IMG/VR virus record: IMGVR_UViG_2974624810_000001
Location: 32,001-96,000 of that record
DNA length: 64,000 bases
DNA from: a virus
Taxonomy: Duplodnaviria > Caudoviricetes
Strand: one strand, 5' to 3'
Part shown: positions 1 through 64,000 of the stretch, piece after piece
Position numbering within the stretch: the first letter of the stretch is position 1
Layout: each line of letters starts with the position of its first letter
Notes under the pieces: model-generated
Told to the model about the DNA's origin: nothing
The model's database searches: none
The model's input: the letters and a program-made list of their open reading frames with translations, nothing else
Program-made: the position numbers and the translations under genes

Positions 1-90
1 ACGGTATTCCCAGTCTCATTCCGACTTCTTCCAGACCCAAGCTTCTCTGGTCAGGAATACGGTGTGATTAAGGACAGGAACATCGCCTAA
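1..90 (+). CDS. 3' end of probable major tail protein (partial)
   Basis: Frame 1 reads TVFPVSFRLLPDPSFSGQEYGVIKDRNIA*; followed by a terminator and the chaperone/tape-measure genes (siphovirus synteny). Confidence 0.6.
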   Translation, partial: TVFPVSFRLLPDPSFSGQEYGVIKDRNIA

Positions 91-109
91 TCCAATGACT
101 TTCAGCGTT

Positions 110-129
110 AGCCCCCGAAAGGGGGCTTT
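110..129 (+). terminator. Intrinsic terminator
   Basis: AGCCCCC-GAAA-GGGGGCT followed by TT. Confidence 0.8.
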
Positions 130-187
130 CGCATTTTGGATTATGATAAGCCGTTGATATAATCGAGTTAAACACATAGGAGGAAAT

Positions 188-532
188 GTGGCAACAAGCG
201 TATACACAATCGAGGAGATTGTGCTACAGGACGGTAATGAGGTGACACTCAAGCCGCTAAACATTAAGGGACTTCGAAAGTTCATGAAGAAGTTCAAGGA
301 ACTGGAGAATCTTAAGGATGACGACCAGGTAGTTGACTTCCTTATTGAAGTTGGTCAGCTATGTCTGTCATCTCTACACCCAGAGTATGCTGATACAGAC
401 AAGTATGAGGATGCTGTTGACATGCCAACAGTCCACAAGATTATTGAAATCTGTGGAGGGGTAAAGCTAAATGACCCGGAACTGATGGCCGCAGCGGCGG
501 CAGTGATGGAGCAGCAAGCTGGGACGAGCTGA
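188..532 (+). CDS. Tail assembly chaperone
   Basis: AGGAGG RBS; position between tail tube and tape measure genes. Confidence 0.8.
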   Translation: MATSVYTIEEIVLQDGNEVTLKPLNIKGLRKFMKKFKELENLKDDDQVVDFLIEVGQLCLSSLHPEYADTDKYEDAVDMPTVHKIIEICGGVKLNDPELMAAAAAVMEQQAGTS

Positions 533-561
533 ATCTAGTTCAGCTTGAAGCAGAGCTTTTT

Positions 562-831
562 ATGCTAGGCATTTGGAAGAACTTTGAAGAGATGGAAGAA
601 AATCTCACGATTGCAGAACTGGAAAGACTTCTCGAAGCAAAGCGAGACCAGGATTTTGCAAACAAGAAATTCGCGGCAGCACTGAAGGGCATTGACCTTG
701 ATGAGCCAGGCGATAAGGAAACACCAACCTTCGAAGACATCAAGCGCAGAGCACAGGCCAAGGCCAAGGGAGTTTCAGCAGAGAGTCTGGAATTCGCTGA
801 AATTGGAATTGGTATAGAAGGAGATGACTGA
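562..831 (+). CDS. Tail assembly chaperone, second (-1 frame) segment
   Basis: -1 frame open from 475, overlapping the upstream ORF; typical G/GT arrangement. Confidence 0.7.
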   Translation: MLGIWKNFEEMEENLTIAELERLLEAKRDQDFANKKFAAALKGIDLDEPGDKETPTFEDIKRRAQAKAKGVSAESLEFAEIGIGIEGDD

Positions 832-923
832 CAATAGAGAATATTAATATCCGCTTTACAGCTACAGCGGACTTCCGTGGGGCAGCTCGTGAAATCGAGG
901 CCATTAATGCACAGCTTGCAGCA

Positions 924-3900
924 ATGCAGGCTAATCTCGCACGCGGAATGACACCTGCTGCACTAGCTACAAATCAGGCGGCATTCAGGAATCAGGTTCG
1001 CAGTCTCGGTAGCATGACTACCGAGACTATGCGTGTTGCTTCTGCGTCTGAAATGTACACTAAGGCGCTGCTAAAGGAGGATGTTACTCTTCGTCAGGCT
1101 CTAAGGAACCGACAGACATTCAATCAGGTTCTTAGAGAACAGTACCAGCTAAGTAGAGCTGCCTCAATGCAGTGGAGTACCAACAACCGAGGTGGCTCTA
1201 CTATGGACCTTATCGTGCCTAGAGACGCCCCAGCGCGCCTAGGTAATTTGCGTCAAACGATGGCAGCCGTTCGTGCCCAGACCATTTCTATGAATGTTGC
1301 TCTGGGCGAAATGGCCATCAAGATGGGTCTTGTCAGCCAGGTAGCGGCATCAGCCGGTGCCAACATGATTAAGTGGGGTAAGAACACTCAGTGGGCTGGT
1401 CGTCAGCTCATGGTTGGTTTGACTATGCCTGTTCTTGCGGCCGGTGCTGCAATGGGTAAGCTTGCATACGATGTCGAAAAGGAAATGACTCGTATCAACA
1501 AGGTTTACGACTTCTCTGCTACTCGTGATGAGAATGCTGCAAAGCATGCTCAGGAAACCGCATCACTTCGTGCAAATTCACTAAGAGCTGCACGTACTGC
1601 TGCGGAGCAGTATGGTGCCTCAATGACAGACACCCTGAAGGTAGAAGCAAATCTTGCTGCAACAGGTGAGCGAGGAAGCGACCTCATCGCAAAGACTACA
1701 GAGGTTATGCGTCTCGCAACTCTTGGTGAATTCGATTACCAGAAGGCTCTTGACGCTACCATTACATTGCAGTCTGTTTACAAGATGAGCGCTGACGAAC
1801 TCTCTGAGAGCTTCAACTACATGAACTCTGTCGAGAACGCAACCTCACTCTCAATTGAAGACTTCGCTCTGGCTATTCCAAAGGTAGCTGGACCTATGAA
1901 CCAGCTTGGAGGCTCCCTCCAGGATGTTGGTACCCTATTGACAGCTATGCGTTCACGTGGTATTCAGGCTGTTGAGGGTGCTAACGCAATTAAGTCTTCA
2001 TTCACCCGAGTCCTCAATGCAACTGGCCCGGCAAAGAAGATGTTCGAGGTCTATACTCACCAGACCCTTGAAGACCTTATCCAGAAGACAAAGGGTGAGG
2101 TAATTCCTACCTTCATGGAGCTGTACAAGGCTACAGCAAACCTAGAGCCACTTCAGCGTCAGAGAATCTTTTCAAAGCTATTTGGTACCCAGCAGAACAC
2201 CCGACTACAGGCAATCACCGATGAAATGGCCAACCTGAACGACGAAACAACTCAGGTAGGTAAGGCATACGCAATTGCTAAGCAGGAGGGCTCTGAATGG
2301 GCTGCTAGTGCTGACCGAGAGATGGACGCATTGCAGAAGTCTGCTTCTGGTCGTTTGAAGATTGCTATTGAGTCATTGAAGGTTGAGCTGGCAGAAGCTG
2401 GTAAGCCGTTCCTTGACATTGCCGGATACATCGTAAGAGGTGTTAGTGCAATCGTCAAGGCATTCAACGACCTTCCAGGACCAGTCAAGTCATTCGCATC
2501 TATTGTGATTATCGCTGGTGCTATTGCTGGTCCAGTCATTATGCTTATTGGTTTGTTCGCCAACCTGGCAGGACAGGCAGTAAAGATGGGCGCAGGTCTT
2601 CTTGGACTCGTATTCCGATTCCGTGCGCTCCTTCCAGAACAGGTTGCATCCCGTCTTGCCTCAATGCAGCAGACTGCGGCAATGCAGACTCAGCAGGGTC
2701 AGACTCAGGCTCTTATCGCAACGGTAAATGAGCTTACCGCAGCTCTAGGCAGAGCAACCGCAGCACAGCAAGGATTGACTCAGGCACAGAGGACAGGACA
2801 GGCGACATCAGGAATTCGACCTGGTGTAGTTTCTGGTGCTCCCCTTCCACCTCAGACAGCCCCAACCCCAACCATAACCGGACCAATTACAATGACCGGT
2901 GCGGGATATCGTGATGCCGCTGGACGTGCCCTTACTCAGCAGGAAGTAAGAAATTGGCAGGCAGCTCAGGCAGCCTCTGCAAGCATTAACAATAACTCTG
3001 CTGCAACACGTCGTAATTGGCAGCAAATGGGAAGCAGTTTCCAGAACCTTGCTCTAGGTGCAGCAATCGTTGGAACCATGGCAACTGAATCTGGCTCAAT
3101 GGCAAACAACATCGCTCAGATGATGATTCCTCTAGCCCTCTTCGGACCAATGCTTATTGGCCCGGTAGTAAGATTCGCTGGAGCTATTAGAACAATTGCT
3201 ATGCCTGCCCTCACAGCCCTAGGAACAGCAGCTTCTTCAGTATTCGGCAGCATCGCAACCAGAGGACGTACAGCAATGGGAGCAGTTCGTACTTCCATTG
3301 GTGGAGCAGTTGCGGCAATGGGTGGACTAAGCGCGGTAATGGGAACAGTACTTGCTGTAGCCCTTGCAATTGGTGCTGCATGGTATATCATCAACAAGAA
3401 TGTAGCAGCTTCTCGAAAGGAACAGGAAAACATCGAGAAGTCTTCTGAGGCATGGGCAAAGACTCTTGGATTCACCTACACAGAACAGCAGAAGATTGTT
3501 GCTCAGGGAACTGAGAATGTTTCTTCTCTAAATGACAAGATGAATGAATTCAAGAAGAACAACAAGGACGCCTATGCGGACATTCAGAAGTTCTACGACG
3601 CAGATGAAGCAGAGAAGTGGGGCCGTGCAATTGAAGAGGGTGTAAAGGTTCGTCTTCACGGAGGAACCGTAAACGCGGCACAGGAAGCCGTCCGTACCTC
3701 TCTTGCAATCATGGGTCAGCGCTACTCAAATGCCGAGTTCAAGTATAAGCTAAAGGCGCAGATTGACTTCGACGATGTTTCTCAGGTTATCGAGAAGCGT
3801 CTACGTGATGCTGCCACAGACATGCGCGATGCAACCAACCTGAAGTTTGACCAGTCTAAGTCTGAGTCCTTCGGTCGATTCTTCGCGAACCCAGGTACCA

Positions 3901-6900
3901 TTCAGCAAAAGGCCGGTGAGGCAATGAAGGCCAACGCTAAGGACCTTTGGGACATCTATGACAATACTCAGGAAGCAGAGAAGAGAAAGGTATTCGATAA
4001 GATTGCCGATTCTGTAAACTCTGAATCCGTACGCCTCTTTGAAACCTACAAGAAGAAGTACTCCAAGGAATTCAAGGAGATGGGTATTGAGACCTTCAAG
4101 GATTGGACTGACTATCTCAACAAGGACCAGAACATCGAATCTGGTGTCGCTGACATCGCCCTCGGTGAAAAGCTAGGTCTTACCGACACGGAAATTCACA
4201 AGGTCCAGCGAGCTGGTGACGCAGTAAAGGGATTCTCAAAGGAATTCGCTGACATGCAGGGCATTCCAAAGGGTAAGGCTGGCGTTAACTTCAACGACCT
4301 CACCAGTGAGCTTCCAGAGCTTCAGAAGGTAAAGCAGGAACTCATTTCTGTAAAGCAGGCAGAGGATGGATATTACTCCATGCTTCGTGAGCGTGCGCGT
4401 GCAGGAGTAGAGACTTCAGAAGAAGACAAGCTGGCTATTCTTAACATGCAGCGTAGAGCGGCTGGTCTGGAAGAGGTAATTCGTCTTGAAGATATGTTCA
4501 AGACCTCCATCGACAAGAGCACTGATTCACTCAGTGAAAATATGAATGAGTGGGCAGCCAGTGCTGACAACATTGACGACTTTATCGGTGCATACAAGGG
4601 CGTAATGTCAAATACTCGTGACGAAGCCATGGCACAGGCTGAAGAATTGCTTAACCAGCAGATGCAGGGCGAGATTGACGGAATCAACGCTCGCTCCGAA
4701 GCGCGCTCAAAGGCTCTGGACGCAGCACAGGAAAAGGCTGATGACCGATTCGATGCCCGACAGGAAGCAACAGAAAAGCGTTTCGAGGCAAAGCAGGAGG
4801 CTCTTGACAAGAAGTTCGAGGCAAAGCAGAAGGCATTCGAGAAGAAGTGGGATAACATCATGGAGAACCACGACAAGAAGTGGGAAAACCGTACTGATGC
4901 TATCAACAAGGCTTACGATGCCAAGGTCAAGAAGATTGATGATGCAATCAAGGCTGAACAGAATGCTGAGCAGAAGCGTCAGGAAATCTTTGAGAAGGAA
5001 AAGTCTCGAATTCAGAGAATGGCCTCTCTTGCAAATCAGCAGATTGACTTCAACATGGCCATCAATTCTGGTAACCTTGATGAGGCCGCAAAGATTGGTA
5101 ACAACATTCAGGCCGACCTTGATAACTGGGCAACCGAAGATGCTGCTGCCGCAAGCCAGACAGCTTCCGAAAAGAAGATTAGTGGTCTTGAAAACCAGAA
5201 GACAACTGTTGAGGCAGAAAGAGACCGTCGCCTAAAGGTGATTCAGCAGCTCGAAGAAGCTGAGAAGAAGCAGCTAGAGGCACGTAAGGAGCGTGAGCAG
5301 GAAGCTCTTAACGCTCAGCGTGATGCTGCCAACAAGGCTTTGCAGGTTTCTCGCGAAACGGCAATGAAGCGAATTCAGATTGAGCGAGAGGCTTACAACA
5401 AGAGCATTCAGATTCAGCGTGAGGCTTTGCAGAAGGAGACGCAGGACAAGATTAAGGCGACTCAGCGCAAGTACGAGGCTGCGAAGAAGGCTATTGAGCA
5501 GGAGCTTGCAACGTTGAAGGCATTTGTTCCACGCAACAAGAAGGAACTCGATGACCAAATCAAGAAGATTGAAGAGGCTTACAAGAAGTACGGTGTAAAC
5601 CTAAAGGGCAAGGGCAACGACTGGTCCAAGTACATCAAGGACAGCCTTAACAAGAACATCAAGGTTGCAGCCGAAGACCTGAAGAACAAGATTGCTTGGG
5701 ACAAGATTGCAAAGGATGTCGCAAGCGAAATCTCCGAGGGTGCATTCGGTCTGACAATTGGACAGTTCTCCGATTGGGTTTCAACTGGTAAGCTTCCTAA
5801 GTCTGGCCTGAACGAGAAGTCTGGAAAGAACAAGTCTCTGGACTCTCACCACGAGGGTGGTCTTATCGGTGGAAAGGCCGGTGGCTCTGGACGTACTGGA
5901 TACTCTGGTGGACGTGCTCACTCCGAAATGGATATTCGTGCCAAGAAGGGCGAATTCATGATGAAGAACAAGGCCGTAGACAAGTACGGTACTGACTTCA
6001 TGGAAAACATCAACTCTGGAAACTTCGAACCAGGAATTGGTGGTTTCGGAGATTCAATGGGCCTTGCCGGTCTTCTTGGTGCTGGTATGGCTGGAATGAT
6101 GCAGGCCATGATTCAGGAAGGAATTCAGCTTGGTGCAAATCAGGCAATGATGTTCGGAATCGATGGAACTGCAATTCCAGGCGCGGCCGGTATGTATGGT
6201 GGAGTCAACCTATCTGCTGAGCAGCTAAAGAATGCTGCAACCATTATTGGTGTCGGTAAGGGAATGGGTGCTAACAACACCGACCTCATCGTATCCATTA
6301 TGACTGCTATGCAGGAGTCCACTCTAAGGAACCTCAACTATGGTGACCGTGACTCTCTTGGTCTATTCCAGCAGCGTCCTTCTCAGGGTTGGGGTACTCC
6401 AGAGCAGATTCTGAATCCTTCATATGCAGCACGTAAGTTCTTCGAGCACTTGCTTGCAATGAAGGGAAGAGGAAAGCTAAGTCTTGCTGGTCAGGCTCAG
6501 GCAGTTCAGCGTTCTGCATATCCAAGTGCTTATGCAAAGTGGGAGCAGATGGCACGTGGTGTTGTTGCTGCAACCACATTCCAGGCTCTTACTGGAAATG
6601 GTGGATTCAGACGACCAATCAATGCATCTGTATCTCGACCATATGCACAGCACAGCAATCTTCCACGAGCTACCGACTTTGCCGCTCCAACTGGAACACC
6701 AGTCGTATCAGCAATGAACGGTTTCGTTCAGACTTCCGCAGACCTTCACGGTAACGGAAATGGCGGCTATCGCTCATACGGTCGATACGTTGTTGTTGGA
6801 AATGGAATGGACAGAACCCTCTATGCTCACCTTTCAAAGAGAAGCGTAGGCGTTGGTCAGAATGTTCGTGCAGGACAGCTTATTGGTTACTCTGGTAACA

Positions 6901-7238
6901 CAGGTAATTCAACTGGTCCTCACCTCCACTTCGAAACATGGCGCGGTGGTCAGACAGTCCCACCAGGTGTCTTTGGTATCCCTGGTCTTGCAGTAGGTGG
7001 AAAGATTAAGTATGACAACACCATTGCAAACCTTCACAAGAATGAGGCAGTTCTAACAGCTCCACTTACAGCAAAGCTTGAGAGTGGAATTGACAAGATT
7101 GACTCAGGAAGCGGTAACACGTACAATTTCACTATCAATGCTGAAGGTATCAATACTGAGATTGATTTTGAAAAGGTTGTTACCAGAGCACTCGACAAGA
7201 TTGAGAGCAAGAAGGGAAGGAGTAGGGTCGTCAGGTAA
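924..7238 (+). CDS. Tape measure protein with C-terminal lytic-transglycosylase-like and M23 peptidase domains
   Basis: 2104 aa, Ala-rich helical; MTAMQES..GDRDSLGLFQQRPSQGWG motif; YAHLS..GNTGNSTGPHLHFE M23 motif; frame is open upstream to 828. Confidence 0.95.
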   Translation: MQANLARGMTPAALATNQAAFRNQVRSLGSMTTETMRVASASEMYTKALLKEDVTLRQALRNRQTFNQVLREQYQLSRAASMQWSTNNRGGSTMDLIVPRDAPARLGNLRQTMAAVRAQTISMNVALGEMAIKMGLVSQVAASAGANMIKWGKNTQWAGRQLMVGLTMPVLAAGAAMGKLAYDVEKEMTRINKVYDFSATRDENAAKHAQETASLRANSLRAARTAAEQYGASMTDTLKVEANLAATGERGSDLIAKTTEVMRLATLGEFDYQKALDATITLQSVYKMSADELSESFNYMNSVENATSLSIEDFALAIPKVAGPMNQLGGSLQDVGTLLTAMRSRGIQAVEGANAIKSSFTRVLNATGPAKKMFEVYTHQTLEDLIQKTKGEVIPTFMELYKATANLEPLQRQRIFSKLFGTQQNTRLQAITDEMANLNDETTQVGKAYAIAKQEGSEWAASADREMDALQKSASGRLKIAIESLKVELAEAGKPFLDIAGYIVRGVSAIVKAFNDLPGPVKSFASIVIIAGAIAGPVIMLIGLFANLAGQAVKMGAGLLGLVFRFRALLPEQVASRLASMQQTAAMQTQQGQTQALIATVNELTAALGRATAAQQGLTQAQRTGQATSGIRPGVVSGAPLPPQTAPTPTITGPITMTGAGYRDAAGRALTQQEVRNWQAAQAASASINNNSAATRRNWQQMGSSFQNLALGAAIVGTMATESGSMANNIAQMMIPLALFGPMLIGPVVRFAGAIRTIAMPALTALGTAASSVFGSIATRGRTAMGAVRTSIGGAVAAMGGLSAVMGTVLAVALAIGAAWYIINKNVAASRKEQENIEKSSEAWAKTLGFTYTEQQKIVAQGTENVSSLNDKMNEFKKNNKDAYADIQKFYDADEAEKWGRAIEEGVKVRLHGGTVNAAQEAVRTSLAIMGQRYSNAEFKYKLKAQIDFDDVSQVIEKRLRDAATDMRDATNLKFDQSKSESFGRFFANPGTIQQKAGEAMKANAKDLWDIYDNTQEAEKRKVFDKIADSVNSESVRLFETYKKKYSKEFKEMGIETFKDWTDYLNKDQNIESGVADIALGEKLGLTDTEIHKVQRAGDAVKGFSKEFADMQGIPKGKAGVNFNDLTSELPELQKVKQELISVKQAEDGYYSMLRERARAGVETSEEDKLAILNMQRRAAGLEEVIRLEDMFKTSIDKSTDSLSENMNEWAASADNIDDFIGAYKGVMSNTRDEAMAQAEELLNQQMQGEIDGINARSEARSKALDAAQEKADDRFDARQEATEKRFEAKQEALDKKFEAKQKAFEKKWDNIMENHDKKWENRTDAINKAYDAKVKKIDDAIKAEQNAEQKRQEIFEKEKSRIQRMASLANQQIDFNMAINSGNLDEAAKIGNNIQADLDNWATEDAAAASQTASEKKISGLENQKTTVEAERDRRLKVIQQLEEAEKKQLEARKEREQEALNAQRDAANKALQVSRETAMKRIQIEREAYNKSIQIQREALQKETQDKIKATQRKYEAAKKAIEQELATLKAFVPRNKKELDDQIKKIEEAYKKYGVNLKGKGNDWSKYIKDSLNKNIKVAAEDLKNKIAWDKIAKDVASEISEGAFGLTIGQFSDWVSTGKLPKSGLNEKSGKNKSLDSHHEGGLIGGKAGGSGRTGYSGGRAHSEMDIRAKKGEFMMKNKAVDKYGTDFMENINSGNFEPGIGGFGDSMGLAGLLGAGMAGMMQAMIQEGIQLGANQAMMFGIDGTAIPGAAGMYGGVNLSAEQLKNAATIIGVGKGMGANNTDLIVSIMTAMQESTLRNLNYGDRDSLGLFQQRPSQGWGTPEQILNPSYAARKFFEHLLAMKGRGKLSLAGQAQAVQRSAYPSAYAKWEQMARGVVAATTFQALTGNGGFRRPINASVSRPYAQHSNLPRATDFAAPTGTPVVSAMNGFVQTSADLHGNGNGGYRSYGRYVVVGNGMDRTLYAHLSKRSVGVGQNVRAGQLIGYSGNTGNSTGPHLHFETWRGGQTVPPGVFGIPGLAVGGKIKYDNTIANLHKNEAVLTAPLTAKLESGIDKIDSGSGNTYNFTINAEGINTEIDFEKVVTRALDKIESKKGRSRVVR

Positions 7239-7639
7239 TGCCTATGACATTTGTAAAGCCTCGTCTAATGCGATGGAACGGAAACGCCATCACTGACCAC
7301 AATCGTGGTGAGCTGTCTATGGACGTAGAGCGAATTGAAAAGAAGCAGCGCATGGTAAACGGTACGATGCGAAAGTACATTGTCGCAGACAAGCGTACCT
7401 TCAGTGTGCAGTGGCAGAATCTACCGCATTCCTCCTCCTATACGGTAGACGGTTTCTGGGGTGCGCGTCAAATGGAAGATTTCTATGACGCCACCCCAGG
7501 AGCCTTCACATTGGAGCTAACGTATGGAGATGGAACTGTGGAAACATTCCAGGTCATGTTTTCAGACTTCAACATGAACCTGAGCAAGCGAGGTCATTTT
7601 GACTTCCATGAAGTCTCAATATCAATGGAACAAGTATAA
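7238..7639 (+). CDS. Minor tail protein (distal-tail-like)
   Basis: Translationally coupled to tape measure gene. Confidence 0.7.
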   Translation: MPMTFVKPRLMRWNGNAITDHNRGELSMDVERIEKKQRMVNGTMRKYIVADKRTFSVQWQNLPHSSSYTVDGFWGARQMEDFYDATPGAFTLELTYGDGTVETFQVMFSDFNMNLSKRGHFDFHEVSISMEQV

Positions 7640-10600
7640 TGCAGACAACGACTTTTGAGGTTAACAAGCTACTTAAGGAGGGGTACGCCGTCAAGGCCGT
7701 ACCTCAGCTTATTGCTGAGTGGAATCAGAATCGTTATGCCGGAATTCAAACTGTTGATAGCACTCCAGCAGAATATGACGAAGGTGACCCAGAGTACTAC
7801 CCAATCGAATCCATTGCCGACCCACTTCGTCCTTCAAAGAAGGGCATTGTCAAGGCACGTGCAAGCGTAGAAGGTATTGTCTCCGAGTACACAGACAGGC
7901 CCGGTGGAATTAGGTATTACATCTCTGGTCTAGATGACCCATATAAGTATTGGACATCTCCAGTAGCCAGCTCCCTGATTGGTGGAGTAAACGGATTCTC
8001 AAAGACTGTTCGTCCTTACATTGTCTATCAGACAGCTTGCTGGACCAACAAGCTGTATTTCCTATTTGAAACGTCTGCTGCTTGGCCAGTCGATTACGAT
8101 ATTGACATCACAACCGATGGCACCACATGGACGACTGTTTCAGGGGACATCATTCCTAATTCTGATGGTCGTGTAACTGTTTACCGTCAGGCCAATGGAA
8201 CGTGGGGAACCACTGTATATCGAAACAATCCAATGCTCATCAAGGGCATTCGTCTCAAGATTAACACCATCTCCTCTTTGGGCAAGTACCTGGAGCTAAT
8301 TGAGATGTCTGCACGTCTTGAGCAGGATTTGACTGACACTTTGATTTCAAGTGACTCCCAATTCGATATGGGAACTCCTTCCTTTATCACGCCTCTGGGA
8401 GCAGCGTCCTCAAATACTGCCAGCATTCAGCTATCCAATATCGATGGACGATACAACAACACGAATGATTCCTCTCTTTTCTATGGAATCATCGACAAGA
8501 ATGTGAAGTTCACCTATCAGATTGGATATGACACGACGCCGGTAGGCGGAAGTGGCATGGTCTATGTTACTGAATACACTATGTATGCAGACAACTGGTC
8601 TGGACAGGGTGAAGAGATTGCAACGGTATCCATGAAGGATGCCTCAAAGTTCTTGCAGGAAATCAAGCCTCCGAAGATGTTCTTTGAGAACATGACTATT
8701 GGTCGAATCGTTTGGCAGCTCTGTGACATCATGGGATTCAGTGACTACAAGTACGAGAAGATTGACGACGACAAGGCGACAGTCATTCCGTACTTCTGGA
8801 CTGACGGTGAGAAGACTCTTTGGGAAATCTTCAGCAGTCTTGCTGTGACGACTCAGAGTGCAATCTACTTTGACGAATTCGGAATTTTGCAGATTCTCAC
8901 CAGAGACAAGGCATACAATCTGGGCAATCCGATTGCCTGGCAGCTTGATGGTGTGGTCAATGGAACGAAGCTTCCAGACATTGTAGACCTTTCAACCAAG
9001 TACGATTACGAAGCAAACAATGTAACTGTCAGATATGCAAAGACTTCAATGTCAGAAACAAAGCAGGGCAGTCGTACTCCAGTAATGGATATCGTTTGGC
9101 AGCCAGAAGGCGATGTTGTTCTGCGTTCAAGTCAGCTTCGAGAATCAATGACTGATAGCCAGATGTTCATCAGAATGACCGGCAGCGAAGCAGCGGTTTG
9201 GCCTTACTCAGGAATCATTGAGTGTGAGGGTGAACTGATGCGTTACGATGCAAAGGGATACTGGTACTACAACAAGTCAAAGGTATTGACCTTCAAGGCA
9301 ATTAAGTCTTCCGATGAGAAGAAGCAGATTGACGAGGAGCTTTCAGACCCAGAACTGAGATTCAAGAATTACTTCTCAGGATGGTTCCGTATCACTGAAC
9401 GAGGTCTTTGGAATACATATCCTGCTGTCCACAAGGACGATGCATCTGGATATGGAGTAAAGGTTGCCAGTTATAACGGAGGCTACAAGACCTGGAGGGG
9501 TGGCTTTGTCCACAACAAGGACCAGTCAACCATCAGCCTGAAGGCCACCAAGAACACCAACATCAATACATGTTATGTCGCCTCACGAGGTAGCACTCCA
9601 GATAAAAGCATTTGGTACGTGGGCACTCGTCTGCGTTTCAGGGACTCTGGATACAACAACGGTATGGCAGGCATTGCTTTCAATCTGGGAGACAAGGACA
9701 AGGGCTACTACCTTGAGATTTGTCGAACTGACAGGCTTCCTGGTGGTCGAAAGTACCAGAATGAAATCAACTTCTATGTTCGTAGAAGCAATGGAAAGCT
9801 GGAGAGATTTGGTCCGGACAAGGGTAAGGGTGTAGCCATGGCTATCTCCAAGAATACCTGGTACGACATCGATATTGCTATCCGAATGGAGAATGGTGTT
9901 TATGGAGACCCAGGCGCTCTTGTCGGTCACGTAATCCAGGTCAGCATCAATGGACAGAACAAGATGACCTTTACAATTCCTGTCTCAAAGAAGGAGCCAT
10001 TGACTGGTCGATTCGGCTGTTTCACTCGTGGATTCACCCATGCAGACTTCGAATACCTCTACGGAAATGGTACTACAGAAGACCTGCACATTGACAAGAC
10101 GGGTTTCTTCGACAGAATTCGAGGCGGAATTGTAAGTAGTCAGGCATACACAGAATGGCTATACAAGTGGCACTTCACCAGTCACATTGTGAAGAAGAGA
10201 AAGAAGTATCTATGGGCACGATATGCTCAGAGATTCTTTGACGACTTCGGACCAATCTGTCACGAGGTAAGAGAATTTGATGTGAAGTTTGACAAGTATC
10301 CAGCGGTCCATTCAAATATCTACTTCTCAAACACCACTCAGATTGTCTGTCCAGAATACTCGGCCGACCCATTTGGAGCTAAGTTCATTCTGACCAATGC
10401 CTATCGCAGCAATGCAATTGTCAACGGTGAGGACACGCTCACATATGGAGCTGACAATCCAGTCGAACAGAAGCTCATGATTTATGGTCGAACGGTCACA
10501 AAGGAAGATGAGAAGACAATCATCTCCAAGAACGACAATGCAATTCGTCGTCGTGGTCAGGTGGACACAGAAATTCAGCCGGAATGGATTCAGTCCGAAA

Positions 10601-10836
10601 GCGGAGCACAGGCTCTAGCAGACTGGATTACTCATCACTGGGCTGAAGGATGCGATGAGGTGGATGCTGAAATCTTTGGAAACCCATTGATTCAGCTTGG
10701 AGACATCGTATCAGTCAACTATCCACAGAAGGATTACGACCCGGTAACACATAGGTATTTCGTAGTAAGTGTAGGTCGTGGATATGACCAAGGATACGCC
10801 AACACGAAGCTTACTCTGCGTCGAGTCAAGGCATAA
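7639..10836 (+). CDS. Minor tail protein (hub/central tip)
   Basis: 1065 aa; C-terminal GNPLIQLGDIVSV motif typical of tail hub proteins; synteny. Confidence 0.8.
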   Translation: MQTTTFEVNKLLKEGYAVKAVPQLIAEWNQNRYAGIQTVDSTPAEYDEGDPEYYPIESIADPLRPSKKGIVKARASVEGIVSEYTDRPGGIRYYISGLDDPYKYWTSPVASSLIGGVNGFSKTVRPYIVYQTACWTNKLYFLFETSAAWPVDYDIDITTDGTTWTTVSGDIIPNSDGRVTVYRQANGTWGTTVYRNNPMLIKGIRLKINTISSLGKYLELIEMSARLEQDLTDTLISSDSQFDMGTPSFITPLGAASSNTASIQLSNIDGRYNNTNDSSLFYGIIDKNVKFTYQIGYDTTPVGGSGMVYVTEYTMYADNWSGQGEEIATVSMKDASKFLQEIKPPKMFFENMTIGRIVWQLCDIMGFSDYKYEKIDDDKATVIPYFWTDGEKTLWEIFSSLAVTTQSAIYFDEFGILQILTRDKAYNLGNPIAWQLDGVVNGTKLPDIVDLSTKYDYEANNVTVRYAKTSMSETKQGSRTPVMDIVWQPEGDVVLRSSQLRESMTDSQMFIRMTGSEAAVWPYSGIIECEGELMRYDAKGYWYYNKSKVLTFKAIKSSDEKKQIDEELSDPELRFKNYFSGWFRITERGLWNTYPAVHKDDASGYGVKVASYNGGYKTWRGGFVHNKDQSTISLKATKNTNINTCYVASRGSTPDKSIWYVGTRLRFRDSGYNNGMAGIAFNLGDKDKGYYLEICRTDRLPGGRKYQNEINFYVRRSNGKLERFGPDKGKGVAMAISKNTWYDIDIAIRMENGVYGDPGALVGHVIQVSINGQNKMTFTIPVSKKEPLTGRFGCFTRGFTHADFEYLYGNGTTEDLHIDKTGFFDRIRGGIVSSQAYTEWLYKWHFTSHIVKKRKKYLWARYAQRFFDDFGPICHEVREFDVKFDKYPAVHSNIYFSNTTQIVCPEYSADPFGAKFILTNAYRSNAIVNGEDTLTYGADNPVEQKLMIYGRTVTKEDEKTIISKNDNAIRRRGQVDTEIQPEWIQSESGAQALADWITHHWAEGCDEVDAEIFGNPLIQLGDIVSVNYPQKDYDPVTHRYFVVSVGRGYDQGYANTKLTLRRVKA

Positions 10837-10872
10837 TTTTGCTTTGAGTAATGGCTCAGATATAATTACCTC

Positions 10873-11238
10873 ATGAGCATTAACAGCAATCAAATCATCA
10901 AGAAGCCTGATGTCGTCATCGACCCCAATTTCTTTCTTCCACCTGGGGTCGTTGATGCTCGTTACCCAAACGAGATTGAAGTCACCACTGAAGAAGTTAC
11001 GGATGTCGTAGACACAGACGACATTCTTGACGTTGAAGATGATGACGTAATTCTGGATGAACCAGAAGAGACCGGTGAAGATAATGACCCGGTAACTCTA
11101 TATCCTCCTGACACAGCAATTGTCGTCAGTCAGACGATTCGATTTGATGGCACAGGAAAGCAGGTAGTTGATGTGGTTCTGGAAGTGCCAGATGTAGACG
11201 AATCAATTCAGGTAGACGTTAGGATGACAAAGGCATGA
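10873..11238 (+). CDS. Acidic protein, probably tail-associated
   Basis: ORF in tail module; TATAAT 6 nt upstream of ATG. Confidence 0.65.
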   Translation: MSINSNQIIKKPDVVIDPNFFLPPGVVDARYPNEIEVTTEEVTDVVDTDDILDVEDDDVILDEPEETGEDNDPVTLYPPDTAIVVSQTIRFDGTGKQVVDVVLEVPDVDESIQVDVRMTKA

Positions 11239-12032
11239 TAACTACTCAGGGAAAGTCAGTAATCTTCAGATACCTAGCAGGTAACCTCCCTCGCATTGCG
11301 GAGTCAATTGCTCTCGGAATCGGTTCAACCGCCGAGAACGTAAATGACACCACATTGGTTTTCGAGGCAGACAGGGTGCCTGTTTCTTTGGTTTCTGCTG
11401 ATATTCTGAACGACAAGATTATCTTCAAGGGAACAATTCCACAAGAATACGTCGGCACCATCTATGAGGTTGGCCTGTGGTATGGAACTCCTCCACAGAC
11501 TTCTGGTGGCAGCACAATCATTGTCTCTTTCGATTCCGAAACAGAAGACTGGATTCCTGCCACGTGGAATACAGCGATTGCAAGAATTGGTACTGACGCC
11601 CTGCAAGTTGCTGGTGGAAGCAGCTCAACTCTGTCAGACATCGCCCTTGACCTGTCTGTCTATTCTGACGCAGACTTTATGTCATTGGCCTACAATGCTG
11701 ATGCAGCAATCAACAACATCGTCATCAGATTCAGCACAGACGCAACGAATTACTACGAATACAGCTTTGCCGCTGCTACAGGCTACGAAGTAAAGACAAT
11801 GGGTAAGACGGCATTCACAGCCACTGGAGCACCAGACTGGAGCAACGTCACTTCAATCACTGTTTCAGCGACCGGCACAGGTAATGTAGTTTTTGATGGC
11901 ATTAGAGCAGAAGACGCCGATACCATCAGCACCGACTATGCTCTTGTAGCAAGGTCAGTCCTCTCAACTCCAAAGGCAAAGACTGCGGATACTGAGATGG
12001 ACATTGAGTACGCATTGGAAATCACTATATGA
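11235..12032 (+). CDS. Minor tail protein
   Basis: MITTQG..IALGIG N-terminus like fibre-collar proteins; beta-rich. Confidence 0.7.
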   Translation: MITTQGKSVIFRYLAGNLPRIAESIALGIGSTAENVNDTTLVFEADRVPVSLVSADILNDKIIFKGTIPQEYVGTIYEVGLWYGTPPQTSGGSTIIVSFDSETEDWIPATWNTAIARIGTDALQVAGGSSSTLSDIALDLSVYSDADFMSLAYNADAAINNIVIRFSTDATNYYEYSFAAATGYEVKTMGKTAFTATGAPDWSNVTSITVSATGTGNVVFDGIRAEDADTISTDYALVARSVLSTPKAKTADTEMDIEYALEITI

Positions 12033-15000
12033 GAATTCTTCTAAGAGACCTGACACCAGGTACCGACTATAACATTCAGCTACGTGCGAATGATGGAACA
12101 AACGTCTCCGACTGGAGCCGCATCTTTCCGCTCACAACAATTCAGGACACGCTAGCTCCAGCAGCCCCAACGGGGCTTACTTGGGTTGTCAATAGAACTG
12201 CTTTCTCTGCAAAGTGGGATGCAGTTACCCAGAATGCAGATGCCAGCCCACTCGAAGACTTCTCCCACTACCTTGTCAAGATTCAAATTCCTGGTGGTTC
12301 ATACGTAACCATCAAAACTACAAATACATTCTACGACCTGGCATTCGAGACGAACAAGGCTCTGTTCGGAACCCCACAAGCAAGCCTTGAATGCACCGTT
12401 TATGCAGTTGACCTGACTGGAAATGTATCTGTTCCTTCAACGACCCTTACTGCTACAAACCCACCACCACCTGACCCAACTGGAGTAGTTGCGGCCGGTA
12501 TTGTGGGTGGCGTTAGCATGCGTTGGGATGTACAGGTAATCGATGACCTTGCAGCTTATGACGTATACATGAGCACATCAGGTTCAGGATTCACCCCAAC
12601 GACCGCAAACAGAATTTATAGCGGTACTGGAAATACAGTCGTATATGACAGTAGCTCTCTAGGCGTCGTGCATTACTTCAAGATTCGCTCTCGTGACGTA
12701 TTCGATAGCATTTCAAATTACGTCACTGTTTCAGCGACCCCAATTTCACCAACTGACGTTGACACAACTCCACCAGGTGTTCCTACAGGTCTCACAGCAT
12801 CAATGGATGTCGACACAAATGATTCTGCATTTGCAGTGGCTACTGTGTCCTGGACTGCTCCATCTGATACTGACCTTGCTGGATATGTCGTTCGTTACAA
12901 GCAGAATGCTGATGCAGGATATGACTATGTCAATGTGCCTGTTGGAACGACCTCAATCATCATTGGTGGTCTGACTGTAGGTGTTCAGTACAACTTTGGT
13001 GTGCAGTCTTATGACCGAAGCACCAATAGAAGCGCCTACACCACAAACGTAAACGCGACGGCAGCCAATACGGCTCCGTCTACTCCTGCTGCCCCAACTG
13101 CATCTGTCAATACATTGCAGATTCAGGTAAACCACGCATTGCAGAAGGCAACCTCTGGTCGCCTGGAAGCAGATGTTAGCTACCTTGAAGTACACCTGGG
13201 AACGACCTCTACGTTCACTGCAAGCGACTCCACAATGATTGGACAATTGCAGGTGGAGCCTGGTAGCACATTCGTTTCTGAAATTTTCCCAGTAGCCGTC
13301 ACAGACTCTACTCAGGCCCGTTGGGTTCGAGTCATTGCTGTTGACCGTGGAGGACTCAAGTCTTCTGCATCAGCCGTAGCTGCTGTGACTGTCGGTCTCA
13401 TTTCTGACACGAACATCGCCAATGCCACTATTACCTCAGCCAAGATTAACAATCTCGATGCAAACAAGATTACGGCCGGTACTGGTATTATCAATGCTTT
13501 GCTCATCAAGAACTCATTGACTGTCGACACTGGCGGTACCATCAAGAGCACTAATTACGCAGCAGGCTCAGCAGGATATCAGCTATCCAACAACACCCTT
13601 GAAATCAATGGTGGTACGATTCGTGCGGCTGCTCTGCTATTGCAGGACGCTCCAAATATTCTTCTTCCTCAGTACGCTGACTTTGAATTCCAGTCAACTT
13701 GGTACACAGGAAAGACAACCACCTTCAATGACGGTGGTACAACAACATGGGCAATTGCAACCGCTCCTGAAGTAACTCCTAAGTTCGGTACTCAGTGCCT
13801 CAAGCACACTTGGACTGGTGGAGGAACATTCTCACGAGTTTATCAGTCATCAACCTTCACGGATTACAACACAGTATGTGAACCAAATACGGATTACATT
13901 GCCTCTGTTTGGGTGCTGAATCTTACGGGCTCTGGAGACAAGGGTGTCGGCTTCGCTGTAAAGCTTGCTGACGGTACATTCTTGCAGCCTGGTGGAACTC
14001 CAACGGTTACTGCAAACAGTACGTGGACTCGTATTTCCGGAACGTTCAATACCGGAAACAACACCAGCTTCCTCACCTACATGAGCCTCTACAATACAGG
14101 AAGCGTATACTTCGATGGGTTGCAGGTTGAGCGAAAGCTAACAAGCTCAACGACTCCTTCTCCATGGAGAGCACCAAGCACCACCTCTATTGATGGTGGA
14201 ATTATCCGTACTGGTGAAATTCGCTCTACCGCTCTGGCAAATGGTCTATCTGGTCAGCCAGCATGGTCAATTAACTTGACTGGTGGAGCGCAATTTGGTG
14301 ACGCTACAGTTCGAGGACGTATTGTCGTTGGTGACCCGAGCAACCCATCTGCTGATGGTGTAAACAGCCGAATTCATTCATCCAACTATGTGGCCGGTAC
14401 CACAGGATGGATTATTCGTAATGACGGTTATGCCGAGTTCCGTAATCTTGCTGTCAACTCAATCAAGGTAACCGCTCTTGACGCGCCTATGCAGAATAAC
14501 ACATACGCAAAGCTGTTCGACTATATGCAGGATGGCTCCCTATGGCTTACAAGCGGCTCTGTTTTGCAGAAGACCGACCCAGGTGCTTATTCTGCTGAAT
14601 CTCTGTTCGAGTTCACAGGTTCTGGCCTGGTTTTGAGAAACGCGACCGGTGTTACGAAGGTTGCTTACGACCCAACCATTCTGTACCGTATCTCAGCACG
14701 TATCCGTGCGTATGCTGTAGCTACCCTGAACGCTAACCCAGGCTTTGAAACAAACACGACTGGATGGTTCGCCTATGGTACAAACAGCATTACCAGAGAC
14801 ACCACCAAGCAGTTCACTGGAACTGCTTCTGTTCGATGGGACCAGGTTGGTGCCTCAAATGGTGTCTATGGAATGGGTACCGTTGTCAACGTAAAGCCAG
14901 GATACACCTACACATTCTCAGCTCGAATGCTTCCAAACAGCACCGTCATCCGAGACAATCTCAAGATGAACATTGTCTGGAAGGATGCTGCCAATGCAAC

Positions 15001-18000
15001 AATCAGTACAACCTTCAATGACATGCCACCTCCAGTAGATGCGAATGGTACTGTGATTCCTATTGACGGAACTACATGGTCACAATTCTCTTCTACTGGT
15101 ACTGCACCTGCTGGCGCTGTAACCGCCAGCTTTGAAATTCAGGCCGGTATTTCAGGTAGCCCTGTTGCTGGTATTCAAGGATGGTTTGATGATGTAACTA
15201 TCACCACTCCACCTAGAATCAAGGTGGGTCTATTCGGATTCGACAACAGCAATAACATCATTGACTGGGATTACGTTGATGACGCAACTACACCTACAAA
15301 GAAGCACCCAATGCCAACTGACTACAGTCTTCTTTCTGGATATGCAGCCAATCAGTACATGATGGTTCAAAACAATTCAGAAGTGCAGATTGCGACCGGT
15401 AGCTCAGCGACAACTGCTGACTGGATTACCGTAACTGGTTATGTTCGTGGTCGTGGTGGTTCTGGAAGCACTGGTACGTATGGTACTCAGGGCGAGCATC
15501 AGGACGCCTATAGCCCAGCGTCATTGAACCAGTCCGTTCGTTATCTTGTTCCTTATGTTGAATGGGATATTGCAACAGGTTCAGTGGCTCAGCTTGACCA
15601 GTTCTCCATTGAGGCATATGAAAATGGTGCTCCACAGAAGGTTGCAACACAAGGTGGGGATGGTCAGAAGGCTGTCTCTGTAGAAAGCATTCAGGGTTCA
15701 ATCTTTGACCACGCAATTAGATTCTACAGTGGTGAAGCAGACGAGCAGTATCCTGGAATGATTGGTCACGTCATGGACGGTGACTGGAACGATGCTTCTC
15801 ATATCAGAATTGCTCCACCTCTCATCAACAAGAGTTCCGATTACGGAAGTGTATTCATTGGTGTTTACGACCGTAATCCAAACTACATCTACGACGCCAC
15901 ATTCGAAGATGGCATTACTGGATGGACTGGAATGGCGAACACTACGCTTTCTCAGGAGACAACTGTTGGTAGAGAAGATACGAACTCATTGAAGATTCTG
16001 GCAACTGGTACGATTTCAAGCCCGGCAACCACAGAGCTTCTTGGTAAGTACTCAGTATCAACTCTTACAAACCAAGAACTCATTGGTAAGCAGGTAACTG
16101 TTACTGGTTATGCAATGATGGGAACTGCGACCGGTAGAAATGTGCGCCTTGTTGTCAAGTTCCTTGACGAAGCTGGAGCAATGATTAATGGATACTTCAT
16201 CGAAAAGGCAGTAACCAATGCTGCTTGGGTGGACTTCTCATTCATCTCTCCAATCGTCATTCCTGACACATGCTACACCGTTGAATTCTCATTCTCATGG
16301 TTCAATGGAGCAACTGGTGACATTGTTTACGTTGACGACGTCCAGCTTGAAATGGGTACAAGAACAGATTTCCGTACGGCATCTGCGAGCAGGGTTGTTC
16401 TTCAGTCTGATGTTGTTCGAAGCAATGGAAGCATCATCATTTCAAGGTCTGACCTTGACTTGCCAGACAATGTCTGGGGCTCAACTTCAGGTGGACGCAG
16501 AGATACACCATTCTATCCTAGTCTGATTCTTCAGTCTGAAGGTGGAACTGGTGGATTCCGTTATGTCAACTACACAGACTCTGCTGGTAACCGAGCATCT
16601 ACTCAGTTTACAAACTTCTCACCGGCTGGTGCAGAAGAGGCTGCATTCCGTATCTATGGAATGAATGATGCTTCATTCCCAGGTAGAATTGCCATCACGA
16701 ATGCTACCGGTCAGTTTGTTGCGTCTTCTTATGCTAATGCAGACGAAGATATGACGACAGCTCGTAACCTTCGTGTCTACGGCCACCTTGACGTTGAAGG
16801 AAGTCCTCCTTGGGCCGCAGCGACATTGCTTAATGGTACAACCGCTGTTTCAGGTGCATTCACTCCTTCATATGTCTTGAACAACGGTACAACATATCTT
16901 CGTGGTGCTGTAGCAGGATGGACCAAGGGTTCTGCTACTCCAATCATGACTCTTCCATCAGGACTAAGACCATCAAAGACTGTATACCTGTCAACAGTTT
17001 CATATACAACTACTTCCGACGCTCAGGCAACGGTATTGGTTGTAAACTCTGCTGGTAACGTTTATGTATACTCTGCGGTGGCCACAAAGACCAACGTAAT
17101 GCTAGACGGTCTGTCATTCTCTGTTGCTCCAGACACATATGTCACTCCTCCTAGTGGTGATACGACTGCGCCTGGAACTCCAACTGGATTCAAGATTACA
17201 CCACTATCCTCAAGTACCACAACTGGTACTTATCGTCTGAACTGGACTAACCCTTCAGCATCAGACACGGCTGGTGTAAAGGTCATCTGGAGAAGCGACA
17301 GATATCCTACTGTAACGATTGCGGCTTCTGGCACTAAGACTCTTACCACAGATGGTAAAATCATTACTGTAACAGGCGGTGCAAGCGCTGCAAAGCAGTA
17401 CGACCACTCAGGTCTACCAGTGAACAAGACCATTTACTACCGAGTCGTTTCCTACGATACAAGCGGAAACCACTCAACATATGTGTCAGCCTCACGATAC
17501 TTGCTAGCATCTCCAGTCACAGTTACTGCCAATTCCTCTGACTCATACCGTCTTGGATATGGTGGTATGTGGAGAAACGACGGTGACGAAGTTTACCAGG
17601 GTGACTGGACCGGAAATGACAATCACCGAGGAATGTATTTCTATGGAACCAAGATTTACGATGCACTGAATGCGGGCGGCGTTGTAAGAACTCCTACAAA
17701 GGCAACTATTTACCTCAAGAGACTAAGCACCTCTCATGGTAACAACACTGGAGTAGGAATTAATCTGAGAGGCCATATCTACCAGACTAAGCCATCTGGT
17801 GACCCTGTTGGTGGTATGACAAATGAAGGTTCTGATGGAGATGATATTGTATTCCTATCAAGAGGAGAGGCGGCAACAGTAACAATTCCATCAAGTTGGT
17901 ATAACAATATTGTGGATTCAACTGCTGCAAACCGAATCGAAGGCTTCGGTGTTTACGGTAGCACATCCAGTGACTACGCAGTTATGTATGGAACCAGTTC

Positions 18001-18043
18001 AGGTTCTTCTTATGGAAAGATTACGCTCTACCACAAGGGCTGA
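12029..18043 (+). CDS. Tail fibre / receptor-binding protein with FN3 and carbohydrate-binding-like domains
   Basis: 2004 aa; DTxxPxxPTG FN3 starts; three N..FE..xW...xDxxQxE CBM4/9-like modules. Confidence 0.85.
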   Translation: MRILLRDLTPGTDYNIQLRANDGTNVSDWSRIFPLTTIQDTLAPAAPTGLTWVVNRTAFSAKWDAVTQNADASPLEDFSHYLVKIQIPGGSYVTIKTTNTFYDLAFETNKALFGTPQASLECTVYAVDLTGNVSVPSTTLTATNPPPPDPTGVVAAGIVGGVSMRWDVQVIDDLAAYDVYMSTSGSGFTPTTANRIYSGTGNTVVYDSSSLGVVHYFKIRSRDVFDSISNYVTVSATPISPTDVDTTPPGVPTGLTASMDVDTNDSAFAVATVSWTAPSDTDLAGYVVRYKQNADAGYDYVNVPVGTTSIIIGGLTVGVQYNFGVQSYDRSTNRSAYTTNVNATAANTAPSTPAAPTASVNTLQIQVNHALQKATSGRLEADVSYLEVHLGTTSTFTASDSTMIGQLQVEPGSTFVSEIFPVAVTDSTQARWVRVIAVDRGGLKSSASAVAAVTVGLISDTNIANATITSAKINNLDANKITAGTGIINALLIKNSLTVDTGGTIKSTNYAAGSAGYQLSNNTLEINGGTIRAAALLLQDAPNILLPQYADFEFQSTWYTGKTTTFNDGGTTTWAIATAPEVTPKFGTQCLKHTWTGGGTFSRVYQSSTFTDYNTVCEPNTDYIASVWVLNLTGSGDKGVGFAVKLADGTFLQPGGTPTVTANSTWTRISGTFNTGNNTSFLTYMSLYNTGSVYFDGLQVERKLTSSTTPSPWRAPSTTSIDGGIIRTGEIRSTALANGLSGQPAWSINLTGGAQFGDATVRGRIVVGDPSNPSADGVNSRIHSSNYVAGTTGWIIRNDGYAEFRNLAVNSIKVTALDAPMQNNTYAKLFDYMQDGSLWLTSGSVLQKTDPGAYSAESLFEFTGSGLVLRNATGVTKVAYDPTILYRISARIRAYAVATLNANPGFETNTTGWFAYGTNSITRDTTKQFTGTASVRWDQVGASNGVYGMGTVVNVKPGYTYTFSARMLPNSTVIRDNLKMNIVWKDAANATISTTFNDMPPPVDANGTVIPIDGTTWSQFSSTGTAPAGAVTASFEIQAGISGSPVAGIQGWFDDVTITTPPRIKVGLFGFDNSNNIIDWDYVDDATTPTKKHPMPTDYSLLSGYAANQYMMVQNNSEVQIATGSSATTADWITVTGYVRGRGGSGSTGTYGTQGEHQDAYSPASLNQSVRYLVPYVEWDIATGSVAQLDQFSIEAYENGAPQKVATQGGDGQKAVSVESIQGSIFDHAIRFYSGEADEQYPGMIGHVMDGDWNDASHIRIAPPLINKSSDYGSVFIGVYDRNPNYIYDATFEDGITGWTGMANTTLSQETTVGREDTNSLKILATGTISSPATTELLGKYSVSTLTNQELIGKQVTVTGYAMMGTATGRNVRLVVKFLDEAGAMINGYFIEKAVTNAAWVDFSFISPIVIPDTCYTVEFSFSWFNGATGDIVYVDDVQLEMGTRTDFRTASASRVVLQSDVVRSNGSIIISRSDLDLPDNVWGSTSGGRRDTPFYPSLILQSEGGTGGFRYVNYTDSAGNRASTQFTNFSPAGAEEAAFRIYGMNDASFPGRIAITNATGQFVASSYANADEDMTTARNLRVYGHLDVEGSPPWAAATLLNGTTAVSGAFTPSYVLNNGTTYLRGAVAGWTKGSATPIMTLPSGLRPSKTVYLSTVSYTTTSDAQATVLVVNSAGNVYVYSAVATKTNVMLDGLSFSVAPDTYVTPPSGDTTAPGTPTGFKITPLSSSTTTGTYRLNWTNPSASDTAGVKVIWRSDRYPTVTIAASGTKTLTTDGKIITVTGGASAAKQYDHSGLPVNKTIYYRVVSYDTSGNHSTYVSASRYLLASPVTVTANSSDSYRLGYGGMWRNDGDEVYQGDWTGNDNHRGMYFYGTKIYDALNAGGVVRTPTKATIYLKRLSTSHGNNTGVGINLRGHIYQTKPSGDPVGGMTNEGSDGDDIVFLSRGEAATVTIPSSWYNNIVDSTAANRIEGFGVYGSTSSDYAVMYGTSSGSSYGKITLYHKG

Positions 18044-18051
18044 CCTTGAGC

Positions 18052-18080
18052 TTGACAGGTCAGCCTCGGTAGGCTAGAGT
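18052..18080 (+). promoter_or_regulatory. Housekeeping-sigma promoter
   Basis: TTGACA-N17-TAGAGT. Confidence 0.75.
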
Positions 18081-18118
18081 AAGATTACACTAGAGAAAAG
18101 AAAGAGAAATATAAATAA

Positions 18119-18349
18119 ATGAATCACAAAGATACTCTAAAAGTAATGGCTCTTAGAGAAAGAATAGCTGAACTTACTGCTGGATATGAAGACAAGATTG
18201 CAGACATTCGTGCCGACTTCACCCTTGCAGTAGAAGAACTTCAAGGGCAGGTAAAGAGGCTCGAAGACGAAAGTCAGCTTCTCAAGGATGCCAACGCTAG
18301 CTATCTTGAAAGGCTTGAAGGCAATGTGGTGGCGACGGAAGAAGGCTAA
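18119..18349 (+). CDS. Coiled-coil hypothetical protein
   Basis: ORF downstream of promoter. Confidence 0.65.
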   Translation: MNHKDTLKVMALRERIAELTAGYEDKIADIRADFTLAVEELQGQVKRLEDESQLLKDANASYLERLEGNVVATEEG

Positions 18350-18770
18350 GCCACTGCCTCCAGTACCCACAGTCCCTGTAGAATATCCTACGGGGACTTG
18401 CGTACAGACGGAGAAGGGAGTGTTCTTCATCAAGGGCAAGTTCAGATTCAGAGTCACATCTGACAGAATCTTGTCTAGCTGGAGATACCCGTTCGTGATT
18501 CGCTCCTCAGAAGAGGCTTGCGCAAAGTATCAAGTGGGTGGTAAGCTCGGATTCCGCCAAGGAACTTTGGTTAAGGATATGTCCAATGGTAAAATATATC
18601 TGATATCAGAGAACCTTCGCAGACAAGTAGTTTCGCCAGATTTCTTTGATGTCATGCTATTCCCTCGTGATGCAGTGATTGAAGCATCTCCAGAGGAGAT
18701 AGCCCTACACAAGGAAGGAGCGAACATAACTTGGCAATCACCCCCTACAAGCCTACGAGCTGGTCAATAG
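18324..18770 (+). CDS. Hypothetical protein with two internal repeats
   Basis: GT.V....G..(F/Y).I repeated twice; start moved to ATG 18324. Confidence 0.65.
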   Translation: MWWRRKKAKPLPPVPTVPVEYPTGTCVQTEKGVFFIKGKFRFRVTSDRILSSWRYPFVIRSSEEACAKYQVGGKLGFRQGTLVKDMSNGKIYLISENLRRQVVSPDFFDVMLFPRDAVIEASPEEIALHKEGANITWQSPPTSLRAGQ

Positions 18771-19171
18771 GCGAGCAGATTACTCGTGAAAAGCTGAATC
18801 AGATGACTGCTAATGACCAGTGGATTTTTGAGAATCAGCCTAACGCATTCTACAATGCGCATGGAATCAAGAAGACATCTGGTCTGAAGATTATGGCTGG
18901 CTATGTTTACATCAAGGGCGGAAAGGCCCGGCACTATGAGAAGGCCGTTTATTTTGGTAACTTCTTCTCAGTAGGATGTAAGCCAGTCATTGTAACAGGG
19001 CAGGTCATTCAGAAGCAGTCTCGAATCCACTGTGTCATCAGAGGACTCACGGGAGAATACTGGCCAGACCACAGAGGCTTCACTGCTGTGGTAGACTCAG
19101 ACGAGCTTAGCTCAAAGAAGAACTATTTTCACTATGGCGTGAACGTTCAGTTCATTGCTGTTGGGTACTAA
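18731..19171 (+). CDS. Hypothetical protein (possible virion protein)
   Basis: AGGAAGGAG RBS, TTG start; W..GE.IT..KLN motif common in tail proteins. Confidence 0.65.
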   Translation: MAITPYKPTSWSIGEQITREKLNQMTANDQWIFENQPNAFYNAHGIKKTSGLKIMAGYVYIKGGKARHYEKAVYFGNFFSVGCKPVIVTGQVIQKQSRIHCVIRGLTGEYWPDHRGFTAVVDSDELSSKKNYFHYGVNVQFIAVGY

Positions 19172-19455
19172 TGTACAGACCTATCCGAAACTGGCATAAC
19201 CGAAAGCGAATGCTCTCATCCGAAGGATACGTGCTGGTTTTTGCACCAGAACACCCTAAGAGCTTCAATGGAGGTTGGTACTATGAACATCGGATGGTCT
19301 TCGAGGCCCGACTAGGCAGATTGCTCAACAGCGATGAAACTGTTCATCACATCGGTGTGAAGACTGACAATACTCGGAAGAACTTGTTTCTGTGTACGTG
19401 GGCAGAACATGAGCGACTGAATCGACAGGAGCACATGGCCTTGACACACCGTTAG
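19171..19455 (+). CDS. HNH endonuclease
   Basis: EHRMV..LGR.L...ETVHH...K.DN...NL. Confidence 0.85.
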   Translation: MYRPIRNWHNRKRMLSSEGYVLVFAPEHPKSFNGGWYYEHRMVFEARLGRLLNSDETVHHIGVKTDNTRKNLFLCTWAEHERLNRQEHMALTHR

Positions 19456-19498
19456 AGGCTGTGTTAGGCTCGTCAGTACGACAACGAAAGGAACAAGC

Positions 19499-20254
19499 AT
19501 GTCCGACATGACATGGCTGTTTGTGTCTGATGTTCATTTCCCGAATCATGACAGGCGTATGCTTGACTTGTGGTTTGAGGTGATGAAATATCTCAAGCCT
19601 GGTGCCGTTGACCTGCTTGGTGATATTGATGATGCAGATGGCACGGGCCGGTGGGCAGAAGGAACTTCACGAGAAGGATTCTCCCAGAACGACCCTGGTG
19701 TTACAGGTACACGAGACTTCCTTGCGGAGATTCATTCCAAGGCACCCAAGGCTGACAAGCACTTCTTCGATGGCAATCATGGTTGGCATCGTCATGTGAA
19801 GTGGCTGGACAAGAACAATCCTCAGTCTCTTGAAGACGGACTGTATACTCCAGAAAGCATCTATGGCGTGGCTGCGAATGGATTCGTATGGCACAATTAT
19901 CTGGAGCGGCCAACCAAGCGATACGGTGACATTTATGCTCACCATGGCGTCAGCATTTCTCAGTATTCTGCTGAGTCAGTGCGTAACGATGTCAAGAAGT
20001 TTGAGGTCTCTCTGATTCGTGGACACTCTCACCGACAGGGATACTACGCCCATACTGCTCCATTGGAAGACCGTACAGTTCGTGGCTGGGAAATCGGTCA
20101 CATGTGCGTCCCAACTGGACAGGATTATGACCTGTCACCAGACTGGCAGGCAGGATTTGCCTATGGTGTAGTCTCTGGAGACGAAGTCTTTATCGACCTC
20201 GTTCCTGTAATGAATTACCGATGCAATATCGGAACAAAGGTATTCAGCGGATAA
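19499..20254 (+). CDS. Metallophosphoesterase (calcineurin-like)
   Basis: SDVH, GDIDD, GNH, HG, GHSH motifs; own promoter 19441-19470. Confidence 0.85.
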   Translation: MSDMTWLFVSDVHFPNHDRRMLDLWFEVMKYLKPGAVDLLGDIDDADGTGRWAEGTSREGFSQNDPGVTGTRDFLAEIHSKAPKADKHFFDGNHGWHRHVKWLDKNNPQSLEDGLYTPESIYGVAANGFVWHNYLERPTKRYGDIYAHHGVSISQYSAESVRNDVKKFEVSLIRGHSHRQGYYAHTAPLEDRTVRGWEIGHMCVPTGQDYDLSPDWQAGFAYGVVSGDEVFIDLVPVMNYRCNIGTKVFSG

Positions 20255-20305
20255 AGATAAGACCTCCCATGCTATAATGAAAGAAAAAGCAAGGGAGGTT
20301 AAGTC

Positions 20306-20557
20306 TTGAGAACTAGCAAGTTCTGGAAGGATGCATTTGAAAGGGCAGTAAAGACATTTGCCCAGTCTGCTGTTGCTATCCTTGCCCTGTCCACAGGTCT
20401 TATTGATGTAAGCTGGATTGAAGCTGCATCTACTGCTGGACTGGCTGCACTGGTTTCTCTTCTAACATCCATCGGTTCTTCCGGTGTGGGTGATAAGGAG
20501 AGCGCATCCCTTGTTGTCGCAACAAAGGATGAGGTACCAACAGTTGACACATACTAA
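20306..20557 (+). CDS. Holin (r1t-like)
   Basis: FWKDAFERAVKTFAQ..A.L.SLLTSI signature; two TM segments. Confidence 0.85.
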   Translation: MRTSKFWKDAFERAVKTFAQSAVAILALSTGLIDVSWIEAASTAGLAALVSLLTSIGSSGVGDKESASLVVATKDEVPTVDTY

Positions 20558-20723
20558 GTGTGGTGGTCGAGTATTCATTGACAGAGTCTTTTCAGATAAG
20601 ACTCATCTAGAACTGGCATGCATTGAGTGCGGTGCCAGATGGATGCTTGACAAAGCCAAGAATAAGCTTGCCCAGTGGCTGGTTGCCAGAGAGAAGAATC
20701 ACTCTGCCCAGTTTGCTCGGTGA
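20544..20723 (+). CDS. Small zinc-ribbon protein
   Basis: HxxC..CxxC; probable TTG start after GAGG. Confidence 0.6.
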   Translation: MTHTKCGGRVFIDRVFSDKTHLELACIECGARWMLDKAKNKLAQWLVAREKNHSAQFAR

Positions 20724-20800
20724 AGGACAAGGATGCTATACTCGACATAGCGCTCCCCTGCGTACGCAAGTGCGCAGGGGACATTATTGTTTGGAGACCA

Positions 20801-21316
20801 ATGGGAAAAGAAAAGAAGCAGAAGGCAAAGCCTATGCGCAAATTCTTCTTTCTCGATGGCGTGCCTCACAAGAAACTGCAAATTAATCGTGGAGCAGACA
20901 CTCTGCTCGCATGGAACTTCATTGAGCACAAGAGAGTCCAATACGTTTGGTCTGTAGCAAAGAGAAATATGCAGAAAGCATTCTATGGCGCTGACGTTCA
21001 GAAAATGCTCGGCAGGCATAGAAACAGTCTTTATCTATACACCAAAGAAGGGCTCATCAGAAAGCCTTTCAGAACGTATACTCTTGATGGAGAGTCCCGA
21101 CCAGGAATCTATCTATGGTCTGAGAAGGATGTCCTTGACCTTCATGAGCTTCTTGTAGAAAGAGGCTATGGAGCAAAAAGAAAAGACGGCTTGCCTACAG
21201 CAACACGCCTTCCTTCCAGAACGGAGCTACTTGCCATGATGCGCAACGATGTGGTTCTATACACGAAGAACAAGAACGGCGACTTTACGCCGGTCTGGCA
21301 AGAGAATGATTGGTAG
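20801..21316 (+). CDS. HTH DNA-binding protein (MerR/excisionase-like)
   Basis: DVQKMLGRHRNSLY.Y.KEG.I..P pattern; start at ATG 20801 after GGAG. Confidence 0.65.
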   Translation: MGKEKKQKAKPMRKFFFLDGVPHKKLQINRGADTLLAWNFIEHKRVQYVWSVAKRNMQKAFYGADVQKMLGRHRNSLYLYTKEGLIRKPFRTYTLDGESRPGIYLWSEKDVLDLHELLVERGYGAKRKDGLPTATRLPSRTELLAMMRNDVVLYTKNKNGDFTPVWQENDW

Positions 21317-21322
21317 GTCTAC

Positions 21323-21619
21323 ATGGCCCAGGCAAAGTATACTCCTTTTGGAGATACACTAAATCCAGCTATTGCAATTATCCAGGCTGCAACCGCTCTG
21401 GATGTTGCAGCACGATTTGCTGTAGAAACCAAGGACCCTAGAGCACTCATTGATGTTGCTCGGTCCTGGGTTGAAATCAGTGGTCGGCTAGGGTACGATG
21501 ACGAAGAAGAGGACGACGCCACTGATGAGAAAGAGGAACGTCCTTCATTTTCAATTGGTTTCTCAGTGACAAGCGACATTGATGAGGAGGTAGAAAGTGT
21601 CACAGACAGTGAGTGCTGA
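21323..21619 (+). CDS. Hypothetical protein
   Basis: ORF in tightly packed operon. Confidence 0.65.
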   Translation: MAQAKYTPFGDTLNPAIAIIQAATALDVAARFAVETKDPRALIDVARSWVEISGRLGYDDEEEDDATDEKEERPSFSIGFSVTSDIDEEVESVTDSEC

Positions 21620-21794
21620 GATTGGATATACAAAGAATCTCGGCAACTTCCAGAGCGTCAAGGTGAGCGTAGGATTGCAGGATTACGTTCGCAATGGCGA
21701 GACTTTTGACGAGGCTTATGCAAGAATCTTCAAGAAGATTGAAGATAAGTTGGCTGAGAAGGTTGCTGAAGCAGTAGAGGCGCTTGGAGGGTAA
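21597..21794 (+). CDS. Hypothetical protein
   Basis: GAGGAGG RBS; YTKNLGNFQS.K motif seen in phage replication regions. Confidence 0.7.
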   Translation: MSQTVSAEIGYTKNLGNFQSVKVSVGLQDYVRNGETFDEAYARIFKKIEDKLAEKVAEAVEALGG

Positions 21795-22157
21795 GTGGCC
21801 AAGAAGAGGAGTCCAAGAGCTAAGGCATTCGAGCTGATTGGCGTATACAAAAAGCTCTATCGTGAGCGGTATCAGCGGAACCCTATGATTAACAGCAATG
21901 TTCTACAGTGGGGTTTCATGGCTGCTATCGATGACCTGGAGTACAGCAACGCAAGAAAGGCGCTCGAATACTTCTTCACTTGTGAGTCTCCTGGTCACGA
22001 CGTTCAAGTGTTCTTGAACAAGTACGATAAGCTTCATGACAACAGGCTCAAGACTGAAGAAGACCAACGAAAGCGAACAGAGCGTCTACGCAAGACGGCA
22101 GCTCTCGTAGCTGCAATGGAAAAGAAAAATGAGGAGGCAGTAAGTGGCGAGCACTGA
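21795..22157 (+). CDS. Hypothetical protein
   Basis: GGAGG RBS; precedes helicase. Confidence 0.65.
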   Translation: MAKKRSPRAKAFELIGVYKKLYRERYQRNPMINSNVLQWGFMAAIDDLEYSNARKALEYFFTCESPGHDVQVFLNKYDKLHDNRLKTEEDQRKRTERLRKTAALVAAMEKKNEEAVSGEH

Positions 22158-23364
22158 GGCAAAGCTCATCAATTCCATTTGCCGTTCAAAGCAAGTGGGG
22201 GCTCTACTTGCTGATAATGTCGATGACCTCTTTGTAGCACACAAGGACATCTGGATTGGGCTGCGTAAGTATTACATGCAGTTCAAGGCTATTCCAGATG
22301 TCTCTGTGCTTCAGGAGCGATATGCTCTGTTGGAGGAAATCGATGTTGGTGGCGAACCTGAGTTCTACCTAGACGAACTCAAGGGGGAATATCTTCGAAG
22401 CCGAATTGTCAGCATTATGGACAAGGCGGATACTGCTCTAGGTGCAGAGGCTCCAGCAAGGGTTCTTGCAAAGCTGTCCGCTGAGCTTGGCAAGCTCAAT
22501 CGATTCACCAACAATGTTCGTGACCTTGACCTGATGGATATCGAATCTGCTGAGAGGCATTTCGAGAAGGTCAGAGAACGGGCGGCAGCAAATGGTTCAC
22601 CTGGTATTCCTACTGGAATCAAGGCAATCGATGCTGCATATCCTACTGGTATGGCTCCTGGTCACCTCATCGTGGCTATTGGCTGGCCTGGTAAGGGTAA
22701 GACTTGGTTCACTTCTTATCTAGCCTGCAAGGCTTGGGAACGTGGATTCAAGCCTATGATTGTCAGCCTTGAGATGAGTCCTGAGAACATGCGTGACCGA
22801 ATCTATACTCTTATGGGTTCTGGTCTGTTCTCTGCAACGGACTTTGCTCGTGGTCAGGTCGACATTGACAATTTCCGTGCTTGGGGACAGAAGAAGCTGG
22901 CTAACAAGCCAGAATTCATCATCGTCTCTAATGAAGGTGTTGGCGATGTCACTCCTAACACTGTTCAGGCTAAGATTGAACAGCACCGTCCAGACCTGGT
23001 AATCTGTGACTATCACCAGCTATTCTCAAACAACAATCGAAGCAACTCTCCTGTAGAGCGTGCGATGGGTGTTTCACGAGAGTTCAAGCAGCTTGCAATC
23101 ACGAATAACATTCCTGTTATCGATATTACGGCTGCAACCGCTGATGATACGAACAGCACCAAGACTGCTCCGATGCTGAACCAGGTTGCCTGGTCAAAGG
23201 CTATCGAGTATGATGCTGACATGGCCTTTGCAGTTCACCGTGACCCTGACAGCGGCCTTATGCAGGTCATTTGCAGGAAGAATCGTCATGGCTCAGACTT
23301 CGAGTTTGAGATTGACGCAGACCTCGACAAGGGTGTCTGGAAGGAATCTTACGGCGGTTTCTGA
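22144..23364 (+). CDS. dnaB: DnaB-like replicative helicase
   Basis: GWPGKGKT Walker A, SLEM, DY.QL, IEYDAD, KNRHG. Confidence 0.95.
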   Translation: MASTEAKLINSICRSKQVGALLADNVDDLFVAHKDIWIGLRKYYMQFKAIPDVSVLQERYALLEEIDVGGEPEFYLDELKGEYLRSRIVSIMDKADTALGAEAPARVLAKLSAELGKLNRFTNNVRDLDLMDIESAERHFEKVRERAAANGSPGIPTGIKAIDAAYPTGMAPGHLIVAIGWPGKGKTWFTSYLACKAWERGFKPMIVSLEMSPENMRDRIYTLMGSGLFSATDFARGQVDIDNFRAWGQKKLANKPEFIIVSNEGVGDVTPNTVQAKIEQHRPDLVICDYHQLFSNNNRSNSPVERAMGVSREFKQLAITNNIPVIDITAATADDTNSTKTAPMLNQVAWSKAIEYDADMAFAVHRDPDSGLMQVICRKNRHGSDFEFEIDADLDKGVWKESYGGF

Positions 23365-23660
23365 TGCACAGCAATGTCAAAAGATTTCAGGTGGACGGCA
23401 TTATCAACGATGATGCTGATTTTCCACGGCTGAGAGCACACTACGAAGACTTGCTGATGAAGGAAATGCGCGGTAATGGATGGGTCCCAATACTTGATTT
23501 GGGTCCATACTTCTCAACTGAATATCGTCAAGACGGTTCGTACAACTTTGTGTCAACAGCATATGGAATATACGTTGGGAGGAGAAAATCTTGGGAAATT
23601 CACGGAATGATGGATGGGCGACCGGTATCCATGACTACACCGAAGAACAAATCGCAGTAG
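23364..23660 (+). CDS. Hypothetical protein
   Basis: Coupled ORF between helicase and primase. Confidence 0.65.
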   Translation: MHSNVKRFQVDGIINDDADFPRLRAHYEDLLMKEMRGNGWVPILDLGPYFSTEYRQDGSYNFVSTAYGIYVGRRKSWEIHGMMDGRPVSMTTPKNKSQ

Positions 23661-24655
23661 TCATTCAGGGTATTGGAGTAGAAGTAGATGGCGAAACGGG
23701 AAACGACTTTCTCTGCTATTGTCCATTCCACGGCAATACGGATACCCCAAGCTTTTCTGTTTCCAAGCGTAATGGTACCTACATCTGCTTCAACGCTGCC
23801 TGTGCAGAACAAGGAAATCTAACTGGTCTAGTTCAGCGAATGCGTAAGTGTAATATGATGGAGGCACTGCGATTCATCATGAAGCATAAGGAAACTCGCC
23901 ACATCTCACTTGCAGAGCGTCGTGAAAAGCGTACTGCTCGTGGTGGTGATTTCAACATCTTCCCTGATGAGCCATTCGAAAGAATGTACAATGACTTCTG
24001 GACTTATCCAGAGGCAGCGCGGTACATGGTTGAAGAAAGAGGATTTGAAGAGGAAACTCTTCATGACTTTAAGATTGGATACTCAGTCAAGAACGACATG
24101 GTGATTGTTCCAATGCACTCACCAGATGGGAAACATGTAGGTCTTATCGGTCGTTCCATTGAGGGCAAGAGGTTCAAGAATTCACCTGGCCTTCCAGTGA
24201 GCCGTACTCTCTGGAATCTGAATAGGGCAAAAGCGGCCGGTGATACAGTGGTCATCACAGAAGCATCATTCGACAGCATGAGAGTCCATCAGTCTGGTTA
24301 CCCTTGTACGGTAGCCCTACTAGGAGGACATCTAAGTCTTATGCATATCGAATTGCTCAATCGGTATTTCAATACTCTCATCATCATGACAGATTTTGAC
24401 GACAAGAGCCAGCATATCTCACCAGTGTGCAGGAAATGCCGTGGCAAGTGTGAAGGTCACAATCCTGGCAGGGACCTTGGTAAACTGATTGTGGATTCCT
24501 TTCCTCGCAAGCGAGTGCTTTGGGCTTCACATGGTTACAAGGAAGTTTATCCAGATGGAGCAAAGGACCCTGGGATGCTTTCCGATAAGGAAATCAAGAC
24601 ATGCGTCCAGAATGCTGTATCTAACTTTGAGTACAGGCGGTGGGGCTTGTACTAA
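23591..24655 (+). CDS. dnaG: DNA primase
   Basis: CPFH..DTPSF..CF..C zinc finger; TOPRIM E..FD and DFDD; KDP. Confidence 0.9.
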   Translation: MGNSRNDGWATGIHDYTEEQIAVVIQGIGVEVDGETGNDFLCYCPFHGNTDTPSFSVSKRNGTYICFNAACAEQGNLTGLVQRMRKCNMMEALRFIMKHKETRHISLAERREKRTARGGDFNIFPDEPFERMYNDFWTYPEAARYMVEERGFEEETLHDFKIGYSVKNDMVIVPMHSPDGKHVGLIGRSIEGKRFKNSPGLPVSRTLWNLNRAKAAGDTVVITEASFDSMRVHQSGYPCTVALLGGHLSLMHIELLNRYFNTLIIMTDFDDKSQHISPVCRKCRGKCEGHNPGRDLGKLIVDSFPRKRVLWASHGYKEVYPDGAKDPGMLSDKEIKTCVQNAVSNFEYRRWGLY

Positions 24656-24730
24656 CAAGCCCCTATCTGCTACAATAGACATTAGCAGGCTCCAGGTAGC
24701 CTCAAATTCATTCAGGAGATTATAAACTAA

Positions 24731-25498
24731 ATGGGAACTCTAAAGGGACTAGCGGCAATTCGTGCCTACACTGAGAAGCAGGCAGCGGCTGCAAAGGAGC
24801 GCGAGGAGCGTCTGAACGCACCAAAGGTTGAGTATCTTAACCTTTCAGATGGCCAGAGCGTCCGGGTCCGTTTCCTTCAGGAAATGGATGCCGAATCAGA
24901 GAACTACGATAAGACTCGTGGAACCGGTACTCTTGCCGTTGAGCACGTTGTCTTCGTAAAGTCTCTGCGTCGTATGTACCGTGCGACTTGTACAATTGAG
25001 GACGAGGGTCGCTGCTACGGCTGCGAGCGTGCTCGTGCTGGTGACAAGGAATTCGCACAGAAGCGAAACTACTACATCAACGCTCTCGTTGATTTCATGG
25101 ATGGCAATGAGCCAAAGACCATGATTGTTTCACGAGGCATGGGTTCAACCTTCTTCGCCCAGCTTTTCGAAGAGGCAGAGGACAATGGAACCCTTACGGA
25201 CACGAACTACAAGATTACTCGACGTGGTTCAGGTACCGACACCAAGTGGCTGCTTAAGCCTCTTAAGGATGAGGTTCTGAACGACAGCGAGGCTGTGGTT
25301 CACGACATCGACGACGAGAAGAACGGCATCATCAGGAGCTTCCCTTACGAGGCTACCAATGAGAAGGCTTCTCAGGAGCAGTACTTCAACGGTGAGACCT
25401 ACAATGACACAAAGAGCGAAGGCTCTGAGTCAGGCTCAACCGAAGATGCAAAGCCAAAGTCCAGTGGCGCAGGCTACAACATGGACGAGTCCTGGTAA
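24731..25498 (+). CDS. Single-stranded DNA-binding protein (gp32-like)
   Basis: VRFL, H..C..C..C, ITRRGSGTDTKW, acidic tail. Confidence 0.8.
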   Translation: MGTLKGLAAIRAYTEKQAAAAKEREERLNAPKVEYLNLSDGQSVRVRFLQEMDAESENYDKTRGTGTLAVEHVVFVKSLRRMYRATCTIEDEGRCYGCERARAGDKEFAQKRNYYINALVDFMDGNEPKTMIVSRGMGSTFFAQLFEEAEDNGTLTDTNYKITRRGSGTDTKWLLKPLKDEVLNDSEAVVHDIDDEKNGIIRSFPYEATNEKASQEQYFNGETYNDTKSEGSESGSTEDAKPKSSGAGYNMDESW

Positions 25499-25514
25499 TT
25501 CAGGCAAACAGGTT

Positions 25515-25538
25515 GCCCCGCTTCGGCGGGGCTTCTTG
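25515..25538 (+). terminator. Intrinsic terminator
   Basis: GCCCCGC-TTCG-GCGGGGC then TTCTT. Confidence 0.8.
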
Positions 25539-25591
25539 CGTCTCAAGGTCACATCTGATAGAGTGGACCTACAACAACAAGGAAGGTATCA

Positions 25592-28500
25592 ATGACTATT
25601 CAGCCAGTTGAACTTCACCTTCACGACCATTACTCCTCCATGGATGGAACCAATACTGCTGCTGAGTATATGGTTCGTGCCAAGGAATTGGGAATGACGC
25701 ACCTTGCCCAGACGAATCACGGTACCCTTGGTGGCCACCGCGAGTTTCAGCAAGCTGCGATGGATGCAGGTATTGTTCCAATTCTCGGTGTAGAGGCTTA
25801 CATCTCACCGACTGACCGTTTCGACAAGCGCTCAAAGGCGTCTCGTTCAGACGGCACAAATGCTTATAACCACCTTATCATCCTGGCTCAGGATGAGACT
25901 GGTCTACAGACTCTCAACCGAATCAACCGTGTCGCATGGACTGAGGGCTTTTACTCAAAGCCTCGTATCGATATGGAAGTGCTGGAGAATGACAATGAGG
26001 GTCTGATTGTTCTTTCTGGATGTCTCAATGGACTTATCTGCAAGGCAATCGAGGCCGGTAATCTTGAAGAGGCTATGGCTATTGCTGACCGATTCAAGGG
26101 TATCCTTGGTGACCGATTCTTCATTGAAGTTCAGGGGCACAACCCTAAGAGCATGAACGAGGCCCTGTTCAAGATTGCTGACGAAAAGGGAATTCTTCCT
26201 GTTGTCACATCTGACTGCCACTATGCTCGCAAGGAAGACCTGTGGATTCAGGAAGCCATGCTCATCCTGTCTACCAATCCAAAGAAGAACAAGGACGCTG
26301 AGCTTTCCAAGTCACAGAAGATGGAGATGCTTGAGCGGTTCAACTATCTGTATCCTGACCGTAAGATGACCTTTGAGAAGATTGAGATTTATCTTCACTC
26401 TGCTGAGGAACATCGTGCGGCATTCAAGGCGCAGGGATTTGACCGTGAGGACATTATCACCAATACCCATGTCGTAGCAGACATGGTCAGTAATTATCCA
26501 TTCCACCGTGGCCTTGACCTTCTTCCTCGTCCAAAGGATGGAAATCCTGATGACATTCTGGAAGAGAAGGCCCGGCAGGGGTTGGAGGACCGTGGCTTTG
26601 CAAGTGCCCCTAAGTATGTAGAACGACTTGAAGAAGAACTCGAAATCATCAAGTCAAAGGACTTCTCTACCTACTTCCTCATTGTTGAGGACATGATTTC
26701 ATGGGCCAAGTCTCAGGGAATCATGGTTGGTCCTGGTCGTGGTTCTGGTGCTGGTTCACTCGTGAACTATGCCCTTGGAATCACTGAGGTTGACCCAATT
26801 GTGGATAACCTGCTGTTCTTCCGATTCATCAACCCTGAGCGAAATGACTTCCCTGACATTGACACCGACTTCGAGGATGCTCGTCGTGGTGAGGTCAAGG
26901 AATACCTTCGCAAGAAGTATGGTCACGTTGGCTCCATTGCAACGTATGGCTACTTCAAGGACAAGGCGGTAATCAAGGACGCAGCGCGTGTATTCTGCAT
27001 TCCTGTGGGTGAGGTAAACCGAGCCCTCAAGTTTGTGGAAAAGTGGGAGCAGTTCCTTACTTCTCCTACGACTGAGGAGTTTCGTAAGAAGTATCCAGAG
27101 GTCATCAAGCTGGCAGAGCGCCTTCGTGGTCGTATCCGTCAGTCTGGCATGCACGCGGCCGGTGTGGTAATTGCGAATCAGCCTCTGGCCAACTTCGCAC
27201 CCATTGAAACTGCAAAGGACCCTAACGACGCCAATGGCCCTAGGATTCCTCTTGTAGCTATGGATATGGAGCAGGCAGCAGACCTTGGACTGGTAAAGCT
27301 TGACGCCCTTGGTTTGAAGGCTCTCAGCATTATCAAGGACACTCTTCGAATGATTGACGAGCGTCATGGTCGAAAGATTGACCTGAACACTCTTCCTCTG
27401 ACTGACAGCCGTGTGTACGCAATGCTTTCTGAAGGATACACCAAGGGTGTATTCCAGTGTGAAGCGACTGCCTACACAAAGCTGATTATCAAGATGGGTG
27501 GCGTCAAGAATTTCGATGAGCTTGCCGCTTCTAACGCTCTTGTTCGTCCTGGTGCAATGAACACCATCGGTGCTGAATACATTGCACGTAAGAACGGAAA
27601 GTCTCCTGTGAAGTTTCACCACTTTGAGATGAAGCCATTCACCTCAGAAACCTATGGTGAGATTCTGTATCAGGAGCAGGTCATGCTTACCATGACAGAA
27701 TTGGCCGGAATGAAGATGGCCACTGCTGACAAGGTACGTAAGATTATCGGTAAGAAGAAGGATGCACGAGAGTTCGACCAGTACAGGGCTGAATTCCTTG
27801 AAGGTGCGAGTAAGAAGGTTCATCCTGCCGTTGCTGAAAAGCTGTGGCATGACTTCGAGGCTCACGCCGGATACTCCTTCAACAAGTCTCACGCTATTGC
27901 GTATAGCCGTCTGAGCTACTACACTGCATGGCTGAAGAAGCATTATCCTCTGGAGTTCATGTGCGCTACGCTCAGGAACGAAGGAGACAAGGATGCTCTT
28001 ACCGAGTATCTGATTGAAGCGAAGCGTATGGGAATCAGGATGCTGCTTCCTCACGTCAATGTCTCTGATGTCAACTTCGAAATCGAAGGCGATGCCATTC
28101 GATTCGGTCTGGCGAACATCAAGTTCATTCGTGAGCCTGGAGCGTTGCAGCTCATTGAGTACCGTCCATTTACCTCATATTCCGACCTTGAAGCTAAGGT
28201 CAAGGAAAAGGGCAATGGACTGTCTGCAAGGACACTCGGTGGACTTAACGCAATTGGCGCGGCAGCGTTTGAGGACCACCCTCGCACAGGAGAAGAACGA
28301 GAGAACTATTATGAGTACCTTCGCATCCCTGCCTTTGAGCTGAAGTTCATTCCGCCAAAGGTAAGGGCTCAGATGACTGACCTTGAAGATTACAAGGACA
28401 ATGGAGCTTTCTGTGTCCTTGCAATGGTCAAGGGAATCAAGCGAGGGGACGGATGGGCACGACTGGACTTGATTGATGAGACTGGCACCGCTGGTGTCTT

Positions 28501-28879
28501 TACGAATCCTGAAACTCCTATCGAGCCAGGCCAGATGTATGCTATCCTGGTATCTGACAACCGTGTGGCGCGATTCGCGACCATGGACGAACTGATTAAC
28601 AGGATTCCTAATGGCTTCGTGGACTATCTCTACGCAAGCGAGTACGGCGACATTCCTGACGGAATGTACAAGGTTCTTGCTTTCCAGAGGTACATTACGA
28701 AGGCAAAGAAGACCATGGCATACACGACCATTTGTGATTCTGAGAAGAATCTCTATCCGGTCATGGCCTTTCCTACCATGTTCCATAAGGCGTATGGTAA
28801 GTGCAAGGATGGTGCGGTAATTGATGCCATCCTCAAGCAGACTCAGGAAGGTAGCTGGTTCTACGACAATATCCTGTGA
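25592..28879 (+). CDS. dnaE: DNA polymerase III alpha subunit
   Basis: PHP HLH..YS..DG; GRGSGAGS; PDIDTD; HAAGV; YSFNKSH; no intein seen. Confidence 0.97.
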   Translation: MTIQPVELHLHDHYSSMDGTNTAAEYMVRAKELGMTHLAQTNHGTLGGHREFQQAAMDAGIVPILGVEAYISPTDRFDKRSKASRSDGTNAYNHLIILAQDETGLQTLNRINRVAWTEGFYSKPRIDMEVLENDNEGLIVLSGCLNGLICKAIEAGNLEEAMAIADRFKGILGDRFFIEVQGHNPKSMNEALFKIADEKGILPVVTSDCHYARKEDLWIQEAMLILSTNPKKNKDAELSKSQKMEMLERFNYLYPDRKMTFEKIEIYLHSAEEHRAAFKAQGFDREDIITNTHVVADMVSNYPFHRGLDLLPRPKDGNPDDILEEKARQGLEDRGFASAPKYVERLEEELEIIKSKDFSTYFLIVEDMISWAKSQGIMVGPGRGSGAGSLVNYALGITEVDPIVDNLLFFRFINPERNDFPDIDTDFEDARRGEVKEYLRKKYGHVGSIATYGYFKDKAVIKDAARVFCIPVGEVNRALKFVEKWEQFLTSPTTEEFRKKYPEVIKLAERLRGRIRQSGMHAAGVVIANQPLANFAPIETAKDPNDANGPRIPLVAMDMEQAADLGLVKLDALGLKALSIIKDTLRMIDERHGRKIDLNTLPLTDSRVYAMLSEGYTKGVFQCEATAYTKLIIKMGGVKNFDELAASNALVRPGAMNTIGAEYIARKNGKSPVKFHHFEMKPFTSETYGEILYQEQVMLTMTELAGMKMATADKVRKIIGKKKDAREFDQYRAEFLEGASKKVHPAVAEKLWHDFEAHAGYSFNKSHAIAYSRLSYYTAWLKKHYPLEFMCATLRNEGDKDALTEYLIEAKRMGIRMLLPHVNVSDVNFEIEGDAIRFGLANIKFIREPGALQLIEYRPFTSYSDLEAKVKEKGNGLSARTLGGLNAIGAAAFEDHPRTGEERENYYEYLRIPAFELKFIPPKVRAQMTDLEDYKDNGAFCVLAMVKGIKRGDGWARLDLIDETGTAGVFTNPETPIEPGQMYAILVSDNRVARFATMDELINRIPNGFVDYLYASEYGDIPDGMYKVLAFQRYITKAKKTMAYTTICDSEKNLYPVMAFPTMFHKAYGKCKDGAVIDAILKQTQEGSWFYDNIL

Positions 28880-28887
28880 GGAGGATA

Positions 28888-29067
28888 ATGGAAGAGGCAA
28901 TCAGGCCAGAAGACATTCTGCGCCTGTTGCTTATCGCTAACGGCCCTGTCACTATCTCTGCTGAGGAGATGGACAGGGCCCTACGTGATGCAACACAATA
29001 TCAAGTGGCTGTAAGCTACGAACCATTCAAAGAAGAATTCACAATACACCTGGAGAACAATGATTAA
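28888..29067 (+). CDS. Hypothetical protein
   Basis: GAGGAGG RBS. Confidence 0.6.
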   Translation: MEEAIRPEDILRLLLIANGPVTISAEEMDRALRDATQYQVAVSYEPFKEEFTIHLENND

Positions 29068-29434
29068 CGGACTTGAAAATCTTGGCAACGACCTGAGCAT
29101 TAACGACTATCAGCTCACTGCTAATGAGACTGCGATTTATCCTGACAACGGTGAGGCAAGCACGGCGGCAATCAATTACTGCGTTCTCGGCTTGGTCGGT
29201 GAGGCTGGTGAAATTGCTAATAGTTTCAAGAAAGCCATTCGTGACGAAGATGGAATTGTGACGGCAGAAAAGGTAAGGGAACTGGTCGCAGAGCTTGGAG
29301 ATGTTCTTTGGTATGCTGCCAATCTTGCCAGTGAGCTTGGCTACCCGCTTGAGCTAATCGCAAAGCAGAATCTACAGAAGCTCAAGTCTCGTCAGGCGCG
29401 AGGTGTAATTGCAGGCAGTGGCGACAACCGCTGA
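29060..29434 (+). CDS. MazG-like nucleotide pyrophosphohydrolase
   Basis: GLVGEAGE..ELGDVLWY..N..KL..R..GSGDNR. Confidence 0.9.
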   Translation: MINGLENLGNDLSINDYQLTANETAIYPDNGEASTAAINYCVLGLVGEAGEIANSFKKAIRDEDGIVTAEKVRELVAELGDVLWYAANLASELGYPLELIAKQNLQKLKSRQARGVIAGSGDNR

Positions 29435-29453
29435 CGCCTGATATACTGAGCCT

Positions 29454-29687
29454 ATGGCAACAGAAGCATATTTCCTCCGTGGAGTCGAAGACGAACACCT
29501 ATTGGTATTCAGAGGCGATGATGCGGAGGAAATTTTGTTTATCATTGCGCGGTTGGCCGCCTGCCGCGATAAAAAAATAAAGGCAATGGCAAGAAAACTT
29601 GAAGAGGAATGGAACCAAAGAGAATATGGAAGAAATCGAAGAGGAGATTCTAGCGAAGCTAAGCCCAAAGGTTCTGGCAAGAGCTAA
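29454..29687 (+). CDS. Hypothetical protein
   Basis: TGATATACT 6 nt upstream of ATG (leaderless). Confidence 0.55.
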   Translation: MATEAYFLRGVEDEHLLVFRGDDAEEILFIIARLAACRDKKIKAMARKLEEEWNQREYGRNRRGDSSEAKPKGSGKS

Positions 29688-30633
29688 GATGGCCTCCGAA
29701 GTGCAGCTATACAGACAGCCTACTCCTAGTACTGGTCTGAATTCTGCATTGAGGGGCGGTATTGGTTATGGTCGTCAGACCCTCATTTGGGGAAGCAAGT
29801 CAGCGGGAAAGTCAACATTCTGTCTGGGAACACTAGGAATTGCACAGGCGGCCGGTAAGAGAGCGGCCTTCATTGATTCTGAGCAGTCCTTTGACCCAAT
29901 GTGGGCAGAAAGACTAGGTGTAGATACTAGAAAGCTTATCTACACTGACGTAAAGACAATCGAAGACATGGTGAGTGCAGGAGTGGAGTTTATGAAGGCT
30001 GGCGTAGATATCGTCACCGTCGACTCAATCTCAGCACTTCTTTCATCAGCCTACTTTGAGAAGGATAAGAAGGGTGATGAACTAAAGGAACTGTCTGGTA
30101 CAAAGCAGATTGGTTCTGAGGCACGTGAGCTGGCAAATGGCGTAAAGATGCTTAACTACGCCAACAAGCAGACTGCTCTGATTCTTATCTCTCAGGTACG
30201 TAACAAGATTACGACCTATGGAGCCATGCATCAGGCAACAGGTGGACATGCTGTAGACTTCTTCAGCAGCACAGTAGTGAAGCTGTGGAGTTCTGCACGA
30301 GAAGCCGACCAGATTACTGGTGAAATCTACAACGGTGACCTTGTACTAAAGGAGCCTATTGGCCGTGAAGTGACTTGGTCAATCGACAAGAATAAGCTAG
30401 GTCCGCCTAACAAGACTGGGCGATACAATCTGTTCTACGATGGAGATTTCATCGGCATTGACAATATTGGTGAGGCAGCCGTTCTAGGTGTAGCACTAGG
30501 TATTGTTGAAAAGAAGGGAGCCTGGCATTACTACGGTGACCTCAAGGTTCAGGGTTCAGACAACTTCGCCATTGAGCTGAGGGCTAATCCTGAATTGGCA
30601 GAAAAGCTGGTGAAGGAGGTTGAGGCAGCATGA
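29626..30633 (+). CDS. recA: RecA-like recombinase
   Basis: GSKSAGKST, FIDSE, VDSI.AL, ISQVR, GG.A..F, KNK. Confidence 0.92.
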   Translation: MEEIEEEILAKLSPKVLARAKMASEVQLYRQPTPSTGLNSALRGGIGYGRQTLIWGSKSAGKSTFCLGTLGIAQAAGKRAAFIDSEQSFDPMWAERLGVDTRKLIYTDVKTIEDMVSAGVEFMKAGVDIVTVDSISALLSSAYFEKDKKGDELKELSGTKQIGSEARELANGVKMLNYANKQTALILISQVRNKITTYGAMHQATGGHAVDFFSSTVVKLWSSAREADQITGEIYNGDLVLKEPIGREVTWSIDKNKLGPPNKTGRYNLFYDGDFIGIDNIGEAAVLGVALGIVEKKGAWHYYGDLKVQGSDNFAIELRANPELAEKLVKEVEAA

Positions 30634-30830
30634 AAAACCCATTCCTACAGCCACCAAAGAAGCCTGTGGATGAGGCTCCGAGAGGAGTCCTCATCGATGG
30701 CACCTTTGCATGCATGACATGTGACGAAATGTGTGATGAGGCAGAGTATTTCCCAGTAGACAAGATTCTTGTCTGGGTATGCACTCAGGAGCACAGGTCA
30801 GCTATTGAGAACTTTTCACTGGGGGTGTAA
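30630..30830 (+). CDS. Small Cys-rich protein
   Basis: GGAGG upstream; CxxC..C..H. Confidence 0.6.
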   Translation: MKNPFLQPPKKPVDEAPRGVLIDGTFACMTCDEMCDEAEYFPVDKILVWVCTQEHRSAIENFSLGV

Positions 30831-31144
30831 TGACTGAACTTAACGAAATCAAGAGAGATGGAGCCAAGCCTCAGAAGAATTCCGGGCGTGGCCAATTCCA
30901 AAAGGGTGACGCCACCCTCGGCCCCTTCTGTTATGACATCAAGGAGTTTGCTAAGTCATTTAGCGTCTCCATCGCTGTCTGGGGCAAGATTTGCACAGAC
31001 GCCTTCAGGTCTGGTAACATGATTCCTGCGCTCAAGTTGGTTCTGGGCACAGGCGACAAGAAGACTCGTGTCTGGGTAATCGGAGACGAGATGTTCAAGG
31101 AAATGCTGGAAGCATGGGAGGAAAAGTATGGCGAAGCTAGTTAG
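30830..31144 (+). CDS. PD-(D/E)xK nuclease, Holliday-junction-resolvase-like
   Basis: NSGRG...KGD....DIK..KSF pattern. Confidence 0.6.
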   Translation: MTELNEIKRDGAKPQKNSGRGQFQKGDATLGPFCYDIKEFAKSFSVSIAVWGKICTDAFRSGNMIPALKLVLGTGDKKTRVWVIGDEMFKEMLEAWEEKYGEAS

Positions 31145-31286
31145 GGTTGAGTTTATTCGCAGCCCCAAGGATGGTCAGTGGATGGCCTTTGAGAAGTTCG
31201 AAGATGGCAATGAGCAGGGTGGCCGCCGAACCCGAGAAGACATGGAGGCAATTTTCGCAGATATGTTCCGGAGCGAAGATGAGTGA
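31128..31286 (+). CDS. Small hypothetical protein (52 aa, not in ORF track)
   Basis: GGGAGG RBS; fills gap with coupled overlaps. Confidence 0.55.
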   Translation: MAKLVRVEFIRSPKDGQWMAFEKFEDGNEQGGRRTREDMEAIFADMFRSEDE

Positions 31287-31614
31287 CCTCACCCCTCTTG
31301 AGCACATTTCCAAGATTGGTGAATTCCAGGAACTGCATGATTTCATGAAGGACCCTGAGCTGGATGAGGCAATGGCCATTATGGTTCAGCTCATGGTAAA
31401 TCCCAATCTGAAGCCGGAAACAAATCAGCGACTCATTGTTCAGCTACAGGCTTACGCTGCCAAGTTCAGTATGCTTGCTGCTACCTATAGCACAATCAAG
31501 AAGGCTCCTGCTGGCAGCCCGAACAACTTCAAAAAGAATATCTACTACACAACAGCAGAGTCCATCGACAAGTTGGTACAGGCATTGAAGTACACTTTCA
31601 AACTGCCTTACTGA
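31279..31614 (+). CDS. Hypothetical protein
   Basis: Start at ATG 31279 after GGAG. Confidence 0.65.
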   Translation: MSDLTPLEHISKIGEFQELHDFMKDPELDEAMAIMVQLMVNPNLKPETNQRLIVQLQAYAAKFSMLAATYSTIKKAPAGSPNNFKKNIYYTTAESIDKLVQALKYTFKLPY

Positions 31615-31658
31615 TGTGATACAATAATAATCACTAAGAGAAACGGAATTCAACAACA

Positions 31659-32432
31659 ATGTCTGATGGACTACTAAAGATTGCTCGCCTGGGAAGCAGA
31701 GCAGACTTCGATATCAAGAAGCTGGTAACAGTTCTTGAGGAAGCCTATGTAAATTCCCGGCAGAAGGAAAGATATTCCAAGAAGGTTTCATTCAGTCCGT
31801 CCTCTCTTGGCTATGGTGCCGGTACCTGTCCTAGGTACTGGTATCTGGCTTTTGAGGGCGGAACATTTGTCGATACCTTCGATGGACTAAGTGTCGCCAA
31901 TATGGCAAACGGAACAGCAGCACATACACGCATTGAAAAGCTATTTGGCGATGCGGGAGTGCTAGAAGAGGCAGAAAAGGAAATCACCTATCAGAATCCC
32001 CCAATCAGGGGATTCGTTGATGTTATCGTAGATTTTGAAGGACGAAAGATTGTTGGTGAGTTCAAGACGACTCGCCAGGAATCATATATCCATCGTGAGG
32101 CTAATGGAACAGCCATTGATTATCACAAGGTTCAGGTGCTCATCTATATGCGAGTGCTCGGCCTGAATGATGGATTTGTCCTGTACGAGAACAAGAACAC
32201 TCAGGAGCTTTTCCTTGTACCCATTACAATGAACGAAGCGAATTCAGAATACACCGACTACCTGTTTGAATGGATGCGTGAAGTTCGTAAGCTTTGGGAA
32301 GACAAGACTCTGCCTACCCGACCATTTACAAAGAAGAGTAAGGCGTGCAAGTCATGCGCGCTATTCAATGTGTGTTGGAACGAATCTCCAGAAGGCGACA
32401 TTACTAAGGCACCATTGGAGGTGAAGAAGTAA
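31659..32432 (+). CDS. Cas4-family exonuclease
   Basis: CPR..Y, G...H, G.VD, EFKT, Q..IY, CxxC....C. Confidence 0.85.
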   Translation: MSDGLLKIARLGSRADFDIKKLVTVLEEAYVNSRQKERYSKKVSFSPSSLGYGAGTCPRYWYLAFEGGTFVDTFDGLSVANMANGTAAHTRIEKLFGDAGVLEEAEKEITYQNPPIRGFVDVIVDFEGRKIVGEFKTTRQESYIHREANGTAIDYHKVQVLIYMRVLGLNDGFVLYENKNTQELFLVPITMNEANSEYTDYLFEWMREVRKLWEDKTLPTRPFTKKSKACKSCALFNVCWNESPEGDITKAPLEVKK

Positions 32433-32714
32433 TTGATTTGCGCCTATGGAGAATGCGGTAACATGTTTGAGCCCAAGACTCATAATCAGAAGTTTTGCAG
32501 CTCAGCATGTTGCCGTAAGGCGACCAACGCAAGAATCATGGAGAAGTATTACGCTCGCAGAGCACGTCAAAAAGGAATTGCTAGAACGTGCTCTCACTGC
32601 CCTACAGTGCTCTCCAGATACAACAGCTCAGACAAGTGTGAGGGCTGTAAAGCGGAGCAGCGCCGGAAGGAACGAGTGCAACTATTGGAGTTGATTGACA
32701 GTGTCTCTGTCTGA
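32433..32714 (+). CDS. Zinc-finger protein
   Basis: C..C..QKFCS..C and two further CxxC. Confidence 0.65.
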   Translation: MICAYGECGNMFEPKTHNQKFCSSACCRKATNARIMEKYYARRARQKGIARTCSHCPTVLSRYNSSDKCEGCKAEQRRKERVQLLELIDSVSV

Positions 32715-33267
32715 TATTCATAAGACAAAGGCTCAGAGAGTCATGGGAATTGACTGCTCAACCAAATCCATAGCATTCACCATTTTTGATGGAGAGAACT
32801 TCCTGAAGTGTGGAGAAGTTTTCTTCCACGGAGCAACAGTTTTTGAAAGAGTGCATGATGCGAACGTAAAGACTTTGGCACTCTTCGAAAACTTCTCTCC
32901 TGACTTTGTTGCAATTGAAGCAGCCATTATGGTTCGAAGCACATCAGTCGCTATCAAGATGGCGTATGTGTTTGGTGCCGTGATTGCTGCTCTCTTGAAA
33001 AAGGGAGCGACAGTAATTGAAGTACCGCCTATTTCATGGCAGTCATTCATCGGCAACAAGAATCTTACACTGGCAGAAAAGAATGCTATAAAGAAGGAAT
33101 TTCCTGGCAAGTCTGCAAGCTGGTATCAGAACAAGGGCAGGCAAATCAGGAAGCAGCGAACCATTGACTTTGCCAAGGATAAATTTGGCATTGAGCTTGA
33201 AAGCGATAACGTAGCAGACTCACTTGGTATTGCCTGGTGGGCTGTGCAGAACAAAACTAGGAGATGA
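32695..33267 (+). CDS. RuvC-like resolvase
   Basis: MGIDCS, VAIE, DNVADSLGIA. Confidence 0.85.
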   Translation: MTVSLSDIHKTKAQRVMGIDCSTKSIAFTIFDGENFLKCGEVFFHGATVFERVHDANVKTLALFENFSPDFVAIEAAIMVRSTSVAIKMAYVFGAVIAALLKKGATVIEVPPISWQSFIGNKNLTLAEKNAIKKEFPGKSASWYQNKGRQIRKQRTIDFAKDKFGIELESDNVADSLGIAWWAVQNKTRR

Positions 33268-33731
33268 GCATGATTGTAGCGGGAACAGGTCACAGAGATT
33301 TGAGGGACCGCGACTGGATTGCCTCCAAAACTGAAAAGGCCCTCATAGATATGGGGGCCTGTTTGGTTTATGTGGGTATGGCGTCAGGCTTCGACCTGCT
33401 ATTGGCTAAAACAGCATGGGGTCTTCGTATCCCATTCATTGCTGTAAAGCCGTGGGCAGGCCACACGCCTCGTGTAGCAGACCAATACGACTACAACCGA
33501 GCGTTGCAGTTGGCTGACGACGTGGTTGACGTTCTTCCCAACAAGGAGTATCCTGGCGCATGGGCATACCAGCGCAGAAACGAATATATGGTTGACAATT
33601 CTGATGCTGTTCTGGCTCTGTTGGAGGCCGGTAAGAATAGCGGTGGCACCTTCAATTGCTTGAAGTATGCTTCGGGCAAGAAGCCAATGAGAATCATTGA
33701 CCCATTGATGAAGGAGGTGCGAGATGTCTAA
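33264..33731 (+). CDS. SLOG-family protein (YspA/DprA-like)
   Basis: GTGHR, GMA.G.D, RNEYMVD, GGT.NC. Confidence 0.8.
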   Translation: MSMIVAGTGHRDLRDRDWIASKTEKALIDMGACLVYVGMASGFDLLLAKTAWGLRIPFIAVKPWAGHTPRVADQYDYNRALQLADDVVDVLPNKEYPGAWAYQRRNEYMVDNSDAVLALLEAGKNSGGTFNCLKYASGKKPMRIIDPLMKEVRDV

Positions 33732-33876
33732 CAGCCTCTACAAAAGCAAGGCATGGCTTCAGTCAAGGTACAGAACCAAGACTGCTGCACAAATAGCTGA
33801 GGAGTGTGGTGTGTCAGAAATGACCATCACACGTTACCTTGAGCTATACAAAATTAAAAGGAGGAAGAGTAGGTGA
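33724..33876 (+). CDS. Small HTH protein (50 aa, not in ORF track)
   Basis: AAGGAGG RBS; AAQIAEECGVSEMTITRYL. Confidence 0.7.
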   Translation: MSNSLYKSKAWLQSRYRTKTAAQIAEECGVSEMTITRYLELYKIKRRKSR

Positions 33877-34643
33877 AGTATTCCTCACGTGAAGACGTGG
33901 AGAAAATCGGTAGAGCTGGTGCTGCATTCGAAGAGGATGAGTACGGAACTCGATTCAGAATGCTAAGCAGCTTCTGGATGTATGCCGAAGATGATGATGA
34001 GGCAATGACTCCTCACTTCAGGAATGGTCTTTGTTACTGGGAAAGCTGGGTAACTAAGTATATCAGTGAAAGGGTTCCAGTAGGTTCCTATTTCGTTGAT
34101 GTCGGCTCTAACATTGGATATTACTCACTATGGGCGGCAGCCCATGGATGTAACGTCATTGCCTACGAGCCAAACAAGCATCTTGTACAGATGGTGGAGA
34201 ATTCAGCCAAGGCCAACGGCTACTACATAGAGGTATTCCCCTGGGCACTTTCTGACAAAAATGGCAAGATGAATTTGTATGTTCCAGAACATCACTCAGG
34301 AGCAGGCAGCCTGCATCACAAGCTGGGCAAGAAGACAGCGGTTCAGGTTCAGAAGTTCGATGATTCTTATCAGTTCGAGCCTGGTGACGATGTTTATATG
34401 AAGATTGATGCTGAAGGAGCAGAGCCATTCATTTGGGCCGGAATGCAGAAGTCATGGGAAACATACAACATGGTCATCTTCATGGAATGGTCCAATGCTC
34501 GCTACTCTGACGCATTTGGTAAGCGTCTAGTTGACGCGGCCAAGGTCAGTCTGATAGAGTACGATGGAACAGCCAGAGAACTGACCGAGCAGGATTTGCT
34601 TGGCATCAGCGATGTAAGAATGATTGTAGTGGAGCGTAAGTGA
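33873..34643 (+). CDS. FkbM-family SAM methyltransferase
   Basis: VDVGSNIGYYS, AYEPN, KIDAEGAE. Confidence 0.88.
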   Translation: MKYSSREDVEKIGRAGAAFEEDEYGTRFRMLSSFWMYAEDDDEAMTPHFRNGLCYWESWVTKYISERVPVGSYFVDVGSNIGYYSLWAAAHGCNVIAYEPNKHLVQMVENSAKANGYYIEVFPWALSDKNGKMNLYVPEHHSGAGSLHHKLGKKTAVQVQKFDDSYQFEPGDDVYMKIDAEGAEPFIWAGMQKSWETYNMVIFMEWSNARYSDAFGKRLVDAAKVSLIEYDGTARELTEQDLLGISDVRMIVVERK

Positions 34644-35260
34644 TTAAGATTGGCATGATGGGCGCTCACGGAACAGGCAAGACTTCGATGGCGGAGGCTA
34701 TGGTAAATAGCCCCGCCTTCAGTCTGTTTAGAACTGTTCCATCAACGGCCCGGCAGATAAAGGCATACGGCTATCCAATCAATAGAGAAGCCACAGAACT
34801 AAGTCAGATACTCGTACCTCTCTTGCGTATAGTAGATGAGGCAGAGGCATTCACCGATAAGCACAATCGCCTCTACAAGCAGGGAATCATTTCGGACCGT
34901 ACGCTGGTCGACTCCCTTGCTTACACCATGTACCAGAATGCAAATGTCTGGGAAGGTGGAGACCTTGTTGAGCATGTCACCTTCAGACTGACACAGATGT
35001 ACATGCAGACTTATGGGGCACTTCTATACTTCCCAATCTACTGGGATAATGTAGATGATGGAGTACGAGACCCTGACGAACAATACCGTCGAGAAATCGA
35101 TAACAACATAAAGACGATTCTTGAACTGCTAGGGATTGAGTATTTGACGGTTCCTAATGTTTCTCCAGAAATGAGAGTTTCTTGGCTGGCAGGCAAGTTC
35201 CAAGAATTCGATGAAGACGCAGCACGTTACTGGATGGAAGTTTTCCAGAACATGCTATAA
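34640..35260 (+). CDS. P-loop kinase (NadR/AAA_28 or dNMP-kinase-like)
   Basis: GAHGTGKT, SDRT.VD..AY, DDGVR. Confidence 0.8.
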   Translation: MIKIGMMGAHGTGKTSMAEAMVNSPAFSLFRTVPSTARQIKAYGYPINREATELSQILVPLLRIVDEAEAFTDKHNRLYKQGIISDRTLVDSLAYTMYQNANVWEGGDLVEHVTFRLTQMYMQTYGALLYFPIYWDNVDDGVRDPDEQYRREIDNNIKTILELLGIEYLTVPNVSPEMRVSWLAGKFQEFDEDAARYWMEVFQNML

Positions 35261-35284
35261 TTATCTTGAAAGTGAGGAGATACT

Positions 35285-35605
35285 ATGGGAACACCGACTA
35301 GACGACGCTCTAAGGAAAAGAATCCAGATAGCTGGTGGCAAGGAGCGTATGCCGGAATCCCACACATCATCGCTTCATACGAATTTGAAATTGATGGGGA
35401 TACAGTGCTCCCAAAGGCTCTCATCAAGTTCAAGAATACGCGAGGCTCTTACAAGTTCCGATGTGTGGCAACCAATACAAGGACAGGCAAAACCTGGATT
35501 GACTGCATCAATGCAGACACAGGTGAATGGAAGTCTTTCTATGTGGAGAAGCTAAAGGGACTGGTAAAGCCAAGGCGTCCACGTAGAAGGAGAAAGGTTG
35601 CCTAA
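35285..35605 (+). CDS. Basic hypothetical protein
   Basis: GAGGAG RBS; TGCTATAAT upstream. Confidence 0.65.
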   Translation: MGTPTRRRSKEKNPDSWWQGAYAGIPHIIASYEFEIDGDTVLPKALIKFKNTRGSYKFRCVATNTRTGKTWIDCINADTGEWKSFYVEKLKGLVKPRRPRRRRKVA

Positions 35606-36125
35606 AGAACTAGATACGCTTGACCGAATCGACCAAATGAATTCGGTTGTAGCAGCTCATCTTAAGGGCGACAACGCAACAGTAATTGCCCGGAATACGG
35701 GGATGAAGCGTGCCCAAGTACTCGAATATATAGATGAGTGGAAGGCACTGGCAGCCAACAATAAAACAATTCAGGCTCGGGCCTCTGAAGCCCTTACGAG
35801 CATGGATGAGCATTACTCTATGATTATCAGAGAACTCTGGGGAGTCCTAGAGGAAGCTGATATGAACAACGACCTCAAGACGAAAACGTCAGTCCTCAAG
35901 AACCTTGCTGACATTGAAGGAAAGCGCGTTGACCTTCTTCAGAAGGCTGGCCTGCTGGACAATCAGCAAATCGGTGATGAAGTCGTTGAGATGGAGCGAA
36001 AGCATGAGATATTGATTGGCATTCTCCGTGAGGTGACCTCCGAATGTTCTCACTGTAAGGTTGAGGTAGCACGCAGGCTCTCAAGAGTAACAGATAAGAC
36101 TGAAACGATTGTCGTTCCAAATTGA
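35598..36125 (+). CDS. Probable terminase small subunit
   Basis: N-terminal HTH plus helical region, directly before large terminase. Confidence 0.55.
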   Translation: MPKELDTLDRIDQMNSVVAAHLKGDNATVIARNTGMKRAQVLEYIDEWKALAANNKTIQARASEALTSMDEHYSMIIRELWGVLEEADMNNDLKTKTSVLKNLADIEGKRVDLLQKAGLLDNQQIGDEVVEMERKHEILIGILREVTSECSHCKVEVARRLSRVTDKTETIVVPN

Positions 36126-36170
36126 TTAAATCCCTTCATGATATACTTTTATCAATGAAGGGATTTAGTT

Positions 36171-37991
36171 TTGTCAGTTGATTTTGCCGAATTCTTCAAT
36201 GCGTTGTCAGACGATGACTTTGAAGAAATCCCGGTAGATATTGAGGTCTTCGTGCAGAGCGAAGACTATCTAGGCATGCCTCATTTGTCTGAGTATCAAT
36301 ACCAGCTTATTAGAGCATCAAGCCAGATTTACAAGCACAGTACTCTGCATAATCTATATGATGCTGAGAAGGCTGAGCGCAGATGGAAAGAAACATGTAA
36401 CGAGGTCATTGCCTGTTTGGGTAAGGGTAGCGGTAAGGACTTCACGTCCACCATCGCCTGTGCCTACATTGTTTATTTGCTTCTGTGTCTCAGGAATCCA
36501 GCGAAGTATTTTGGTAAGCCTGTAGGTGACAGCATTGACATTCTGAACATTGCTATCAACGCAGCGCAGGCCAACAACGTCTTCTTCAAGGGTTTCAAGA
36601 GCCGAATCGAAGGCTCCCCATGGTTTGTAGGAAAGTTCACGACGAAGGCTGGCCATATCGCTTTCGACAAAAACATTAACGTCTACTCAGGCCACTCAGA
36701 GCGAGAGGCTTGGGAGGGTTATAATCTCATCTATTGCGTTCTTGACGAGATTTCCGGTTTTGCGCTAGACTCCACATCTGGTAACGAACAGGCCAAGACC
36801 GCTGATGCTGTCTATAAGATGTATAGAGCATCTGTTGACTCTCGATTCCCTAACGAAGGAAAGGTAGTTCTGCTATCATTCCCTCGATTCAAGAATGACT
36901 TTATCTCTCAGAGATATGACGCGGTAGTTGCAGAAAAGGAAATCGTAGAACGTAATCACACCTTTAAGCTAGACCCTGACCTTCCAGATGAAATTGAGGA
37001 AAACAAGTTCTCAATCCGCTGGGAAGAGGACCACATTATTTCTTACAATGTGCCTCGTGTCTATGCCTTGAAGCGTCCTACGTGGGAAGTCAATCCAACT
37101 CGTAAGATTGAAGACTTCACTACGGCGTTCTTTACTGACCCAATTGATGCATTGTCTCGATTTGCCTGTATGCCACCTGACGCTATTGACGCGTTCTTCA
37201 AGGACAGGGAGAAGGTTGAAGCAGTCTTTGTCAGACCTAACGGTGTTGATGAAGATGGTGCATATCGTGCAGACTTTACACCGAAGGAAGGCGTGCGCTA
37301 CTATGTACACGTAGACCTTGCGCAGAAGCACGACCACTGTGCTGTAGCACTTGCGCATGTTGAAAAGTTTGTACAGAAAAAGATTGGTGGTCAGCTTAAT
37401 GAGGTGCTTCCTTATGTAGTCGTTGATGCTGTCCGATGGTGGACACCAAAGCCCGGCAAGGATATTGACTTTGCCGATGTACGAGAGTACATTACAGGAT
37501 TGAAGCGCAGAGGTTTTGACCTTAAGCTAGTAACCTTTGACCGATGGAACTCCAATGACCAAATCAAGTACCTTCGAGGTGCTGGAATCAGTTCGGAAGT
37601 TCTGTCTGTAGCAAAGAAACACTACGAAGACTTGAGCTGGGTAATCTATGACCAAAGAATAATAGGTCCAGACATCCCATTGCTCAGGAAGGAATTGCTT
37701 CAGTTGCGTATCATGCCAAATGACAAAATTGACCACCCTAGAACGGGGTCAAAGGACTTGGCAGACGCAACGTGTGGAGCAGTTCACAATGCAATCACAT
37801 ATACACCACGTGATGATTTTGGTACCATTGAGGTACAGACGTACGAGTCTATCCGACGTGCAGAGATTGAAGCGCGGCAAGAGGAGCTTGACAGTGTACG
37901 AGAACGTGATAATGTGATTGAAGCGCCAAGGGAGAAGCGTGTGATGCCAGATGAGCTTCACGAATATCTCACCAAGCTAGAAATCATATGA
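36171..37991 (+). CDS. Terminase large subunit
   Basis: GKGSGKD Walker A, VLDE Walker B, VDLA, KIDHP..GSKDLADA. Confidence 0.93.
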   Translation: MSVDFAEFFNALSDDDFEEIPVDIEVFVQSEDYLGMPHLSEYQYQLIRASSQIYKHSTLHNLYDAEKAERRWKETCNEVIACLGKGSGKDFTSTIACAYIVYLLLCLRNPAKYFGKPVGDSIDILNIAINAAQANNVFFKGFKSRIEGSPWFVGKFTTKAGHIAFDKNINVYSGHSEREAWEGYNLIYCVLDEISGFALDSTSGNEQAKTADAVYKMYRASVDSRFPNEGKVVLLSFPRFKNDFISQRYDAVVAEKEIVERNHTFKLDPDLPDEIEENKFSIRWEEDHIISYNVPRVYALKRPTWEVNPTRKIEDFTTAFFTDPIDALSRFACMPPDAIDAFFKDREKVEAVFVRPNGVDEDGAYRADFTPKEGVRYYVHVDLAQKHDHCAVALAHVEKFVQKKIGGQLNEVLPYVVVDAVRWWTPKPGKDIDFADVREYITGLKRRGFDLKLVTFDRWNSNDQIKYLRGAGISSEVLSVAKKHYEDLSWVIYDQRIIGPDIPLLRKELLQLRIMPNDKIDHPRTGSKDLADATCGAVHNAITYTPRDDFGTIEVQTYESIRRAEIEARQEELDSVRERDNVIEAPREKRVMPDELHEYLTKLEII

Positions 37992-38004
37992 CCGGAGGTA
38001 TGCC

Positions 38005-38541
38005 ATGCCTGATTTACAGCGTAAGCCGAAGGGAATCTCACGAGCTGAGATTTCTCAGATATTGGCTGACCGCGACGGCTACATATGTCAATTCCCAGGC
38101 TGTGACCTTCCATTCACGAAGGATAACGGACCTACCATCGACCACTGGATTCCTTTGAGCGGTGGAGGTACATGGGACATGGCTAACTTGAAGCTGATGC
38201 ACCGAAAGTGTAACTCTGCCAAGGGCAATCACATGCCACTTGACGACAGTACACTTCCTGTGATACCAAAGAAGGAGCGAGTCAGCCGCGCACTCAAGCG
38301 CAGCGAACGACCGGAAGTCTGTGAGAGATGTCAGTCTGGTAGACTTCTCGGCCCAGAGGAAGAGTGTGACCAATGTGGTAGCGGTCCAATGCCGCCACGT
38401 TACCCTCAGTGGGCTAAGATGAAGCCAAACGACTGTACTCACGAAGGCATCTGGTGGTGTTGGTGCTGCATGAGTGGTGTGGTTGACAGAGTGCCAGCCA
38501 GTAAGATAGTGTTTGATGGAGGAGAGCCGGGGATAGACTAG
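38005..38541 (+). CDS. HNH endonuclease
   Basis: RDG..C...C, TIDHWIPLS.GG....NL...H..CN..K. Confidence 0.88.
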   Translation: MPDLQRKPKGISRAEISQILADRDGYICQFPGCDLPFTKDNGPTIDHWIPLSGGGTWDMANLKLMHRKCNSAKGNHMPLDDSTLPVIPKKERVSRALKRSERPEVCERCQSGRLLGPEEECDQCGSGPMPPRYPQWAKMKPNDCTHEGIWWCWCCMSGVVDRVPASKIVFDGGEPGID

Positions 38542-38566
38542 TCCCCGGCACGATAAAGGAGTCAGA

Positions 38567-38818
38567 ATGCGTTACGAGGGCATTATTGAAGAGTATGAAA
38601 ACCTTCGTGAAAAGTGTTACAGAGCCATCAAGCGTGGCGACAGAAAGTTGCTCGGTAGTGATTATTGGCTTCGGGCAGCGATTCAGGAAACTGATATACA
38701 GATGATTGTTCACGCCAACGGTATCGAGTGCTATGGCTCTTGTTATACCATGCAGACGATGGATACTGAACACTTCAGCATTCTGATTCCTCTCTCAGAA
38801 TTGGAGAGTAATGACTGA
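38567..38818 (+). CDS. Hypothetical protein
   Basis: AAGGAG RBS. Confidence 0.6.
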   Translation: MRYEGIIEEYENLREKCYRAIKRGDRKLLGSDYWLRAAIQETDIQMIVHANGIECYGSCYTMQTMDTEHFSILIPLSELESND

Positions 38819-39416
38819 CGTAGATATTGTCCTTATCGTTGACCGCTCTGGTAGCATGATGCGAATTAAGGAAGAGGCAGAAGGAGCCCTCAACACGTTC
38901 CTTGACGAACAGCTAAGTGTTGAAGGTGATGTTTTTGTCACCTACGTGCAGTTTGATGACAGGTATGAGACCAAGTTTGAGAAGGTTGGTCTTGCCAATG
39001 CGGTTGGTACAGTAAGTATCGAGCCTCGTGGCATGACCGCCCTTCTTGACGCAATCGGTAAGACCGTAGTAAACTATGTACCACAGACCGAGAAGACAAT
39101 CTATGTCGTCATGACAGATGGCCTGGAGAATGCTTCACAGGAGTGGACCGTAGAGACGGTCAATCAGCTCATCACTGAATCAAAGCAGCACGGTGACGAA
39201 TTCGTTTATCTTGGTGCCAATCAAGACGCCATCGCAGTAGGCTCTAAGCTAGGAATCCCTGTGGCTTCCAGCCTGACCTTTGCTGCGGACAAGGCAGGAC
39301 TTGACGCGGTGTCAAGGAGTATGACAAGCTATGTAACAGCTACTCGTTCAGGTCTTGCCTACGAGTTCACTGACGAAGACCGTAAGAACGCAACGGGCTT
39401 GACAGACAGCGAGTGA
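38811..39416 (+). CDS. vWA-domain protein
   Basis: MIDAS DRSGSM, GMTALLDAIG, TDG.ENAS. Confidence 0.88.
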   Translation: MTDVDIVLIVDRSGSMMRIKEEAEGALNTFLDEQLSVEGDVFVTYVQFDDRYETKFEKVGLANAVGTVSIEPRGMTALLDAIGKTVVNYVPQTEKTIYVVMTDGLENASQEWTVETVNQLITESKQHGDEFVYLGANQDAIAVGSKLGIPVASSLTFAADKAGLDAVSRSMTSYVTATRSGLAYEFTDEDRKNATGLTDSE

Positions 39417-39427
39417 GCTGCTAAAGT
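39399..39427 (+). promoter_or_regulatory. Promoter for Y-like RNA 1 and first tRNA block
   Basis: TTGACA-N17-TAAAGT; predicted start about 39434. Confidence 0.75.
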
Positions 39428-39433
39428 AGTAAA

Positions 39434-39520
39434 TGTGGGTCGAAAGAGAGTTGGTTATCTTTCAAACAATGGTGAATACGCTCCGATAGGGGCTCTCCGA
39501 TTCTCGCCCTTATATCCACA
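39434..39520 (+). ncRNA. Y-RNA-like RNA 1 (minimal)
   Basis: TGTGGGT/ATCCACA terminal stem, GTCGAAAG motif, GAGAGTTGG/CCGATTCTC stem; homologous to 41008 and 47897. Confidence 0.7.
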
Positions 39521-39524
39521 CAAT

Positions 39525-39595
39525 GCATCGGTGGTGTAGTGGTAACACGCTGTCCTTCCAAGTCAGAATTGCGGGTTCGATTCCCGCTCGGTGCT
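39525..39595 (+). tRNA. tRNA-Gly(TCC)
   Basis: Cloverleaf; loop CTTCCAA; U73. Confidence 0.9.
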
Positions 39596-39729
39596 CCGAA
39601 GACCTGGATTCGCCTCTGCTGACTTTTGTCAGCACGCTACCAGCAAAATATAGTCCGGACTATATTTTGGCCTCTGGCCCGGAGGTGTTAAGAGAGTGAC
39701 AGGCTCTTTAACTGTCAGGGCAACACCAT

Positions 39730-39801
39730 TCCCCTTTGGTGTAACCGGCAACACAACAGACTCTGAATCTGTAGTTCCTAGTTCGAATCTAGGTTGGGGA
39801 G
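39730..39801 (+). tRNA. tRNA-Gln(CTG)
   Basis: ACAGA-CTCTGAA-TCTGT; two acceptor mismatches. Confidence 0.85.
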
Positions 39802-40008
39802 CTGGTCCGACTTTACGATATCGGCGGAAATAACGGAATCGGAACTCACATAATAACCATGGTAAAAGTGAGGAATGAGGAAGGGAAATAAGCGGGAAGC
39901 GATGGGTAAAACCTCCTCGGACCGACAACTTGAAGGTGGGCTGGTTGCATACTAGTTAGCGTAATCGAACCTCCAGCATTAACGTTGGCGTACTAACACC
40001 TTCAACAT

Positions 40009-40079
40009 ATGTCCTAAGTGTTACGGAAGCACGGAAGGCTCCAACCCTTCAGGCGTGGGTTCGACTCCTACAGGACATG
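40009..40079 (+). tRNA. tRNA-Trp(CCA)
   Basis: GAAGG-CTCCAAC-CCTTC; ATGTCCT/AGGACAT acceptor. Confidence 0.88.
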
Positions 40080-40094
40080 CAATTAATATAAAAT

Positions 40095-40124
40095 AGCCCC
40101 GGCCTAAATTAAAAGGCCGGGGCT
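40095..40124. terminator. Strong hairpin, possible terminator
   Basis: AGCCCCGGCCT / AGGCCGGGGCT inverted repeat with A-rich flanks. Confidence 0.55.
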
Positions 40125-40144
40125 GAAAACTTTAAGGAGGGAAA

Positions 40145-40654
40145 GTGGGATATTACACAGACTTCAGACTGAGTGTTGAAGGCTCTGGCCCGGTGTATGA
40201 TAAGCTCATGGCTGAGAAGGACAACGTAACCATCTCTCGTGGAGACTACGATTGGAACTTCGGCCGGTGGGTAAGCGAGAACTACACCGAAAACGCAAAG
40301 TGGTACGACTGGGAAGACGACATGAAGTCATTCTCTCGTGAATGGCCAAACGTGCTGTTCATCCTTGAGGGAAGTGGCGAGGAGCCAGGTGACATGTGGA
40401 AGGCATGGTTCAGAAATGGTGCCATGCGCAAGATTGAAGCCAAGATTGTCTTCGAGACCATTGACCCTGAGCTTGACAAGTACCTCCCATACGACTACGA
40501 TTTGGAGAAGAGGTTGGCCAAGAAGTACGTGGATGACCTCAAGGCGCGCAAGCAGGCCCTTGAAGCGGAGCTACTAAGGCTTCAGTCCACGCTTGACAGC
40601 CACACAGCAGATGATGTAAGCTTCAATAAGACGGTCAGCAAGGACAACCGCTGA
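40145..40654 (+). CDS. Hypothetical protein
   Basis: AAGGAGG RBS; MGYYT..KWY..F.LEG.GEE..D.W pattern. Confidence 0.75.
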   Translation: MGYYTDFRLSVEGSGPVYDKLMAEKDNVTISRGDYDWNFGRWVSENYTENAKWYDWEDDMKSFSREWPNVLFILEGSGEEPGDMWKAWFRNGAMRKIEAKIVFETIDPELDKYLPYDYDLEKRLAKKYVDDLKARKQALEAELLRLQSTLDSHTADDVSFNKTVSKDNR

Positions 40655-40662
40655 ACACGAGG

Positions 40663-40691
40663 TTGACACCAACTAGAGCATCTGCTAAGAT
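40663..40691 (+). promoter_or_regulatory. Promoter
   Basis: TTGACA-N17-TAAGAT. Confidence 0.75.
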
Positions 40692-40722
40692 TAAGTACAA
40701 CGCAGCAAGCGATTGCTGCTAT

Positions 40723-40794
40723 CAGGCACGGGGAAGATGGTAATCCGTTGGCTTTGGAAGCCTAAGAAACTCGGTTCGATTCCGAGGTGCCTGA
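40723..40794 (+). tRNA. tRNA-Pro(TGG), divergent copy
   Basis: CAGGCAC/GTGCCTG-A; loop TTTGGAA. Confidence 0.8.
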
Positions 40795-40929
40795 CCGAAT
40801 GCAGTTCCTAGGGACTGCACGTCCTGCGAGGGTGAGTGAGGGAGCGCCTGAATCTTGCGAGGTTCGGGACCGAGTTCGAGGCTCGGCACACTGCGTACTG
40901 GGGCTGATACGATAACTCAGCAAATACTT

Positions 40930-41004
40930 CGGGATATAGCTCAGCTTGGTCAGAGCGCTGCATTTGGGATGCAGAAGTCGCTGGTTCGAATCCAGTTATC
41001 CCGA
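40930..41004 (+). tRNA. tRNA-Pro(TGG)
   Basis: CTGCA-TTTGGGA-TGCAG; canonical. Confidence 0.93.
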
Positions 41005-41007
41005 CAA

Positions 41008-41157
41008 TTTGGGTCGAAAGAGATACGGTTATCTTACAATGGATAATAGGTTCGATTCCTATCGGTGCTGTAACATGCGCTGTGTAAGGTCATCCGAGAT
41101 GTGCGTGGTAGGATGGCATTGGGACTACGCTCTCTCCGTTCTCATCACTTACCTAAA
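41008..41157 (+). ncRNA. Y-RNA-like RNA 2 (YrlA-type, tRNA-mimic domain)
   Basis: TTTGGGT/ACCTAAA stem, GTCGAAAG, then T-arm ATAGG-TTCGATT-CCTAT, closed acceptor-like hairpin, D-like arm with TGGTA. Confidence 0.8.
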
Positions 41158-41166
41158 GGACTTATT

Positions 41167-41688
41167 ATGACGGTACTTCTTAGGACAATCCATGGAAGTC
41201 ACTTGTACGGACTCGCTCATAAGGGTTCAGATAAGGACATCTATGAAGTAATCGCTACGAAGCGCACCGCTCGTAAGCGAAACATTAAGCAAACCATCGT
41301 GAATGGAGTTGACAAAACGGTTGTAGACCTGTCAACATTCATGCATATGGTTGACGAATGCGTACCTCAAGCACTTGAAGCACTATGGACGCCGGTAGCT
41401 GAAGTTGATAGACTTCACGAATTCCGGACACAATATCGAGTGAATCGTGCCAAGATGAAGGAAGTATACATTCGAACTGCTCTGAACTTTGCCAAACACG
41501 ATGACGTAAAGCGTAAGCGACATGCAATTCGCTTGCTTCTGAATCTTGGTGCAGCATTGGAATACGGGAAGTTCAATCCCCGACTGTCCAATATGGATAA
41601 GTTCATTCTCCGCTCATCACTCGGAGAATCTGGAGCATATGAGGACGTCTTCCTTGGCGTTCTTGATGAAGTACAAAAGTGGGTCTGA
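41167..41688 (+). CDS. Pol-beta-superfamily nucleotidyltransferase (RlaP-like)
   Basis: HGSHLYGL...SDKD; AAGGA RBS before ATG 41167. Confidence 0.8.
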   Translation: MTVLLRTIHGSHLYGLAHKGSDKDIYEVIATKRTARKRNIKQTIVNGVDKTVVDLSTFMHMVDECVPQALEALWTPVAEVDRLHEFRTQYRVNRAKMKEVYIRTALNFAKHDDVKRKRHAIRLLLNLGAALEYGKFNPRLSNMDKFILRSSLGESGAYEDVFLGVLDEVQKWV

Positions 41689-41702
41689 AAGGCTCACGCC
41701 AC

Positions 41703-41779
41703 TGGGGCGTATACCCTCTGTCTGATAAACAGTTGAAAGGTTAAGTGGTCACATGTGGGTTCAACTCCCACCGTCCCAA
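41703..41779 (+). tRNA. Non-canonical tRNA-Ile(GAT), relocated D-loop
   Basis: Acceptor, anticodon and T arms intact; no D hairpin; AGTGGT lies 3' of the anticodon arm. Confidence 0.75.
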
Positions 41780-41819
41780 CTGGTCTCAATGGTGAGACAC
41801 TGACAACACAACTAATACT

Positions 41820-43637
41820 ATGGTAGATTTCGACAAGAGACATTCCAAGGAACTTGTGAAACGCCCTGACACAGACCTGGAGATTTCCAGGTCTTTTCGG
41901 TCTTCCGGTCAGGGTGTATTTTCGCATGTCCGGAAGGGTGTCAAAATAACGAGTAAGGCCATTCTGGATTGGGTCTATCTGAATGACTATAAGGAAGAGA
42001 TTGCCAAGGCTAGAAGTGATGGCAATCTGGAAAAGGCCCGGAAGCTGAAGATAGAGCAGGAAAAGCGTAGTGAACCAAGACGTAAAAGGTTCTACTCCAT
42101 CCTTGCTGTAGTTATTGCAATAATGGGATGGGCTTACGTCACCTGGAAGATAGTTCCATTGATTGTCATTGGTGTCGCCGTCCTTGTTGCCATGTGGTTC
42201 GTAGGCAGTGGCATGAAGCCTCAGAATCTGGCCTCTGTCATTGCTGGAAAAGGTGATGAAGTCGATGACCCTATGGAGCCTTTTCCAATTGCCGACGCTC
42301 GAAACAGAGACGAGGCTCAGGAGTGCTTGAGACGAGCACTGCTTGCTGAGGGAATCACTCCCAGAGTTATCTTGGAGCCAGTTCGTTACAATTGGGGTTG
42401 GGAAATCCCGGTAGTTCTGAGAAAGGGTACTCCTGATGATGTAATGGCTAAGGCTAAGAAGATGGAGACACTACTAAGACTTCCTAGTGATGGAATGCTA
42501 GTAGCTGCTACTCGATTCCGGGCCGAAGTTGTCATCAGACTTATGCAGACTGACCCATTTGCTGATATGCCTCCAGACCAAAGAGCAGAGCCTTTGTCTC
42601 GTTCTATTAAGAACAAGTACAAGATTGCTCAGCGAATGGATGGTCAGCACATTGAAATCTCCTTGCTTAGAAATCACGCAGTTGTTATTGCTGCTCCTGG
42701 TGGCGGTAAGTCAATGTTCATGCGTAAGCTGGCAGACATCACCACTAGCTGTAGAGACTGTGTAACCTGGGACATTGACCCTGGCGGCAATGGACTCGAA
42801 GTTTTCGGAGGAGCTATCGCAAGGCGCGGTAGGACCGAAGAGGAAATTGAAGAAATGCTAACCGAGGCTTTGGAATACACGAAGATTCGTGCAAAGAAGC
42901 TGACGAAGCTGGGAATGGGTGACAACTGGCAGCCAAGCAAGGACCATCCTGCCCTCATTATCTTCATTGATGAGTTCATTCAGCTAAACAAGAAGTGCAA
43001 GGATTTGGCCATTCAGATTATTCGCAATGGTCGTAAGGCTGCTATTACCGTTGTTTTGGCTGCACAGCAGGCTACAAAGGACACTCTTGGCGCTGCTATT
43101 GCAGATGCAGTGTCTATCAAGGTAATGTTTGCTTCTCGTCATGCTGACGTACCTCTCGTGTTCGGTGAGGGCATGTTGTCACAGGGCTGGAGACCTGATA
43201 GACTGCATCCAGCTTCAGGTGAAGACGTGGAAGACGCTGGTAAGTGCTACATTTTGGGCGGTGGCTCAAGAGAGCCTTACCTGTACAAGGTCTATCCAAT
43301 AGAACCAGATGAAGCCATTGAGATGGGTGATGAGCGTGAAGCAGAGGGCATGCCCGAACTTGACACAGACACCTACCTTGATGTTACAGTGACAGACACA
43401 ACAGACAAGCTCATGTTCGAACACGTGCTTGACATCTTTGAGAACTTTGACGAGCATGACTGGCTACCAGCCAGCATCTTGGTCAAGGAACTCAAGGGTT
43501 ATGGCCACACCTTGACAGCTCGTCAGTTGCATGAGATTCTGGGAGACACCGGCAGAGAAAGCCGTATTTGGGATGGTTCCAAGTACAAGGTTGCTGGTTA
43601 CTTCCGTAGAAACATCGAGAAGCAATTGGAGAAGTAG
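41820..43637 (+). CDS. FtsK/TraB-like membrane DNA translocase
   Basis: Two TM helices, AAPGGGKS, DIDP, IFIDEF, GRKAAIT...AAQ, C-terminal wHTH-like domain ending in GY. Confidence 0.85.
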   Translation: MVDFDKRHSKELVKRPDTDLEISRSFRSSGQGVFSHVRKGVKITSKAILDWVYLNDYKEEIAKARSDGNLEKARKLKIEQEKRSEPRRKRFYSILAVVIAIMGWAYVTWKIVPLIVIGVAVLVAMWFVGSGMKPQNLASVIAGKGDEVDDPMEPFPIADARNRDEAQECLRRALLAEGITPRVILEPVRYNWGWEIPVVLRKGTPDDVMAKAKKMETLLRLPSDGMLVAATRFRAEVVIRLMQTDPFADMPPDQRAEPLSRSIKNKYKIAQRMDGQHIEISLLRNHAVVIAAPGGGKSMFMRKLADITTSCRDCVTWDIDPGGNGLEVFGGAIARRGRTEEEIEEMLTEALEYTKIRAKKLTKLGMGDNWQPSKDHPALIIFIDEFIQLNKKCKDLAIQIIRNGRKAAITVVLAAQQATKDTLGAAIADAVSIKVMFASRHADVPLVFGEGMLSQGWRPDRLHPASGEDVEDAGKCYILGGGSREPYLYKVYPIEPDEAIEMGDEREAEGMPELDTDTYLDVTVTDTTDKLMFEHVLDIFENFDEHDWLPASILVKELKGYGHTLTARQLHEILGDTGRESRIWDGSKYKVAGYFRRNIEKQLEK

Positions 43638-43638
43638 A

Positions 43639-43854
43639 ATGTGGACAGCAGGAGTCATCCTGTATATCGCAGTCTGCGCCTACCTTTGTAAGAAGAAGGG
43701 TTGGCAGATTCATTACATTGCCTGGGGTATGGTGGGTGGTCTCATTCTTGCGACCATCGTTCCTTCCCTTCCGGCGCAGACGAAGACAACAATGGAGAAT
43801 GCTGCTCAGGCAGTCGTTTCAATCTTCGAAAGTTCAGGCATCGGGCAGGGTTGA
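43639..43854 (+). CDS. Small membrane protein
   Basis: GGAG RBS; two hydrophobic segments; starts 1 nt after translocase. Confidence 0.65.
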   Translation: MWTAGVILYIAVCAYLCKKKGWQIHYIAWGMVGGLILATIVPSLPAQTKTTMENAAQAVVSIFESSGIGQG

Positions 43855-43879
43855 CAGCAGCTTTGCCCAGATGTAAGAT
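43851..43879 (+). promoter_or_regulatory. Promoter
   Basis: TTGACA-N17-TAAGAT. Confidence 0.75.
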
Positions 43880-43912
43880 GTACTTAAACCTAGTCCTTGT
43901 GGGACTAGAGGA

Positions 43913-43985
43913 GCGCCTGTAGCATAACGGTCGATGCATCTGTCTTATAAGCAGACGATAGGGGGTTCAATTCCCTCCAGGCGTA
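43913..43985 (+). tRNA. tRNA-Ile(TAT)
   Basis: TCTGT-CTTATAA-GCAGA; A73. Confidence 0.85.
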
Positions 43986-44013
43986 CTTTGTAACTACTAG
44001 AGCAGGGGGAATA

Positions 44014-44175
44014 ATGGCACTCTCTTTGTCTGATGGCACTCGTGTAGAAATTACTCGTGGTGACCACAAGGGAAAGAAGGGCACTGTTCGCATGCAGGGC
44101 AAGAACAAGGTTGTCATTCTTGACAACGCTGTTGTGCTCATGGGTGTGAGTGATTCAAACACCAAGAGGTTGTAA
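44014..44175 (+). CDS. Small KOW-motif protein (not in ORF track)
   Basis: GTRVEITRGDHKGKKGTV. Confidence 0.6.
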   Translation: MALSLSDGTRVEITRGDHKGKKGTVRMQGKNKVVILDNAVVLMGVSDSNTKRL

Positions 44176-44357
44176 TGAAATGCAAGAAATGCGGGGAAAC
44201 TAAGAAGGAAGTGCGCATTGCTCCCATCGTAGGCGACCCGCTATGTCAGAAGTGCTGGAACGACGTGCAAACTGATATGCGTCGAAAAGGTGCTACTGGC
44301 AAAATAGATTACGAAGAGTACGTCCGTGTACAATATCCAAGATGGCTGAGGAGCTAA
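44175..44357 (+). CDS. Small zinc-finger protein
   Basis: CxxC..CxxC; GAGG RBS. Confidence 0.6.
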   Translation: MKCKKCGETKKEVRIAPIVGDPLCQKCWNDVQTDMRRKGATGKIDYEEYVRVQYPRWLRS

Positions 44358-44358
44358 A

Positions 44359-44538
44359 ATGGAAAACAAGGACAAGCTTGAGTTCGGCACCAAGGTCACC
44401 ATTTTCGGTGAGCACGCAACCGTATGGGACCTCTGCGAAAATAACACAAGCGTAATCAAGGTTCTCATGAAGAATGGCCGATTCGCTGGTGATGTTCTCA
44501 TTGCTGTTCTCGGCAAGGTAAAGCTGGGTTGGCGATAA
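44359..44538 (+). CDS. Small hypothetical protein (not in ORF track)
   Basis: GAGGAG RBS; 59 aa. Confidence 0.55.
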   Translation: MENKDKLEFGTKVTIFGEHATVWDLCENNTSVIKVLMKNGRFAGDVLIAVLGKVKLGWR

Positions 44539-44552
44539 TTCGTCAGCTCATT

Positions 44553-44637
44553 GGAAAGTAAGCGATTGGCTAGCAGGCATCTTGGAACGGTGCTAAGGGT
44601 GTTACAGCCCGGCTGGGTTCGATTCCCAGGCTTTCCG
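44553..44637 (+). tRNA. tRNA-Ser(GGA)
   Basis: GCATC-TTGGAAC-GGTGC; long variable arm; G73. Confidence 0.82.
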
Positions 44638-44650
44638 CAGGAGGTGTGAT

Positions 44651-44869
44651 ATGATTATCTGTGGGGACACAGTTAAAGTTAAGCACGGCCGTCCCAACGT
44701 GGACCCTGATTACTACGGCAAGCGTGGTAGGGTTCATAAGCGTACTCGAATGCTCGGTGTTCTAGGAGCAGGACAGTATGAAATTATGTTCTTCGACAGG
44801 TCTCTCAATCATCCAATCATGGGTGTTATGGGTGGCTTCAATGAAGAAGACCTGGAAGTTGAACGATGA
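44651..44869 (+). CDS. Small SH3/KOW-like protein
   Basis: AGGAGG RBS; GDTVKV..YGKRGRV..F.EEDLE. Confidence 0.65.
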   Translation: MIICGDTVKVKHGRPNVDPDYYGKRGRVHKRTRMLGVLGAGQYEIMFFDRSLNHPIMGVMGGFNEEDLEVER

Positions 44870-44878
44870 CTTCCTTAT

Positions 44879-44964
44879 GGAAATGTTAACGTTGGCAGCG
44901 TGGAAGGCTCTTGAAAAGCCTACGCCGGTGAAACGGCGCGTCGGTTCGAATCCGACCATTTCCG
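44879..44964 (+). tRNA. tRNA-Ser(TGA)
   Basis: AGGCT-CTTGAAA-AGCCT; long variable arm; G73. Confidence 0.85.
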
Positions 44965-44981
44965 CTTAAAGAAGGAGAGTA

Positions 44982-45410
44982 ATGTCACTAACTGGTGAAG
45001 CAAAGCGCGAATACCAGCGTAAGTGGGTTGCTGACAGGAGAGCCGCTGGGATAGAATATCTCGGTGGCTCTTGTCGTATATGTGGAGCTACTGAGAATCT
45101 AAACGTGGACCACAAGGACGCATCCACAAAAGTTGACCACAGAATATGGTCTTGGGCCTGGGACAGAGCGCTTAAGGAATTGGACAAGTGTCAACTTCTC
45201 TGTGAGAAGCATCATAGGGAAAAGACAAAGGCCAATGGCGAAACAAATCTTGGCGAAAAGAACGGGCAGGCAAAGCTGACTGTTAACATTGTTAAGCAAA
45301 TCAGAGAAGAGTTTGCCAAGGGCGATATCACAAAGGCGGCTTTGGCGAGAAAATATCGAGTGGACGAAAAGGCTATTAGAGACCTTCTCGCCGGAAGAAC
45401 TTGGAAATGA
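44982..45410 (+). CDS. HNH endonuclease with C-terminal HTH
   Basis: LGG.CxxCG..L.VDH.D..KCQLLC..HH; GEKNG.AKLT..LARKY.V. Confidence 0.85.
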   Translation: MSLTGEAKREYQRKWVADRRAAGIEYLGGSCRICGATENLNVDHKDASTKVDHRIWSWAWDRALKELDKCQLLCEKHHREKTKANGETNLGEKNGQAKLTVNIVKQIREEFAKGDITKAALARKYRVDEKAIRDLLAGRTWK

Positions 45411-45559
45411 TGAGTAAAGGAAAGAAGCAAAAGGACTGTTACCATGTCAACGTAAGAAAGATTTACGGTGACGAAATCATAGCTTCTGGCTGGAAGAGAG
45501 CCTACTGCTATGATTGTAAAAGATACCTACCGGAACTACCTCCAGAGAGGAAAAAGTAA

Positions 45560-45748
45560 ATGGCCAAGGATTTTCCAAAGGGGAACAACAAGAAGGACTT
45601 CATCGAGTTCCTTGAAAAGAACAAGATTGAGTTTTGGTGCTCCATCTGCAACACCGAAAATCCTCGCAAGTGTCAGTGCTGGACAGACATTCAGCGTTGG
45701 GAGCAGGTAGAGCTGTGGCAGGGTGAGGAAAGGCGCAAGAAAAAGTGA
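45560..45748 (+). CDS. Small Cys-rich protein
   Basis: GAGG RBS. Confidence 0.55.
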   Translation: MAKDFPKGNNKKDFIEFLEKNKIEFWCSICNTENPRKCQCWTDIQRWEQVELWQGEERRKKK

Positions 45749-46137
45749 GCGCTGTTCTTCTAGGTGTGCTGATGCACTTCATTGGTGACTATCTCATTCA
45801 GACAGACTGGATGGCACAACTGAAGACAAAACGCTGGGCACCAGCAATTGTCCACGGTGTCACATACGGTGTCCCGTTTGTCTTTGTCACGATGTCACCG
45901 ATAGCTTTGGCTGTCATCATTGTCACTCACATTGTCATCGACCATTATCGCCTGGCACGACATGTCGTCTGGGCAAAGAATCAGCTCGCCCCCAAGGAAT
46001 GGCGTTATTCATGGGCTGAGGGAAACCTCACTGGATATCGCAATGACGCACCGCCTTGGCTGACAACTTGGCTGATGATTATTGCGGACAACACAATCCA
46101 CATTGTCATCAACACTCTGGCCATCCTCTATCTATGA
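45745..46137 (+). CDS. Membrane protein (DUF3307-like)
   Basis: HFIGDY..QT.WMA..K, H...Y, H..ID, DN..H. Confidence 0.8.
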   Translation: MSAVLLGVLMHFIGDYLIQTDWMAQLKTKRWAPAIVHGVTYGVPFVFVTMSPIALAVIIVTHIVIDHYRLARHVVWAKNQLAPKEWRYSWAEGNLTGYRNDAPPWLTTWLMIIADNTIHIVINTLAILYL

Positions 46138-46145
46138 GGATGGCT

Positions 46146-46245
46146 TTTGTCATTCCCAGGACACTTTGTCATCTGTCCAGTGACACGTCCTGGGACATGA
46201 GGACATGTCCAGTGACATTCATGTGACATGTCCCAGGGCTGTCCT
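46146..46245. repeat. GACA/TGTC repeat locus
   Basis: 12 GACA/TGTC cores in 100 nt; TGTCCAGTGACA at 46174 and 46206. Confidence 0.85.
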
Positions 46246-46511
46246 CGAAATTTGAAAAATGGCGGGCGGCTCCGTATTCGCATCTCGTTTGTTCATTTGC
46301 GAGAGGGCGGCCCGGCGGCCCAGAAGGCGGAACTATGTCTTAAGAACCAGATGCAAGGAAGGGACCTAATGAGGTTCAAGGAGGGAGTTGACAGGATTCT
46401 AGAAGAGGTGCTAAGGTGTAGTTACACTAGAAAATATAAAGAAAAAGATGTTGAAAAACATCTAGAACCGATTAGAAATAGGTTCTAAATAATATAGAAT
46501 AAGATAAGGAT

Positions 46512-46799
46512 ATGAGACTCTTTGAACTTCATAGAGACGTAGATTCATCTGGCGTCTCTGGAACAGGAGTGGTAGCTCAGGGTGTAGAGTTTGACAGTGG
46601 TCAGTGTGCTATGACATGGTTGACCGAGTGGAACTCAGTAGCAGTCTATCCAGACATCACCACCCTTGAAGCAATCCATGGACACAACGGCAACACTCGT
46701 GTAGTCTATGTAGAAGGCCCAGTAACCGAGAGGCATGTCATTGTAGCTGGTAAGAAGGTTCCAGTCCGCACAGTTGACAGGTTCTCCGACAACCGCTAA
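46512..46799 (+). CDS. Hypothetical protein
   Basis: AAGGA RBS; F.L.R..D.SGVSGTG.VA.G..F..HGH.G.T motif. Confidence 0.75.
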   Translation: MRLFELHRDVDSSGVSGTGVVAQGVEFDSGQCAMTWLTEWNSVAVYPDITTLEAIHGHNGNTRVVYVEGPVTERHVIVAGKKVPVRTVDRFSDNR

Positions 46800-46880
46800 A
46801 GTAGAACATAGAGCAGGTCGGCAAGCAGGTAAGTGAGGAACACAGGAGCTTGAGCCACAACCCCTCCACCTAGCTCTCTT

Positions 46881-46956
46881 GCGTCTGTAGTATAGTCTGG
46901 TCCAATGCACCTGATTGTCAATCAGGAAATCGCGGGTTCAAATCCCGTCAGGCGCG
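46881..46956 (+). tRNA. tRNA-Asp(GTC)
   Basis: CCTGA-TTGTCAA-TCAGG; G73; promoter 46774-46802. Confidence 0.92.
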
Positions 46957-46985
46957 CACTAAAGTATAATCAACCGTGAGGAATC

Positions 46986-47156
46986 ATGAAGAGTAACTGG
47001 AAGTATTCCGCCCATTACAAATCTCCAAGCGGTGGCAAGGCTTCAATTACAAGTCAGGTCAAAGCCAACACCTTTGATGAAGCTTACGAACAAGTTCGTG
47101 ACCAGCTTAAGCATCAGAGCTTTGAGCTTGTTGGCATGGAATTGAGGAAGATGTAA
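46986..47156 (+). CDS. Small hypothetical protein (not in ORF track)
   Basis: GAGGA RBS; 56 aa. Confidence 0.55.
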   Translation: MKSNWKYSAHYKSPSGGKASITSQVKANTFDEAYEQVRDQLKHQSFELVGMELRKM

Positions 47157-47328
47157 TGGCAATCAGATTTTGTCCAAGCTGCATGCAAAATGTAGTGACA
47201 GAACCAACAGGTCCAAAATGCTCTCACTGTGGTGGGAACACGAAGCCTGTTGACAATAAGCTTCCGAAGCCGGAAGAGATTTTGAAGAAGTACACTTTCC
47301 GTAAGCCAAAACACAGAAAGCCTTAAAT

Positions 47329-47574
47329 ATGGCTGATAAGCTATGGCTCGTAGAGGGTCATTATACGAAGAACGGCACGAAGGAAACATTCGATAATGTT
47401 TTCTCTGCCTCTAACAAGTCCGGCGCTGAGAAGGCTGCAAAGAAGGATTTTGACAGCTATGTAAGTGCTGGATATGAGAAGAACGCAAAGTTCGGCAAGC
47501 TGACTGTTACTAAGGTCAGCGAGTGGACAGAGAAGGACCGCAAGGCATTTCTCAAGAAGAAGGGCATCAAGTAA
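47329..47574 (+). CDS. Hypothetical protein
   Basis: Similar to next ORF. Confidence 0.65.
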   Translation: MADKLWLVEGHYTKNGTKETFDNVFSASNKSGAEKAAKKDFDSYVSAGYEKNAKFGKLTVTKVSEWTEKDRKAFLKKKGIK

Positions 47575-47801
47575 TGTCAGTCATTGGCAAGAAGCCAAAC
47601 TGGACTGTTATAGGTAAGCTTGATGTGACATATCCAGGTCAGAAGAAGAAGACCGAAGAGTTCTGCAACTCATTTGTTGCGAAGAACAAGGCTGATGCAA
47701 TCAAGCAGGCTCAGAAGCTGTTTGATGAGATGAAGGATGACATCCCTGGTGTCACTTATGCCAATCTTCGCGCTCTGAAGGCAGAGCCTAGCGGTTGGTG
47801 A
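47574..47801 (+). CDS. Hypothetical protein
   Basis: TAATG coupling; similar to previous ORF. Confidence 0.65.
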   Translation: MSVIGKKPNWTVIGKLDVTYPGQKKKTEEFCNSFVAKNKADAIKQAQKLFDEMKDDIPGVTYANLRALKAEPSGW

Positions 47802-47821
47802 ACAGGGCCCGAAAGGGCTAT

Positions 47822-47892
47822 CCCGGCATAGTGTAGTGGAAACACGATACGTTGTCAGCGTATTATCGAGGGTTCAATTCCCTCTGTCGGGA
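47822..47892 (+). tRNA. tRNA with Asp(GTC) anticodon, atypical acceptor
   Basis: ATACG-TTGTCAG-CGTAT; C1:G72, A73. Confidence 0.8.
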
Positions 47893-47896
47893 CAAA

Positions 47897-48009
47897 GTGG
47901 GTCGAACGAGATATCGGTTATCTAAATTCCCTTGAAATGAATAAAGGCAGGTTCGAATCCTGCATCGCCCAAGGAACGGGCAATCTCCGATTCTCAACAA
48001 TATATCCAC
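47897..48009 (+). ncRNA. Y-RNA-like RNA 3
   Basis: GTGGGT/ATCCAC, GTCGAACG, T-arm GCAGG-TTCGAAT-CCTGC, GCCC/GGGC hairpin; 760 nt upstream of Ro60. Confidence 0.78.
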
Positions 48010-48014
48010 CAAAT

Positions 48015-48338
48015 ATGAATACAGAACAAAGAATTGCACGGTTCAAGGAACTGTGGAAGGAAAACACATATTTTGAGGATGCGCTAGGCTGGCTTCAAGA
48101 TGGAATTCCTGAAGGCGAATTCAAGCCTAAGTGGGTAGATACCATTGAAGAGGGCACAAGCCGATGGATGGTTCACATTCTTGAAGTAGTAGAGATTGAC
48201 GAAGGCGTGTACGTTGGTGTACGCTGGGAGCGAGGTAAGACAGAAATACAAGAGAACTTGTATGAAGATGACGATGTCTACCTACTTGAGCGTACAGAAG
48301 TGACCATAGTCGATTGGAAGGACAAGAAGACACTGTGA
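48015..48338 (+). CDS. Hypothetical protein
   Basis: Start moved to ATG 48015, downstream of the RNA. Confidence 0.65.
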   Translation: MNTEQRIARFKELWKENTYFEDALGWLQDGIPEGEFKPKWVDTIEEGTSRWMVHILEVVEIDEGVYVGVRWERGKTEIQENLYEDDDVYLLERTEVTIVDWKDKKTL

Positions 48339-48751
48339 AGAACTGGCTTGGACATGATATTGTCGTAGGAGCCGTTGTTTTTCGAGGCGGTCGTCAAGGA
48401 GACAGCTCCTCATTCCGTGTCGGGGTAGTTGATGACCTTGATACTTCCAAGGACCGAGAAGCGCGAGTAGACTGGAAGTTTGAAGCAGGTTGGCGAACCA
48501 TTTGGTTTGGTGAATCTGCTTGGGAGCGTGACAAGCGAAACTATCGTGTTCGTGGTCCGCACAAGTCCACTACTCAGCGCACTCGCTACGAAATCAATGA
48601 CCTTGTGCGACTTGAGGATGGTCTGATAGACTATCTGACACAACGAGATAAGCTGTGCACTGCTGCACAGCACTATGGAATCCTTCGAGAGGATTTCAAG
48701 CGATTCGAAGAAGACTTTAATGCAGGGAGAGTCCCTGAAATTATGCCTTAG
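48335..48751 (+). CDS. Hypothetical protein
   Basis: GTGA overlap with previous stop. Confidence 0.65.
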   Translation: MKNWLGHDIVVGAVVFRGGRQGDSSSFRVGVVDDLDTSKDREARVDWKFEAGWRTIWFGESAWERDKRNYRVRGPHKSTTQRTRYEINDLVRLEDGLIDYLTQRDKLCTAAQHYGILREDFKRFEEDFNAGRVPEIMP

Positions 48752-48768
48752 AAAGGGCCGGTAACAAA

Positions 48769-50421
48769 ATGTCAAACGCACTTAACAACGCTGCTAAGGG
48801 TCTCAACAAGACTGTTCAGACTCAGCGTGCTCGCCAGGACCAGGTACAGAACAACGCTGGAGGATTCGTCTTCCAGGTATCTGACCAGGCCAGGCTTGAG
48901 CGATTCCTTATTCTGGGTGTCGATGGTGGCACCTATTACGTCAAGGAAGTCGACCACGCCGAAAAGAGCGTAAGCTTCCTGAGCAAGATGATTGAGAAGG
49001 ACGAGGCGAGTGTGCTTCGTACCATTGTGGACGTGTCTGTCAATGGTCGTGCATATCGTCAGACTCCAGCTCTGTTCGCTCTCGCCATGCTGATTGCCAA
49101 CGGCAACAACAAGCAGGCTGTGAAGGCTGAGTTCAACAAGGTTGTTCGTACTGGTACCCACCTTTACGAAGTCCTGAACTTCCTGACTTCACTTGAGGTT
49201 GGATGGGGTCGTGCCAAGCGAGAGATTATTGCTTCTTGGTTTGACCGAGATGCTGACAAGCTGGCTTACCAGGCGGTCAAGTACCGTCAGCGTAGGTTCG
49301 GTGAGCAGTCTTGGACTCTCCGAGATGTAATGCGTCTTTCTCACCCACGCAATGTGAACACATCCGTTGCTGATTTTGTCCTGGGCAAGCCTCACGACGC
49401 TATCGATGACCTTCGGGCCATTGAGGGCTTCAAGAAGATGCAGCAGGCCAAGACTGTTGACGAGGTTCACGCTGTTCTCCGTGAGTACGAGATGCTTCCA
49501 TGGGAGACAATCCCAACTCAGTTCCACAAGGACGTGAGTGTGTGGAAGCGAATCTTCGCTAACGGTCAGCTTCGTGGTCAGGCTCTAGTCCGAAACATCA
49601 CTCGCCTAGCGAAGATTGGTGCTTTCAAGGACATGCGTTTCGCTGCTGCGTATGCAGGACAGCTCACGAATCAGGAGATGATTAGGCAGACTCGTCTGCA
49701 CCCAATCAACTTCTTGAACGCGGTTGTTGTGTACACCGAAGGCCAGATGAAGACCGTAAGGGACCGTTATGGCTGGGAGCGTGAGGAGCGTGTTCGTGGC
49801 TGGGAAGTCGAGAGTGTTATCGTGGATGCCCTCAATGAGGGATTCCACCTGGCATTCAAGACTGTGGAGCCAGCAGGTAAGCGAACGATGCTTGCTATTG
49901 ACGTATCAGGTTCTATGAGTGCAAAGGCTAGTGGTCTCGACCTTAGCTGCGCTCAGGTCTCTGGTGCAATGGCAATGACCATCGCTCGTACCGAGCCAGC
50001 TCACATCATCCGTGGTTTTACTGCGGGTAGTGGATACGGTTGGGGTCGTGCAAACGGTCTAACCGACCTTGGTATCAGTGCTCGTACAGACCTTGCTACG
50101 GCAATGCGTAATGTACAGCGCCACAACTGGGGCGGTACGGATTGTAGCCTTCCAATTCGTTGGGCACAGGAGAACGGTGTAGATGTTGACACCTTTGTGG
50201 TTATCACTGATAACGACACATGGGCTGGTGACATTCACCCATTCCAGGCGCTCAAGGAGTACCGTAAGAAGACCGGAATCGACGCTCGCATGGCAGTTCT
50301 GGGAGTTCAGGCAACTGAGTTCACCATTGCTGACCCACGTGACCGTGGAATGATGGACTTCGTAGGATTTGACAGCAATGCACCTCGTGTGCTGGCTGAC
50401 TTCTCCGCTGGTCGTATCTGA
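48769..50421 (+). CDS. rsr: Ro60/Rsr TROVE-domain RNA-binding protein
   Basis: NNAGGFVF..RLERFLILG..GGTYY; YQAVKYRQR..RDVMRLSHP; DVSGSM vWA; GGTDCSLP; TIADP.D.GM.D.VGFD. Confidence 0.96.
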   Translation: MSNALNNAAKGLNKTVQTQRARQDQVQNNAGGFVFQVSDQARLERFLILGVDGGTYYVKEVDHAEKSVSFLSKMIEKDEASVLRTIVDVSVNGRAYRQTPALFALAMLIANGNNKQAVKAEFNKVVRTGTHLYEVLNFLTSLEVGWGRAKREIIASWFDRDADKLAYQAVKYRQRRFGEQSWTLRDVMRLSHPRNVNTSVADFVLGKPHDAIDDLRAIEGFKKMQQAKTVDEVHAVLREYEMLPWETIPTQFHKDVSVWKRIFANGQLRGQALVRNITRLAKIGAFKDMRFAAAYAGQLTNQEMIRQTRLHPINFLNAVVVYTEGQMKTVRDRYGWEREERVRGWEVESVIVDALNEGFHLAFKTVEPAGKRTMLAIDVSGSMSAKASGLDLSCAQVSGAMAMTIARTEPAHIIRGFTAGSGYGWGRANGLTDLGISARTDLATAMRNVQRHNWGGTDCSLPIRWAQENGVDVDTFVVITDNDTWAGDIHPFQALKEYRKKTGIDARMAVLGVQATEFTIADPRDRGMMDFVGFDSNAPRVLADFSAGRI

Positions 50422-50422
50422 C

Positions 50423-50446
50423 AAAAACCCCTCTTCGGAGGGGTTT
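50423..50446 (+). terminator. Intrinsic terminator
   Basis: AAACCCCTC-TTCG-GAGGGGTTT. Confidence 0.85.
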
Positions 50447-50643
50447 AGTCGTTTTATGGTACGATTAATAGATGATAAGTAAAGAAGAACGAAAAGAACT
50501 AAAGTTGGCGAGGTCAAAGGCAGAACTAGTAAGAACCGTGACCAGCATCTTCCAAATGATTATTGCTTCTGCCACTCTCATCATCCTGGTTTACGTCAAC
50601 TTCATGCGTTGACAGACGGCCCAGCAGGGTGTAGAGTCTGAAC

Positions 50644-51030
50644 ATGGACAAGGACGAACCAGGTGTAACGGTTCTCAGTCTATTGAGAATGCTGAATCGA
50701 AAACAGAAAATTCGGCCGGTAGTCGAGATGTCTACCTGTGGCCATTGTAAGACCAGGTACGATATCCATAAAGGACATATGTGTCCCATGATAAGGGACC
50801 TTTACACAAAGCTTGGAGACCTTATGAGTTACAAGTCAGAGACTTTCAGGCGTCAGGGTAACGGCCGAATGGCAGACGACATCAAGGCCCTTGCCAAGAA
50901 TTGCGACCTGAAGGTAAATCACTTCAGCGCAAGCGGCTGGCTCCTCAAGACCATTACCATTACGGTTTATGGCCACAAGGACGACATTGCTCGATTTGAA
51001 AGCCAGCTCCCTGCTGGAGTGCAGTCTTGA
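50644..51030 (+). CDS. Hypothetical protein
   Basis: Promoter TTGACA-N17-TAGAGT 50609-50637, ATG 6 nt later; alternative internal start 50824. Confidence 0.55.
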   Translation: MDKDEPGVTVLSLLRMLNRKQKIRPVVEMSTCGHCKTRYDIHKGHMCPMIRDLYTKLGDLMSYKSETFRRQGNGRMADDIKALAKNCDLKVNHFSASGWLLKTITITVYGHKDDIARFESQLPAGVQS

Positions 51031-51410
51031 GCAATAGTTTTTACCATGCACGTAGCTCTGCACGGAAGTGGGGAGGTGAGCCAGAAGATTACATCGCCAT
51101 TCACGAATGGATTGATGCATCCAAGGCTCACTTTGGCGACGCCCGGCACAGAGCGTTGCGTCATCACACAGAAGGTTGTTGGGAGGCTGAACGAGTATTC
51201 GGCCTTACCATCACAGTAAAGAAACAAAGGACAGGGGTAGAAGTACGCGTCCCTGTAAGAGAAATTGCTGAGCAGCATATCTTCGAAGACCTTGGATACA
51301 TTCCAAGTCTTGCAGACTGGCTCAAGAACATGGACCTAAAGCCATGGATGGGCGGCAAGGTGAAGACTGTTGTTTCTCGCACTGATGTATTGAAGGGAAA
51401 AGATGACTGA
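51027..51410 (+). CDS. His-rich conserved protein (DUF6915-like)
   Basis: HARSSARKWGG.PEDY..IH.W.D.SK..RHRALRHH..EQH..EDLG. Confidence 0.75.
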   Translation: MSNSFYHARSSARKWGGEPEDYIAIHEWIDASKAHFGDARHRALRHHTEGCWEAERVFGLTITVKKQRTGVEVRVPVREIAEQHIFEDLGYIPSLADWLKNMDLKPWMGGKVKTVVSRTDVLKGKDD

Positions 51411-51927
51411 CCTATATGGCCGAACCCTACGTGGTGAGCCACAAGATGATGACAGTTGGCCAGAGCAAGATGACACTCAATTGCTCATCGATGCTCTTGA
51501 CAGGGTTCTTGCGCTTGAGCATGTTGCCTCTGTACGATGGGAGCAGTACACACCAAGCTTCAATGACGGAGAGCCTTGCAAATTCAGCGTTCATCGTGTG
51601 GCTGTTCGTTTGGAGGGCTTCGAAGTTCCTGAAGATGGGTTTGAAACTTCCGAAGACCGGTGGTACGATGAGGATGAAGAGGTCTTCTTCGACCGTTATG
51701 AGCTATATGAGTTTGCACTAAACGAAGATGGCAGCAAGAACTACGATGAGACTGTCTATGAAATTCAGGGAATTCCTACCAAGGATATCGCTGATGCTCT
51801 AAAGGTCTTCAATGACATGCTTGACAGTGGTGCTCATTATGCTTGGCTCATGACATCATTTGGAGACCCGGCAGAAGTGACGGCTACATTTGATACATTC
51901 GATGTAGAACGTTGTGAGCACGAATAG
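51403..51927 (+). CDS. Acidic hypothetical protein
   Basis: W.QYTP.FNDGEPC.F motif. Confidence 0.7.
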   Translation: MTDLYGRTLRGEPQDDDSWPEQDDTQLLIDALDRVLALEHVASVRWEQYTPSFNDGEPCKFSVHRVAVRLEGFEVPEDGFETSEDRWYDEDEEVFFDRYELYEFALNEDGSKNYDETVYEIQGIPTKDIADALKVFNDMLDSGAHYAWLMTSFGDPAEVTATFDTFDVERCEHE

Positions 51928-52120
51928 GAGCTATATGTCTTTGAGCCATATTGATGCAGAGCGTATCCTTGACCTGATTTCTGGAACTATTGATGGTGGC
52001 TGGAATGATGGAATAGATGCGTTTGTTGGTGCATCAAATGATGGAGAATTTCTTCATGTCGAAGTTGAAGATGACGACGGCAACAAAAAGAAGTTCTACC
52101 TCAGCATAGAAGAAGCGTAG
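51914..52120 (+). CDS. Hypothetical protein
   Basis: ORF; AGGAG favours ATG at 51935. Confidence 0.55.
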   Translation: MSTNRSYMSLSHIDAERILDLISGTIDGGWNDGIDAFVGASNDGEFLHVEVEDDDGNKKKFYLSIEEA

Positions 52121-52177
52121 GCCAAAGCCTTTCATAATTGTTAGTCAGATATAATGATTATGAAAGGAGTGTGAATC

Positions 52178-52453
52178 ATGGCTTACTACCAGATTTCTCA
52201 GTTCTACTACAATTCTGAAACCAACAACATCGTGGTACAGTTTTCTCTAGTAGGAGAGCCACCAACAGAATACGAAACCAATGCTGGTGACCTCCCATAT
52301 GATGTCTTCGAGGCAGAAATCTTCCTTGATGCTGGTCAGAACAAGGTAGGACAGTACATCCCTGGCTCTGCTGATGGTACAATCCCATCACAGACACTTG
52401 GTCGTGACATCGGCCAGTCTCCAGAAGAGATTCCAGATGTCCCACTGCCATAG
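52178..52453 (+). CDS. Acidic hypothetical protein
   Basis: AAAGGAG RBS inside a hairpin arm; TATAAT upstream. Confidence 0.7.
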   Translation: MAYYQISQFYYNSETNNIVVQFSLVGEPPTEYETNAGDLPYDVFEAEIFLDAGQNKVGQYIPGSADGTIPSQTLGRDIGQSPEEIPDVPLP

Positions 52454-52529
52454 TTGACAGGCTGATGGACATCAGTTAGACTAGTAACACAGCGCAGGAC
52501 GGAGCGCTTACAACTTATAATCCGTTCAT

Positions 52530-52605
52530 GCTCCGGTGGTCTAGTTTGGTCTAGGATACTTGACTCTCAATCAAGAGGACACGGGTTCAAATCCCGTTCG
52601 GAGTA
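52530..52605 (+). tRNA. tRNA-Glu(CTC)
   Basis: CTTGA-CTCTCAA-TCAAG; promoter 52454-52482. Confidence 0.92.
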
Positions 52606-52652
52606 CTGGTTGACACAGTCGACCGTATTAGATACAGTAGAAACAACAGCAA

Positions 52653-52727
52653 GCCCCGTTAGTCTAGTGGCCTAGGATTCCAGACTTTCAATCTGCGAGA
52701 ACGTCGGTTCGAATCCGACACGGGGTA
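52653..52727 (+). tRNA. tRNA-Glu(TTC)
   Basis: CAGA-CTTTCAA-TCTG; promoter 52610-52638. Confidence 0.9.
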
Positions 52728-52806
52728 CGTTGAATAGTGGTCATGTCTGATGCGCATGTTAAATACTATCAAGACGTTACTAGTGCGTCTGAAAGTGCCA
52801 CTTTAT

Positions 52807-52879
52807 GCGGGTGTCGTCTAGCGGCTAAGGCCCCATCCTTACAAGATGGTCATCGGAGGTTCGAGTCCTCTCACCCGTA
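52807..52879 (+). tRNA. tRNA-Val(TAC)
   Basis: CCATC-CTTACAA-GATGG. Confidence 0.88.
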
Positions 52880-52966
52880 CGAGTCCCCGTCAGAGGCTAG
52901 AGGATGACGACCTACATTCTGACAGCAGTTGGGCACACCATAGTTAGGACAGCCACGAACTGCATT

Positions 52967-53043
52967 GGGTTTGATTGGTATGACGTTAGTGAAAGCCGAC
53001 AATGGACCGCTAACCGCAGAGGGTTCGAATCCCTCCAAATCCA
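52967..53043 (+). ncRNA. tmRNA-TLD-like mini RNA
   Basis: GGGTTTG/CAAATCC-A with G3:U70; stemless D region ending GAC; 7-bp helix; canonical T arm. Confidence 0.65.
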
Positions 53044-53155
53044 CGCTGGAAGGTGATGAGGTGAGAGAAAAGTTGGTCACTCAGTATCTCTGCTCATTAT
53101 GTAAGGTCTAACCAACTATCATACCGGGCTCGGAACCCGGCCCTTCCGTAGACTT

Positions 53156-53230
53156 GCGCCGTTGACGGGAACTGGCATACCTAGTTGACTTAGAATCAAC
53201 TGCTTGGGAGTTCGACTCTCCCACGGCGTA
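53156..53230 (+). tRNA. tRNA-Leu(TAG), short variable region
   Basis: GTTGA-CTTAGAA-TCAAC; 5-nt variable loop. Confidence 0.85.
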
Positions 53231-53400
53231 CTCCATAATTGTAAAGACAGGATGAGATTGTCTGACGAAGAGTGTCCAAAAGGCGGTAATCACGAGTGGA
53301 TGATATGGTCAGGAAAGTTCAGATGTCGAAAATGTGGAACAACAAGTAAGTAACAGTCTGCATAGGTTGTATTAGAAACTTCATGTGCTATGATTAGAAC

Positions 53401-53826
53401 ATGAAGCAATGCAATAAGTGTGGCGAGGTCAAAGAGCTTGATGACTTCGCATTCAGAAACAAGGCCAAGGGAACAAAGAGTCCTACATGCAAGCAATGTC
53501 AAAAGGACTATGCCAAGGCCAACTATCAAGAGAAAACGCAATACTATATAGATAAAGCTCGGCAGTCAAACAAGACTGCATCTGATAGGAACAAGCAATA
53601 TGTGATAGATTATCTCAAGTCTCATCCATGTGTGGACTGTGGCGAATCTGACATAGAAGTGCTACAATTTGACCATGTAGAAATGGTGAGAGGCAGAGGG
53701 AATCGTATAGCAAACTTCCGAACACATTCTCTTGATACACTAAAGAAAGAACTTGCTAAGTGTGAAGTAAGGTGTGGCAATTGTCACATTAGAAGAACAC
53801 GAAAGCAAATGGGATGGCTTCGCTAG
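53401..53826 (+). CDS. HNH endonuclease
   Basis: CxxC..CxxC; HPCVDCGESD..LQFDH..KCEVRC.NCH. Confidence 0.88.
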   Translation: MKQCNKCGEVKELDDFAFRNKAKGTKSPTCKQCQKDYAKANYQEKTQYYIDKARQSNKTASDRNKQYVIDYLKSHPCVDCGESDIEVLQFDHVEMVRGRGNRIANFRTHSLDTLKKELAKCEVRCGNCHIRRTRKQMGWLR

Positions 53827-53836
53827 TCATCTTTAT

Positions 53837-53918
53837 GCGCCTGTGGTGGAATTTAGGTAGACACGCTGGTCTTAGGAACCAGTTCTTCGGAGTGCAGGTT
53901 CAAGTCCTGTCAGGCGTA
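53837..53918 (+). tRNA. tRNA-Leu(TAG)
   Basis: CTGGT-CTTAGGA-ACCAG; variable arm. Confidence 0.92.
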
Positions 53919-53971
53919 CTTTGACTGTCATCCGGAGTCAGTCAAATGCATATCAGGTCGCCCCTGATATG

Positions 53972-54080
53972 AGGAACATAGTTTAATAGGTAAAACCGCG
54001 AAATGCAATGTCGAACGCAGCCTGAACGCTGCTAGTAGATAACAGAGTAGCAATTGTCGGTTCGAATCCGGCTGTTCCGC
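53972..54080 (+). ncRNA. tRNA-like RNA with anticodon arm replaced by a larger domain
   Basis: GGAACA/TGTTCC acceptor, D arm GTTT-AATAGGTA-AAAC, T arm GTCGG-TTCGAAT-CCGGC, about 55 nt between them. Confidence 0.6.
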
Positions 54081-54224
54081 TAGCCTGCGACGGTGATTCG
54101 ATATAAGTCGGCAAGGGAGTGTACAATCCCGACCCGCATTCGAGAAAGGTGCCTAGCTAGGTCCACCTATCAATAGGGTGAAAGTTTCTTGGTTGTTCTT
54201 CCTTATAATAAGAACCTCCCCAAT

Positions 54225-54296
54225 GGTCCTTTAGCTGAGATAGATTAGCGATAGCCTGAAAAGCTTTAGAGGTCGGTGCGATACCGTCAGGGACCA
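54225..54296 (+). tRNA. tRNA-Phe(GAA), atypical T loop
   Basis: AGC-CTGAAAA-GCT; T loop TGCGATA. Confidence 0.8.
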
Positions 54297-54302
54297 CTTT
54301 AA

Positions 54303-54373
54303 TCCGTAGTGGTGTAGTGGCAACACGTCACCTTGCCAAGGTGAAGTTGCGAGTTCGATTCTCGTCTACGGGA
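54303..54373 (+). tRNA. tRNA-Gly(GCC)
   Basis: TCACC-TTGCCAA-GGTGA; A73. Confidence 0.88.
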
Positions 54374-54378
54374 CTCTT

Positions 54379-54453
54379 GCCCCAGTATTGGCCCGGCCTT
54401 CTAAGCCAGAGGCGCATAACGGAAAGATGCAGGTTCGAATCCTGTCTGGGGTG
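54379..54453 (+). tRNA. Non-canonical tRNA-Arg(TCT), relocated D-loop
   Basis: GCCCCAG/CTGGGGT; GGC-CTTCTAA-GCC; TAACGGA before T arm. Confidence 0.7.
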
Positions 54454-54569
54454 CGTTATGAAAATGCTCGGTAGAAAAGTCTGGAGAGGCCAGACGTTCG
54501 AGGACTCTCCGCTTAAAAATAAAATTTGGAGGCGTCGTGAACGAAGAGAGTGGTACCGAGAATGGCGTA

Positions 54570-54728
54570 ATGACAGACCTGATGCTTCAAGGAATTCTTC
54601 AGATTGAAGAAGTAGAAGAGAATGGTGACATCCTCCTCTCCCTTGACTGGGATAGACTGTATGAATACGATTCAAATATCTACTACTATCTCAGAGAAGC
54701 TGAACTTAACGGTCAGATGATACAATGA
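54570..54728 (+). CDS. Small acidic protein
   Basis: ORF from ATG 54570. Confidence 0.5.
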   Translation: MTDLMLQGILQIEEVEENGDILLSLDWDRLYEYDSNIYYYLREAELNGQMIQ

Positions 54729-54732
54729 AGGC

Positions 54733-54888
54733 ATGAAGACATATACAATCGCAGTTAGCCTTCTATTGTCAGTGGAAGCTCCTGACCAATCAGACGCACT
54801 TGAAGCTGTCAAGGATACGTTTGGTGAAGGTGAAATCTGTGGGATAGACATCAAGGACATCGAGGTTGAAGTTGTCGATGAACTTTGA
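54733..54888 (+). CDS. Small hypothetical protein (not in ORF track)
   Basis: TGATACAAT 6 nt upstream of ATG; 51 aa. Confidence 0.55.
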   Translation: MKTYTIAVSLLLSVEAPDQSDALEAVKDTFGEGEICGIDIKDIEVEVVDEL

Positions 54889-55066
54889 TATGCTGTCTAA
54901 CGTACCAGGAGTTGAATTCTTCCTTAAGTGCACATTCTGCCCGGAAGAATCAGACGGTAACTTGACAGTTGAGCTTGAGCCTGGTATGTTTGTACCAATG
55001 CCGATATGTGAAGCATGTCTGGCAGAGCAGGCTAAGAACTTCAATATGATTGAAGGCCCGGCGTAA
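54878..55066 (+). CDS. Small zinc-finger protein
   Basis: CxxC..CxxC. Confidence 0.55.
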   Translation: MNFDMLSNVPGVEFFLKCTFCPEESDGNLTVELEPGMFVPMPICEACLAEQAKNFNMIEGPA

Positions 55067-55076
55067 ATGGGCCTAT

Positions 55077-55148
55077 GGGCGATTAGTGTTAATGGTAGCA
55101 CGTCTGTTTTGCAAGCAGATAGAGGGGGTTCGAGTCCCCCATTGTCCA
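55077..55148 (+). tRNA. tRNA-Ala(TGC)
   Basis: TCTGT-TTTGCAA-GCAGA; G3:U70. Confidence 0.9.
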
Positions 55149-55306
55149 CAACTCCTTTACAGGAGGTGGTAATATGACTGTAGAGAGAGCACTTGTAATT
55201 GCAATCTTGGTCATCCTAGTCGTATGGCTAGCAATTACGCTTCTGTAAAAGAACGTATGCCCCTGTCAGGTACTTAGGAGTAGGGGAGAATGTAAACCTG
55301 ACATAT

Positions 55307-55381
55307 GATTCGGTCGCACAGTCTGGCAGTGCAAAGGACTCTTAACCCTTGAGAACGTGGGTTCAAATCCCACCCGAATCA
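55307..55381 (+). tRNA. tRNA-Lys(CTT)
   Basis: Loop CTCTTAA; GATTCGG/CCGAATC-A. Confidence 0.88.
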
Positions 55382-55480
55382 CGTTGGGCAAGGAACGCAC
55401 ACCTGGCGAGGTGCCTTGCTCTGCTCTTTAAACCACCCTACTCCTTGTGAGTAGGGTTTTTTAATGCTACAATTGTTTTT

Positions 55481-56029
55481 ATGACTACACCAAAGAAGTA
55501 CACCCCAAGACCAGGTGACATTGGACTGACCCGAATCGGCGGCCTCACAGGCGTTCTGGTGGGCCTAGGACAATTCATCTTGAGGGATGCGAGTAGATAC
55601 ACCCATGTGTTTGTTGTTTTGGACAACGGCGAAGTCATCGAAGCGATGCCAGGTGGAGCAATCATCAGCCCACTGGACAAGTATGCTGGAACTACCAAGT
55701 ATGGCAGTCCACTGGCAGCTTACCTAGACATCAAGTTGACACAAGAGCAGCGAGACGCTATCGTAAGAGAGGCCCGGCAGCTAGAGGGAATCCCATACAG
55801 CTTCCTTGACTATGTTGCCTTGGCACTAGAACGATTTGGTTTTAGCTGGAAGTGGCTAGAGAACTATGTCGCTTCTACAAAGCACCTTATCTGTTCTCAG
55901 TTGGCCGATGAGGCATATCGTAGGGCTGGAGTCCACCTCTTTGAAGATGGTAGGCTTCCTCAGAAGGTAACCCCTGGCGACCTCACCTACGTAGGATTTG
56001 ACCAGAGGTACGATGAAGAAGTGCTCTGA
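55481..56029 (+). CDS. Permuted NlpC/P60 (YiiX/YaeF-like) amidase
   Basis: PGDIG, THVF, G.PYSF, ICSQL, VTPGDL. Confidence 0.85.
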   Translation: MTTPKKYTPRPGDIGLTRIGGLTGVLVGLGQFILRDASRYTHVFVVLDNGEVIEAMPGGAIISPLDKYAGTTKYGSPLAAYLDIKLTQEQRDAIVREARQLEGIPYSFLDYVALALERFGFSWKWLENYVASTKHLICSQLADEAYRRAGVHLFEDGRLPQKVTPGDLTYVGFDQRYDEEVL

Positions 56030-56061
56030 TTGTAAAGAGAGCGGAAGGGTAGAATCTTCAA

Positions 56062-56259
56062 GTGAGTACGATGAAGTGTCTGGGCTGTAACAAAGACAAG
56101 CCCAGAAGTGATTTTGGAACGACCGGCAATGCGAGGGTCTTGTGCTCACGCTGTCGTTCTGGTAGTGTAATACGTACAAGCAAGGGAAGCGGACACAAGA
56201 ATTCTAGCGGAAGCTGGATTGGTGACCTCTTCGATGCGATTGGAGACATCTTCTCTTGA
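56062..56259 (+). CDS. Small zinc-finger protein
   Basis: CxxC..CxxC; TAGAAT 6 nt before GTG. Confidence 0.55.
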   Translation: MSTMKCLGCNKDKPRSDFGTTGNARVLCSRCRSGSVIRTSKGSGHKNSSGSWIGDLFDAIGDIFS

Positions 56260-56534
56260 CAAGAACTCAACTGCTGGCTATCCTGGAAAGGAAGGCCAAG
56301 CTGGCAAAGAGAAAGATGTCAGAAGCAAATCAGCGTGACGACCGAGTTGAGACTCGTGCGTATGCTGTTGAGCTGACAGAGACAAATGCATTCATTCAAG
56401 CTCTTAAAAAGCTTAAGAGCCTAGACTAGGAGAGCAATGTATCTGTACTACAGGGCTAGAGAAATCCTGTCAGACATGATAAACTGGTATCAGAACAAGC
56501 TCAATGGTTTTTGAACAACGCCCGAAAGGGCTAT

Positions 56535-56611
56535 TCCCACGATACACCTGTGTGGCTCGGTGTAGCAGACTGTTAATCTGCCGGTCGCTGGTTCGACTCC
56601 AGCCGTGGGAG
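56535..56611 (+). tRNA. tRNA-Asn(GTT), 6-bp D stem
   Basis: GCAGA-CTGTTAA-TCTGC; TACACC/GGTGTA. Confidence 0.82.
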
Positions 56612-57143
56612 CTGGCCGCCAAAGCTAGGGGAGATAGCTACCTCTGGCAAGGATAAACCGGATGATAGGCTATGGTATTCTAGACAGGCTATAGTTGAAG
56701 ACAAGGTGGAAACCCAGAGGCAAACTGGGGCACGGCCAACCAATTGATGTGGTAGCTCAACTACAAGAGGTGAGTAGCAGTAATGACTGTGTCTGAGCTT
56801 ATTAAGGCATTGAGTGAGATGGACCAGAATGCGACTGTCGTCATGGTGGTTGATGTTCCAGGACCAGAGATTGACATCGACTTGGTAGAGGCTTCAAAGG
56901 GCTACTACTCAGGTGACGATGTGGTTGAACTGAGTTAAGCTTTACAACAGCACGTAGATTGTTCGTGTACCTTTGGTTTTACGGCTTTTTAAATCTTAGG
57001 AGCGGACATGAAGAAGGGTTTAGCGGCCCTACCCAATCAAGAGGAAGCCGTTGAGATTGGTCGTGCTACAGTAAAAGAGCGGATGTTGGGACCGCTTCAA
57101 GCAAGAGACGTCGCTCAAAGACGGAGTGCTGCATCCCTTCCTA

Positions 57144-57216
57144 TGGCCTATAGCTTAATCGGCAGAGCGGTTGGTTGTTACCCAATCTGGTGTAGGTTCG
57201 AATCCTGCTAGGTCAG
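57144..57216 (+). tRNA. tRNA-Asn(GTT)
   Basis: GTTGG-TTGTTAC-CCAAT; G73. Confidence 0.85.
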
Positions 57217-57382
57217 CTCGCACAGAGATTATATCAACGTGCTCTCGTAGAGTCCCAACTTAGGTTGGGACTTTCTGCGTTGAGGCCCGGTGGTGTTGAC
57301 AGGTCTCCTTACTTCCAGTAGAGTAGTAACAAGCAAGCAGCCACAAAGTATGCTATCCTATTCAAACAATAGGAGGCAAACA

Positions 57383-57550
57383 ATGAGGTTCGCTTTTGGA
57401 CTAAGACCAGGACATGTTACTAAGCATGGTACAGTCGTAGCAGTGCAGAAAACCTTCGATGGTAAGCACATGCAGTTGACACTAGCTGGTCGGTCAGATA
57501 ATGTAGTCATAAGCAAGTACACAATCGTCCGAACAACATTCTGGAGTTAA
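57383..57550 (+). CDS. Small hypothetical protein
   Basis: AGGAGG RBS; promoter 57296-57324. Confidence 0.6.
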   Translation: MRFAFGLRPGHVTKHGTVVAVQKTFDGKHMQLTLAGRSDNVVISKYTIVRTTFWS

Positions 57551-57551
57551 A

Positions 57552-57953
57552 GTGTCAGACGCCACTGAGGCTGAGGACAAGGCCGAAGAGGAAATCAGTG
57601 ACAGTCTTGATGACGGTCGTCCTATCAAGGAGATTGTCAAGGATGCGGCCAAGGCGTATGCTGTTGCCAAGGGTCGCAAGGCTTTCTTCGCTGCTGTAAA
57701 GCTGATGAAGGCCAAGGAAAAGGAAAAGGGCGGCGAGAAGAAGAACACGAAGGGCGTAAAGGCTATGCAGAAGAAGGCGTCTCAGCTTCGCGTTGGAGAC
57801 ATCACTTCTAATGGTGAAGTCCTCACCATTAGCAAGTCCCCTGTGGACCGCAAGCAGTTCGAAATCGTCTTCATGGGCCCTTCTGGTTCTGACCGTCAGG
57901 TTGTTGACCAGAACACCAAGTACGAAGTTGTTGAGCGTCGAAGCATCCGCTGA
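57552..57953 (+). CDS. Hypothetical protein
   Basis: GGAG RBS; C-terminal ASQLRVGD SH3-like part. Confidence 0.65.
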   Translation: MSDATEAEDKAEEEISDSLDDGRPIKEIVKDAAKAYAVAKGRKAFFAAVKLMKAKEKEKGGEKKNTKGVKAMQKKASQLRVGDITSNGEVLTISKSPVDRKQFEIVFMGPSGSDRQVVDQNTKYEVVERRSIR

Positions 57954-57972
57954 ACAACGGCCTTCGGGCCAA

Positions 57973-58044
57973 GTCCCTATAGTTTAGAGGATAGAACGTC
58001 ACTCTCCTAAAGTGAAGACGCAGGTTCGACTCCTGCTGGGGATA
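57973..58044 (+). tRNA. tRNA-Arg(CCT), canonical
   Basis: TCACT-CTCCTAA-AGTGA; D loop GGA (A20). Confidence 0.9.
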
Positions 58045-58045
58045 C

Positions 58046-58243
58046 ATGTTGAATGAAGACAGACAGCGAGTTTACCTGCGAGACAGGAAGACGTATACTC
58101 CGAAACAGGTAAGACGCCTTAACAAGAAATACTGGCAAGGAAAGTTCATCGATGATGACTACGCACCTTGTCCCAGTTGTGGTGGTCCATATGACCACAG
58201 CGAGGCGGCATGTCAAGGAGATTACGAAGAGAATTGGAGTTGA
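58046..58243 (+). CDS. Small hypothetical protein
   Basis: ORF between tRNA and promoter. Confidence 0.45.
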   Translation: MLNEDRQRVYLRDRKTYTPKQVRRLNKKYWQGKFIDDDYAPCPSCGGPYDHSEAACQGDYEENWS

Positions 58244-58282
58244 CGCGAAGCCCGGTAGGGTGTAGAGTAGTCAACAGAACAA

Positions 58283-58357
58283 GGGAGCGTAGCTCAGTCT
58301 GGTCGGAGCAATGCACTGATAATGCATCGGTCGCTGGTTCAAATCCAGCCGTTCCTA
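58283..58357 (+). tRNA. tRNA-Ile(GAT), canonical
   Basis: ATGCA-CTGATAA-TGCAT; promoter 58240-58268. Confidence 0.92.
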
Positions 58358-58361
58358 CTTC

Positions 58362-58433
58362 GGGGTCGTAGCATAACGGTAATGCACTTGTATGGCATAC
58401 AAGCGATTGTGGGTTCAAATCCCATCGACTCCA
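58362..58433 (+). tRNA. tRNA-Ala(GGC)
   Basis: CTTGT-ATGGCAT-ACAAG; G3:U70. Confidence 0.9.
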
Positions 58434-58602
58434 CGCAGTTTTATCAGTTTCTGGCCCAACATGAAACTGAACGAGGCAGGTTCTAGCAGACCTAATTGGG
58501 TGCAAGGTATAGCCCGTATACCCCTTGCAGCGTACAGACCACATGTGCTAGCATGGTACGTATACTAGAGAGTATGCGGCTGGTCCCCAATTACTCTCAC
58601 TT

Positions 58603-58675
58603 GCTCCGGTAGCTCAGTTGGCAGAGCAGGGGACTCTTAATCCTCGTGTCGCTGGTTCAAGTCCAGTTCGGAGTA
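58603..58675 (+). tRNA. tRNA-Lys(CTT)
   Basis: Loop CTCTTAA; canonical D and T arms. Confidence 0.92.
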
Positions 58676-58802
58676 CAAAGCAAGGTTGCAAACTTGCTCA
58701 ATCACATTGGGGTTCGATTCCCTCTGGTGAAACAATGTGGTGTAATTGAGAGGAAAAGGCGGAGGCACATAATAAAGCCTTGCTGTCTAGCCGCTCTCTT
58801 AT

Positions 58803-58877
58803 GGTCCAGTCGCACAGTCTGGTAGTGCAATTGACTTTTAATCTTTGTGGACGTGGGTTCGAATCCCACCTGGACCA
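58803..58877 (+). tRNA. tRNA-Lys(TTT)
   Basis: Loop CTTTTAA; weak anticodon stem; GGTCCAG/CTGGACC-A. Confidence 0.8.
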
Positions 58878-58930
58878 CTTCAAAGTCTTCGAAATTGGCT
58901 TAATAGTTCGAAGTCAATTACAATCAGAGT

Positions 58931-59365
58931 ATGAAGACATGCTATGATTGTAAGAAGGAAAAGCCATTCAGCGAGTTCGCCAAGAACAAGGCTCGTAAAG
59001 ATGGTCACAATGGACAGTGTAAGTCATGTAAGAACGCTTACACAAAGAAGCATTACAGTGATAACAAAGATTACTATGTAGGTAAGGCTCGCAAAAATGG
59101 TGAGTCCTATCGGGCGGCAGCTAGAGAGTTTCTGTGGGACTATCTAAGCAAGCATCCATGTATTGACTGTGGAGAGTCTGACCCGATAGTATTGGAACTA
59201 GACCACAGAAATGGTGTGACGAAGGTCAAAGGTCTTGGGCCAATGGCCAAGGATGGCTCGCTTGACAAGATGAGAGCAGAGCTACTAAAATGTGATGTGA
59301 GATGTTGCAACTGCCATCGACGCAGAACAGCAAAGCAATTTGGTTGGTGGCAGTTGCTTAAATAA
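58931..59365 (+). CDS. HNH endonuclease (paralog of 53401)
   Basis: HPCIDCGESD..LELDH..KCDVRC.NCH. Confidence 0.88.
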   Translation: MKTCYDCKKEKPFSEFAKNKARKDGHNGQCKSCKNAYTKKHYSDNKDYYVGKARKNGESYRAAAREFLWDYLSKHPCIDCGESDPIVLELDHRNGVTKVKGLGPMAKDGSLDKMRAELLKCDVRCCNCHRRRTAKQFGWWQLLK

Positions 59366-59366
59366 T

Positions 59367-59442
59367 GCCCTAGTATCCGCTCTGGCTTCGAACCAGTTGA
59401 AACGGTAATGGATACATGTAGGTTCGAATCCTATCTGGGGCA
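59367..59442 (+). tRNA. Non-canonical tRNA-Arg(TCG), relocated D-loop
   Basis: GCCCTAG/CTGGGGC; CTGG-CTTCGAA-CCAG; TAATGGA before T arm. Confidence 0.78.
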
Positions 59443-59644
59443 CTTGACATAGCCAAGATGGCATGTCATTGTTAAGGGCACAGCGGACAAGGCTTAGGCG
59501 GATGAAACAGGCCGGTGGGATGCGAGTGGCTGACCAGTCCTTGACACAAGCGGGGAACGTTGAGTATGCTAACCTCATAGAGGAACGACGACTAACAAGT
59601 TCCCCGCTTTTTAATAAACAACTATAGTAACTAGGAGTTACACA

Positions 59645-60310
59645 ATGGGTCTTTTCGGTAAGAAGGACAACAAGGGCACTACGTCTGACGGAGCATCTGC
59701 GACTCAGGCTGCGCCTGCGGTCTCTACCGGTAAGCTCAATCTGAGTAAGGGTGGCAGCTCTGCTTTCAGCCTGGAAAAGGGCACGCGAGTCACTGCTACT
59801 CTTGAGTGGGATGGCGGAAGTTCAGCCCGTCGTGCTCGTGGTGCGGACCTTGAGCTTTATGCTCTGTACGTCACTAAGGGCAAGGCAAACAAGATGCGCA
59901 AGGATGCTGGTGGCGCAGTCTATTGGAACAACCTGGCAGCAGATGGCATTCGTCATCTTGGTGACTCCCTTGTTCCTGGCAAGGAGACTGTTGTCATTGA
60001 GCGTACTGACAACATTGCGTACGTTCTCATCGTTGCCTACTCTGCTGTAAGCAACGGTCCTGGCTCCTTCAAGTCTTTCGGGGCTAAGGCTGTTGTCACT
60101 GATGGCAAGGGTCAGACTGTGACGGCTCCTCTGTATAACGACAATCACGGCAGCTACTGGGTAGCCATCGCGCTTGTTGATTTCACTGTAGAGGGACAGG
60201 TTGCCATCAAGCACGTTGAGGATTACTCTCGTGGTGGTGAGCGTCGTCCGGTTCTGTATTCTGACGGTTCTCACAAGATGGATGTTGGCCCGGTCGAGTT
60301 CAAGAGTTGA
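59645..60310 (+). CDS. TerD/TerZ-like stress-domain protein
   Basis: LNLSKG..L.W..ADLELYA..VYWNNL..GIRH.GD; AGGAG RBS; promoter 59541-59570. Confidence 0.7.
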   Translation: MGLFGKKDNKGTTSDGASATQAAPAVSTGKLNLSKGGSSAFSLEKGTRVTATLEWDGGSSARRARGADLELYALYVTKGKANKMRKDAGGAVYWNNLAADGIRHLGDSLVPGKETVVIERTDNIAYVLIVAYSAVSNGPGSFKSFGAKAVVTDGKGQTVTAPLYNDNHGSYWVAIALVDFTVEGQVAIKHVEDYSRGGERRPVLYSDGSHKMDVGPVEFKS

Positions 60311-60335
60311 CACACTCGACAGGATGATGTAGAGT
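60307..60335 (+). promoter_or_regulatory. Promoter for a non-coding structured region
   Basis: TTGACA-N17-TAGAGT. Confidence 0.75.
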
Positions 60336-60543
60336 AGTAAACATCAGGGAAACCCGCTCAAACTTGGCCTAAGAAGCCCGGTGGCGTTCAGGGAAGCGGG
60401 GATGTGTGGTAGAGTGAACGTACCCACACAAGGCCAAAGTAGAAAGTCCCCGAAATGGTCTTGACAAATTGCTGGGCAAGCGCTACAGTCGAAGAGGTGG
60501 AGCGAAAGCAGAGAAGCCAATGACTCGACCCAAAGCGCTATAT

Positions 60544-60615
60544 GGCAGTGTGGTGAAACGGCTATCACGTTCCCCTCATAAGGGAAAATCGAAGGTTCGA
60601 TTCCTTCCATTGCTA
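60544..60615 (+). tRNA. tRNA-Met(CAT), elongator-like (Ile2 not excluded)
   Basis: TTCCC-CTCATAA-GGGAA; promoter 60461-60489. Confidence 0.88.
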
Positions 60616-60617
60616 CT

Positions 60618-60689
60618 TGCAGGTTAGTGAAACGGTATCACGTAGGGCTCATAATCCTAAATTCCTGTTCGAATCAGGGCCTGCCCCCA
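60618..60689 (+). tRNA. tRNA-Met(CAT), initiator-like
   Basis: TAGGG-CTCATAA-TCCTA; 1:72 mismatch; appears 1 nt short at T/acceptor junction. Confidence 0.7.
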
Positions 60690-61078
60690 CGTAACACAAA
60701 CAATCAAGCGATACACAACAAGGAGAAATAACATGCCTGGTCCTCTTTCTACCCCGAACTCCTCCAAGCCGATGACTCAGAAGGAGCTTCGGGAGCGCGT
60801 TGAGAACCTGATGCGGGGTAAGGCTCCGCAGACTGGCAAGACTGCGAAGAAGCGCGGTCACTGACTTTCAAGGAGATTAAATGCACGGTAAGAGTGTAAA
60901 GTATCTCAACACAGCACACTCTGAATCAGAGCGTGATAGGATGGTCAAGGATTTTGAGAAGGCTCTGAAGAGGAACAAGCTGCCTGGTAGAATTGAGGCA
61001 GAGTTCCGAAGGGTCAAGTACACCCATCAGTGGGACATCTACCACATAGTAGATTGAAAAAAGGCCCTTTGGGGCTAT

Positions 61079-61160
61079 GCGTAAGCGGCGAAGTTGGAGA
61101 GACGCGGTGGTCTGTAAAACCATTCCTTCGGGTGAGTCAGTTCGAATCTGACCTTACGCA
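61079..61160 (+). tRNA. tRNA-Tyr(GTA)
   Basis: GTGGT-CTGTAAA-ACCAT; variable arm. Confidence 0.9.
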
Positions 61161-61216
61161 CGTACAGTATAATAGAAAGAAGAGGTTGTAGCAGCTCCTC
61201 TGGAAAAGCTGCCTAT

Positions 61217-61288
61217 GCATGTAAGCCAGGGATAAGCTAGGCGGGCCTGTAAAGCCCTACCTCGATGGTTCGAATCCGTCTACATGCA
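61217..61288 (+). tRNA. tRNA-Tyr(GTA), atypical, no long variable arm
   Basis: GCATGTA/TACATGC-A; GGGC-CTGTAAA-GCCC. Confidence 0.72.
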
Positions 61289-61387
61289 CCGGGGTCACAT
61301 CCTACCCCGAAGCTTACAGCTTGACTTTCTCTCTACAGGGCCCGTAGAATTAAGAGAAGCCAGGCCGAGGAGCAAAGGATGTCCTAT

Positions 61388-61462
61388 GGTGGCTGTATCA
61401 TAAAAGTAATGTACTAGGCTGTGAACCTAGGTAAGAGGGGGCGGTACCCTCCAGTCACCCCA
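61388..61462 (+). tRNA. tRNA-His(GTG), atypical T loop
   Basis: G-1:C73, encoded CCA; CTAGG-CTGTGAA-CCTAG; T loop GGCGGTA. Confidence 0.82.
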
Positions 61463-61485
61463 AGTAGGTTAACTCCTACAATCAT

Positions 61486-61561
61486 GGGGTTGGTAGCTCA
61501 ATTGGATTAGAGCGCTGCGTTGTGGTCGCAGTGGTTGAGGGTTCGAGTCCCTTCCTTCCCA
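61486..61561 (+). tRNA. tRNA-His(GTG)
   Basis: CTGCG-TTGTGGT-CGCAG; two acceptor mismatches; A73. Confidence 0.8.
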
Positions 61562-61743
61562 CTTGTTAGTCACCTGTGCTGCTAGGGATAATGGGCAGCC
61601 TCGCATAGGGTGCAAGGATTGCAGGAAACTCGGCGCGCAGAGACCAGCAATCTCGTAAAAAGCTATCCCGGAAACTTGGGTGGCTGTACGGCAAAAGGTC
61701 CGTATGGTGATATCTCTCCAAACTCCCTAAAGGTTTGGCGCAA

Positions 61744-61815
61744 GGGCATGTAGCTCAGTTGGTAGAGCGTCGGTGTGAAGTACCGAGTGCGAGGGTTCGA
61801 TTCCCTACTTGCCCA
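61744..61815 (+). tRNA. tRNA-Phe(GAA)
   Basis: TCGGT-GTGAAGT-ACCGA. Confidence 0.85.
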
Positions 61816-61816
61816 C

Positions 61817-62146
61817 ATGAATAGAATGAGAAAGGCAGCCAGTGTTGCTAGCCTTCTTCTCGTTCTTGTTGGATGCGGTAGCGATAACAAGGATAGTCTA
61901 ACAACTACAGACAAAGCGTATGTTAAAACGTTGAGAGAAGAAATCACTGGTGTCAAGGATATGAGCGACAATAAGCTAATCGCTCTGGCGCATGAAGCTT
62001 GTGCTGGTTCTGACAATGGTGATGAGTTCAATGAAACCGTTCGCAAAGTCAGTAGTTATGGCCTGACAGAAAGTGATTCTGCTTACCTTACAGGAGCTGC
62101 ATTCGCTGCGTATTGTCCAGATAATGTAAGTAAAATCGGAAGCTGA
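61817..62146 (+). CDS. Lipoprotein (DUF732-like)
   Basis: Signal peptide with LVGC lipobox; D..Y...L..AC..A.AAYCP. Confidence 0.75.
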   Translation: MNRMRKAASVASLLLVLVGCGSDNKDSLTTTDKAYVKTLREEITGVKDMSDNKLIALAHEACAGSDNGDEFNETVRKVSSYGLTESDSAYLTGAAFAAYCPDNVSKIGS

Positions 62147-62147
62147 C

Positions 62148-62387
62148 ATGATGCAAATAGACATTAGATACTCATTCGGAAACGGGCCCTACACAGTAGG
62201 TGGAGAGATTGATGAAGTTCCATTCGAGATGACATATCACGATGGAGAGGCATATCTCATCGTCTTGACTGACGACTTCGTTCTTCGAACATTCTGTGTC
62301 TACAGTCCAATGCATGGCAAGCTGGATAATCTGATGACAGGGCAGTTGATATTCAATTTGGCCCGGCAGCTTGACAGCGAAGCTTGA
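62148..62387 (+). CDS. Hypothetical protein
   Basis: ORF in operon. Confidence 0.55.
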   Translation: MMQIDIRYSFGNGPYTVGGEIDEVPFEMTYHDGEAYLIVLTDDFVLRTFCVYSPMHGKLDNLMTGQLIFNLARQLDSEA

Positions 62388-62406
62388 TTCCTGTAAGGTA
62401 GTTTAT

Positions 62407-62480
62407 GAGGTAGAAGCAACGGGTGTTGCCGACAGTCTGCAAAACTGTTCGTATTTGGAGTTCGACTCTCCTCTATCTCT
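62407..62480 (+). tRNA. tRNA-Cys(GCA)
   Basis: ACAGT-CTGCAAA-ACTGT; U73; promoter 62371-62399. Confidence 0.85.
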
Positions 62481-62496
62481 CTGGTACAATAGAAAT

Positions 62497-62571
62497 GCCT
62501 CGTTAGCTCATTTGGTGTAGAGCGACGCTCTTGTAAAGCGTAGGTGGTCGGTTCGAAACCGACACGAGGCT
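62497..62571 (+). tRNA. tRNA-Thr(TGT)
   Basis: ACGCT-CTTGTAA-AGCGT. Confidence 0.92.
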
Positions 62572-62664
62572 CAATGAGGAGTCATGCTGGGGAGAATGCA
62601 ACCGAACTAGCCTCTGGCAAATCAGGACGGTCTAGTAGCTAGTTGCAGGCGAACGGCCTTTAAT

Positions 62665-62737
62665 GCCTAGTTAGTGACAGTGGTAGAACATTTCCTTGGT
62701 ACGGAAAAGGTCGTGGGTTCGATTCCCACACTAGGCT
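62665..62737 (+). tRNA. tRNA-Thr(GGT)
   Basis: TTTCC-TTGGTAC-GGAAA. Confidence 0.9.
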
Positions 62738-62856
62738 CGTTATGAATACAATTAAGCTAAGGCTCAAGGCTTTGTTTCACAAGGCTAAGCCATATATCCC
62801 ACTAGCACTCGCTTGGTGGAAGTCACGCAAGAACAAGACTCGCTAAGAGTCTTCAT

Positions 62857-62933
62857 ACTCTCGTATACCCTCTGGCTACGAACCAGTTGAAAGGTTAAAG
62901 GACTACATGGAGGTTCGAATCCTCTCGGGAGTG
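62857..62933 (+). tRNA. Non-canonical tRNA-Arg(ACG), relocated D-loop
   Basis: ACTCTCG/CGGGAGT; CTGG-CTACGAA-CCAG; TAAAGGA before T arm. Confidence 0.78.
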
Positions 62934-62986
62934 CTGGCCCAAGTCAATATGGCTTGGGCCTTAATTCATGTTAGAGGTGATTTAAC

Positions 62987-63217
62987 ATGCACGAAATCGA
63001 CCGGTGGGAAGGTGAAGGTGGTTTGGTCTACGACCTAACACATAGAGAAAAGCTTATGACAATGCTTCGCCAAGCTGGTATTCGTTTTGAAGAAGACGCA
63101 TTTGGAGAGGAAGGAACAGACAACGATATCACTGTCTATCCGAGCAACGACGAGAGAGTCTATTTCTCCTTTACGCCGGATGGTTTTCTCAGTGGTATCA
63201 ATGTCTTTTACTCATGA
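62987..63217 (+). CDS. Hypothetical protein
   Basis: GAGGTG RBS. Confidence 0.6.
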   Translation: MHEIDRWEGEGGLVYDLTHREKLMTMLRQAGIRFEEDAFGEEGTDNDITVYPSNDERVYFSFTPDGFLSGINVFYS

Positions 63218-63771
63218 AAACATTTTACGACACTGAATTTCTAGAGACTGGACCAGACGAGCCTGTAAGGTTCATCAGTCTAGGCGCGGTACGTGAGGAT
63301 GGCGAGGAACTGTATCTCATCACCAACAACCTCTACGTTCTCCAGAGAGCAAACGAGAATGAGTGGATGAGGGAGAACGTCATCCGCCATTTGCCAGTTA
63401 AGCAGGCGGACGCTGGTGGCCTAGCATGGGATACTCAGCATGCTGACTATCATCGAGTCCTGCCCAACGAGGTGATTGCTGGACTATGGAGAGACTTCGT
63501 CATCGACTACACTCCTGAGTATGAGTTTGACAAGCCTGAGCTGTGGGCCTACTATGGAGCCTATGACCATGTGGTGGTCAGTCAGCTCTTTGGCCGTATG
63601 ATTGACTTGCCAGATGGCATGCCAATGTATACGATGGACATCAAGCAGCGTTGGGCACGAGAAGGAAAGCCTGTTCTGCCAGAGCAAGAAGCCAATGCTC
63701 ACAAGGCTATTGACGACGCCCGGTGGAACAAGGTAGCATATGAGTATCTGGACGAGCTAAGAGAGGCGTGA
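63214..63771 (+). CDS. DEDDh 3'-5' exoribonuclease (RNase AS/Rv2179c-like)
   Basis: FYDTEF, WAYYGAYDHV...QLFG.M..LP, H.A.DDARWN. Confidence 0.85.
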   Translation: MKTFYDTEFLETGPDEPVRFISLGAVREDGEELYLITNNLYVLQRANENEWMRENVIRHLPVKQADAGGLAWDTQHADYHRVLPNEVIAGLWRDFVIDYTPEYEFDKPELWAYYGAYDHVVVSQLFGRMIDLPDGMPMYTMDIKQRWAREGKPVLPEQEANAHKAIDDARWNKVAYEYLDELREA

Positions 63772-64000
63772 TGTGAAAGATTTTATATGCAAGTCCTGTG
63801 GTATGTTCACTAATGAAGTGGACCAAAACAAGGCCACTAAGCTTCATAGAGAAAGACGGCCTGACCACGCTCCCAACTTGATTACTTCTGGCCAATGGGT
63901 TAGGATGATAGAGAAGATGAAGTCATGAAGGATGAAATTCTGATTTGTGACAAGTGTGGCTTCATGGGGACTTCAAGTAAAAAGGAGTCTGAGGAGAAGC

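Follow-up and report, generated by a model that had tools for sequence, protein, structure and literature searches.

Three modular Y RNA-like loci in the tRNA array of a Ro60-encoding Streptomyces phage

The window considered here is a 64,000-nt stretch of the 131,976-bp (132 kb) genome of a Streptomyces cluster BE phage. The genome carries 41 tRNAs, and three RNA loci that share a terminal structure, hereafter the handle, abut tRNA genes inside an array of about 40 such genes. All three lie on the plus strand, upstream of a gene for Ro60. The features are listed below, with positions counted from the first letter of the window.

39399..39427, plus strand: sigma-70-like promoter, TTGACA-17-TAAAGT with an upstream TG; predicted start at about 39434
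39434..39520, plus strand: Y-like RNA 1 (87 nt), handle and two small hairpins, a YrlB-like short form
39525..39597, plus strand: tRNA-Gly(UCC), 4 nt 3' of RNA 1
40930..41005 (end at 41004 or 41005), plus strand: tRNA-Pro(UGG), CCA not encoded; RNA 2 begins 2-3 nt later
41008..41157, plus strand: Y-like RNA 2 (about 150 nt), handle, V-like hairpin, T arm, acceptor-like hairpin and two crossing helices
41167..41688, plus strand: RlaP-family (PF10127) Pol-beta nucleotidyltransferase gene (Pfam, 25.4 bits against a cut-off of 23)
47822..47893 (end at 47892 or 47893), plus strand: tRNA-Asp(GUC); RNA 3 begins about 3 nt later
47896..48010, plus strand: Y-like RNA 3 (about 115 nt), handle, T arm and one GC hairpin
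48015..48338, plus strand: small conserved ORF (gene 125 of phage Bmoc), starting 4 nt 3' of RNA 3
48314..48751, plus strand: conserved ORF (gene 126 of phage Bmoc), likely start GTG at 48335, overlapping the stop of the preceding ORF
48769..50421, plus strand: Ro60/Rsr orthologue with TROVE HEAT-repeat ring and vWA domain (Pfam, NCBIfam and structure match)
50425..50446, plus strand: terminator-like hairpin directly 3' of Ro60

The ORF at 48769-50421 is a Ro60, as an earlier note on this DNA had held, with a full-length ring and a C-terminal vWA domain. It matches the Pfam families vWA_Ro60 (PF25045; 1e-57) and TROVE (PF05731; 3.5e-31), as well as the structure of Deinococcus radiodurans Rsr (2NVO) over residues 8-549 (9.5e-100). 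The NCBIfam family Rsr (NF041674) is matched over positions 11-530 of 531; the score of 443 bits falls short of the equivalog cut-off (900 bits). Homologues are present in 354 phage records, 113 of which belong to Streptomyces phages. RNA 3 opens the unit that Ro60 closes and lies 0.76 kb upstream of that gene; RNAs 2 and 1, encoded on the same strand, are farther upstream (7.6 and 9.3 kb) and are syntenic with Ro60 in all BE loci. Neither ORF between RNA 3 and Ro60 has a family match in Pfam or NCBIfam, and the first has no evident Shine-Dalgarno sequence.

In each RNA the 5' and 3' ends pair to form the handle. A closing stem of 7 bp comes first, then a bulge reading GUCGAAN and a second stem, about 9 bp long; CGGUUAUCU and an internal loop of about 8 nt on the 3' side complete it. 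Motif scan, profile and folds all uphold the claim that the three loci share 5' and 3' modules. The element GGGTCGAANGAGA has just three mismatch-free occurrences, at 39437, 41011 and 47899, each on the plus strand, and a profile built on the 5' module picks out these three sites and no others, whether the window or the whole genome is searched; a profile built without the window copies recovers all three (E 6e-9 to 1e-6). Minimum-free-energy folds of all three copies contain the closing stem, a 5-nt CGAAN bulge and the second stem. Moreover, the paired termini do change together, as TGTGGGT/ATCCACA in copy 1, TTTGGGT/ACCTAAA in copy 2 and (A)GTGGGT/ATCCAC(C) in copy 3.

Two 5' signatures of bacterial YrlA and YrlB RNAs, the motifs GNCGAAN0-1G and YUAY (Chen et al. 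2014; PMC4201824), are present in all three loci, the second following the first inside CGGUUAUC. GNCGAAN0-1G lies 5-6 nt from the 5' end, reading GUCGAAAG in copies 1 and 2 and GUCGAACG in copy 3, and YUAY appears as UUAU within the invariant GGUUAUCU of each copy. Some copy-2 orthologues instead read GUCGAUUG, and thus the second A of the first motif is not invariant. The stem-internal loop-stem that bears the motif is supported by folds and by covariation in both stems.

Relatives were gathered as Ro60-centred loci and searched with profiles, after a strict DNA pattern scan of IMG/VR had given four loci. Related Ro60 phages retain the handle, with 2-5 copies in each genome, all relatives examined for it being Ro60 encoders, and the membership of the RNA set varies among closely related phages. 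Across 40 Ro60-centred loci, in a search that also took in 10 kb downstream of Ro60, every significant profile match lies on the plus strand upstream of Ro60 save one weak match (L018 position 13206, E 0.005). The second stem forms in all 54 distinct family members (mean z -1.96). Complementary variants of the closing stem across the family include UGUGGGU/AUCCACA, UUUGGGU/ACCUAAA, UGCGGGU/AUCCGCA and UGAGGGU/AUCCUCA, and further AUCGGGC/GCCCGAU, UGCGAGU/AUUCGCA and GAUGGGC/GUCCAUC. The three loci form one conserved, structured and covarying RNA family with modular interiors.

These interiors differ in the manner previously described for copies 1 and 3. RNA 1 lacks a T arm, and its orthologues in eight loci carry compensatory changes in stem 2 (GC/AU at two pairs). 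RNA 3 has a T arm of canonical form (GCAGG-UUCGAAU-CCUGC) plus one hairpin; among 12 orthologues, 95% of cells are paired against 30-48% when slid, with two-sided changes at three T-stem pairs and at a single pair in each of three further helices, namely the closing stem, stem 2 and the hairpin. The inner stem 2 was scored by duplex energies rather than by columns, because its register shifts between BE1 and BE2 in the MAFFT alignment of copy-3 orthologues. A native-topology tRNA fold of RNA 3, considered on account of a sub-threshold tRNA match (25.5 bits), was rejected, its D-like stem AGAU/AUCU being lost in orthologues.

RNA 2 was described earlier as a T arm, a closed acceptor-like hairpin and a D-like arm. 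The first two are present, the T arm being canonical (AUAGG-UUCGAUU-CCUAU) with compensatory changes, while the supposed D arm proves to be two crossing helices: a 7-bp helix that holds the string GUGGUAG and a second, 8-bp helix that crosses it, both of which covary. The two might form a pseudoknot or represent alternative folds. Among 14 orthologues, 98% of cells are paired against 38-49% when slid, and the covariation score exceeds those of all 500 shuffles. In the L009 orthologue, another hairpin replaces the T arm and the hairpin after it. Full-length RNA 2 is found in 81 GenBank phage records at 75-93% identity, and in these records neither it nor any other of the Y-like RNAs is annotated.

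The RlaP-family gene follows the 3' end of RNA 2 by 10 nt. Its Pfam match is above the gathering threshold (E 1.3e-5) but covers only positions 19-159 of the 249-position profile, and a NCBIfam search of this ORF gave no match; the biochemistry of RlaP is described in bioRxiv 10.64898/2025.12.29.696909. The Shine-Dalgarno sequence of the gene, AAAGGA, overlaps ACCUAAA, the 3' strand of the closing stem of RNA 2, and the gene begins 159-163 nt downstream of the RNA 2 start in 13 of 14 BE loci. RlaP homologues are also found near Ro60 in the more distant phages L043 and L026. The genome further encodes an Rnl1-type RNA ligase, and a search of it found no RtcB, Rnl2 or CCA-adding enzyme. The rsr-yrlA-rtcBA context of bacteria is therefore not reproduced in this phage, since RtcB and Rnl2 are absent.

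Each RNA indeed lies within 5 nt of a tRNA, with gaps of 2-4 nt. RNA 1 stands at the head of the tRNA array, and its first base coincides with the start at about 39434 predicted from the promoter at 39399-39427, in agreement with the earlier placement; the promoter sequence is conserved in phage Bmoc (L006 position 1142).

Rfam, searched with these RNAs at the gathering threshold and at E<=10, returned no Y RNA or YrlA match, so that the Y RNA model search proposed in the earlier note came back empty. However, the published YrlA of mycobacteriophage ET08 scores only 37.4 bits against the YrlA model (RF02553), whose gathering threshold is 69 bits, and this failure is therefore uninformative for rejecting copies 1-3. 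YrlA genes are usually called only if they share the strand of Ro60 and lie no more than 4 kb from it; all three RNAs share the strand, but only RNA 3 lies inside that distance.

Among known Y RNAs, YrlA of Salmonella, Mycobacterium smegmatis and cluster C mycobacteriophages such as ET08 (PMC4201824) shares with these loci GNCGAAN0-1G, YUAY in a conserved CGGUUAYC block, a stem-bulge-stem handle that closes the RNA, and a position upstream of Ro60 on the same strand. The near-invariant T stem-loop of YrlA, with its UUCGAAU-type loop, is present in copies 2 and 3 and absent from copy 1, and copy 2 also has an acceptor-like closed hairpin after the T arm. Unlike in YrlA, the near-invariant D stem-loop that follows this hairpin is lacking in copies 1-3: copy 3 stops after one hairpin, and crossing helices take the place of the D arm in copy 2. 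Copies 1 and 2 also lie far from Ro60, and all three adjoin tRNAs. The description of copy 2 as a permuted tRNA mimic does not hold cleanly, in view of the absent Rfam YrlA match and the crossing helices. The canonical permuted-tRNA form, with a D stem-loop after the acceptor-like hairpin, occurs only in sister phages, which possess a fourth RNA with the same handle; the copy at L010 6224-6368 matches the Rfam YrlA model over positions 1-114 of 114 at a sub-threshold 34.8 bits (E 1e-4). Given that this sister RNA, with an identical handle, matches YrlA over its full length at a score close to that of the published mycobacteriophage YrlA, the three RNAs are very probably Y RNAs.

RNA 1 resembles YrlB of Salmonella and M. 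smegmatis in being short, with a Ro-type handle and no tRNA-like domain. It also has GGCCGAAGG...CGGUUAUC in common with the short RNA directly downstream of ET08 YrlA (L046 4340-4407), which was the top match (E 0.005) of a profile made from the Streptomyces-phage family only, without ET08 and window sequences. Sequence likeness to YrlB and the ET08 RNA is limited to the handle, and RNA 1, unlike these, heads a tRNA operon rather than neighbouring YrlA. In Thermus phage phiLo, Yrl1 and Yrl2 bind the phage Ro60 and host PNPase in vitro (PMC12135203). The present phage similarly has more than one Y-like RNA upstream of its Ro60 gene, with CGAA in a bulge between two stems. It differs in lineage and host; the RNAs of phiLo adjoin Ro60 and are not described as tRNA-linked or T-arm-bearing (PMC12135203). 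Yrn1 of D. radiodurans, which joins Rsr and PNPase in the RYPER complex and is the model for how a Y RNA can serve as both gate and tether, has a T-arm-like stem-loop without a full D arm, as does RNA 3, although its arm order differs and no sequence homology is detectable beyond the motif (PMC4201824). A phage Ro60 with several Y RNAs has already been published and is not a new principle (PMC4201824; PMC12135203); the present loci add a new phage group to this kind of particle. Full-text literature searches found no paper on Y RNAs in Streptomyces phages or actinobacteriophages, though the 22-phage list of Chen et al. (2014) may include a Streptomyces phage.

From their sequences, the three loci are probably genes for Y RNA-type partners of the phage's own Ro60. 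A different function, improbable on balance, would be as Ro60-independent punctuation of mixed tRNA-mRNA transcripts or as processing or translation-control elements (RNase entry sites, insulators or 5'-UTR structures). In its favour, every copy marks a boundary next to a tRNA, an ORF begins 4 nt after copy 3, and the overlap of the RNA 2 closing stem with the RlaP Shine-Dalgarno sequence is part of an arrangement kept in 13 of 14 loci. Against this, what follows copy 1 is a tRNA, not a coding sequence, and the element is missing from more than 30 further tRNA boundaries of the array; moreover, the handle has Y RNA motifs and is common to the YrlA-type RNA of sister phages, and the elements are found only upstream of Ro60 with the weak L018 exception. 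Copy 2 could nevertheless have a cis role alongside Ro60 binding.

It is similarly unlikely that another protein binds the handle, be it the RlaP-family nucleotidyltransferase, either small conserved ORF product encoded before Ro60 or a host factor, and that the linkage to Ro60 is a neighbourhood effect. The tight coupling of copy 2 to the RlaP gene, with RlaP homologues near Ro60 in L043 and L026, would suit this explanation; yet RlaP adjoins only one of the three copies, in distant loci the Y-like matches gather in the 3 kb upstream of Ro60 rather than next to RlaP, and GNCGAA with stem-bulge-stem are known Ro60 recognition features (PMC4201824; PMC12135203). That the loci are decaying tRNA remnants or chance repeats of a tRNA-rich region is very improbable and already contradicted, because the handle covaries. 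T arms in two copies and the sub-threshold tRNA match of copy 3 recall tRNAs, but the most conserved part is the non-tRNA handle, copy 1 has no tRNA part, the D stem implied for copy 3 is not kept, and full-length conservation extends over the 81 records noted above.

As partners of Ro60, RNAs 1-3 would be co-transcribed with the tRNAs from TTGACA-N17-TAARRT promoters, with RNA 1 at the transcription start, and would be cut out by host tRNA processing. RNase P cleavage at the 5' end of tRNA-Gly would release RNA 1 and set its 3' end; the 5' ends of RNAs 2 and 3 would arise when tRNA-Pro and tRNA-Asp are processed at their 3' ends. By analogy with other Ro60/Y RNA particles, Ro60 would bind the GUCGAA-bearing handle and leave the interiors to act as gates or tethers. 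The short RNA 1 might mainly gate the Ro60 cavity, while RNAs 2 and 3, with their T arms, may bring Ro60 to proteins that recognize tRNA shape or to host PNPase, as has been demonstrated in Deinococcus, Salmonella and phiLo (PMC12135203). The most likely task during infection is to survey, degrade or repair structured RNAs, chiefly tRNAs, given the 41 tRNAs, the RlaP-family 3'-end repair gene right behind RNA 2 and the Rnl1-type ligase. Of the earlier proposal that Ro60 is loaded with interchangeable Y-like RNAs, the Ro60, the single RNA family, the Y motifs and the modular interiors stand; the tRNA-decoy idea is weak for anticodon nucleases, as no copy has an anticodon arm. A further scheme, itself rather unlikely, would make the RNAs a changeable adaptor set swapped as cassettes beside tRNA genes, with RNA 2, through its pseudoknot and its overlap with the RlaP ribosome-binding site, a scaffold or regulator that couples Ro60 to RlaP and the Rnl1-type ligase in a tRNA-repair particle countering host tRNA-cleaving defences.

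If the partner assignment is true, more than 100 sequenced Streptomyces cluster BE phages would each gain 3-5 annotated RNAs that partner Ro60, and the usual search rules (4 kb from Ro60, Rfam 69 bits) would miss most phage Y RNAs. Ro60 and its Y RNAs would also be physically tied to tRNA operons and to RlaP and Rnl1 RNA-repair genes. Cluster BE phages are easy to grow and engineer and offer natural presence/absence and module-swap variants, a convenient system for studying the targets that the variable half of a Y RNA recruits and the benefit that a Ro60 particle brings to a virus.

Downstream of Ro60, a tRNA-shaped conserved RNA with GUCGAACG is located at 53972-54080. A trans pairing of handle GUUAUCU with AGAUAAC (54037-54043) in this RNA was considered and rejected, since relatives read AGAUAUC while their handles stay GUUAUCU. 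The earlier count of three holds for the handle described here, but this tRNA-shaped RNA may be a further Ro60 partner.

The window derives from a phage of Streptomyces cluster BE (Stanwilliamsviridae, Samistivirus), with phage Bmoc as its closest match (85% nucleotide identity) and 110 related records. The source genome, of 131,976 bp, has direct terminal repeats and contains 41 tRNA-type genes and a tmRNA. The ORF at 48769-50421 encodes full-length Ro60/Rsr, the ring protein that binds Y RNAs, confirming the identity proposed for it in the earlier note. In the tRNA array 5' of this gene lies a conserved, covarying and modular RNA family with Y RNA motifs. Its three copies share a handle, comprising a closing stem, a GUCGAAN bulge, a second stem, a conserved block and a 3' internal loop. 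These RNAs and associated features are as follows.

39434-39520 (+), RNA 1, 87 nt: handle, small hairpin from UUAUC and GC hairpin, without a T arm
41008-41157 (+), RNA 2, 150 nt: handle, V-like hairpin UUAUC/GAUAA, T arm, acceptor-like hairpin and two crossing helices
47896-48010 (+), RNA 3, 115 nt: handle, T arm GCAGG-UUCGAAU-CCUGC and one GC hairpin
40663-40691, 43851-43879 and 46774-46802 (+), promoter-like TTGACA-17-TAAGAT/TAAAGT sites ahead of tRNA groups, of the same type as the RNA 1 promoter
Genome G000:C1:99685-100254 (outside the window, locus L047), Rnl1-type RNA ligase (T4 Rnl1 domain PF09511, 53.7 bits) in a 372-aa open frame

The sequence GGGTCGAANGAGA occurs with 0 mismatches only at 39437, 41011 and 47899 in the window, each time on the + strand. 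The 5' module aligns across the three loci as closing strand, GUCGAAN, GAGA.. and CGGUUAUCU, the 3' module as UCUCCGNUUCUC, approximately 8 nt and closing strand, and in every copy the fold comprises closing stem, 5-nt CGAAN bulge and second stem; the shared handle described in the earlier note is upheld. The 7-nt closing strands vary across the family with complementarity retained (UGUGGGU/AUCCACA, UUUGGGU/ACCUAAA, UGCGGGU/AUCCGCA, UGAGGGU/AUCCUCA, AUCGGGC/GCCCGAU, UGCGAGU/AUUCGCA and GAUGGGC/GUCCAUC). The second stem is formed from very different sequences in 54/54 distinct instances (mean z -1.96 against shuffled 3' strands). Among orthologues of RNA 3, 95.2% of cells are paired compared with 30-48% for slid partners, and the covariation score is 0.427, reached in 0/500 shuffles, compared with 0.159 when shuffled; for RNA 2 orthologues, 98.0% are paired compared with 38-49% when slid. 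Three T-stem pairs of RNA 3 are altered on both sides and two pairs in stem 2 of RNA 1 alternate between GC and AU, though such compensatory changes represent few independent events because the alignments hold only 8-14 related sequences.

Conservation was assessed by running a 5'-module profile on 40 loci from IMG/VR, each with a Ro60 homologue at its centre and 10 kb on either side; both strands and the downstream flank were covered. Every BE-type locus yielded 2-4 matches, and more distant Ro60 phages 2-5. All significant matches lie upstream of Ro60 and on its strand, except a weak one in L018 (13206; E 0.005), and every relative examined carries Ro60. The profile matches exactly three sites in the window and exactly three in the whole genome; built without the window's own copies, it still recovers all three (E 6e-9 to 1e-6).

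Chen et al. 2014 (PMC4201824) define the bacterial RNAs YrlA and YrlB by a 5' GNCGAAN0-1G motif and a YUAY opening the V region; YrlA additionally has the stem-loops of a permuted tRNA (T, acceptor-like, D). The same study reported 254 bacteria and 22 phages with such RNAs no more than 4 kb from Ro60. All three copies resemble them in having GUCGAA(A/C)G, plus UUAU within CGGUUAUCU. A further likeness is found in the YrlA of the cluster C mycobacteriophage ET08 and the short RNA after it (GGCCGAGAG..CGGUUACC and GGCCGAAGG..CGGUUAUC). The Rfam YrlA model (RF02553) gave no match to the three window copies; with the same model, the published ET08 YrlA also stays below the threshold of 69 bits, scoring only 37.4. 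In four sister phages, tRNA-Ile(UAU) is directly followed by a fourth RNA with the same handle, which carries T arm, acceptor-like hairpin and D arm in canonical form and aligns with RF02553 over the full length (34.8 bits, E 1e-4). It is missing from the window (after 43986) and from Bmoc, as a clean indel of ~145 nt. Phages of subcluster BE2 have a tandem pair instead, located 0.4-0.6 kb 5' of Ro60: a T-arm form, and a 68-nt short form whose closing stem is AUCGGGC/GCCCGAU and whose motif reads GGCCGAAUGG or GGCCGAAGAG.

L010 6224-6368, L008 4439-4583, L016 4377-4521 and L017 4187-4331: YrlA-type fourth RNA of sister BE1 phages
L011 9412-9523 (T-arm form) and 9533-9600 (68-nt minimal form): BE2 tandem Y-like RNAs, same in L012-L015 and L023

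These RNAs link the handle family to genuine YrlA-type RNAs, and the Y-like RNA repertoire turns over among close relatives.

The T arm and acceptor-like hairpin previously ascribed to RNA 2 are present; in place of the D-like arm, 3' of the acceptor-like hairpin, are two crossing helices (GYCAUCY/GGAUGRC and G(Y)GUGUGG/CUACAC(R)C), each with compensatory changes. These would form either an H-type pseudoknot, which the loops of 6, 2 and 8 nt seem to allow, or a pair of alternative folds. A retained GUGGUAG string in this region recalls a D loop, though not a canonical D arm. The top of the acceptor-like hairpin varies between subclusters. In the L009 orthologue (1858-1991), a different hairpin (GCGACGUAAAAACUCGC) replaces both T arm and acceptor-like hairpin, with the handle and crossing helices kept; this swap is direct evidence of module exchange.

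RNA 2 is also closely coupled to a gene of the RlaP nucleotidyltransferase family (PF10127), the ATG of which is 10 nt past the RNA end and the Shine-Dalgarno sequence of which (AAAGGA) overlaps closing strand ACCUAAA. This spacing is retained in 13/14 BE loci; in L009, the RlaP match (from protein residue 3) is 644 nt past the RNA start, compared with ~160 nt elsewhere. The distant loci L043 and L026 also encode RlaP homologues, at a distance of 1-4 kb from Ro60. Enzymes of this family extend damaged RNA 3' ends by one or two nucleotides and aid restoration of damaged tRNAs (bioRxiv 10.64898/2025.12.29.696909; PMC7824862). Together, the Rnl1-type ligase, RlaP and Ro60 suggest an RNA-repair toolkit; RtcB, Rnl2 and a CCA-adding enzyme were each sought in the phage genome and none was found.

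As anticipated, each copy lies ≤5 nt from a tRNA: tRNA-Gly begins 4 nt past the end of RNA 1, RNA 2 starts 2-3 nt 3' of tRNA-Pro and RNA 3 starts ~3 nt 3' of tRNA-Asp. The predicted start of RNA 1 likewise agrees with a TTGACA-17-TAAAGT promoter (39399-39427) that places transcription initiation at its first base. Recurrence of TTGACA-17-TAAGAT/TAAAGT sites before tRNA groups suggests that the array may be transcribed as several short units. RNA 3 heads a co-oriented unit that continues with two small conserved ORFs and Ro60 and closes with a terminator-like hairpin directly downstream of Ro60. A strong GC hairpin (AGCCCCGGCC..GGCCGGGGCT, 40095-40124) follows tRNA-Trp and has a minus-strand terminator score; it may act bidirectionally or serve as a processing site. 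Just 5' of the RNA 1 promoter is a 201-aa ORF (38811-39416, +) with weak, sub-threshold matches to VWA_2 (23.5 bits) and VWA (22.4 bits).

Phages that encode Ro60 together with Y-like RNAs, even several in one genome, are already described in the literature, as is the modular view of handle plus effector; the variant features here are the spread of the copies across 9 kb of tRNA array, the crossing helices and the coupling to RlaP. No paper describing Y-like RNAs in Streptomyces phages was found, nothing is annotated beneath RNA 2 in the 81 GenBank phage records with a full-length copy, and the Bmoc record has no ncRNA annotated across the region.

The Y-like RNAs would be co-transcribed with tRNAs, cut out by RNase P and by 3'-end processing of tRNAs, and bound by Ro60 through the GUCGAA handle. 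Each interior could then serve as a gate or a tether, PNPase or tRNA-shape-recognising proteins being putative partners; the tether role is proposed by analogy to Deinococcus, Salmonella and Thermus phage phiLo, the Ro60 of which binds host PNPase as well as two Y-like RNAs of the phage in vitro (PMC12135203). A role as decoys of anticodon nucleases is unlikely, given that no Y-like RNA has an anticodon arm.

A separate tRNA-shaped RNA is located at 53972-54080 (+), with acceptor, D and T arms (Rfam tRNA 35.4 bits) and ~57 nt replacing the anticodon arm. This insert (..AUGCAAUGUCGAACG, variable hairpin, UAGUAGAUAACAGAGUAGCA..) has conserved flanks and a variable hairpin in 10 BE loci. The handle profile has no match at this RNA, which may be a further Ro60 partner, in native tRNA topology.

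What the first reader, a model, noticed from the sequence alone, without database searches (positions are those of the whole stretch)
41703..62933. Four tRNAs share a rewired fold: the D-loop sits 3' of the anticodon arm
Seen: four dispersed genes have a 7-bp acceptor, U8-A9, a 7-nt anticodon loop and a normal T arm, but no D hairpin. Ile-GAT 41703: TGGGGCG TA T-ACC CT CTGT CT[GAT]AA ACAG TTGAAA GGT TAAGT GG T CACAT, T arm. Arg-TCG 59367: GCCCTAG TA T-CCG CT CTGG CT[TCG]AA CCAG TTGAAA CGG TAAT GG A TACAT. Arg-ACG 62857: ACTCTCG TA T-ACC CT CTGG CT[ACG]AA CCAG TTGAAA GGT TAAA GG A CTACAT. Arg-TCT 54379: GCCCCAG TA TTG-GCC C GGC CT[TCT]AA GCC AGA GGC GCA TAAC GG A AAGAT. A short helix enclosing the anticodon arm covaries (ACC/GGT, CCG/CGG, GCC/GGC), and a TAA(N)N-GG segment follows it. 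Established: G18-G19 dock on the T loop, and A20 is a major ArgRS identity element. Here GG is followed by A in all three Arg genes and by T in the Ile gene, as expected of a true D-loop. Inference: these are functional tRNAs that rebuild the elbow with a different strand order, possibly to evade host tRNA-targeting defences. In this window they are the only source of those three Arg anticodons. I do not know of a description of this fold but could not search the literature.
Basis: partly seen in the sequence, partly recalled or inferred. Interest (0 to 1): 0.92.

Follow-up and report, generated by a model that had tools for sequence, protein, structure and literature searches.

The report
Phage tRNAs with a transposed D-arm
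Four unannotated genes in this Streptomyces phage look like working arginine and isoleucine tRNAs in which half of the D-arm lies after the anticodon arm instead of before it, a layout found in many phages and absent from the papers I could search.

Summary
The window is a cluster-BE Streptomyces phage. At 41703, 54379, 59367 and 62857 it carries 75-77-nt genes with a 7-bp acceptor stem, U8-A9, a standard T arm and a 7-nt anticodon loop. There is no D hairpin. A short helix encloses the anticodon arm and a D-loop-like UAA(N)GG-N segment follows it.

ARAGORN calls none of the four. The Rfam tRNA model scores them 25-32 bits.

I collected 90 distinct members of the design from Streptomyces, Microbacterium, Rhodococcus, Alishewanella and Salmonella (Felix O1) phages and from metagenomes. 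On a 27-sequence alignment all four helices covary. Only Arg and Ile anticodons occur, plus two CAU. The base after GG is A in 60/60 Arg genes and U in 26/28 Ile genes, matching the position-20 identity elements of ArgRS and IleRS.

In the whole 132-kb genome the odd genes are the only source of anticodons ACG, UCG and UCU. Close relatives carry ordinary tRNAs with the same anticodons at the same sites.

Best reading: functional tRNAs whose segment 10-21 has been moved to lie between the variable region and the T arm. Expression, charging and the 3D fold are untested, and the defence-evasion motive has no evidence.

This scan has found the same family before on other DNA, in other BE phages and in Felix O1. 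I found no published description.

The parts
41703..41779 (+). Rewired tRNA-Ile(GAU), 77 nt, no encoded CCA. Acceptor 41703-41709 with 41772-41778. U8 A9 at 41710-41711. Enclosing helix ACC 41713-41715 with GGU 41739-41741. Anticodon stem 41718-41721 with 41729-41732. Anticodon GAU 41724-41726. Linker UUGAAA 41733-41738. D-loop-like UAAGUGGUCACAU 41742-41754. T arm 41755-41771. Discriminator A 41779.
   Evidence: Rfam 30.3 bits; R1 93.9 bits. Identical in 35 BE phage records, none annotated among those listed.
54379..54453 (+). Rewired tRNA-Arg(UCU), 75 nt, class B variant. Enclosing helix 54389-54393 with 54411-54416, G36 bulged. Anticodon UCU 54400-54402. D-loop-like UAACGGAAAGAU 54417-54428. 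T arm 54429-54445. Discriminator G 54453.
   Evidence: Rfam 29.5 bits; R2 68.9 bits. About 25 phage records carry it, including Rhodococcus phage NiceHouse and Alishewanella phages.
59367..59442 (+). Rewired tRNA-Arg(UCG), 76 nt. Enclosing helix CCG 59377-59379 with CGG 59403-59405. Anticodon UCG 59388-59390. D-loop-like UAAUGGAUACAU 59406-59417. T arm 59418-59434. Discriminator A 59442.
   Evidence: Rfam 32 bits; 96.3 bits. Identical in Braelyn, Persimmon, WhereRU and Navo; 92% identical in TunaTartare.
62857..62933 (+). Rewired tRNA-Arg(ACG), 77 nt. Enclosing helix ACC 62867-62869 with GGU 62893-62895. Anticodon ACG 62878-62880. D-loop-like UAAAGGACUACAU 62896-62908. T arm 62909-62925. Discriminator G 62933.
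   Evidence: Rfam 25.2 bits, below the gathering score; 97.2 bits. Microbacterium phage A3Wally has the same core with different, compensating acceptor and T stems.

Best explanation
The four genes are functional elongator tRNAs: three for Arg (anticodons ACG, UCG, UCU) and one for Ile (GAU). They belong to a phage-borne family in which the 5' strand of the D stem and the D loop (canonical positions 10-21) have been moved. That segment normally lies between positions 9 and 22. Here it lies between the variable region and the T arm, followed by a roughly 3-nt linker that usually ends in AU.

The order of parts is therefore: acceptor, U8 A9, [22-25], 26, anticodon arm 27-43, a 4-9-nt linker in place of 44-48, [10-13], D loop [14-21], linker, T arm, acceptor.

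**Shown by sequence and comparison**
- The acceptor/T minihelix is canonical.
- The enclosing helix, which stands in for the D stem, covaries.
- The anticodon loop starts at nt 20 instead of 32, a shift of 12 nt. That is the size of segment 10-21.
- The distance from the enclosing helix to the anticodon loop is 6 nt, as for positions 26-31 in an ordinary tRNA.
- The UAA..GG-N segment carries A14, A15, G18, G19 and an identity-specific N20.

**Inferred**
- The enclosing helix stacks on the anticodon stem to give the usual ten layers or so.
- G18 and G19 dock on the T loop, U8 pairs with A14, and A15 pairs with the U before the T stem. This rebuilds an L shape with different strand connections.
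- Host RNase P and the host CCA-adding enzyme mature the transcript; no CCA is encoded.
- Host ArgRS reads A20, C35, G/U36 and A/G73. Host IleRS reads the anticodon, U20 and A73.
- The tRNAs decode the phage's CGU, CGA and AGA codons, which are frequent in the phage and, by general knowledge, rare in high-GC Streptomyces.

Why the core is rewired is not known.
For: 1. **Structure.** On 26 distinct sequences, 17 of 19 pairs have changes on both sides and 98.2% of cells pair. Slid controls give at most 50%. The landmark-only test gives 38/47 fully paired against a shuffled mean of 8.1. There are 18 types of enclosing helix among 90 members.
2. **Identity.** An anticodon-blind scan gives only Arg (60) and Ile (28) anticodons plus two CAU. 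The base after GG is A in 60/60 Arg and U in 26/28 Ile (Fisher 3e-20, not corrected for relatedness). The discriminator is A in 28/28 Ile and A or G in 48/60 Arg. These match the bacterial identity sets: Arg has A20, C35, U/G36 and A/G73; Ile has U20 and A73 (PMC9976931).
3. **Geometry.** The anticodon loop begins at nt 20 in 85/90 members.
4. **Need.** The odd genes are the only ACG, UCG and UCU genes in the 131,976-bp genome. CGU, CGA and AGA together make 63% of Arg codons in the phage's long ORFs.
5. **A natural swap.** In the main tRNA arrays of the window phage, Bmoc and Yaboi, each of the four Arg anticodons occurs exactly once. Six of the twelve slots hold a rewired gene and six an ordinary one. 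At the Ile site both flanks are close to identical to Bmoc in the alignment, while the gene interior is exchanged.
6. **Breadth.** The design occurs in phages of Streptomyces, Microbacterium, Rhodococcus, Alishewanella and Salmonella (Felix O1) and in metagenomes. In all 12 metagenome and MAG loci checked it sits inside a tRNA array.
Against: - There is no evidence here for transcription, processing, CCA addition or charging. The RNA runs found gave no usable cover of the genes.
- Single-sequence folding does not single out the proposed core. The z-scores are -0.83, -2.24, +0.09 and -0.76.
- The enclosing helix has only 3 bp, or 5 with a bulge at 54379.
- The 3D reconnections rest on my knowledge of canonical tRNA geometry, not on a model.
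- Parts of the member set were gathered with patterns that require UAA..GG and a UUCRA T loop, so conservation of those motifs is partly by construction.
- The sequences are related, so the counts are not independent events.
- Two Ile(GAU) members have A after GG.
Confidence: 0.75

Rival explanations
1. They are D-armless tRNAs of the mitochondrial kind. They may be functional in translation, but the segment after the anticodon arm is just a long flexible variable loop. The enclosing helix merely lengthens the anticodon stem, and no canonical elbow forms.
For: The Rfam alignment treats them this way, with the D arm deleted and an 18-nt insertion in the variable region. Engineered D-armless tRNA-His works with E. 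coli HisRS, EF-Tu and ribosomes (PMC11551756). The helix is short, and single-sequence folds are ambiguous.
Against: Length is 74-82 nt, not shortened as in mitochondria. The segment keeps the D-loop pattern A14 A15 .. G18 G19 N20. N20 tracks the amino-acid identity (60/60 and 26/28), which is hard to explain unless the synthetases read it as a D loop. The T loop keeps the UUCRA partners of G18 and G19. The odd Arg(UCG) gene has the same AAUGGAUA as the D loop of the ordinary Arg(UCG) of Bmoc.
Confidence: 0.12
2. They are tRNA mimics that are not used for decoding. They could be decoys that soak up host anticodon nucleases or other tRNA-binding defence proteins, or ligands of the phage Ro60 protein.
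For: The array carries a Ro60 homologue at 48769-50421 (TROVE and vWA_Ro60 domains). An RlaP-like RNA-repair nucleotidyltransferase at 41101-41688 lies directly upstream of the Ile gene. Phage tRNAs have been proposed to counter host tRNases (PMC10264068).
Against: A decoy needs neither N20, the discriminator and the anticodon all matching one synthetase's rules, nor to be the only gene for an anticodon whose codons the phage uses heavily. Ordinary and rewired alleles replace one another slot for slot.
Confidence: 0.08
3. The transcripts are precursors that are cut and re-joined, a post-transcriptional permutation as with permuted tRNA genes of red algae, to give ordinary cloverleaf tRNAs.
For: All the parts of a normal tRNA are present, only in another order. 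Some carrier phages encode an RNA ligase (A3Wally gene 169) or RNA-repair genes.
Against: Swapping two internal adjacent segments needs several precise cuts and ligations. No bulge-helix-bulge or intron-like motifs are seen. The enclosing helix covaries in the order found in the gene, and the extra linkers (UUGAAA, CAU) are conserved as if they were part of the final RNA. BE phages showed no ligase in the regions I read.
Confidence: 0.03
4. They are decaying tRNA pseudogenes.
For: Gene finders miss them, and most GenBank records leave them unannotated.
Against: All helices show compensatory changes, the anticodon loops are intact (U33 in all members, A37 in nearly all), and the genes are 100% conserved across many isolates and present across distant phage groups.
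Confidence: 0.02

Closest known systems
Canonical bacterial and phage elongator tRNA-Arg and tRNA-Ile (Rfam RF00005), for example the ordinary Arg(UCG), Arg(ACG) and Ile(GAU) genes of Streptomyces phage Bmoc at the same genomic sites
   Same: 7-bp acceptor stem, U8, T arm with a UUCRA loop, 7-nt anticodon loop with U33 and A37, the D-loop sequence pattern AAYGGA(U)A, A20 or U20, discriminator, overall length, and position in a tRNA array.
   Different: There is no D hairpin. Segment 10-21 lies after the anticodon arm and the 44-48 linker. The D stem is formed around the anticodon arm, so the anticodon sits at nt 22-24 instead of 34-36. An extra linker of about 3 nt precedes the T stem.
Metazoan mitochondrial D-armless tRNAs, e.g. 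mt-tRNA-Ser(AGY) and nematode tRNAs (PMC7609411, PMC9427863), and the engineered 'mini HisT' (PMC11551756)
   Same: No D hairpin between the acceptor and anticodon stems. The anticodon stem is extended.
   Different: Those tRNAs are shortened and lack G18 and G19 and the canonical elbow. Here the full complement of D-arm nucleotides is kept and relocated, and the length is normal.
Circularly permuted tRNA genes of Cyanidioschyzon merolae and permuted tRNA-like domains such as bacterial Y RNA YrlA
   Same: tRNA parts are encoded in a non-standard order.
   Different: Those are whole-molecule circular permutations. In the alga, processing restores a normal cloverleaf. Here an internal segment is transposed, and the covariation fits the encoded order.
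Viral tRNA-like structures such as the TYMV TLS (discussed in PMC9976931)
   Same: Works like: an L shape recognised by a synthetase is built with a different strand topology.
   Different: A TLS is the 3' end of a genomic RNA, uses a pseudoknotted acceptor and is not a decoder. These are free-standing genes with normal acceptor and anticodon arms.

Membership tests
tRNA (Rfam RF00005, cloverleaf) | 7-bp acceptor stem plus discriminator, closed by a 5-bp T stem with a 7-nt UUCRANY loop | tested here: met
   (acceptor 98.9% and T stem 99.2% of cells paired).
tRNA (Rfam RF00005, cloverleaf) | Anticodon stem with a 7-nt loop, U33 and a purine at 37 | tested here: met
   U33 in 47/47, A37 in 46/47. 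The stem has 4-5 bp (3 bp plus a mismatch at 54379).
tRNA (Rfam RF00005, cloverleaf) | D hairpin (stem 10-13/22-25 closing the D loop) between position 9 and the anticodon arm | tested here: not met
   Only 5-6 nt separate A9 from the anticodon stem. The Rfam alignment deletes the 15 D-arm positions. ARAGORN finds none of the four.
tRNA (Rfam RF00005, cloverleaf) | Score at or above the Rfam gathering threshold (29 bits) | tested here: inconclusive
   32.0, 30.3 and 29.5 bits pass narrowly. 62857 scores 25.2 and fails.
tRNA (functional definition) | Aminoacylated and used in decoding | not testable with these tools
   Only indirect evidence: identity elements, sole-source anticodons and allele swaps.
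Mitochondrial-type D-armless tRNA | Loss of D-arm nucleotides including G18 and G19, and a shortened molecule | tested here: not met
   Length 75-77 nt. UAA(N)GG-N is retained 3' of the anticodon arm.
   R2 scores are 68.9-91.2 bits for the four genes, against 38.6 or less for other tRNAs. Covariation, landmark parse.

The most novel reading that the evidence does not exclude
A natural class of non-cloverleaf tRNAs, carried only by phages, is charged by host ArgRS and IleRS and decodes on bacterial ribosomes. The transposed D-arm is kept because it makes these tRNAs invisible to a host factor, a tRNA-directed nuclease or other defence, that needs the contiguous D hairpin. Ordinary and rewired alleles would then alternate among related phages according to the defences their hosts carry.
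Probability: 0.2. Interest if true: 0.95.

Novelty: new variant of a known kind. Interest (0 to 1): 0.85.

Why it matters
[quoted passage not shown] A widespread natural tRNA class that keeps every core nucleotide but threads the strands in another order would have several consequences.

- It would show that the L shape, not the cloverleaf connectivity, is what the bacterial translation machinery requires.
- It would give a natural test bed for how ArgRS and IleRS read position 20.
- It would expose a systematic blind spot of tRNA finders. In this phage three of the four Arg isoacceptors are missed, so its tRNA count and codon-coverage analyses are wrong.
- It would offer new orthogonal tRNA scaffolds.
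- The slot-for-slot alternation of ordinary and rewired alleles among sister phages makes the question 'what is the rewiring for?' directly testable by allele swaps.

Tried and rejected
- **RNA evidence.** One RNA-seq run and several possibly-RNA metagenome runs hold parts of the phage. All are kept as contigs. None gives usable cover of the odd genes or shows their ends or strand, so nothing can be said about expression.
- **Single-sequence folding.** It recovers the acceptor and T arms, but the core only in part, and the z-scores are not significant. Comparative analysis was used instead.
- **Alternative cloverleaf readings in GenBank.** These are tRNA-Val(aac) in Yaboi, tRNA-Ser in the Alishewanella phages, tRNA-OTHER in Trina, and a hypothetical-protein CDS over the gene in NiceHouse. 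I rejected them. The supposed second anticodon loop (UCGUUAACAGCG) is not conserved, since other members have UUGAAA there. The hairpin with the CU-NNN-AA loop is invariant.
- **Other weak Rfam tRNA hits.** I checked whether the hits at 54225, 61217, 61389 and 53972 could supply Arg anticodons. They read Phe-GAA, Tyr-GUA, His-GUG and an insert-bearing tRNA-like RNA.
- **Cellular genomes.** A pattern scan of 185,579 species genomes gave 11 hits. Only one was a true member, on a 9.8-kb MAG contig inside a dense tRNA array that is probably viral.
- **Y RNA.** Rfam found none near the Ro60 gene.
- **Literature.** Eight full-text searches found no description of this fold in phages.
- **Levitt-pair covariation (15-48).** Nearly always A15 with U48, with a single U15/A48 case. 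That is too little variation to count.

Full report
**What the window is.** A 6-kb piece matches about 87 Streptomyces phages of cluster BE at about 85% identity; Bmoc, Braelyn and Yaboi are examples. The whole genome is 131,976 bp at 49.5% GC. Between 39.5 and 63 kb the window holds a plus-strand tRNA array. ARAGORN tRNAs there but none of the four genes in question.

**The observation.**
- Each has a 7-bp acceptor stem, U8-A9, a 5-bp T stem with a UUCRA loop and a 7-nt CU-NNN-AA loop.
- No D hairpin follows A9.
- Three or more bases pair across the anticodon arm, and UAA(N)GG-N follows.
- The Rfam tRNA model aligns them end to end at 25-32 bits. It does so only by deleting the 15 D-arm positions and inserting about 18 nt in the variable region.

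**Relatives.**
- BLAST with the four genes finds them, almost always unannotated, in dozens of BE phages. It also finds them in Loccivirinae phages (TunaTartare, Gilson), Microbacterium phages (A3Wally, Zooman), Rhodococcus phages (Trina, NiceHouse), Alishewanella phages and a 462-kb uncultured phage.
- A covariance model built on the proposed structure (R1) separates the design (42-100 bits) from ordinary tRNAs (under 30 bits).
- R1 finds exactly the four genes in this genome.
- The broader model R2 gives at least 46 bits for members and at most 38.6 for others.
- R1 finds the same design in Salmonella phage Felix O1 at 25951-26029. It is an Arg-UCU gene with enclosing helix CUC/GAG and an encoded CCA.
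- Pattern scans of IMG/VR, metagenomes and species genomes add many more. All 12 metagenome and MAG loci I checked are dense tRNA arrays, and none of the members was called by ARAGORN.

**Structure test.**
- On a 27-sequence model-based alignment, 98.2% of pair cells are standard pairs, against 62.9% in shuffles and at most 50% when partners are slid.
- 17 of 19 pairs change on both sides, including all three pairs of the enclosing helix and all four of the anticodon stem.
- That alignment is fitted to the structure, so I repeated the test with landmarks only. The 5' strand is nt 11-13 and the 3' strand is the three bases before UAA.
- By landmarks, 38 of 47 distinct sequences are fully paired. 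The shuffled mean is 8.1 and the maximum is 18.
- An anticodon-blind landmark scan over all DNA fetched gives 90 distinct members from 78 loci, with 18 types of enclosing helix.

**Identity.**
- The 90 members carry only Arg anticodons (UCU 28, ACG 12, UCG 11, CCU 9), Ile anticodons (UAU 14, GAU 14) and two CAU.
- The base after GG is A in 60/60 Arg genes, U in 26/28 Ile genes and U in both CAU genes.
- The discriminator is A in all Ile genes and mostly A or G in Arg genes.
- The bacterial identity sets in Giege and Eriani 2023 are A20, C35, U/G36 and A/G73 for Arg. For Ile they include G16, U20, U21, U12-A23 and A73 (PMC9976931).
- The window's Ile gene reads A14 A15 G16 U17 G18 G19 U20 and has an A-U pair where U12-A23 would lie.
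- This correlation was not imposed by any search pattern. It is the strongest sign that the relocated segment is read as a true D loop.
- The counts are not corrected for relatedness.

**Geometry (inference).**
- With canonical numbers the class-A genes read: U8 A9 | U22 A23 C24 C25 | C26 | 27-43 (27.43 is U.U) | U44 G A A A | G10 G11 U12 U13 | A14 A15 .. G18 G19 N20 .. A21 | C A U | T stem.
- The anticodon loop starts at nt 20 in 85/90 members. That is 12 nt earlier than normal, which is the size of segment 10-21. It lies 6 nt after the enclosing helix, as positions 26-31 would.
- In a canonical tRNA, strand 39-44 is followed in the coaxial stack by strand 10-13 across a nick. Residue 9 lies in the D-stem groove beside 23. 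Residue 21 lies beside 8, 14 and 48.
- The three new junctions (9 to 22, 44 to 10, 21 to 49) therefore join neighbours in space. This rests on textbook tRNA structure, not on a model made here.
- The Arg-UCU gene at 54379 is a variant (class B). Its enclosing helix has 5 bp with a bulged G, and its anticodon stem has 3 bp plus a C.A mismatch. That again gives about ten layers.
- In class B the anticodon stem covaries among relatives: GGC/GCC, GGU/ACC, CGC/GCG, UUGU/ACAA. The enclosing helix varies only from G-C to G.U.

**Need and interchangeability.**
- In the whole genome the only ordinary Arg tRNA is CCU.
- In long ORFs the Arg codons are CGU 28%, AGA 18%, CGA 17%, AGG 15%, CGC 14% and CGG 8%.
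- In Bmoc the sites of the window's Ile(GAU), Arg(UCG) and Arg(ACG) genes hold ordinary cloverleaf tRNAs with the same anticodons.
- In the alignment to Bmoc, both flanks of the Ile site are nearly identical while the gene interior is exchanged. At the two Arg sites only the downstream flank is conserved.
- Across the main arrays of the window phage, Bmoc and Yaboi, each of the four Arg anticodons occurs exactly once, six times as a rewired gene and six times as an ordinary one.
- Metagenomic arrays show the same complementarity. L107, for example, has 23 ordinary tRNAs and no Ile among them, plus rewired Ile(GAU) and Ile(UAU) genes.

**What is not shown.**
- Expression, processing and charging are untested. 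The public RNA runs gave no usable cover.
- Single-sequence folding is uninformative.
- No 3D model was made.
- The defence-evasion idea has only circumstantial context. An RlaP-like RNA-repair nucleotidyltransferase lies directly upstream of the Ile gene, and a Ro60 homologue sits in the array. The anticodon loops themselves are ordinary, unlike the loop changes proposed for mycobacteriophage tRNAs (PMC10264068).
- Why only Arg and Ile occur is unexplained. The anticodons form a network connected by single-base steps (ACG-UCG-UCU-CCU, and UCU-UAU-GAU/CAU), and both synthetases read position 20. Descent from one rewired ancestor, with switches of anticodon and N20, is therefore a plausible inference.

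**Novelty.**
- Eight full-text searches found no description of this fold.
- A 2024 paper states that all known bacterial tRNAs are cloverleaves, and a 2020 review of non-canonical tRNAs has no phage or permuted case.
- Earlier notes of this scan describe the same family in Felix O1-like phages and in other BE phages. I re-derived their main claims independently here.
- The additions from this window are three. It carries four members, covering three Arg isoacceptors and one Ile. There is slot-for-slot alternation with ordinary alleles in sister phages. The position-20 rule holds over 90 members.

Noticed in passing
window 61389-61459 (+): A 71-nt tRNA-like gene with a His anticodon (GUG), a 7-bp acceptor stem, no D stem (UCAUAAAAGUAAUGUA) and a non-standard T loop (GGCGGUA). 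It lies just upstream of the ordinary tRNA-His. Rfam scores it 40 bits and ARAGORN misses it.
   Followed up: partly
window 54225-54296 (+): A tRNA-Phe(GAA)-like gene whose D loop lacks GG and whose T loop is UGCGAUA instead of UUCRA, so both elbow partners are changed together. Rfam scores it 44 bits and ARAGORN misses it. Yaboi annotates its counterpart as tRNA-Phe.
   Followed up: partly
window 53972-54080 (+): A 109-nt tRNA-like RNA with acceptor, D and T arms but about 55 nt in place of the anticodon arm. An unchecked note of this scan (e1-5865323) reads the insert as a Ro60-binding module. The Ro60 gene lies 3.5 kb upstream.
   Followed up: no
window 61217-61288 (+): A second tRNA-Tyr(GUA)-like gene of 72 nt without the long variable arm that bacterial tRNA-Tyr normally has. 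Rfam scores it 32 bits.
   Followed up: no
window 41101-41688 (+) and 48769-50421 (+): RNA repair and quality-control genes lie inside the tRNA array: an RlaP-like nucleotidyltransferase (PF10127, 26 bits) and a Ro60 homologue (TROVE plus vWA_Ro60 domains). A3Wally also carries Ro60, an RNA ligase and a peptidyl-tRNA hydrolase in its array.
   Followed up: partly
GenBank records: Yaboi NC_048730 86686-86764; Trina NC_042040 104372-104450; Alishewanella phage OQ508956 17417-17495; NiceHouse MT521992 100906-101046: Rewired Arg tRNAs are mis-annotated as tRNA-Val(aac), tRNA-OTHER, tRNA-Ser and a hypothetical-protein CDS respectively. In most other records they are not annotated at all.
   Followed up: yes
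L029 1501-1569(-), 1592-1661(-); L103 92-160: IMG/VR and metagenome contigs carry 69-70-nt Lys(UUU)-like genes with acceptor, anticodon and T arms but neither a D hairpin nor a GG segment. This may be a truly D-armless phage tRNA type.
   Followed up: no
L060 2906-2980(-); L178, L071 1378-1453: Unusual family members. One has the loop CCUACAC, with C33 and a Val-like UAC anticodon. Two have anticodon CAU with U20 and A73, and could be lysidine-dependent Ile2 tRNAs or Met tRNAs.
   Followed up: no

What the first reader, a model, noticed from the sequence alone, without database searches (positions are those of the whole stretch)
41820..43854. TraB-like DNA translocase plus small membrane protein in a lytic-type phage
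Seen: a 605-aa protein with two TM helices, an FtsK-type ATPase and a C-terminal wHTH-like domain, followed 1 nt later by a 71-aa two-TM protein. Established: this domain order matches TraB of Streptomyces plasmids and integrative elements, which moves dsDNA between hyphae, binds repeat loci (clt) through its wHTH, and works with small Spd membrane proteins. Inference: the phage may move unpackaged genomes across hyphal cross-walls or between hyphae without virions.
Basis: partly seen in the sequence, partly recalled or inferred. Interest (0 to 1): 0.72.

Follow-up and report, generated by a model that had tools for sequence, protein, structure and literature searches.

The report
Plasmid-type DNA pump in Streptomyces phage
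A large lytic Streptomyces phage carries a conserved membrane-anchored DNA-pumping motor and a tiny membrane partner whose nearest relatives sit on Streptomyces plasmids, integrative elements and prophages, so it may move naked phage DNA between hyphal compartments; that function is untested.

Summary
Window 41820-43637 encodes a 605-aa protein with a two-helix membrane hairpin, an FtsK-fold motor with intact Walker A and B motifs, and a C-terminal winged helix. A 71-aa two-TM protein starts 1 nt after its stop codon.

The window lies in a 132-kb cluster-BE Streptomyces phage with no integrase. GenBank relatives already annotate the gene as "FtsK-like DNA translocase". Both genes are conserved in synteny in the four BE relatives examined. 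The translocase gene occurs in 87 phage records and is under purifying selection.

The protein is not a chromosomal FtsK and not a canonical TraB. It scores 29.8 bits against NCBIfam TraB (cut-off 800). In the tree it sits in a separate, well-supported clade of translocases from mycelial actinomycetes. That clade holds pFP1-type plasmids, AICE-like integrative elements and full prophages. In those elements the gene lies behind GntR repressors and next to DUF2637 membrane proteins.

The small partner has positional, weakly homologous counterparts in Pseudonocardiaceae elements. The phage also encodes a DUF2637 protein elsewhere in its genome.

"Works like TraB/Spd" is a reasonable but untested inference. 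No clt-like array of 8-bp repeats lies beside the gene.

The parts
41820..43637 (+). 605-aa membrane-anchored FtsK/TraB-superfamily dsDNA translocase (phrog_12531)
   Evidence: ORF and translation. phrog_12531 matched end to end, 1391 bits. AF2 model pLDDT 89.9. Best fold matches are FtsK motor domains. 87 BE-phage records hold a match covering at least 80% of the query; the full-length hits listed are 58-94% identical. dN/dS 0.11-0.19.
42090..42212 (+). Transmembrane hairpin (residues 91-131)
   Evidence: Kyte-Doolittle 19-residue windows score 1.7-2.7. AF2 helices span 70-109 and 112-130. G129 is at least 90% conserved in 99 homologues.
42267..43379 (+). FtsK-fold alpha/beta motor (residues about 150-520), with Walker A at 42690-42710 and Walker B at 42954-42974
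   Evidence: Foldseek against 2ius, 2iut and 6t8g gives E 1e-15. K297, R357, E385 and G456 are invariant. hhalign against canonical TraB gives probability 98.4, E 5.7e-15, over residues 191-525.
43398..43631 (+). C-terminal winged-helix domain (residues 527-604)
   Evidence: DSSP topology is H-b-H-H-b-b-H. The top structural neighbours are mostly winged-helix domains, with Z up to 7.2. G593-Y594 is invariant in 28 homologous C-terminal domains.
43639..43854 (+). 71-aa two-TM partner protein (phrog_12950), probably translationally coupled
   Evidence: It starts 1 nt after the translocase stop. In Coruscant, Wofford and Tomas the start overlaps the stop as TAATG. The KKKG-x-Q loop and WG..GGL motif are conserved. 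dN/dS is 0.06-0.47. An HMM of the small downstream ORFs from Pseudonocardiaceae elements picks this ORF as the top hit among 1057 ORFs of the phage genome, E 0.002.
46146..46245 (.). GACA/TGTC-dense spacer, a candidate protein-binding array; any link to the translocase is unproven
   Evidence: It holds 11 cores per 100 nt, against a genome mean of 1.04. It is one of only two such loci in the 132-kb genome; the other is at genome 13.4-13.9 kb. It is conserved in Navo, Coruscant and Wofford and absent in Tomas.

Best explanation
Shown: this is a conserved two-gene module of cluster-BE (Boydwoodruffvirinae) Streptomyces phages. The large protein is anchored in the cytoplasmic membrane by a TM hairpin. 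It carries an intact FtsK-fold ATPase motor of the kind that forms hexameric rings around double-stranded DNA, and it ends in a winged helix suited to recognising DNA. The 71-aa two-TM protein is made with it. The module belongs to a distinct clade of mobile-element translocases found only in mycelial actinomycetes, on pFP1-type plasmids, AICE-like integrative elements and prophages.

Inferred: as with TraB and the Spd proteins of Streptomyces plasmids, the motor assembles at membranes or septal cross-walls. It binds replicated, unpackaged phage DNA through the winged helix and pumps it, using ATP, into neighbouring hyphal compartments. The small partner, and possibly the phage's DUF2637 membrane protein, would help form or gate the passage. 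One infection could then exploit more of the mycelium than the compartment it entered.
For: Architecture and catalytic motifs.

TraB is the nearest curated family by HMM and by profile-profile comparison: 98.4% probability over 333 columns, against 48% over 164 columns for chromosomal FtsK.

In the tree, the BE clade (support 100) is nested in a 51-row clade (support 100) of plasmid, integrative-element and prophage translocases.

In four of five complete plasmids the family member is the only gene with any PF01580-like signal; the fifth has none. All five hold one strong match to the family profile. In the plasmids annotated here it lies after a GntR repressor gene, and in several of them next to a DUF2637 membrane protein. 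GntR (14 of 43 loci) and NUDIX recur beside the chromosomal homologues.

An Amycolatopsis element of about 10.7 kb carries NUDIX, GntR, the translocase and a serine recombinase, which matches the AICE gene set of PMC2440964.

The small TM partner is conserved and coupled and has counterparts in Pseudonocardiaceae elements.

The phage also encodes a DUF2637 protein above Pfam's cut-off. This protein is a BE core gene. On plasmids its homologues lie 3-6 kb from the translocase homologue.

All named hosts of the clade are mycelial genera.

Purifying selection acts on the gene across BE phages.

PMC4447253 shows that TraB plus Spd proteins mediate intramycelial plasmid spread. It also suggests that SpdB2 homologues on actinophages may spread phage DNA.
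Against: No experiment links this protein to DNA movement of any kind.

It fails the sequence membership tests for TraB (29.8 bits against a cut-off of 800) and sits in a separate clade.

No member of its own clade has a demonstrated conjugation role in the literature I could search.

Several close relatives lie in the early regions of complete prophages. There the protein could serve replication or another phage function.

No array of four or more identical 8-bp repeats lies near the gene. The GACA/TGTC arrays are distant, and their binding protein is unknown.

The gene sits among tRNA genes, not in an obvious functional module.

The winged-helix assignment rests on middling structural scores (Z up to 7.2).
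Confidence: 0.4

Rival explanations
1. Host manipulation. The protein acts on the host rather than on phage DNA. It could mimic or interfere with septal FtsK, chromosome segregation or septation. It could also act as a Kil-type growth arrest factor, as unregulated traB does, to hold the mycelium in a state favourable for phage replication.
For: The literature lists phage ftsK-like genes with whiB, parB and ssgA as candidate manipulators of Streptomyces development (PMC10117723; PMC13587820). traB expression without its GntR repressor is toxic (PMC4447253), and the phage has no GntR. The motor has the FtsK fold.
Against: The protein is closer to mobile-element translocases than to host FtsK. 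It lacks the FtsK N-terminal domain, the linker and a detectable gamma domain. A mere toxin would not need an intact motor plus a conserved winged helix under purifying selection.
Confidence: 0.2
2. Intracellular phage DNA handling. The membrane-tethered motor organises, segregates or untangles replicating 132-kb phage genomes or concatemers within one compartment. It might, for example, anchor replication or packaging factories at the membrane. No DNA would cross an envelope.
For: Close homologues lie in the early regions of complete prophages, a few kb upstream of terminase and portal. In the window the gene lies about 4 kb downstream of the terminase genes. Weak PHROG similarity to a large-terminase family, phrog_2666, E 1.7e-6.
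Against: The phage has its own terminase. Membrane anchoring, a coupled 2-TM partner and a DUF2637 protein fit transport across a membrane better. The same clade is the only FtsK-like gene on small plasmids that lack virion genes.
Confidence: 0.15
3. Competition or exclusion. The phage copy interferes with conjugative plasmids, AICEs or superinfecting phages that use related translocases. It could form mixed rings, or it could expel incoming DNA.
For: Relatives are common on Streptomyces mobile elements that share hosts with the phage. AICEs carry immunity functions such as Pif NUDIX (PMC2440964). Satellites of BE phages carry DUF2637 homologues.
Against: There is no direct evidence. The gene is strictly conserved as a core gene across divergent BE phages with different hosts, which is unusual for exclusion genes.
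Confidence: 0.08

Closest known systems
TraB of Streptomyces conjugative plasmids (pSVH1/pSG5 type; NCBIfam NF041214)
   Same: Both have an N-terminal membrane anchor, an FtsK-type motor and a C-terminal winged helix ending in a G-x-Y-R-I-like wing motif. TraB is the best NCBIfam hit. hhalign gives 98.4% probability over 333 columns. Both are followed by small membrane-protein genes with overlapping or abutting stop and start codons (PMC4447253).
   Different: The score is 29.8 bits against a cut-off of 800. The phage protein sits in a separate clade in the tree. The phage has no GntR Kil-Kor partner. No clt of identical 8-bp repeats was found. The gene is carried by a lytic phage.
FtsK-like protein of pFP1-type Streptomyces plasmids (NC_006912, CP108056, CP108398) and of AICE-like integrative elements of Pseudonocardiaceae
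   Same: They belong to the same clade, with 35-51% identity over the TM hairpin and motor. Pseudonocardiaceae elements have a small 2-3-TM ORF directly downstream that matches the phage partner. A DUF2637 protein is present in both the plasmids and the phage.
   Different: The plasmid proteins are 860-970 aa, and the one scanned here (CP108056) has an FtsK_gamma domain at the N-terminus. The cellular copies have diverged C-terminal domains. They sit beside GntR, NUDIX and recombinase genes that the phage lacks. None has a published transfer assay that I could find.
Chromosomal FtsK / SpoIIIE
   Same: This is the best solved-structure match for the alpha/beta motor. The Walker motifs and the QQ(A/R) sensor region align.
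   Different: There is no Pfam FtsK_SpoIIIE or FtsK_gamma hit at E up to 1. The phage protein has 2 TM helices and a short linker, where FtsK has 4-5 TM helices and a long linker. The NCBIfam FtsK model gives E 0.096. FtsK serves as the outgroup on a long branch.
TcpA coupling protein of pCW3 (Clostridium) and T7SS EccC/EssC ATPases
   Same: These are the second tier of fold matches (E 1e-14 to 1e-10) and of NCBIfam hits.
   Different: EccC and EssC have three tandem ATPase domains and secrete proteins. TcpA works with a Tcp conjugation apparatus that is absent here.

Membership tests
Streptomyces plasmid TraB (NF041214) | Whole-protein score over the curated NCBIfam cut-off (800 bits) | tested here: not met
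   29.8 bits, E 2.2e-7, covering residues 286-461 only. Genuine TraBs from Streptomyces genomes score 816-999 bits.
Streptomyces plasmid TraB (NF041214) | Placement inside the TraB clade in a motor-domain tree | tested here: not met
   The TraB rows form their own clade (support 100). The phage protein lies in a different 51-row clade (support 100). The deep branching order is unresolved (quick IQ-TREE, SH-aLRT only).
Streptomyces plasmid TraB (NF041214) | Domain order: membrane anchor, FtsK-like translocase, C-terminal wHTH | tested here: met
   TM hairpin at 91-131, motor at about 150-520, winged helix at 527-604.
Streptomyces plasmid TraB (NF041214) | Kil-Kor pairing with a GntR-family repressor (TraR/KorA) | tested here: not met
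   No PF00392 match in the complete phage genome. A GntR gene is present beside the plasmid and chromosomal relatives.
Streptomyces plasmid TraB (NF041214) | A cis-acting clt with direct 8-bp repeats bound by the wHTH | tested here: inconclusive
   No 8-mer occurs four or more times within 400 nt near the gene. Degenerate GACA/TGTC arrays exist at window 45841-46251 and at genome 13.4-13.9 kb. Binding is not testable with these tools.
Streptomyces plasmid TraB (NF041214) | Sufficient for conjugative dsDNA transfer, and acts with Spd proteins in intramycelial spread | not testable with these tools
   This needs genetics. Indirect evidence only: a coupled 2-TM partner and a DUF2637 membrane protein in the phage.
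Chromosomal FtsK/SpoIIIE (PF01580 + PF09397) | Pfam FtsK_SpoIIIE domain over the gathering score | tested here: not met
   Not listed at E up to 1; only weak AAA_22, AAA_10 and AAA_19 hits appear.
Chromosomal FtsK/SpoIIIE (PF01580 + PF09397) | C-terminal FtsK gamma domain | tested here: inconclusive
   No PF09397 hit. The C-terminal domain is a winged helix, but FtsK-gamma is not among the listed structural neighbours.
Chromosomal FtsK/SpoIIIE (PF01580 + PF09397) | FtsK alpha/beta motor fold | tested here: met
   Foldseek E 1.3e-15 to 2ius_D, 407 aligned columns, TM-score to target 0.68.
PHROG 12531 / 12950 (BE-phage FtsK-like protein and its small neighbour) | End-to-end profile match | tested here: met
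   phrog_12531 at 1391 bits over 1-605. phrog_12950 at E 6e-41 over 1-71.
T7SS EccC/EssC | Three tandem FtsK-like ATPase domains | tested here: not met
   The model and alignment show a single motor. The EccC hits are partial, at 14-24 bits.

The most novel reading that the evidence does not exclude
A lytic tailed phage uses a conjugation-type machine to pass naked, replicating genomes through hyphal cross-walls, or even between touching hyphae. The machine would consist of the TraB-like translocase, the small TM partner and an Spd-like DUF2637 protein. The phage would therefore spread inside a multicellular bacterium without virions. A corollary concerns the related Streptomyces prophages that carry the same translocase together with GntR and NUDIX genes: these could be elements that are both phage and conjugative element.
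Probability: 0.25. Interest if true: 0.9.

Novelty: new variant of a known kind. Interest (0 to 1): 0.6.

Why it matters
Streptomyces grows as compartmented hyphae, so a phage that enters one compartment faces barriers that unicellular hosts do not present. Plasmids solve this problem with TraB and the Spd proteins.

A core, strongly conserved phage module from the same superfamily has its closest relatives on plasmids, integrative elements and prophages. That makes one question directly testable: can phage genomes spread within a mycelium without virions? The answer would bear on how plaques form and how infections are contained in multicellular bacteria.

The work also defines a translocase clade that Pfam PF01580 and NCBIfam TraB both miss. 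Surveys of actinomycete conjugative elements that rely on those models would overlook it.

Tried and rejected
1. Chromosomal FtsK copy acquired from the host. Rejected: there is no PF01580 or gamma hit, FtsK is distant in the tree, and PF01580 does not detect the clade in the two host genomes searched.

2. Canonical TraB member. Rejected by score and by tree placement.

3. Packaging ATPase. Rejected: the relative Navo annotates separate small and large terminase genes about 4 kb upstream of the translocase gene.

4. GACA cluster at 43362-43431, inside the gene's 3' end, as a clt. Rejected: all six cores are on one strand and encode Asp-Thr repeats.

5. HMM of the phage small protein searched against 7737 ORFs of the cellular loci. 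The best hit was only E 0.18, although positional partners ranked first and fourth. The reverse search gave E 0.002.

6. pIJ101 SpdA, SpdB and KilB have no Pfam family. DUF2637 therefore cannot be equated with SpdB here.

7. The 462-aa protein upstream of the Streptomyces homologues resembles the plasmid DUF2637 protein only weakly (E 0.078).

A 20-row alignment was used instead.

10. The FtsK profile used for hhalign had only two sequences, so that comparison understates the similarity to FtsK.

11. Two plasmids carry a second 680-712-aa ATP-binding protein with no Pfam family. "Only FtsK-like gene" therefore holds only at the sensitivity of PF01580 and the family profile.
Full report
**What is there**

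ORF 41820-43637 (+) encodes 605 aa. Its TAG stop is followed by one base and then by an ATG at 43639, which opens a 71-aa ORF ending at 43854.

The large protein has two adjacent hydrophobic helices at residues 91-109 and 111-131. Its Walker A motif is APGGGKS (K297) and its Walker B motif is LIIFIDE (D384, E385). K297, R357, E385 and G456 are invariant in a 99-sequence alignment of homologues.

An AlphaFold2 model built on that alignment has mean pLDDT 89.9. It shows N-terminal helices, a TM hairpin, a mixed alpha/beta motor and a C-terminal H-b-H-H-b-b-H domain at residues 527-604. Foldseek against the PDB ranks FtsK motor domains first (2ius, 2iut, 6t8g; E about 1e-15, about 410 columns). 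The pCW3 coupling protein TcpA comes next, then EccC/EssC and HerA.

I folded the C-terminal domain alone from a 28-sequence alignment in which G593-Y594 is invariant. Its top neighbours are mostly winged-helix domains: PadR, MarR, Fur, Rex, RAP30, RTP and the Cdt1 and MCM8 winged-helix domains. The scores are only middling (best Foldseek E 0.04; best Z 7.2), and FtsK-gamma is not listed.

The observation therefore holds. "wHTH-like" is right at the level of fold class.

**Where it comes from**

The window is bases 32001-96000 of a complete 131,976-bp virus record with 10,818-bp direct terminal repeats. GC content is about 48%, and the window holds 33 tRNA genes. This is a cluster-BE Streptomyces siphovirus.

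Megablast of the locus finds 72 Streptomyces phage records at up to 89% identity. These annotate the pair as "FtsK-like DNA translocase" plus "membrane protein" or "hypothetical protein". By tblastn, 87 phage records hold a match covering at least 80% of the protein, and the full-length hits listed are 58-94% identical. All are BE-type phages of about 120-135 kb. One distant hit (24%) is in phage Gilgamesh.

The order nucleotidyltransferase, translocase, small protein, tRNA-Ile is kept in Coruscant, Wofford and Tomas. In those three the stop and start overlap as TAATG. Pairwise dN/dS is 0.11-0.19 for the translocase and 0.06-0.47 for the small gene, although dS is near saturation for the distant pairs.

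The complete genome has no tyrosine or serine integrase and no GntR regulator. This fits the virulent lifestyle predicted for Coruscant (PMC7650747).

**Which family**

Pfam gives no FtsK_SpoIIIE or FtsK_gamma hit at E up to 1. In NCBIfam the best model is plasmid TraB (29.8 bits, E 2.2e-7, far below the 800-bit cut-off). EccC follows, and FtsK reaches only E 0.096.

An exhaustive phmmer search of 1.84 billion representatives finds 641 relatives at E up to 1e-3 and 80 at E up to 1e-30. Named relatives are hypothetical or "FtsK/SpoIIIE" proteins of Streptomyces, Amycolatopsis, Kibdelosporangium, Actinokineospora, Crossiella and Micromonospora.

tblastn finds homologues on 52 Streptomyces or Kitasatospora plasmids. 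The best are 37-44% identical over residues about 118-513 (E about 1e-85) and include pFP1. A scan of one genome per species finds 43 chromosomal loci in Streptomycetaceae and Pseudonocardiaceae, and one in Micromonospora, at 35-51% identity. IMG/VR holds 13 BE-type contigs and 11 further viral contigs of 19-75 kb with 38-49% identity.

I built a motor-domain tree of 82 rows and 373 columns (IQ-TREE quick search, SH-aLRT support). The BE proteins form one clade (support 100). That clade is nested in a 51-row clade (support 100) that holds the plasmid, prophage-context and integrative-element proteins. This larger clade is separate from the canonical TraB clade (support 100), from pIJ101 Tra and from chromosomal FtsK, which I used as outgroup. 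The deep branching order is unresolved.

Profile-profile comparison of the phage-plus-close-relatives alignment with canonical TraB gives 98.4% probability (E 5.7e-15) over 333 columns. Against two Streptomyces FtsK sequences it gives 48% over 164 columns, but that profile is thin. pIJ101 Tra aligns at 22% identity over 257 residues.

The protein is therefore TraB-like in architecture and superfamily, but it is not a member of the curated TraB family. PF01580 does not detect the clade in the two Streptomyces genomes searched that carry it.

**What the relatives sit in**

On pFP1-type plasmids (39-46 kb) the 860-970-aa homologue follows one or two GntR regulator genes on the opposite strand and a DUF2637 membrane protein. 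It precedes a run of small unannotated genes. This is the layout described for tra/spd regions (PMC4447253).

In four of five complete plasmids the family member is the only gene with any PF01580-like signal, and the fifth has none. All five hold one strong match to the family profile. The plasmid protein from CP108056 carries its FtsK_gamma domain at the N-terminus.

I clustered the neighbours of the 43 chromosomal loci. A GntR+UTRA regulator appears in 14 loci and a 462-aa protein sits immediately upstream in 17. Large serine recombinases appear in 12 loci (fam 6 in 7, fam 10 in 5), most of them Pseudonocardiaceae. NUDIX hydrolases, DUF6919 and DUF6197 also recur.

An Amycolatopsis element of about 10.7 kb lies between housekeeping genes. 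It carries NUDIX, HTH regulators, GntR, the translocase and a serine recombinase. This is the AICE gene set of PMC2440964 and PMC3218068, except that I did not identify a Rep gene.

Unexpectedly, six Streptomyces loci have a large terminase (phrog_9), and five of them also an SPP1-type portal, 6-9 kb downstream. In Streptomyces sp. NPDC059534 the 676-aa homologue (49% identity) lies in a complete siphovirus prophage with repressor, terminase, portal, protease, major head protein, 1476-aa tape measure, distal tail protein and endolysin.

The clade is thus shared by plasmids, integrative elements, temperate phages and the lytic BE phages. All named hosts are mycelial actinomycetes.

**The small partner and a second membrane protein**

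The 71-aa protein keeps the pattern TM1, KKKG-x-Q loop, WG..GGL TM2 and a tail across BE phages.

In nine Pseudonocardiaceae loci the ORF directly downstream of the translocase encodes a 66-141-aa protein with one to three predicted TM segments and a similar basic loop. In three of these loci (L025, L034, L035) it overlaps the translocase stop by 4 nt. An HMM built from eight of them was searched against all 1057 ORFs of at least 40 aa in the phage genome. The phage partner was the top hit (E 0.002, 14.4 bits). The reverse search is not significant (E 0.18), although positional partners rank first and fourth of 7737 ORFs. I read this as probable homology. At minimum it is a conserved two-gene arrangement.

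Outside the window, at genome 13520-14422 on the minus strand, the phage encodes a 300-aa membrane protein. It matches Pfam DUF2637 above the gathering score (27.3 against 22.8 bits). It is another BE core gene and is also present in the satellites MiniFlayer and Mulchroom. Homologues occur on 71 Streptomyces plasmids, where they often lie 3-6 kb from the translocase homologue.

I could not show that DUF2637 equals SpdB. pIJ101 SpdB has no Pfam family.

**The proposed clt**

Window 46146-46245 holds 11 GACA/TGTC cores per 100 nt, against a genome mean of 1.04. It belongs to one of only two such loci in the genome. The other lies at 13.42-13.90 kb, over the 3' half of the DUF2637 gene. The two share GGACATGTCC and CCTGGGACATG.

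Both arrays are conserved in Navo. The window-locus array is also conserved in Coruscant and Wofford, and that spacer is absent in Tomas. They are probably protein-binding arrays. Nothing ties them to this translocase, and they are not arrays of identical 8-bp repeats. No 8-mer occurs four or more times within 400 nt near the gene. The small GACA cluster at 43362-43431 is a coding effect of Asp-Thr repeats.

**Mechanism**

The following is shown: an intact, membrane-anchored FtsK-fold motor with a winged helix, a coupled small membrane partner, membership of a mobile-element clade restricted to mycelial actinomycetes, and strong conservation.

The following is inferred. The motor forms a ring at a membrane or septal cross-wall, recognises phage DNA and pumps it into adjacent compartments, as TraB and the Spd proteins do for plasmids (PMC4447253). 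[quoted passage not shown] A TraB-type motor in a phage was not discussed in any paper I found. The Streptomyces phage literature instead lists these genes as FtsK-like candidates for manipulating host development (PMC10117723, PMC13587820).

I put the spread mechanism at about 0.4. The rivals are host manipulation or Kil-like arrest (0.2), intracellular handling of phage DNA (0.15) and exclusion of competitors (0.08).

**Verdict**

This is a new variant of a known kind: a distinct, phage-borne branch of the TraB/FtsK translocases with its own small partner. Its function is still open.

Notes e1-5865313 and e1-5865327 describe the GACA/TGTC array.

Noticed in passing
window 45841-46251, and genome 13420-13900 (outside the window; locus L110 about 2420-2900): These are the only two loci in the 132-kb genome with extreme GACA/TGTC density (11-12 cores per 100 nt against a mean of 1.04). 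They share GGACATGTCC and CCTGGGACATG. One overlaps a DUF3307 membrane-protein gene and its downstream spacer. The other overlaps the 3' half of a DUF2637 membrane-protein gene. Both arrays are conserved in Navo. The window-locus array is also conserved in Coruscant and Wofford and is absent in Tomas. The binding protein is unknown.
   Followed up: partly
L110:2521-3423 (-), which is genome 13520-14422, outside the window: A 300-aa phage membrane protein matches Pfam DUF2637 above the cut-off. It is a BE core gene. Homologues occur in the satellites MiniFlayer and Mulchroom and on 71 Streptomyces plasmids, often a few kb from the translocase homologue. It is a possible Spd-like partner.
   Followed up: partly
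L018:1-21050 with L049:1-16000 (Streptomyces sp. NPDC059534 contig): A complete siphovirus-type prophage carries a 676-aa homologue of the translocase in its early region. Related loci add GntR and NUDIX genes, which are hallmarks of actinomycete integrative conjugative elements. These may be hybrid phage/conjugative elements.
   Followed up: partly
L002:11050-13641 (plasmid CP108056): The plasmid homologue from CP108056 carries an FtsK_gamma winged helix at its N-terminus (residues 20-73), whereas FtsK and TraB carry theirs at the C-terminus. The DNA-recognition module appears to have moved. The longer pFP1 and CP108398 proteins were not scanned.
   Followed up: no
window 41101-41688: The gene directly upstream of the translocase encodes a 195-aa RlaP-type (RNA-repair-pathway, DNA polymerase beta family) nucleotidyltransferase. 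It is conserved in the same position in Navo, Coruscant, Wofford and Tomas.
   Followed up: no
L080:6518-8560 and L081:5350-7488 (plasmids CP108176 and CP129916): Two plasmids carry a second 680-712-aa ATP-binding protein upstream of the translocase homologue. It has no Pfam family and no match to the clade profile. Its role is unknown.
   Followed up: no
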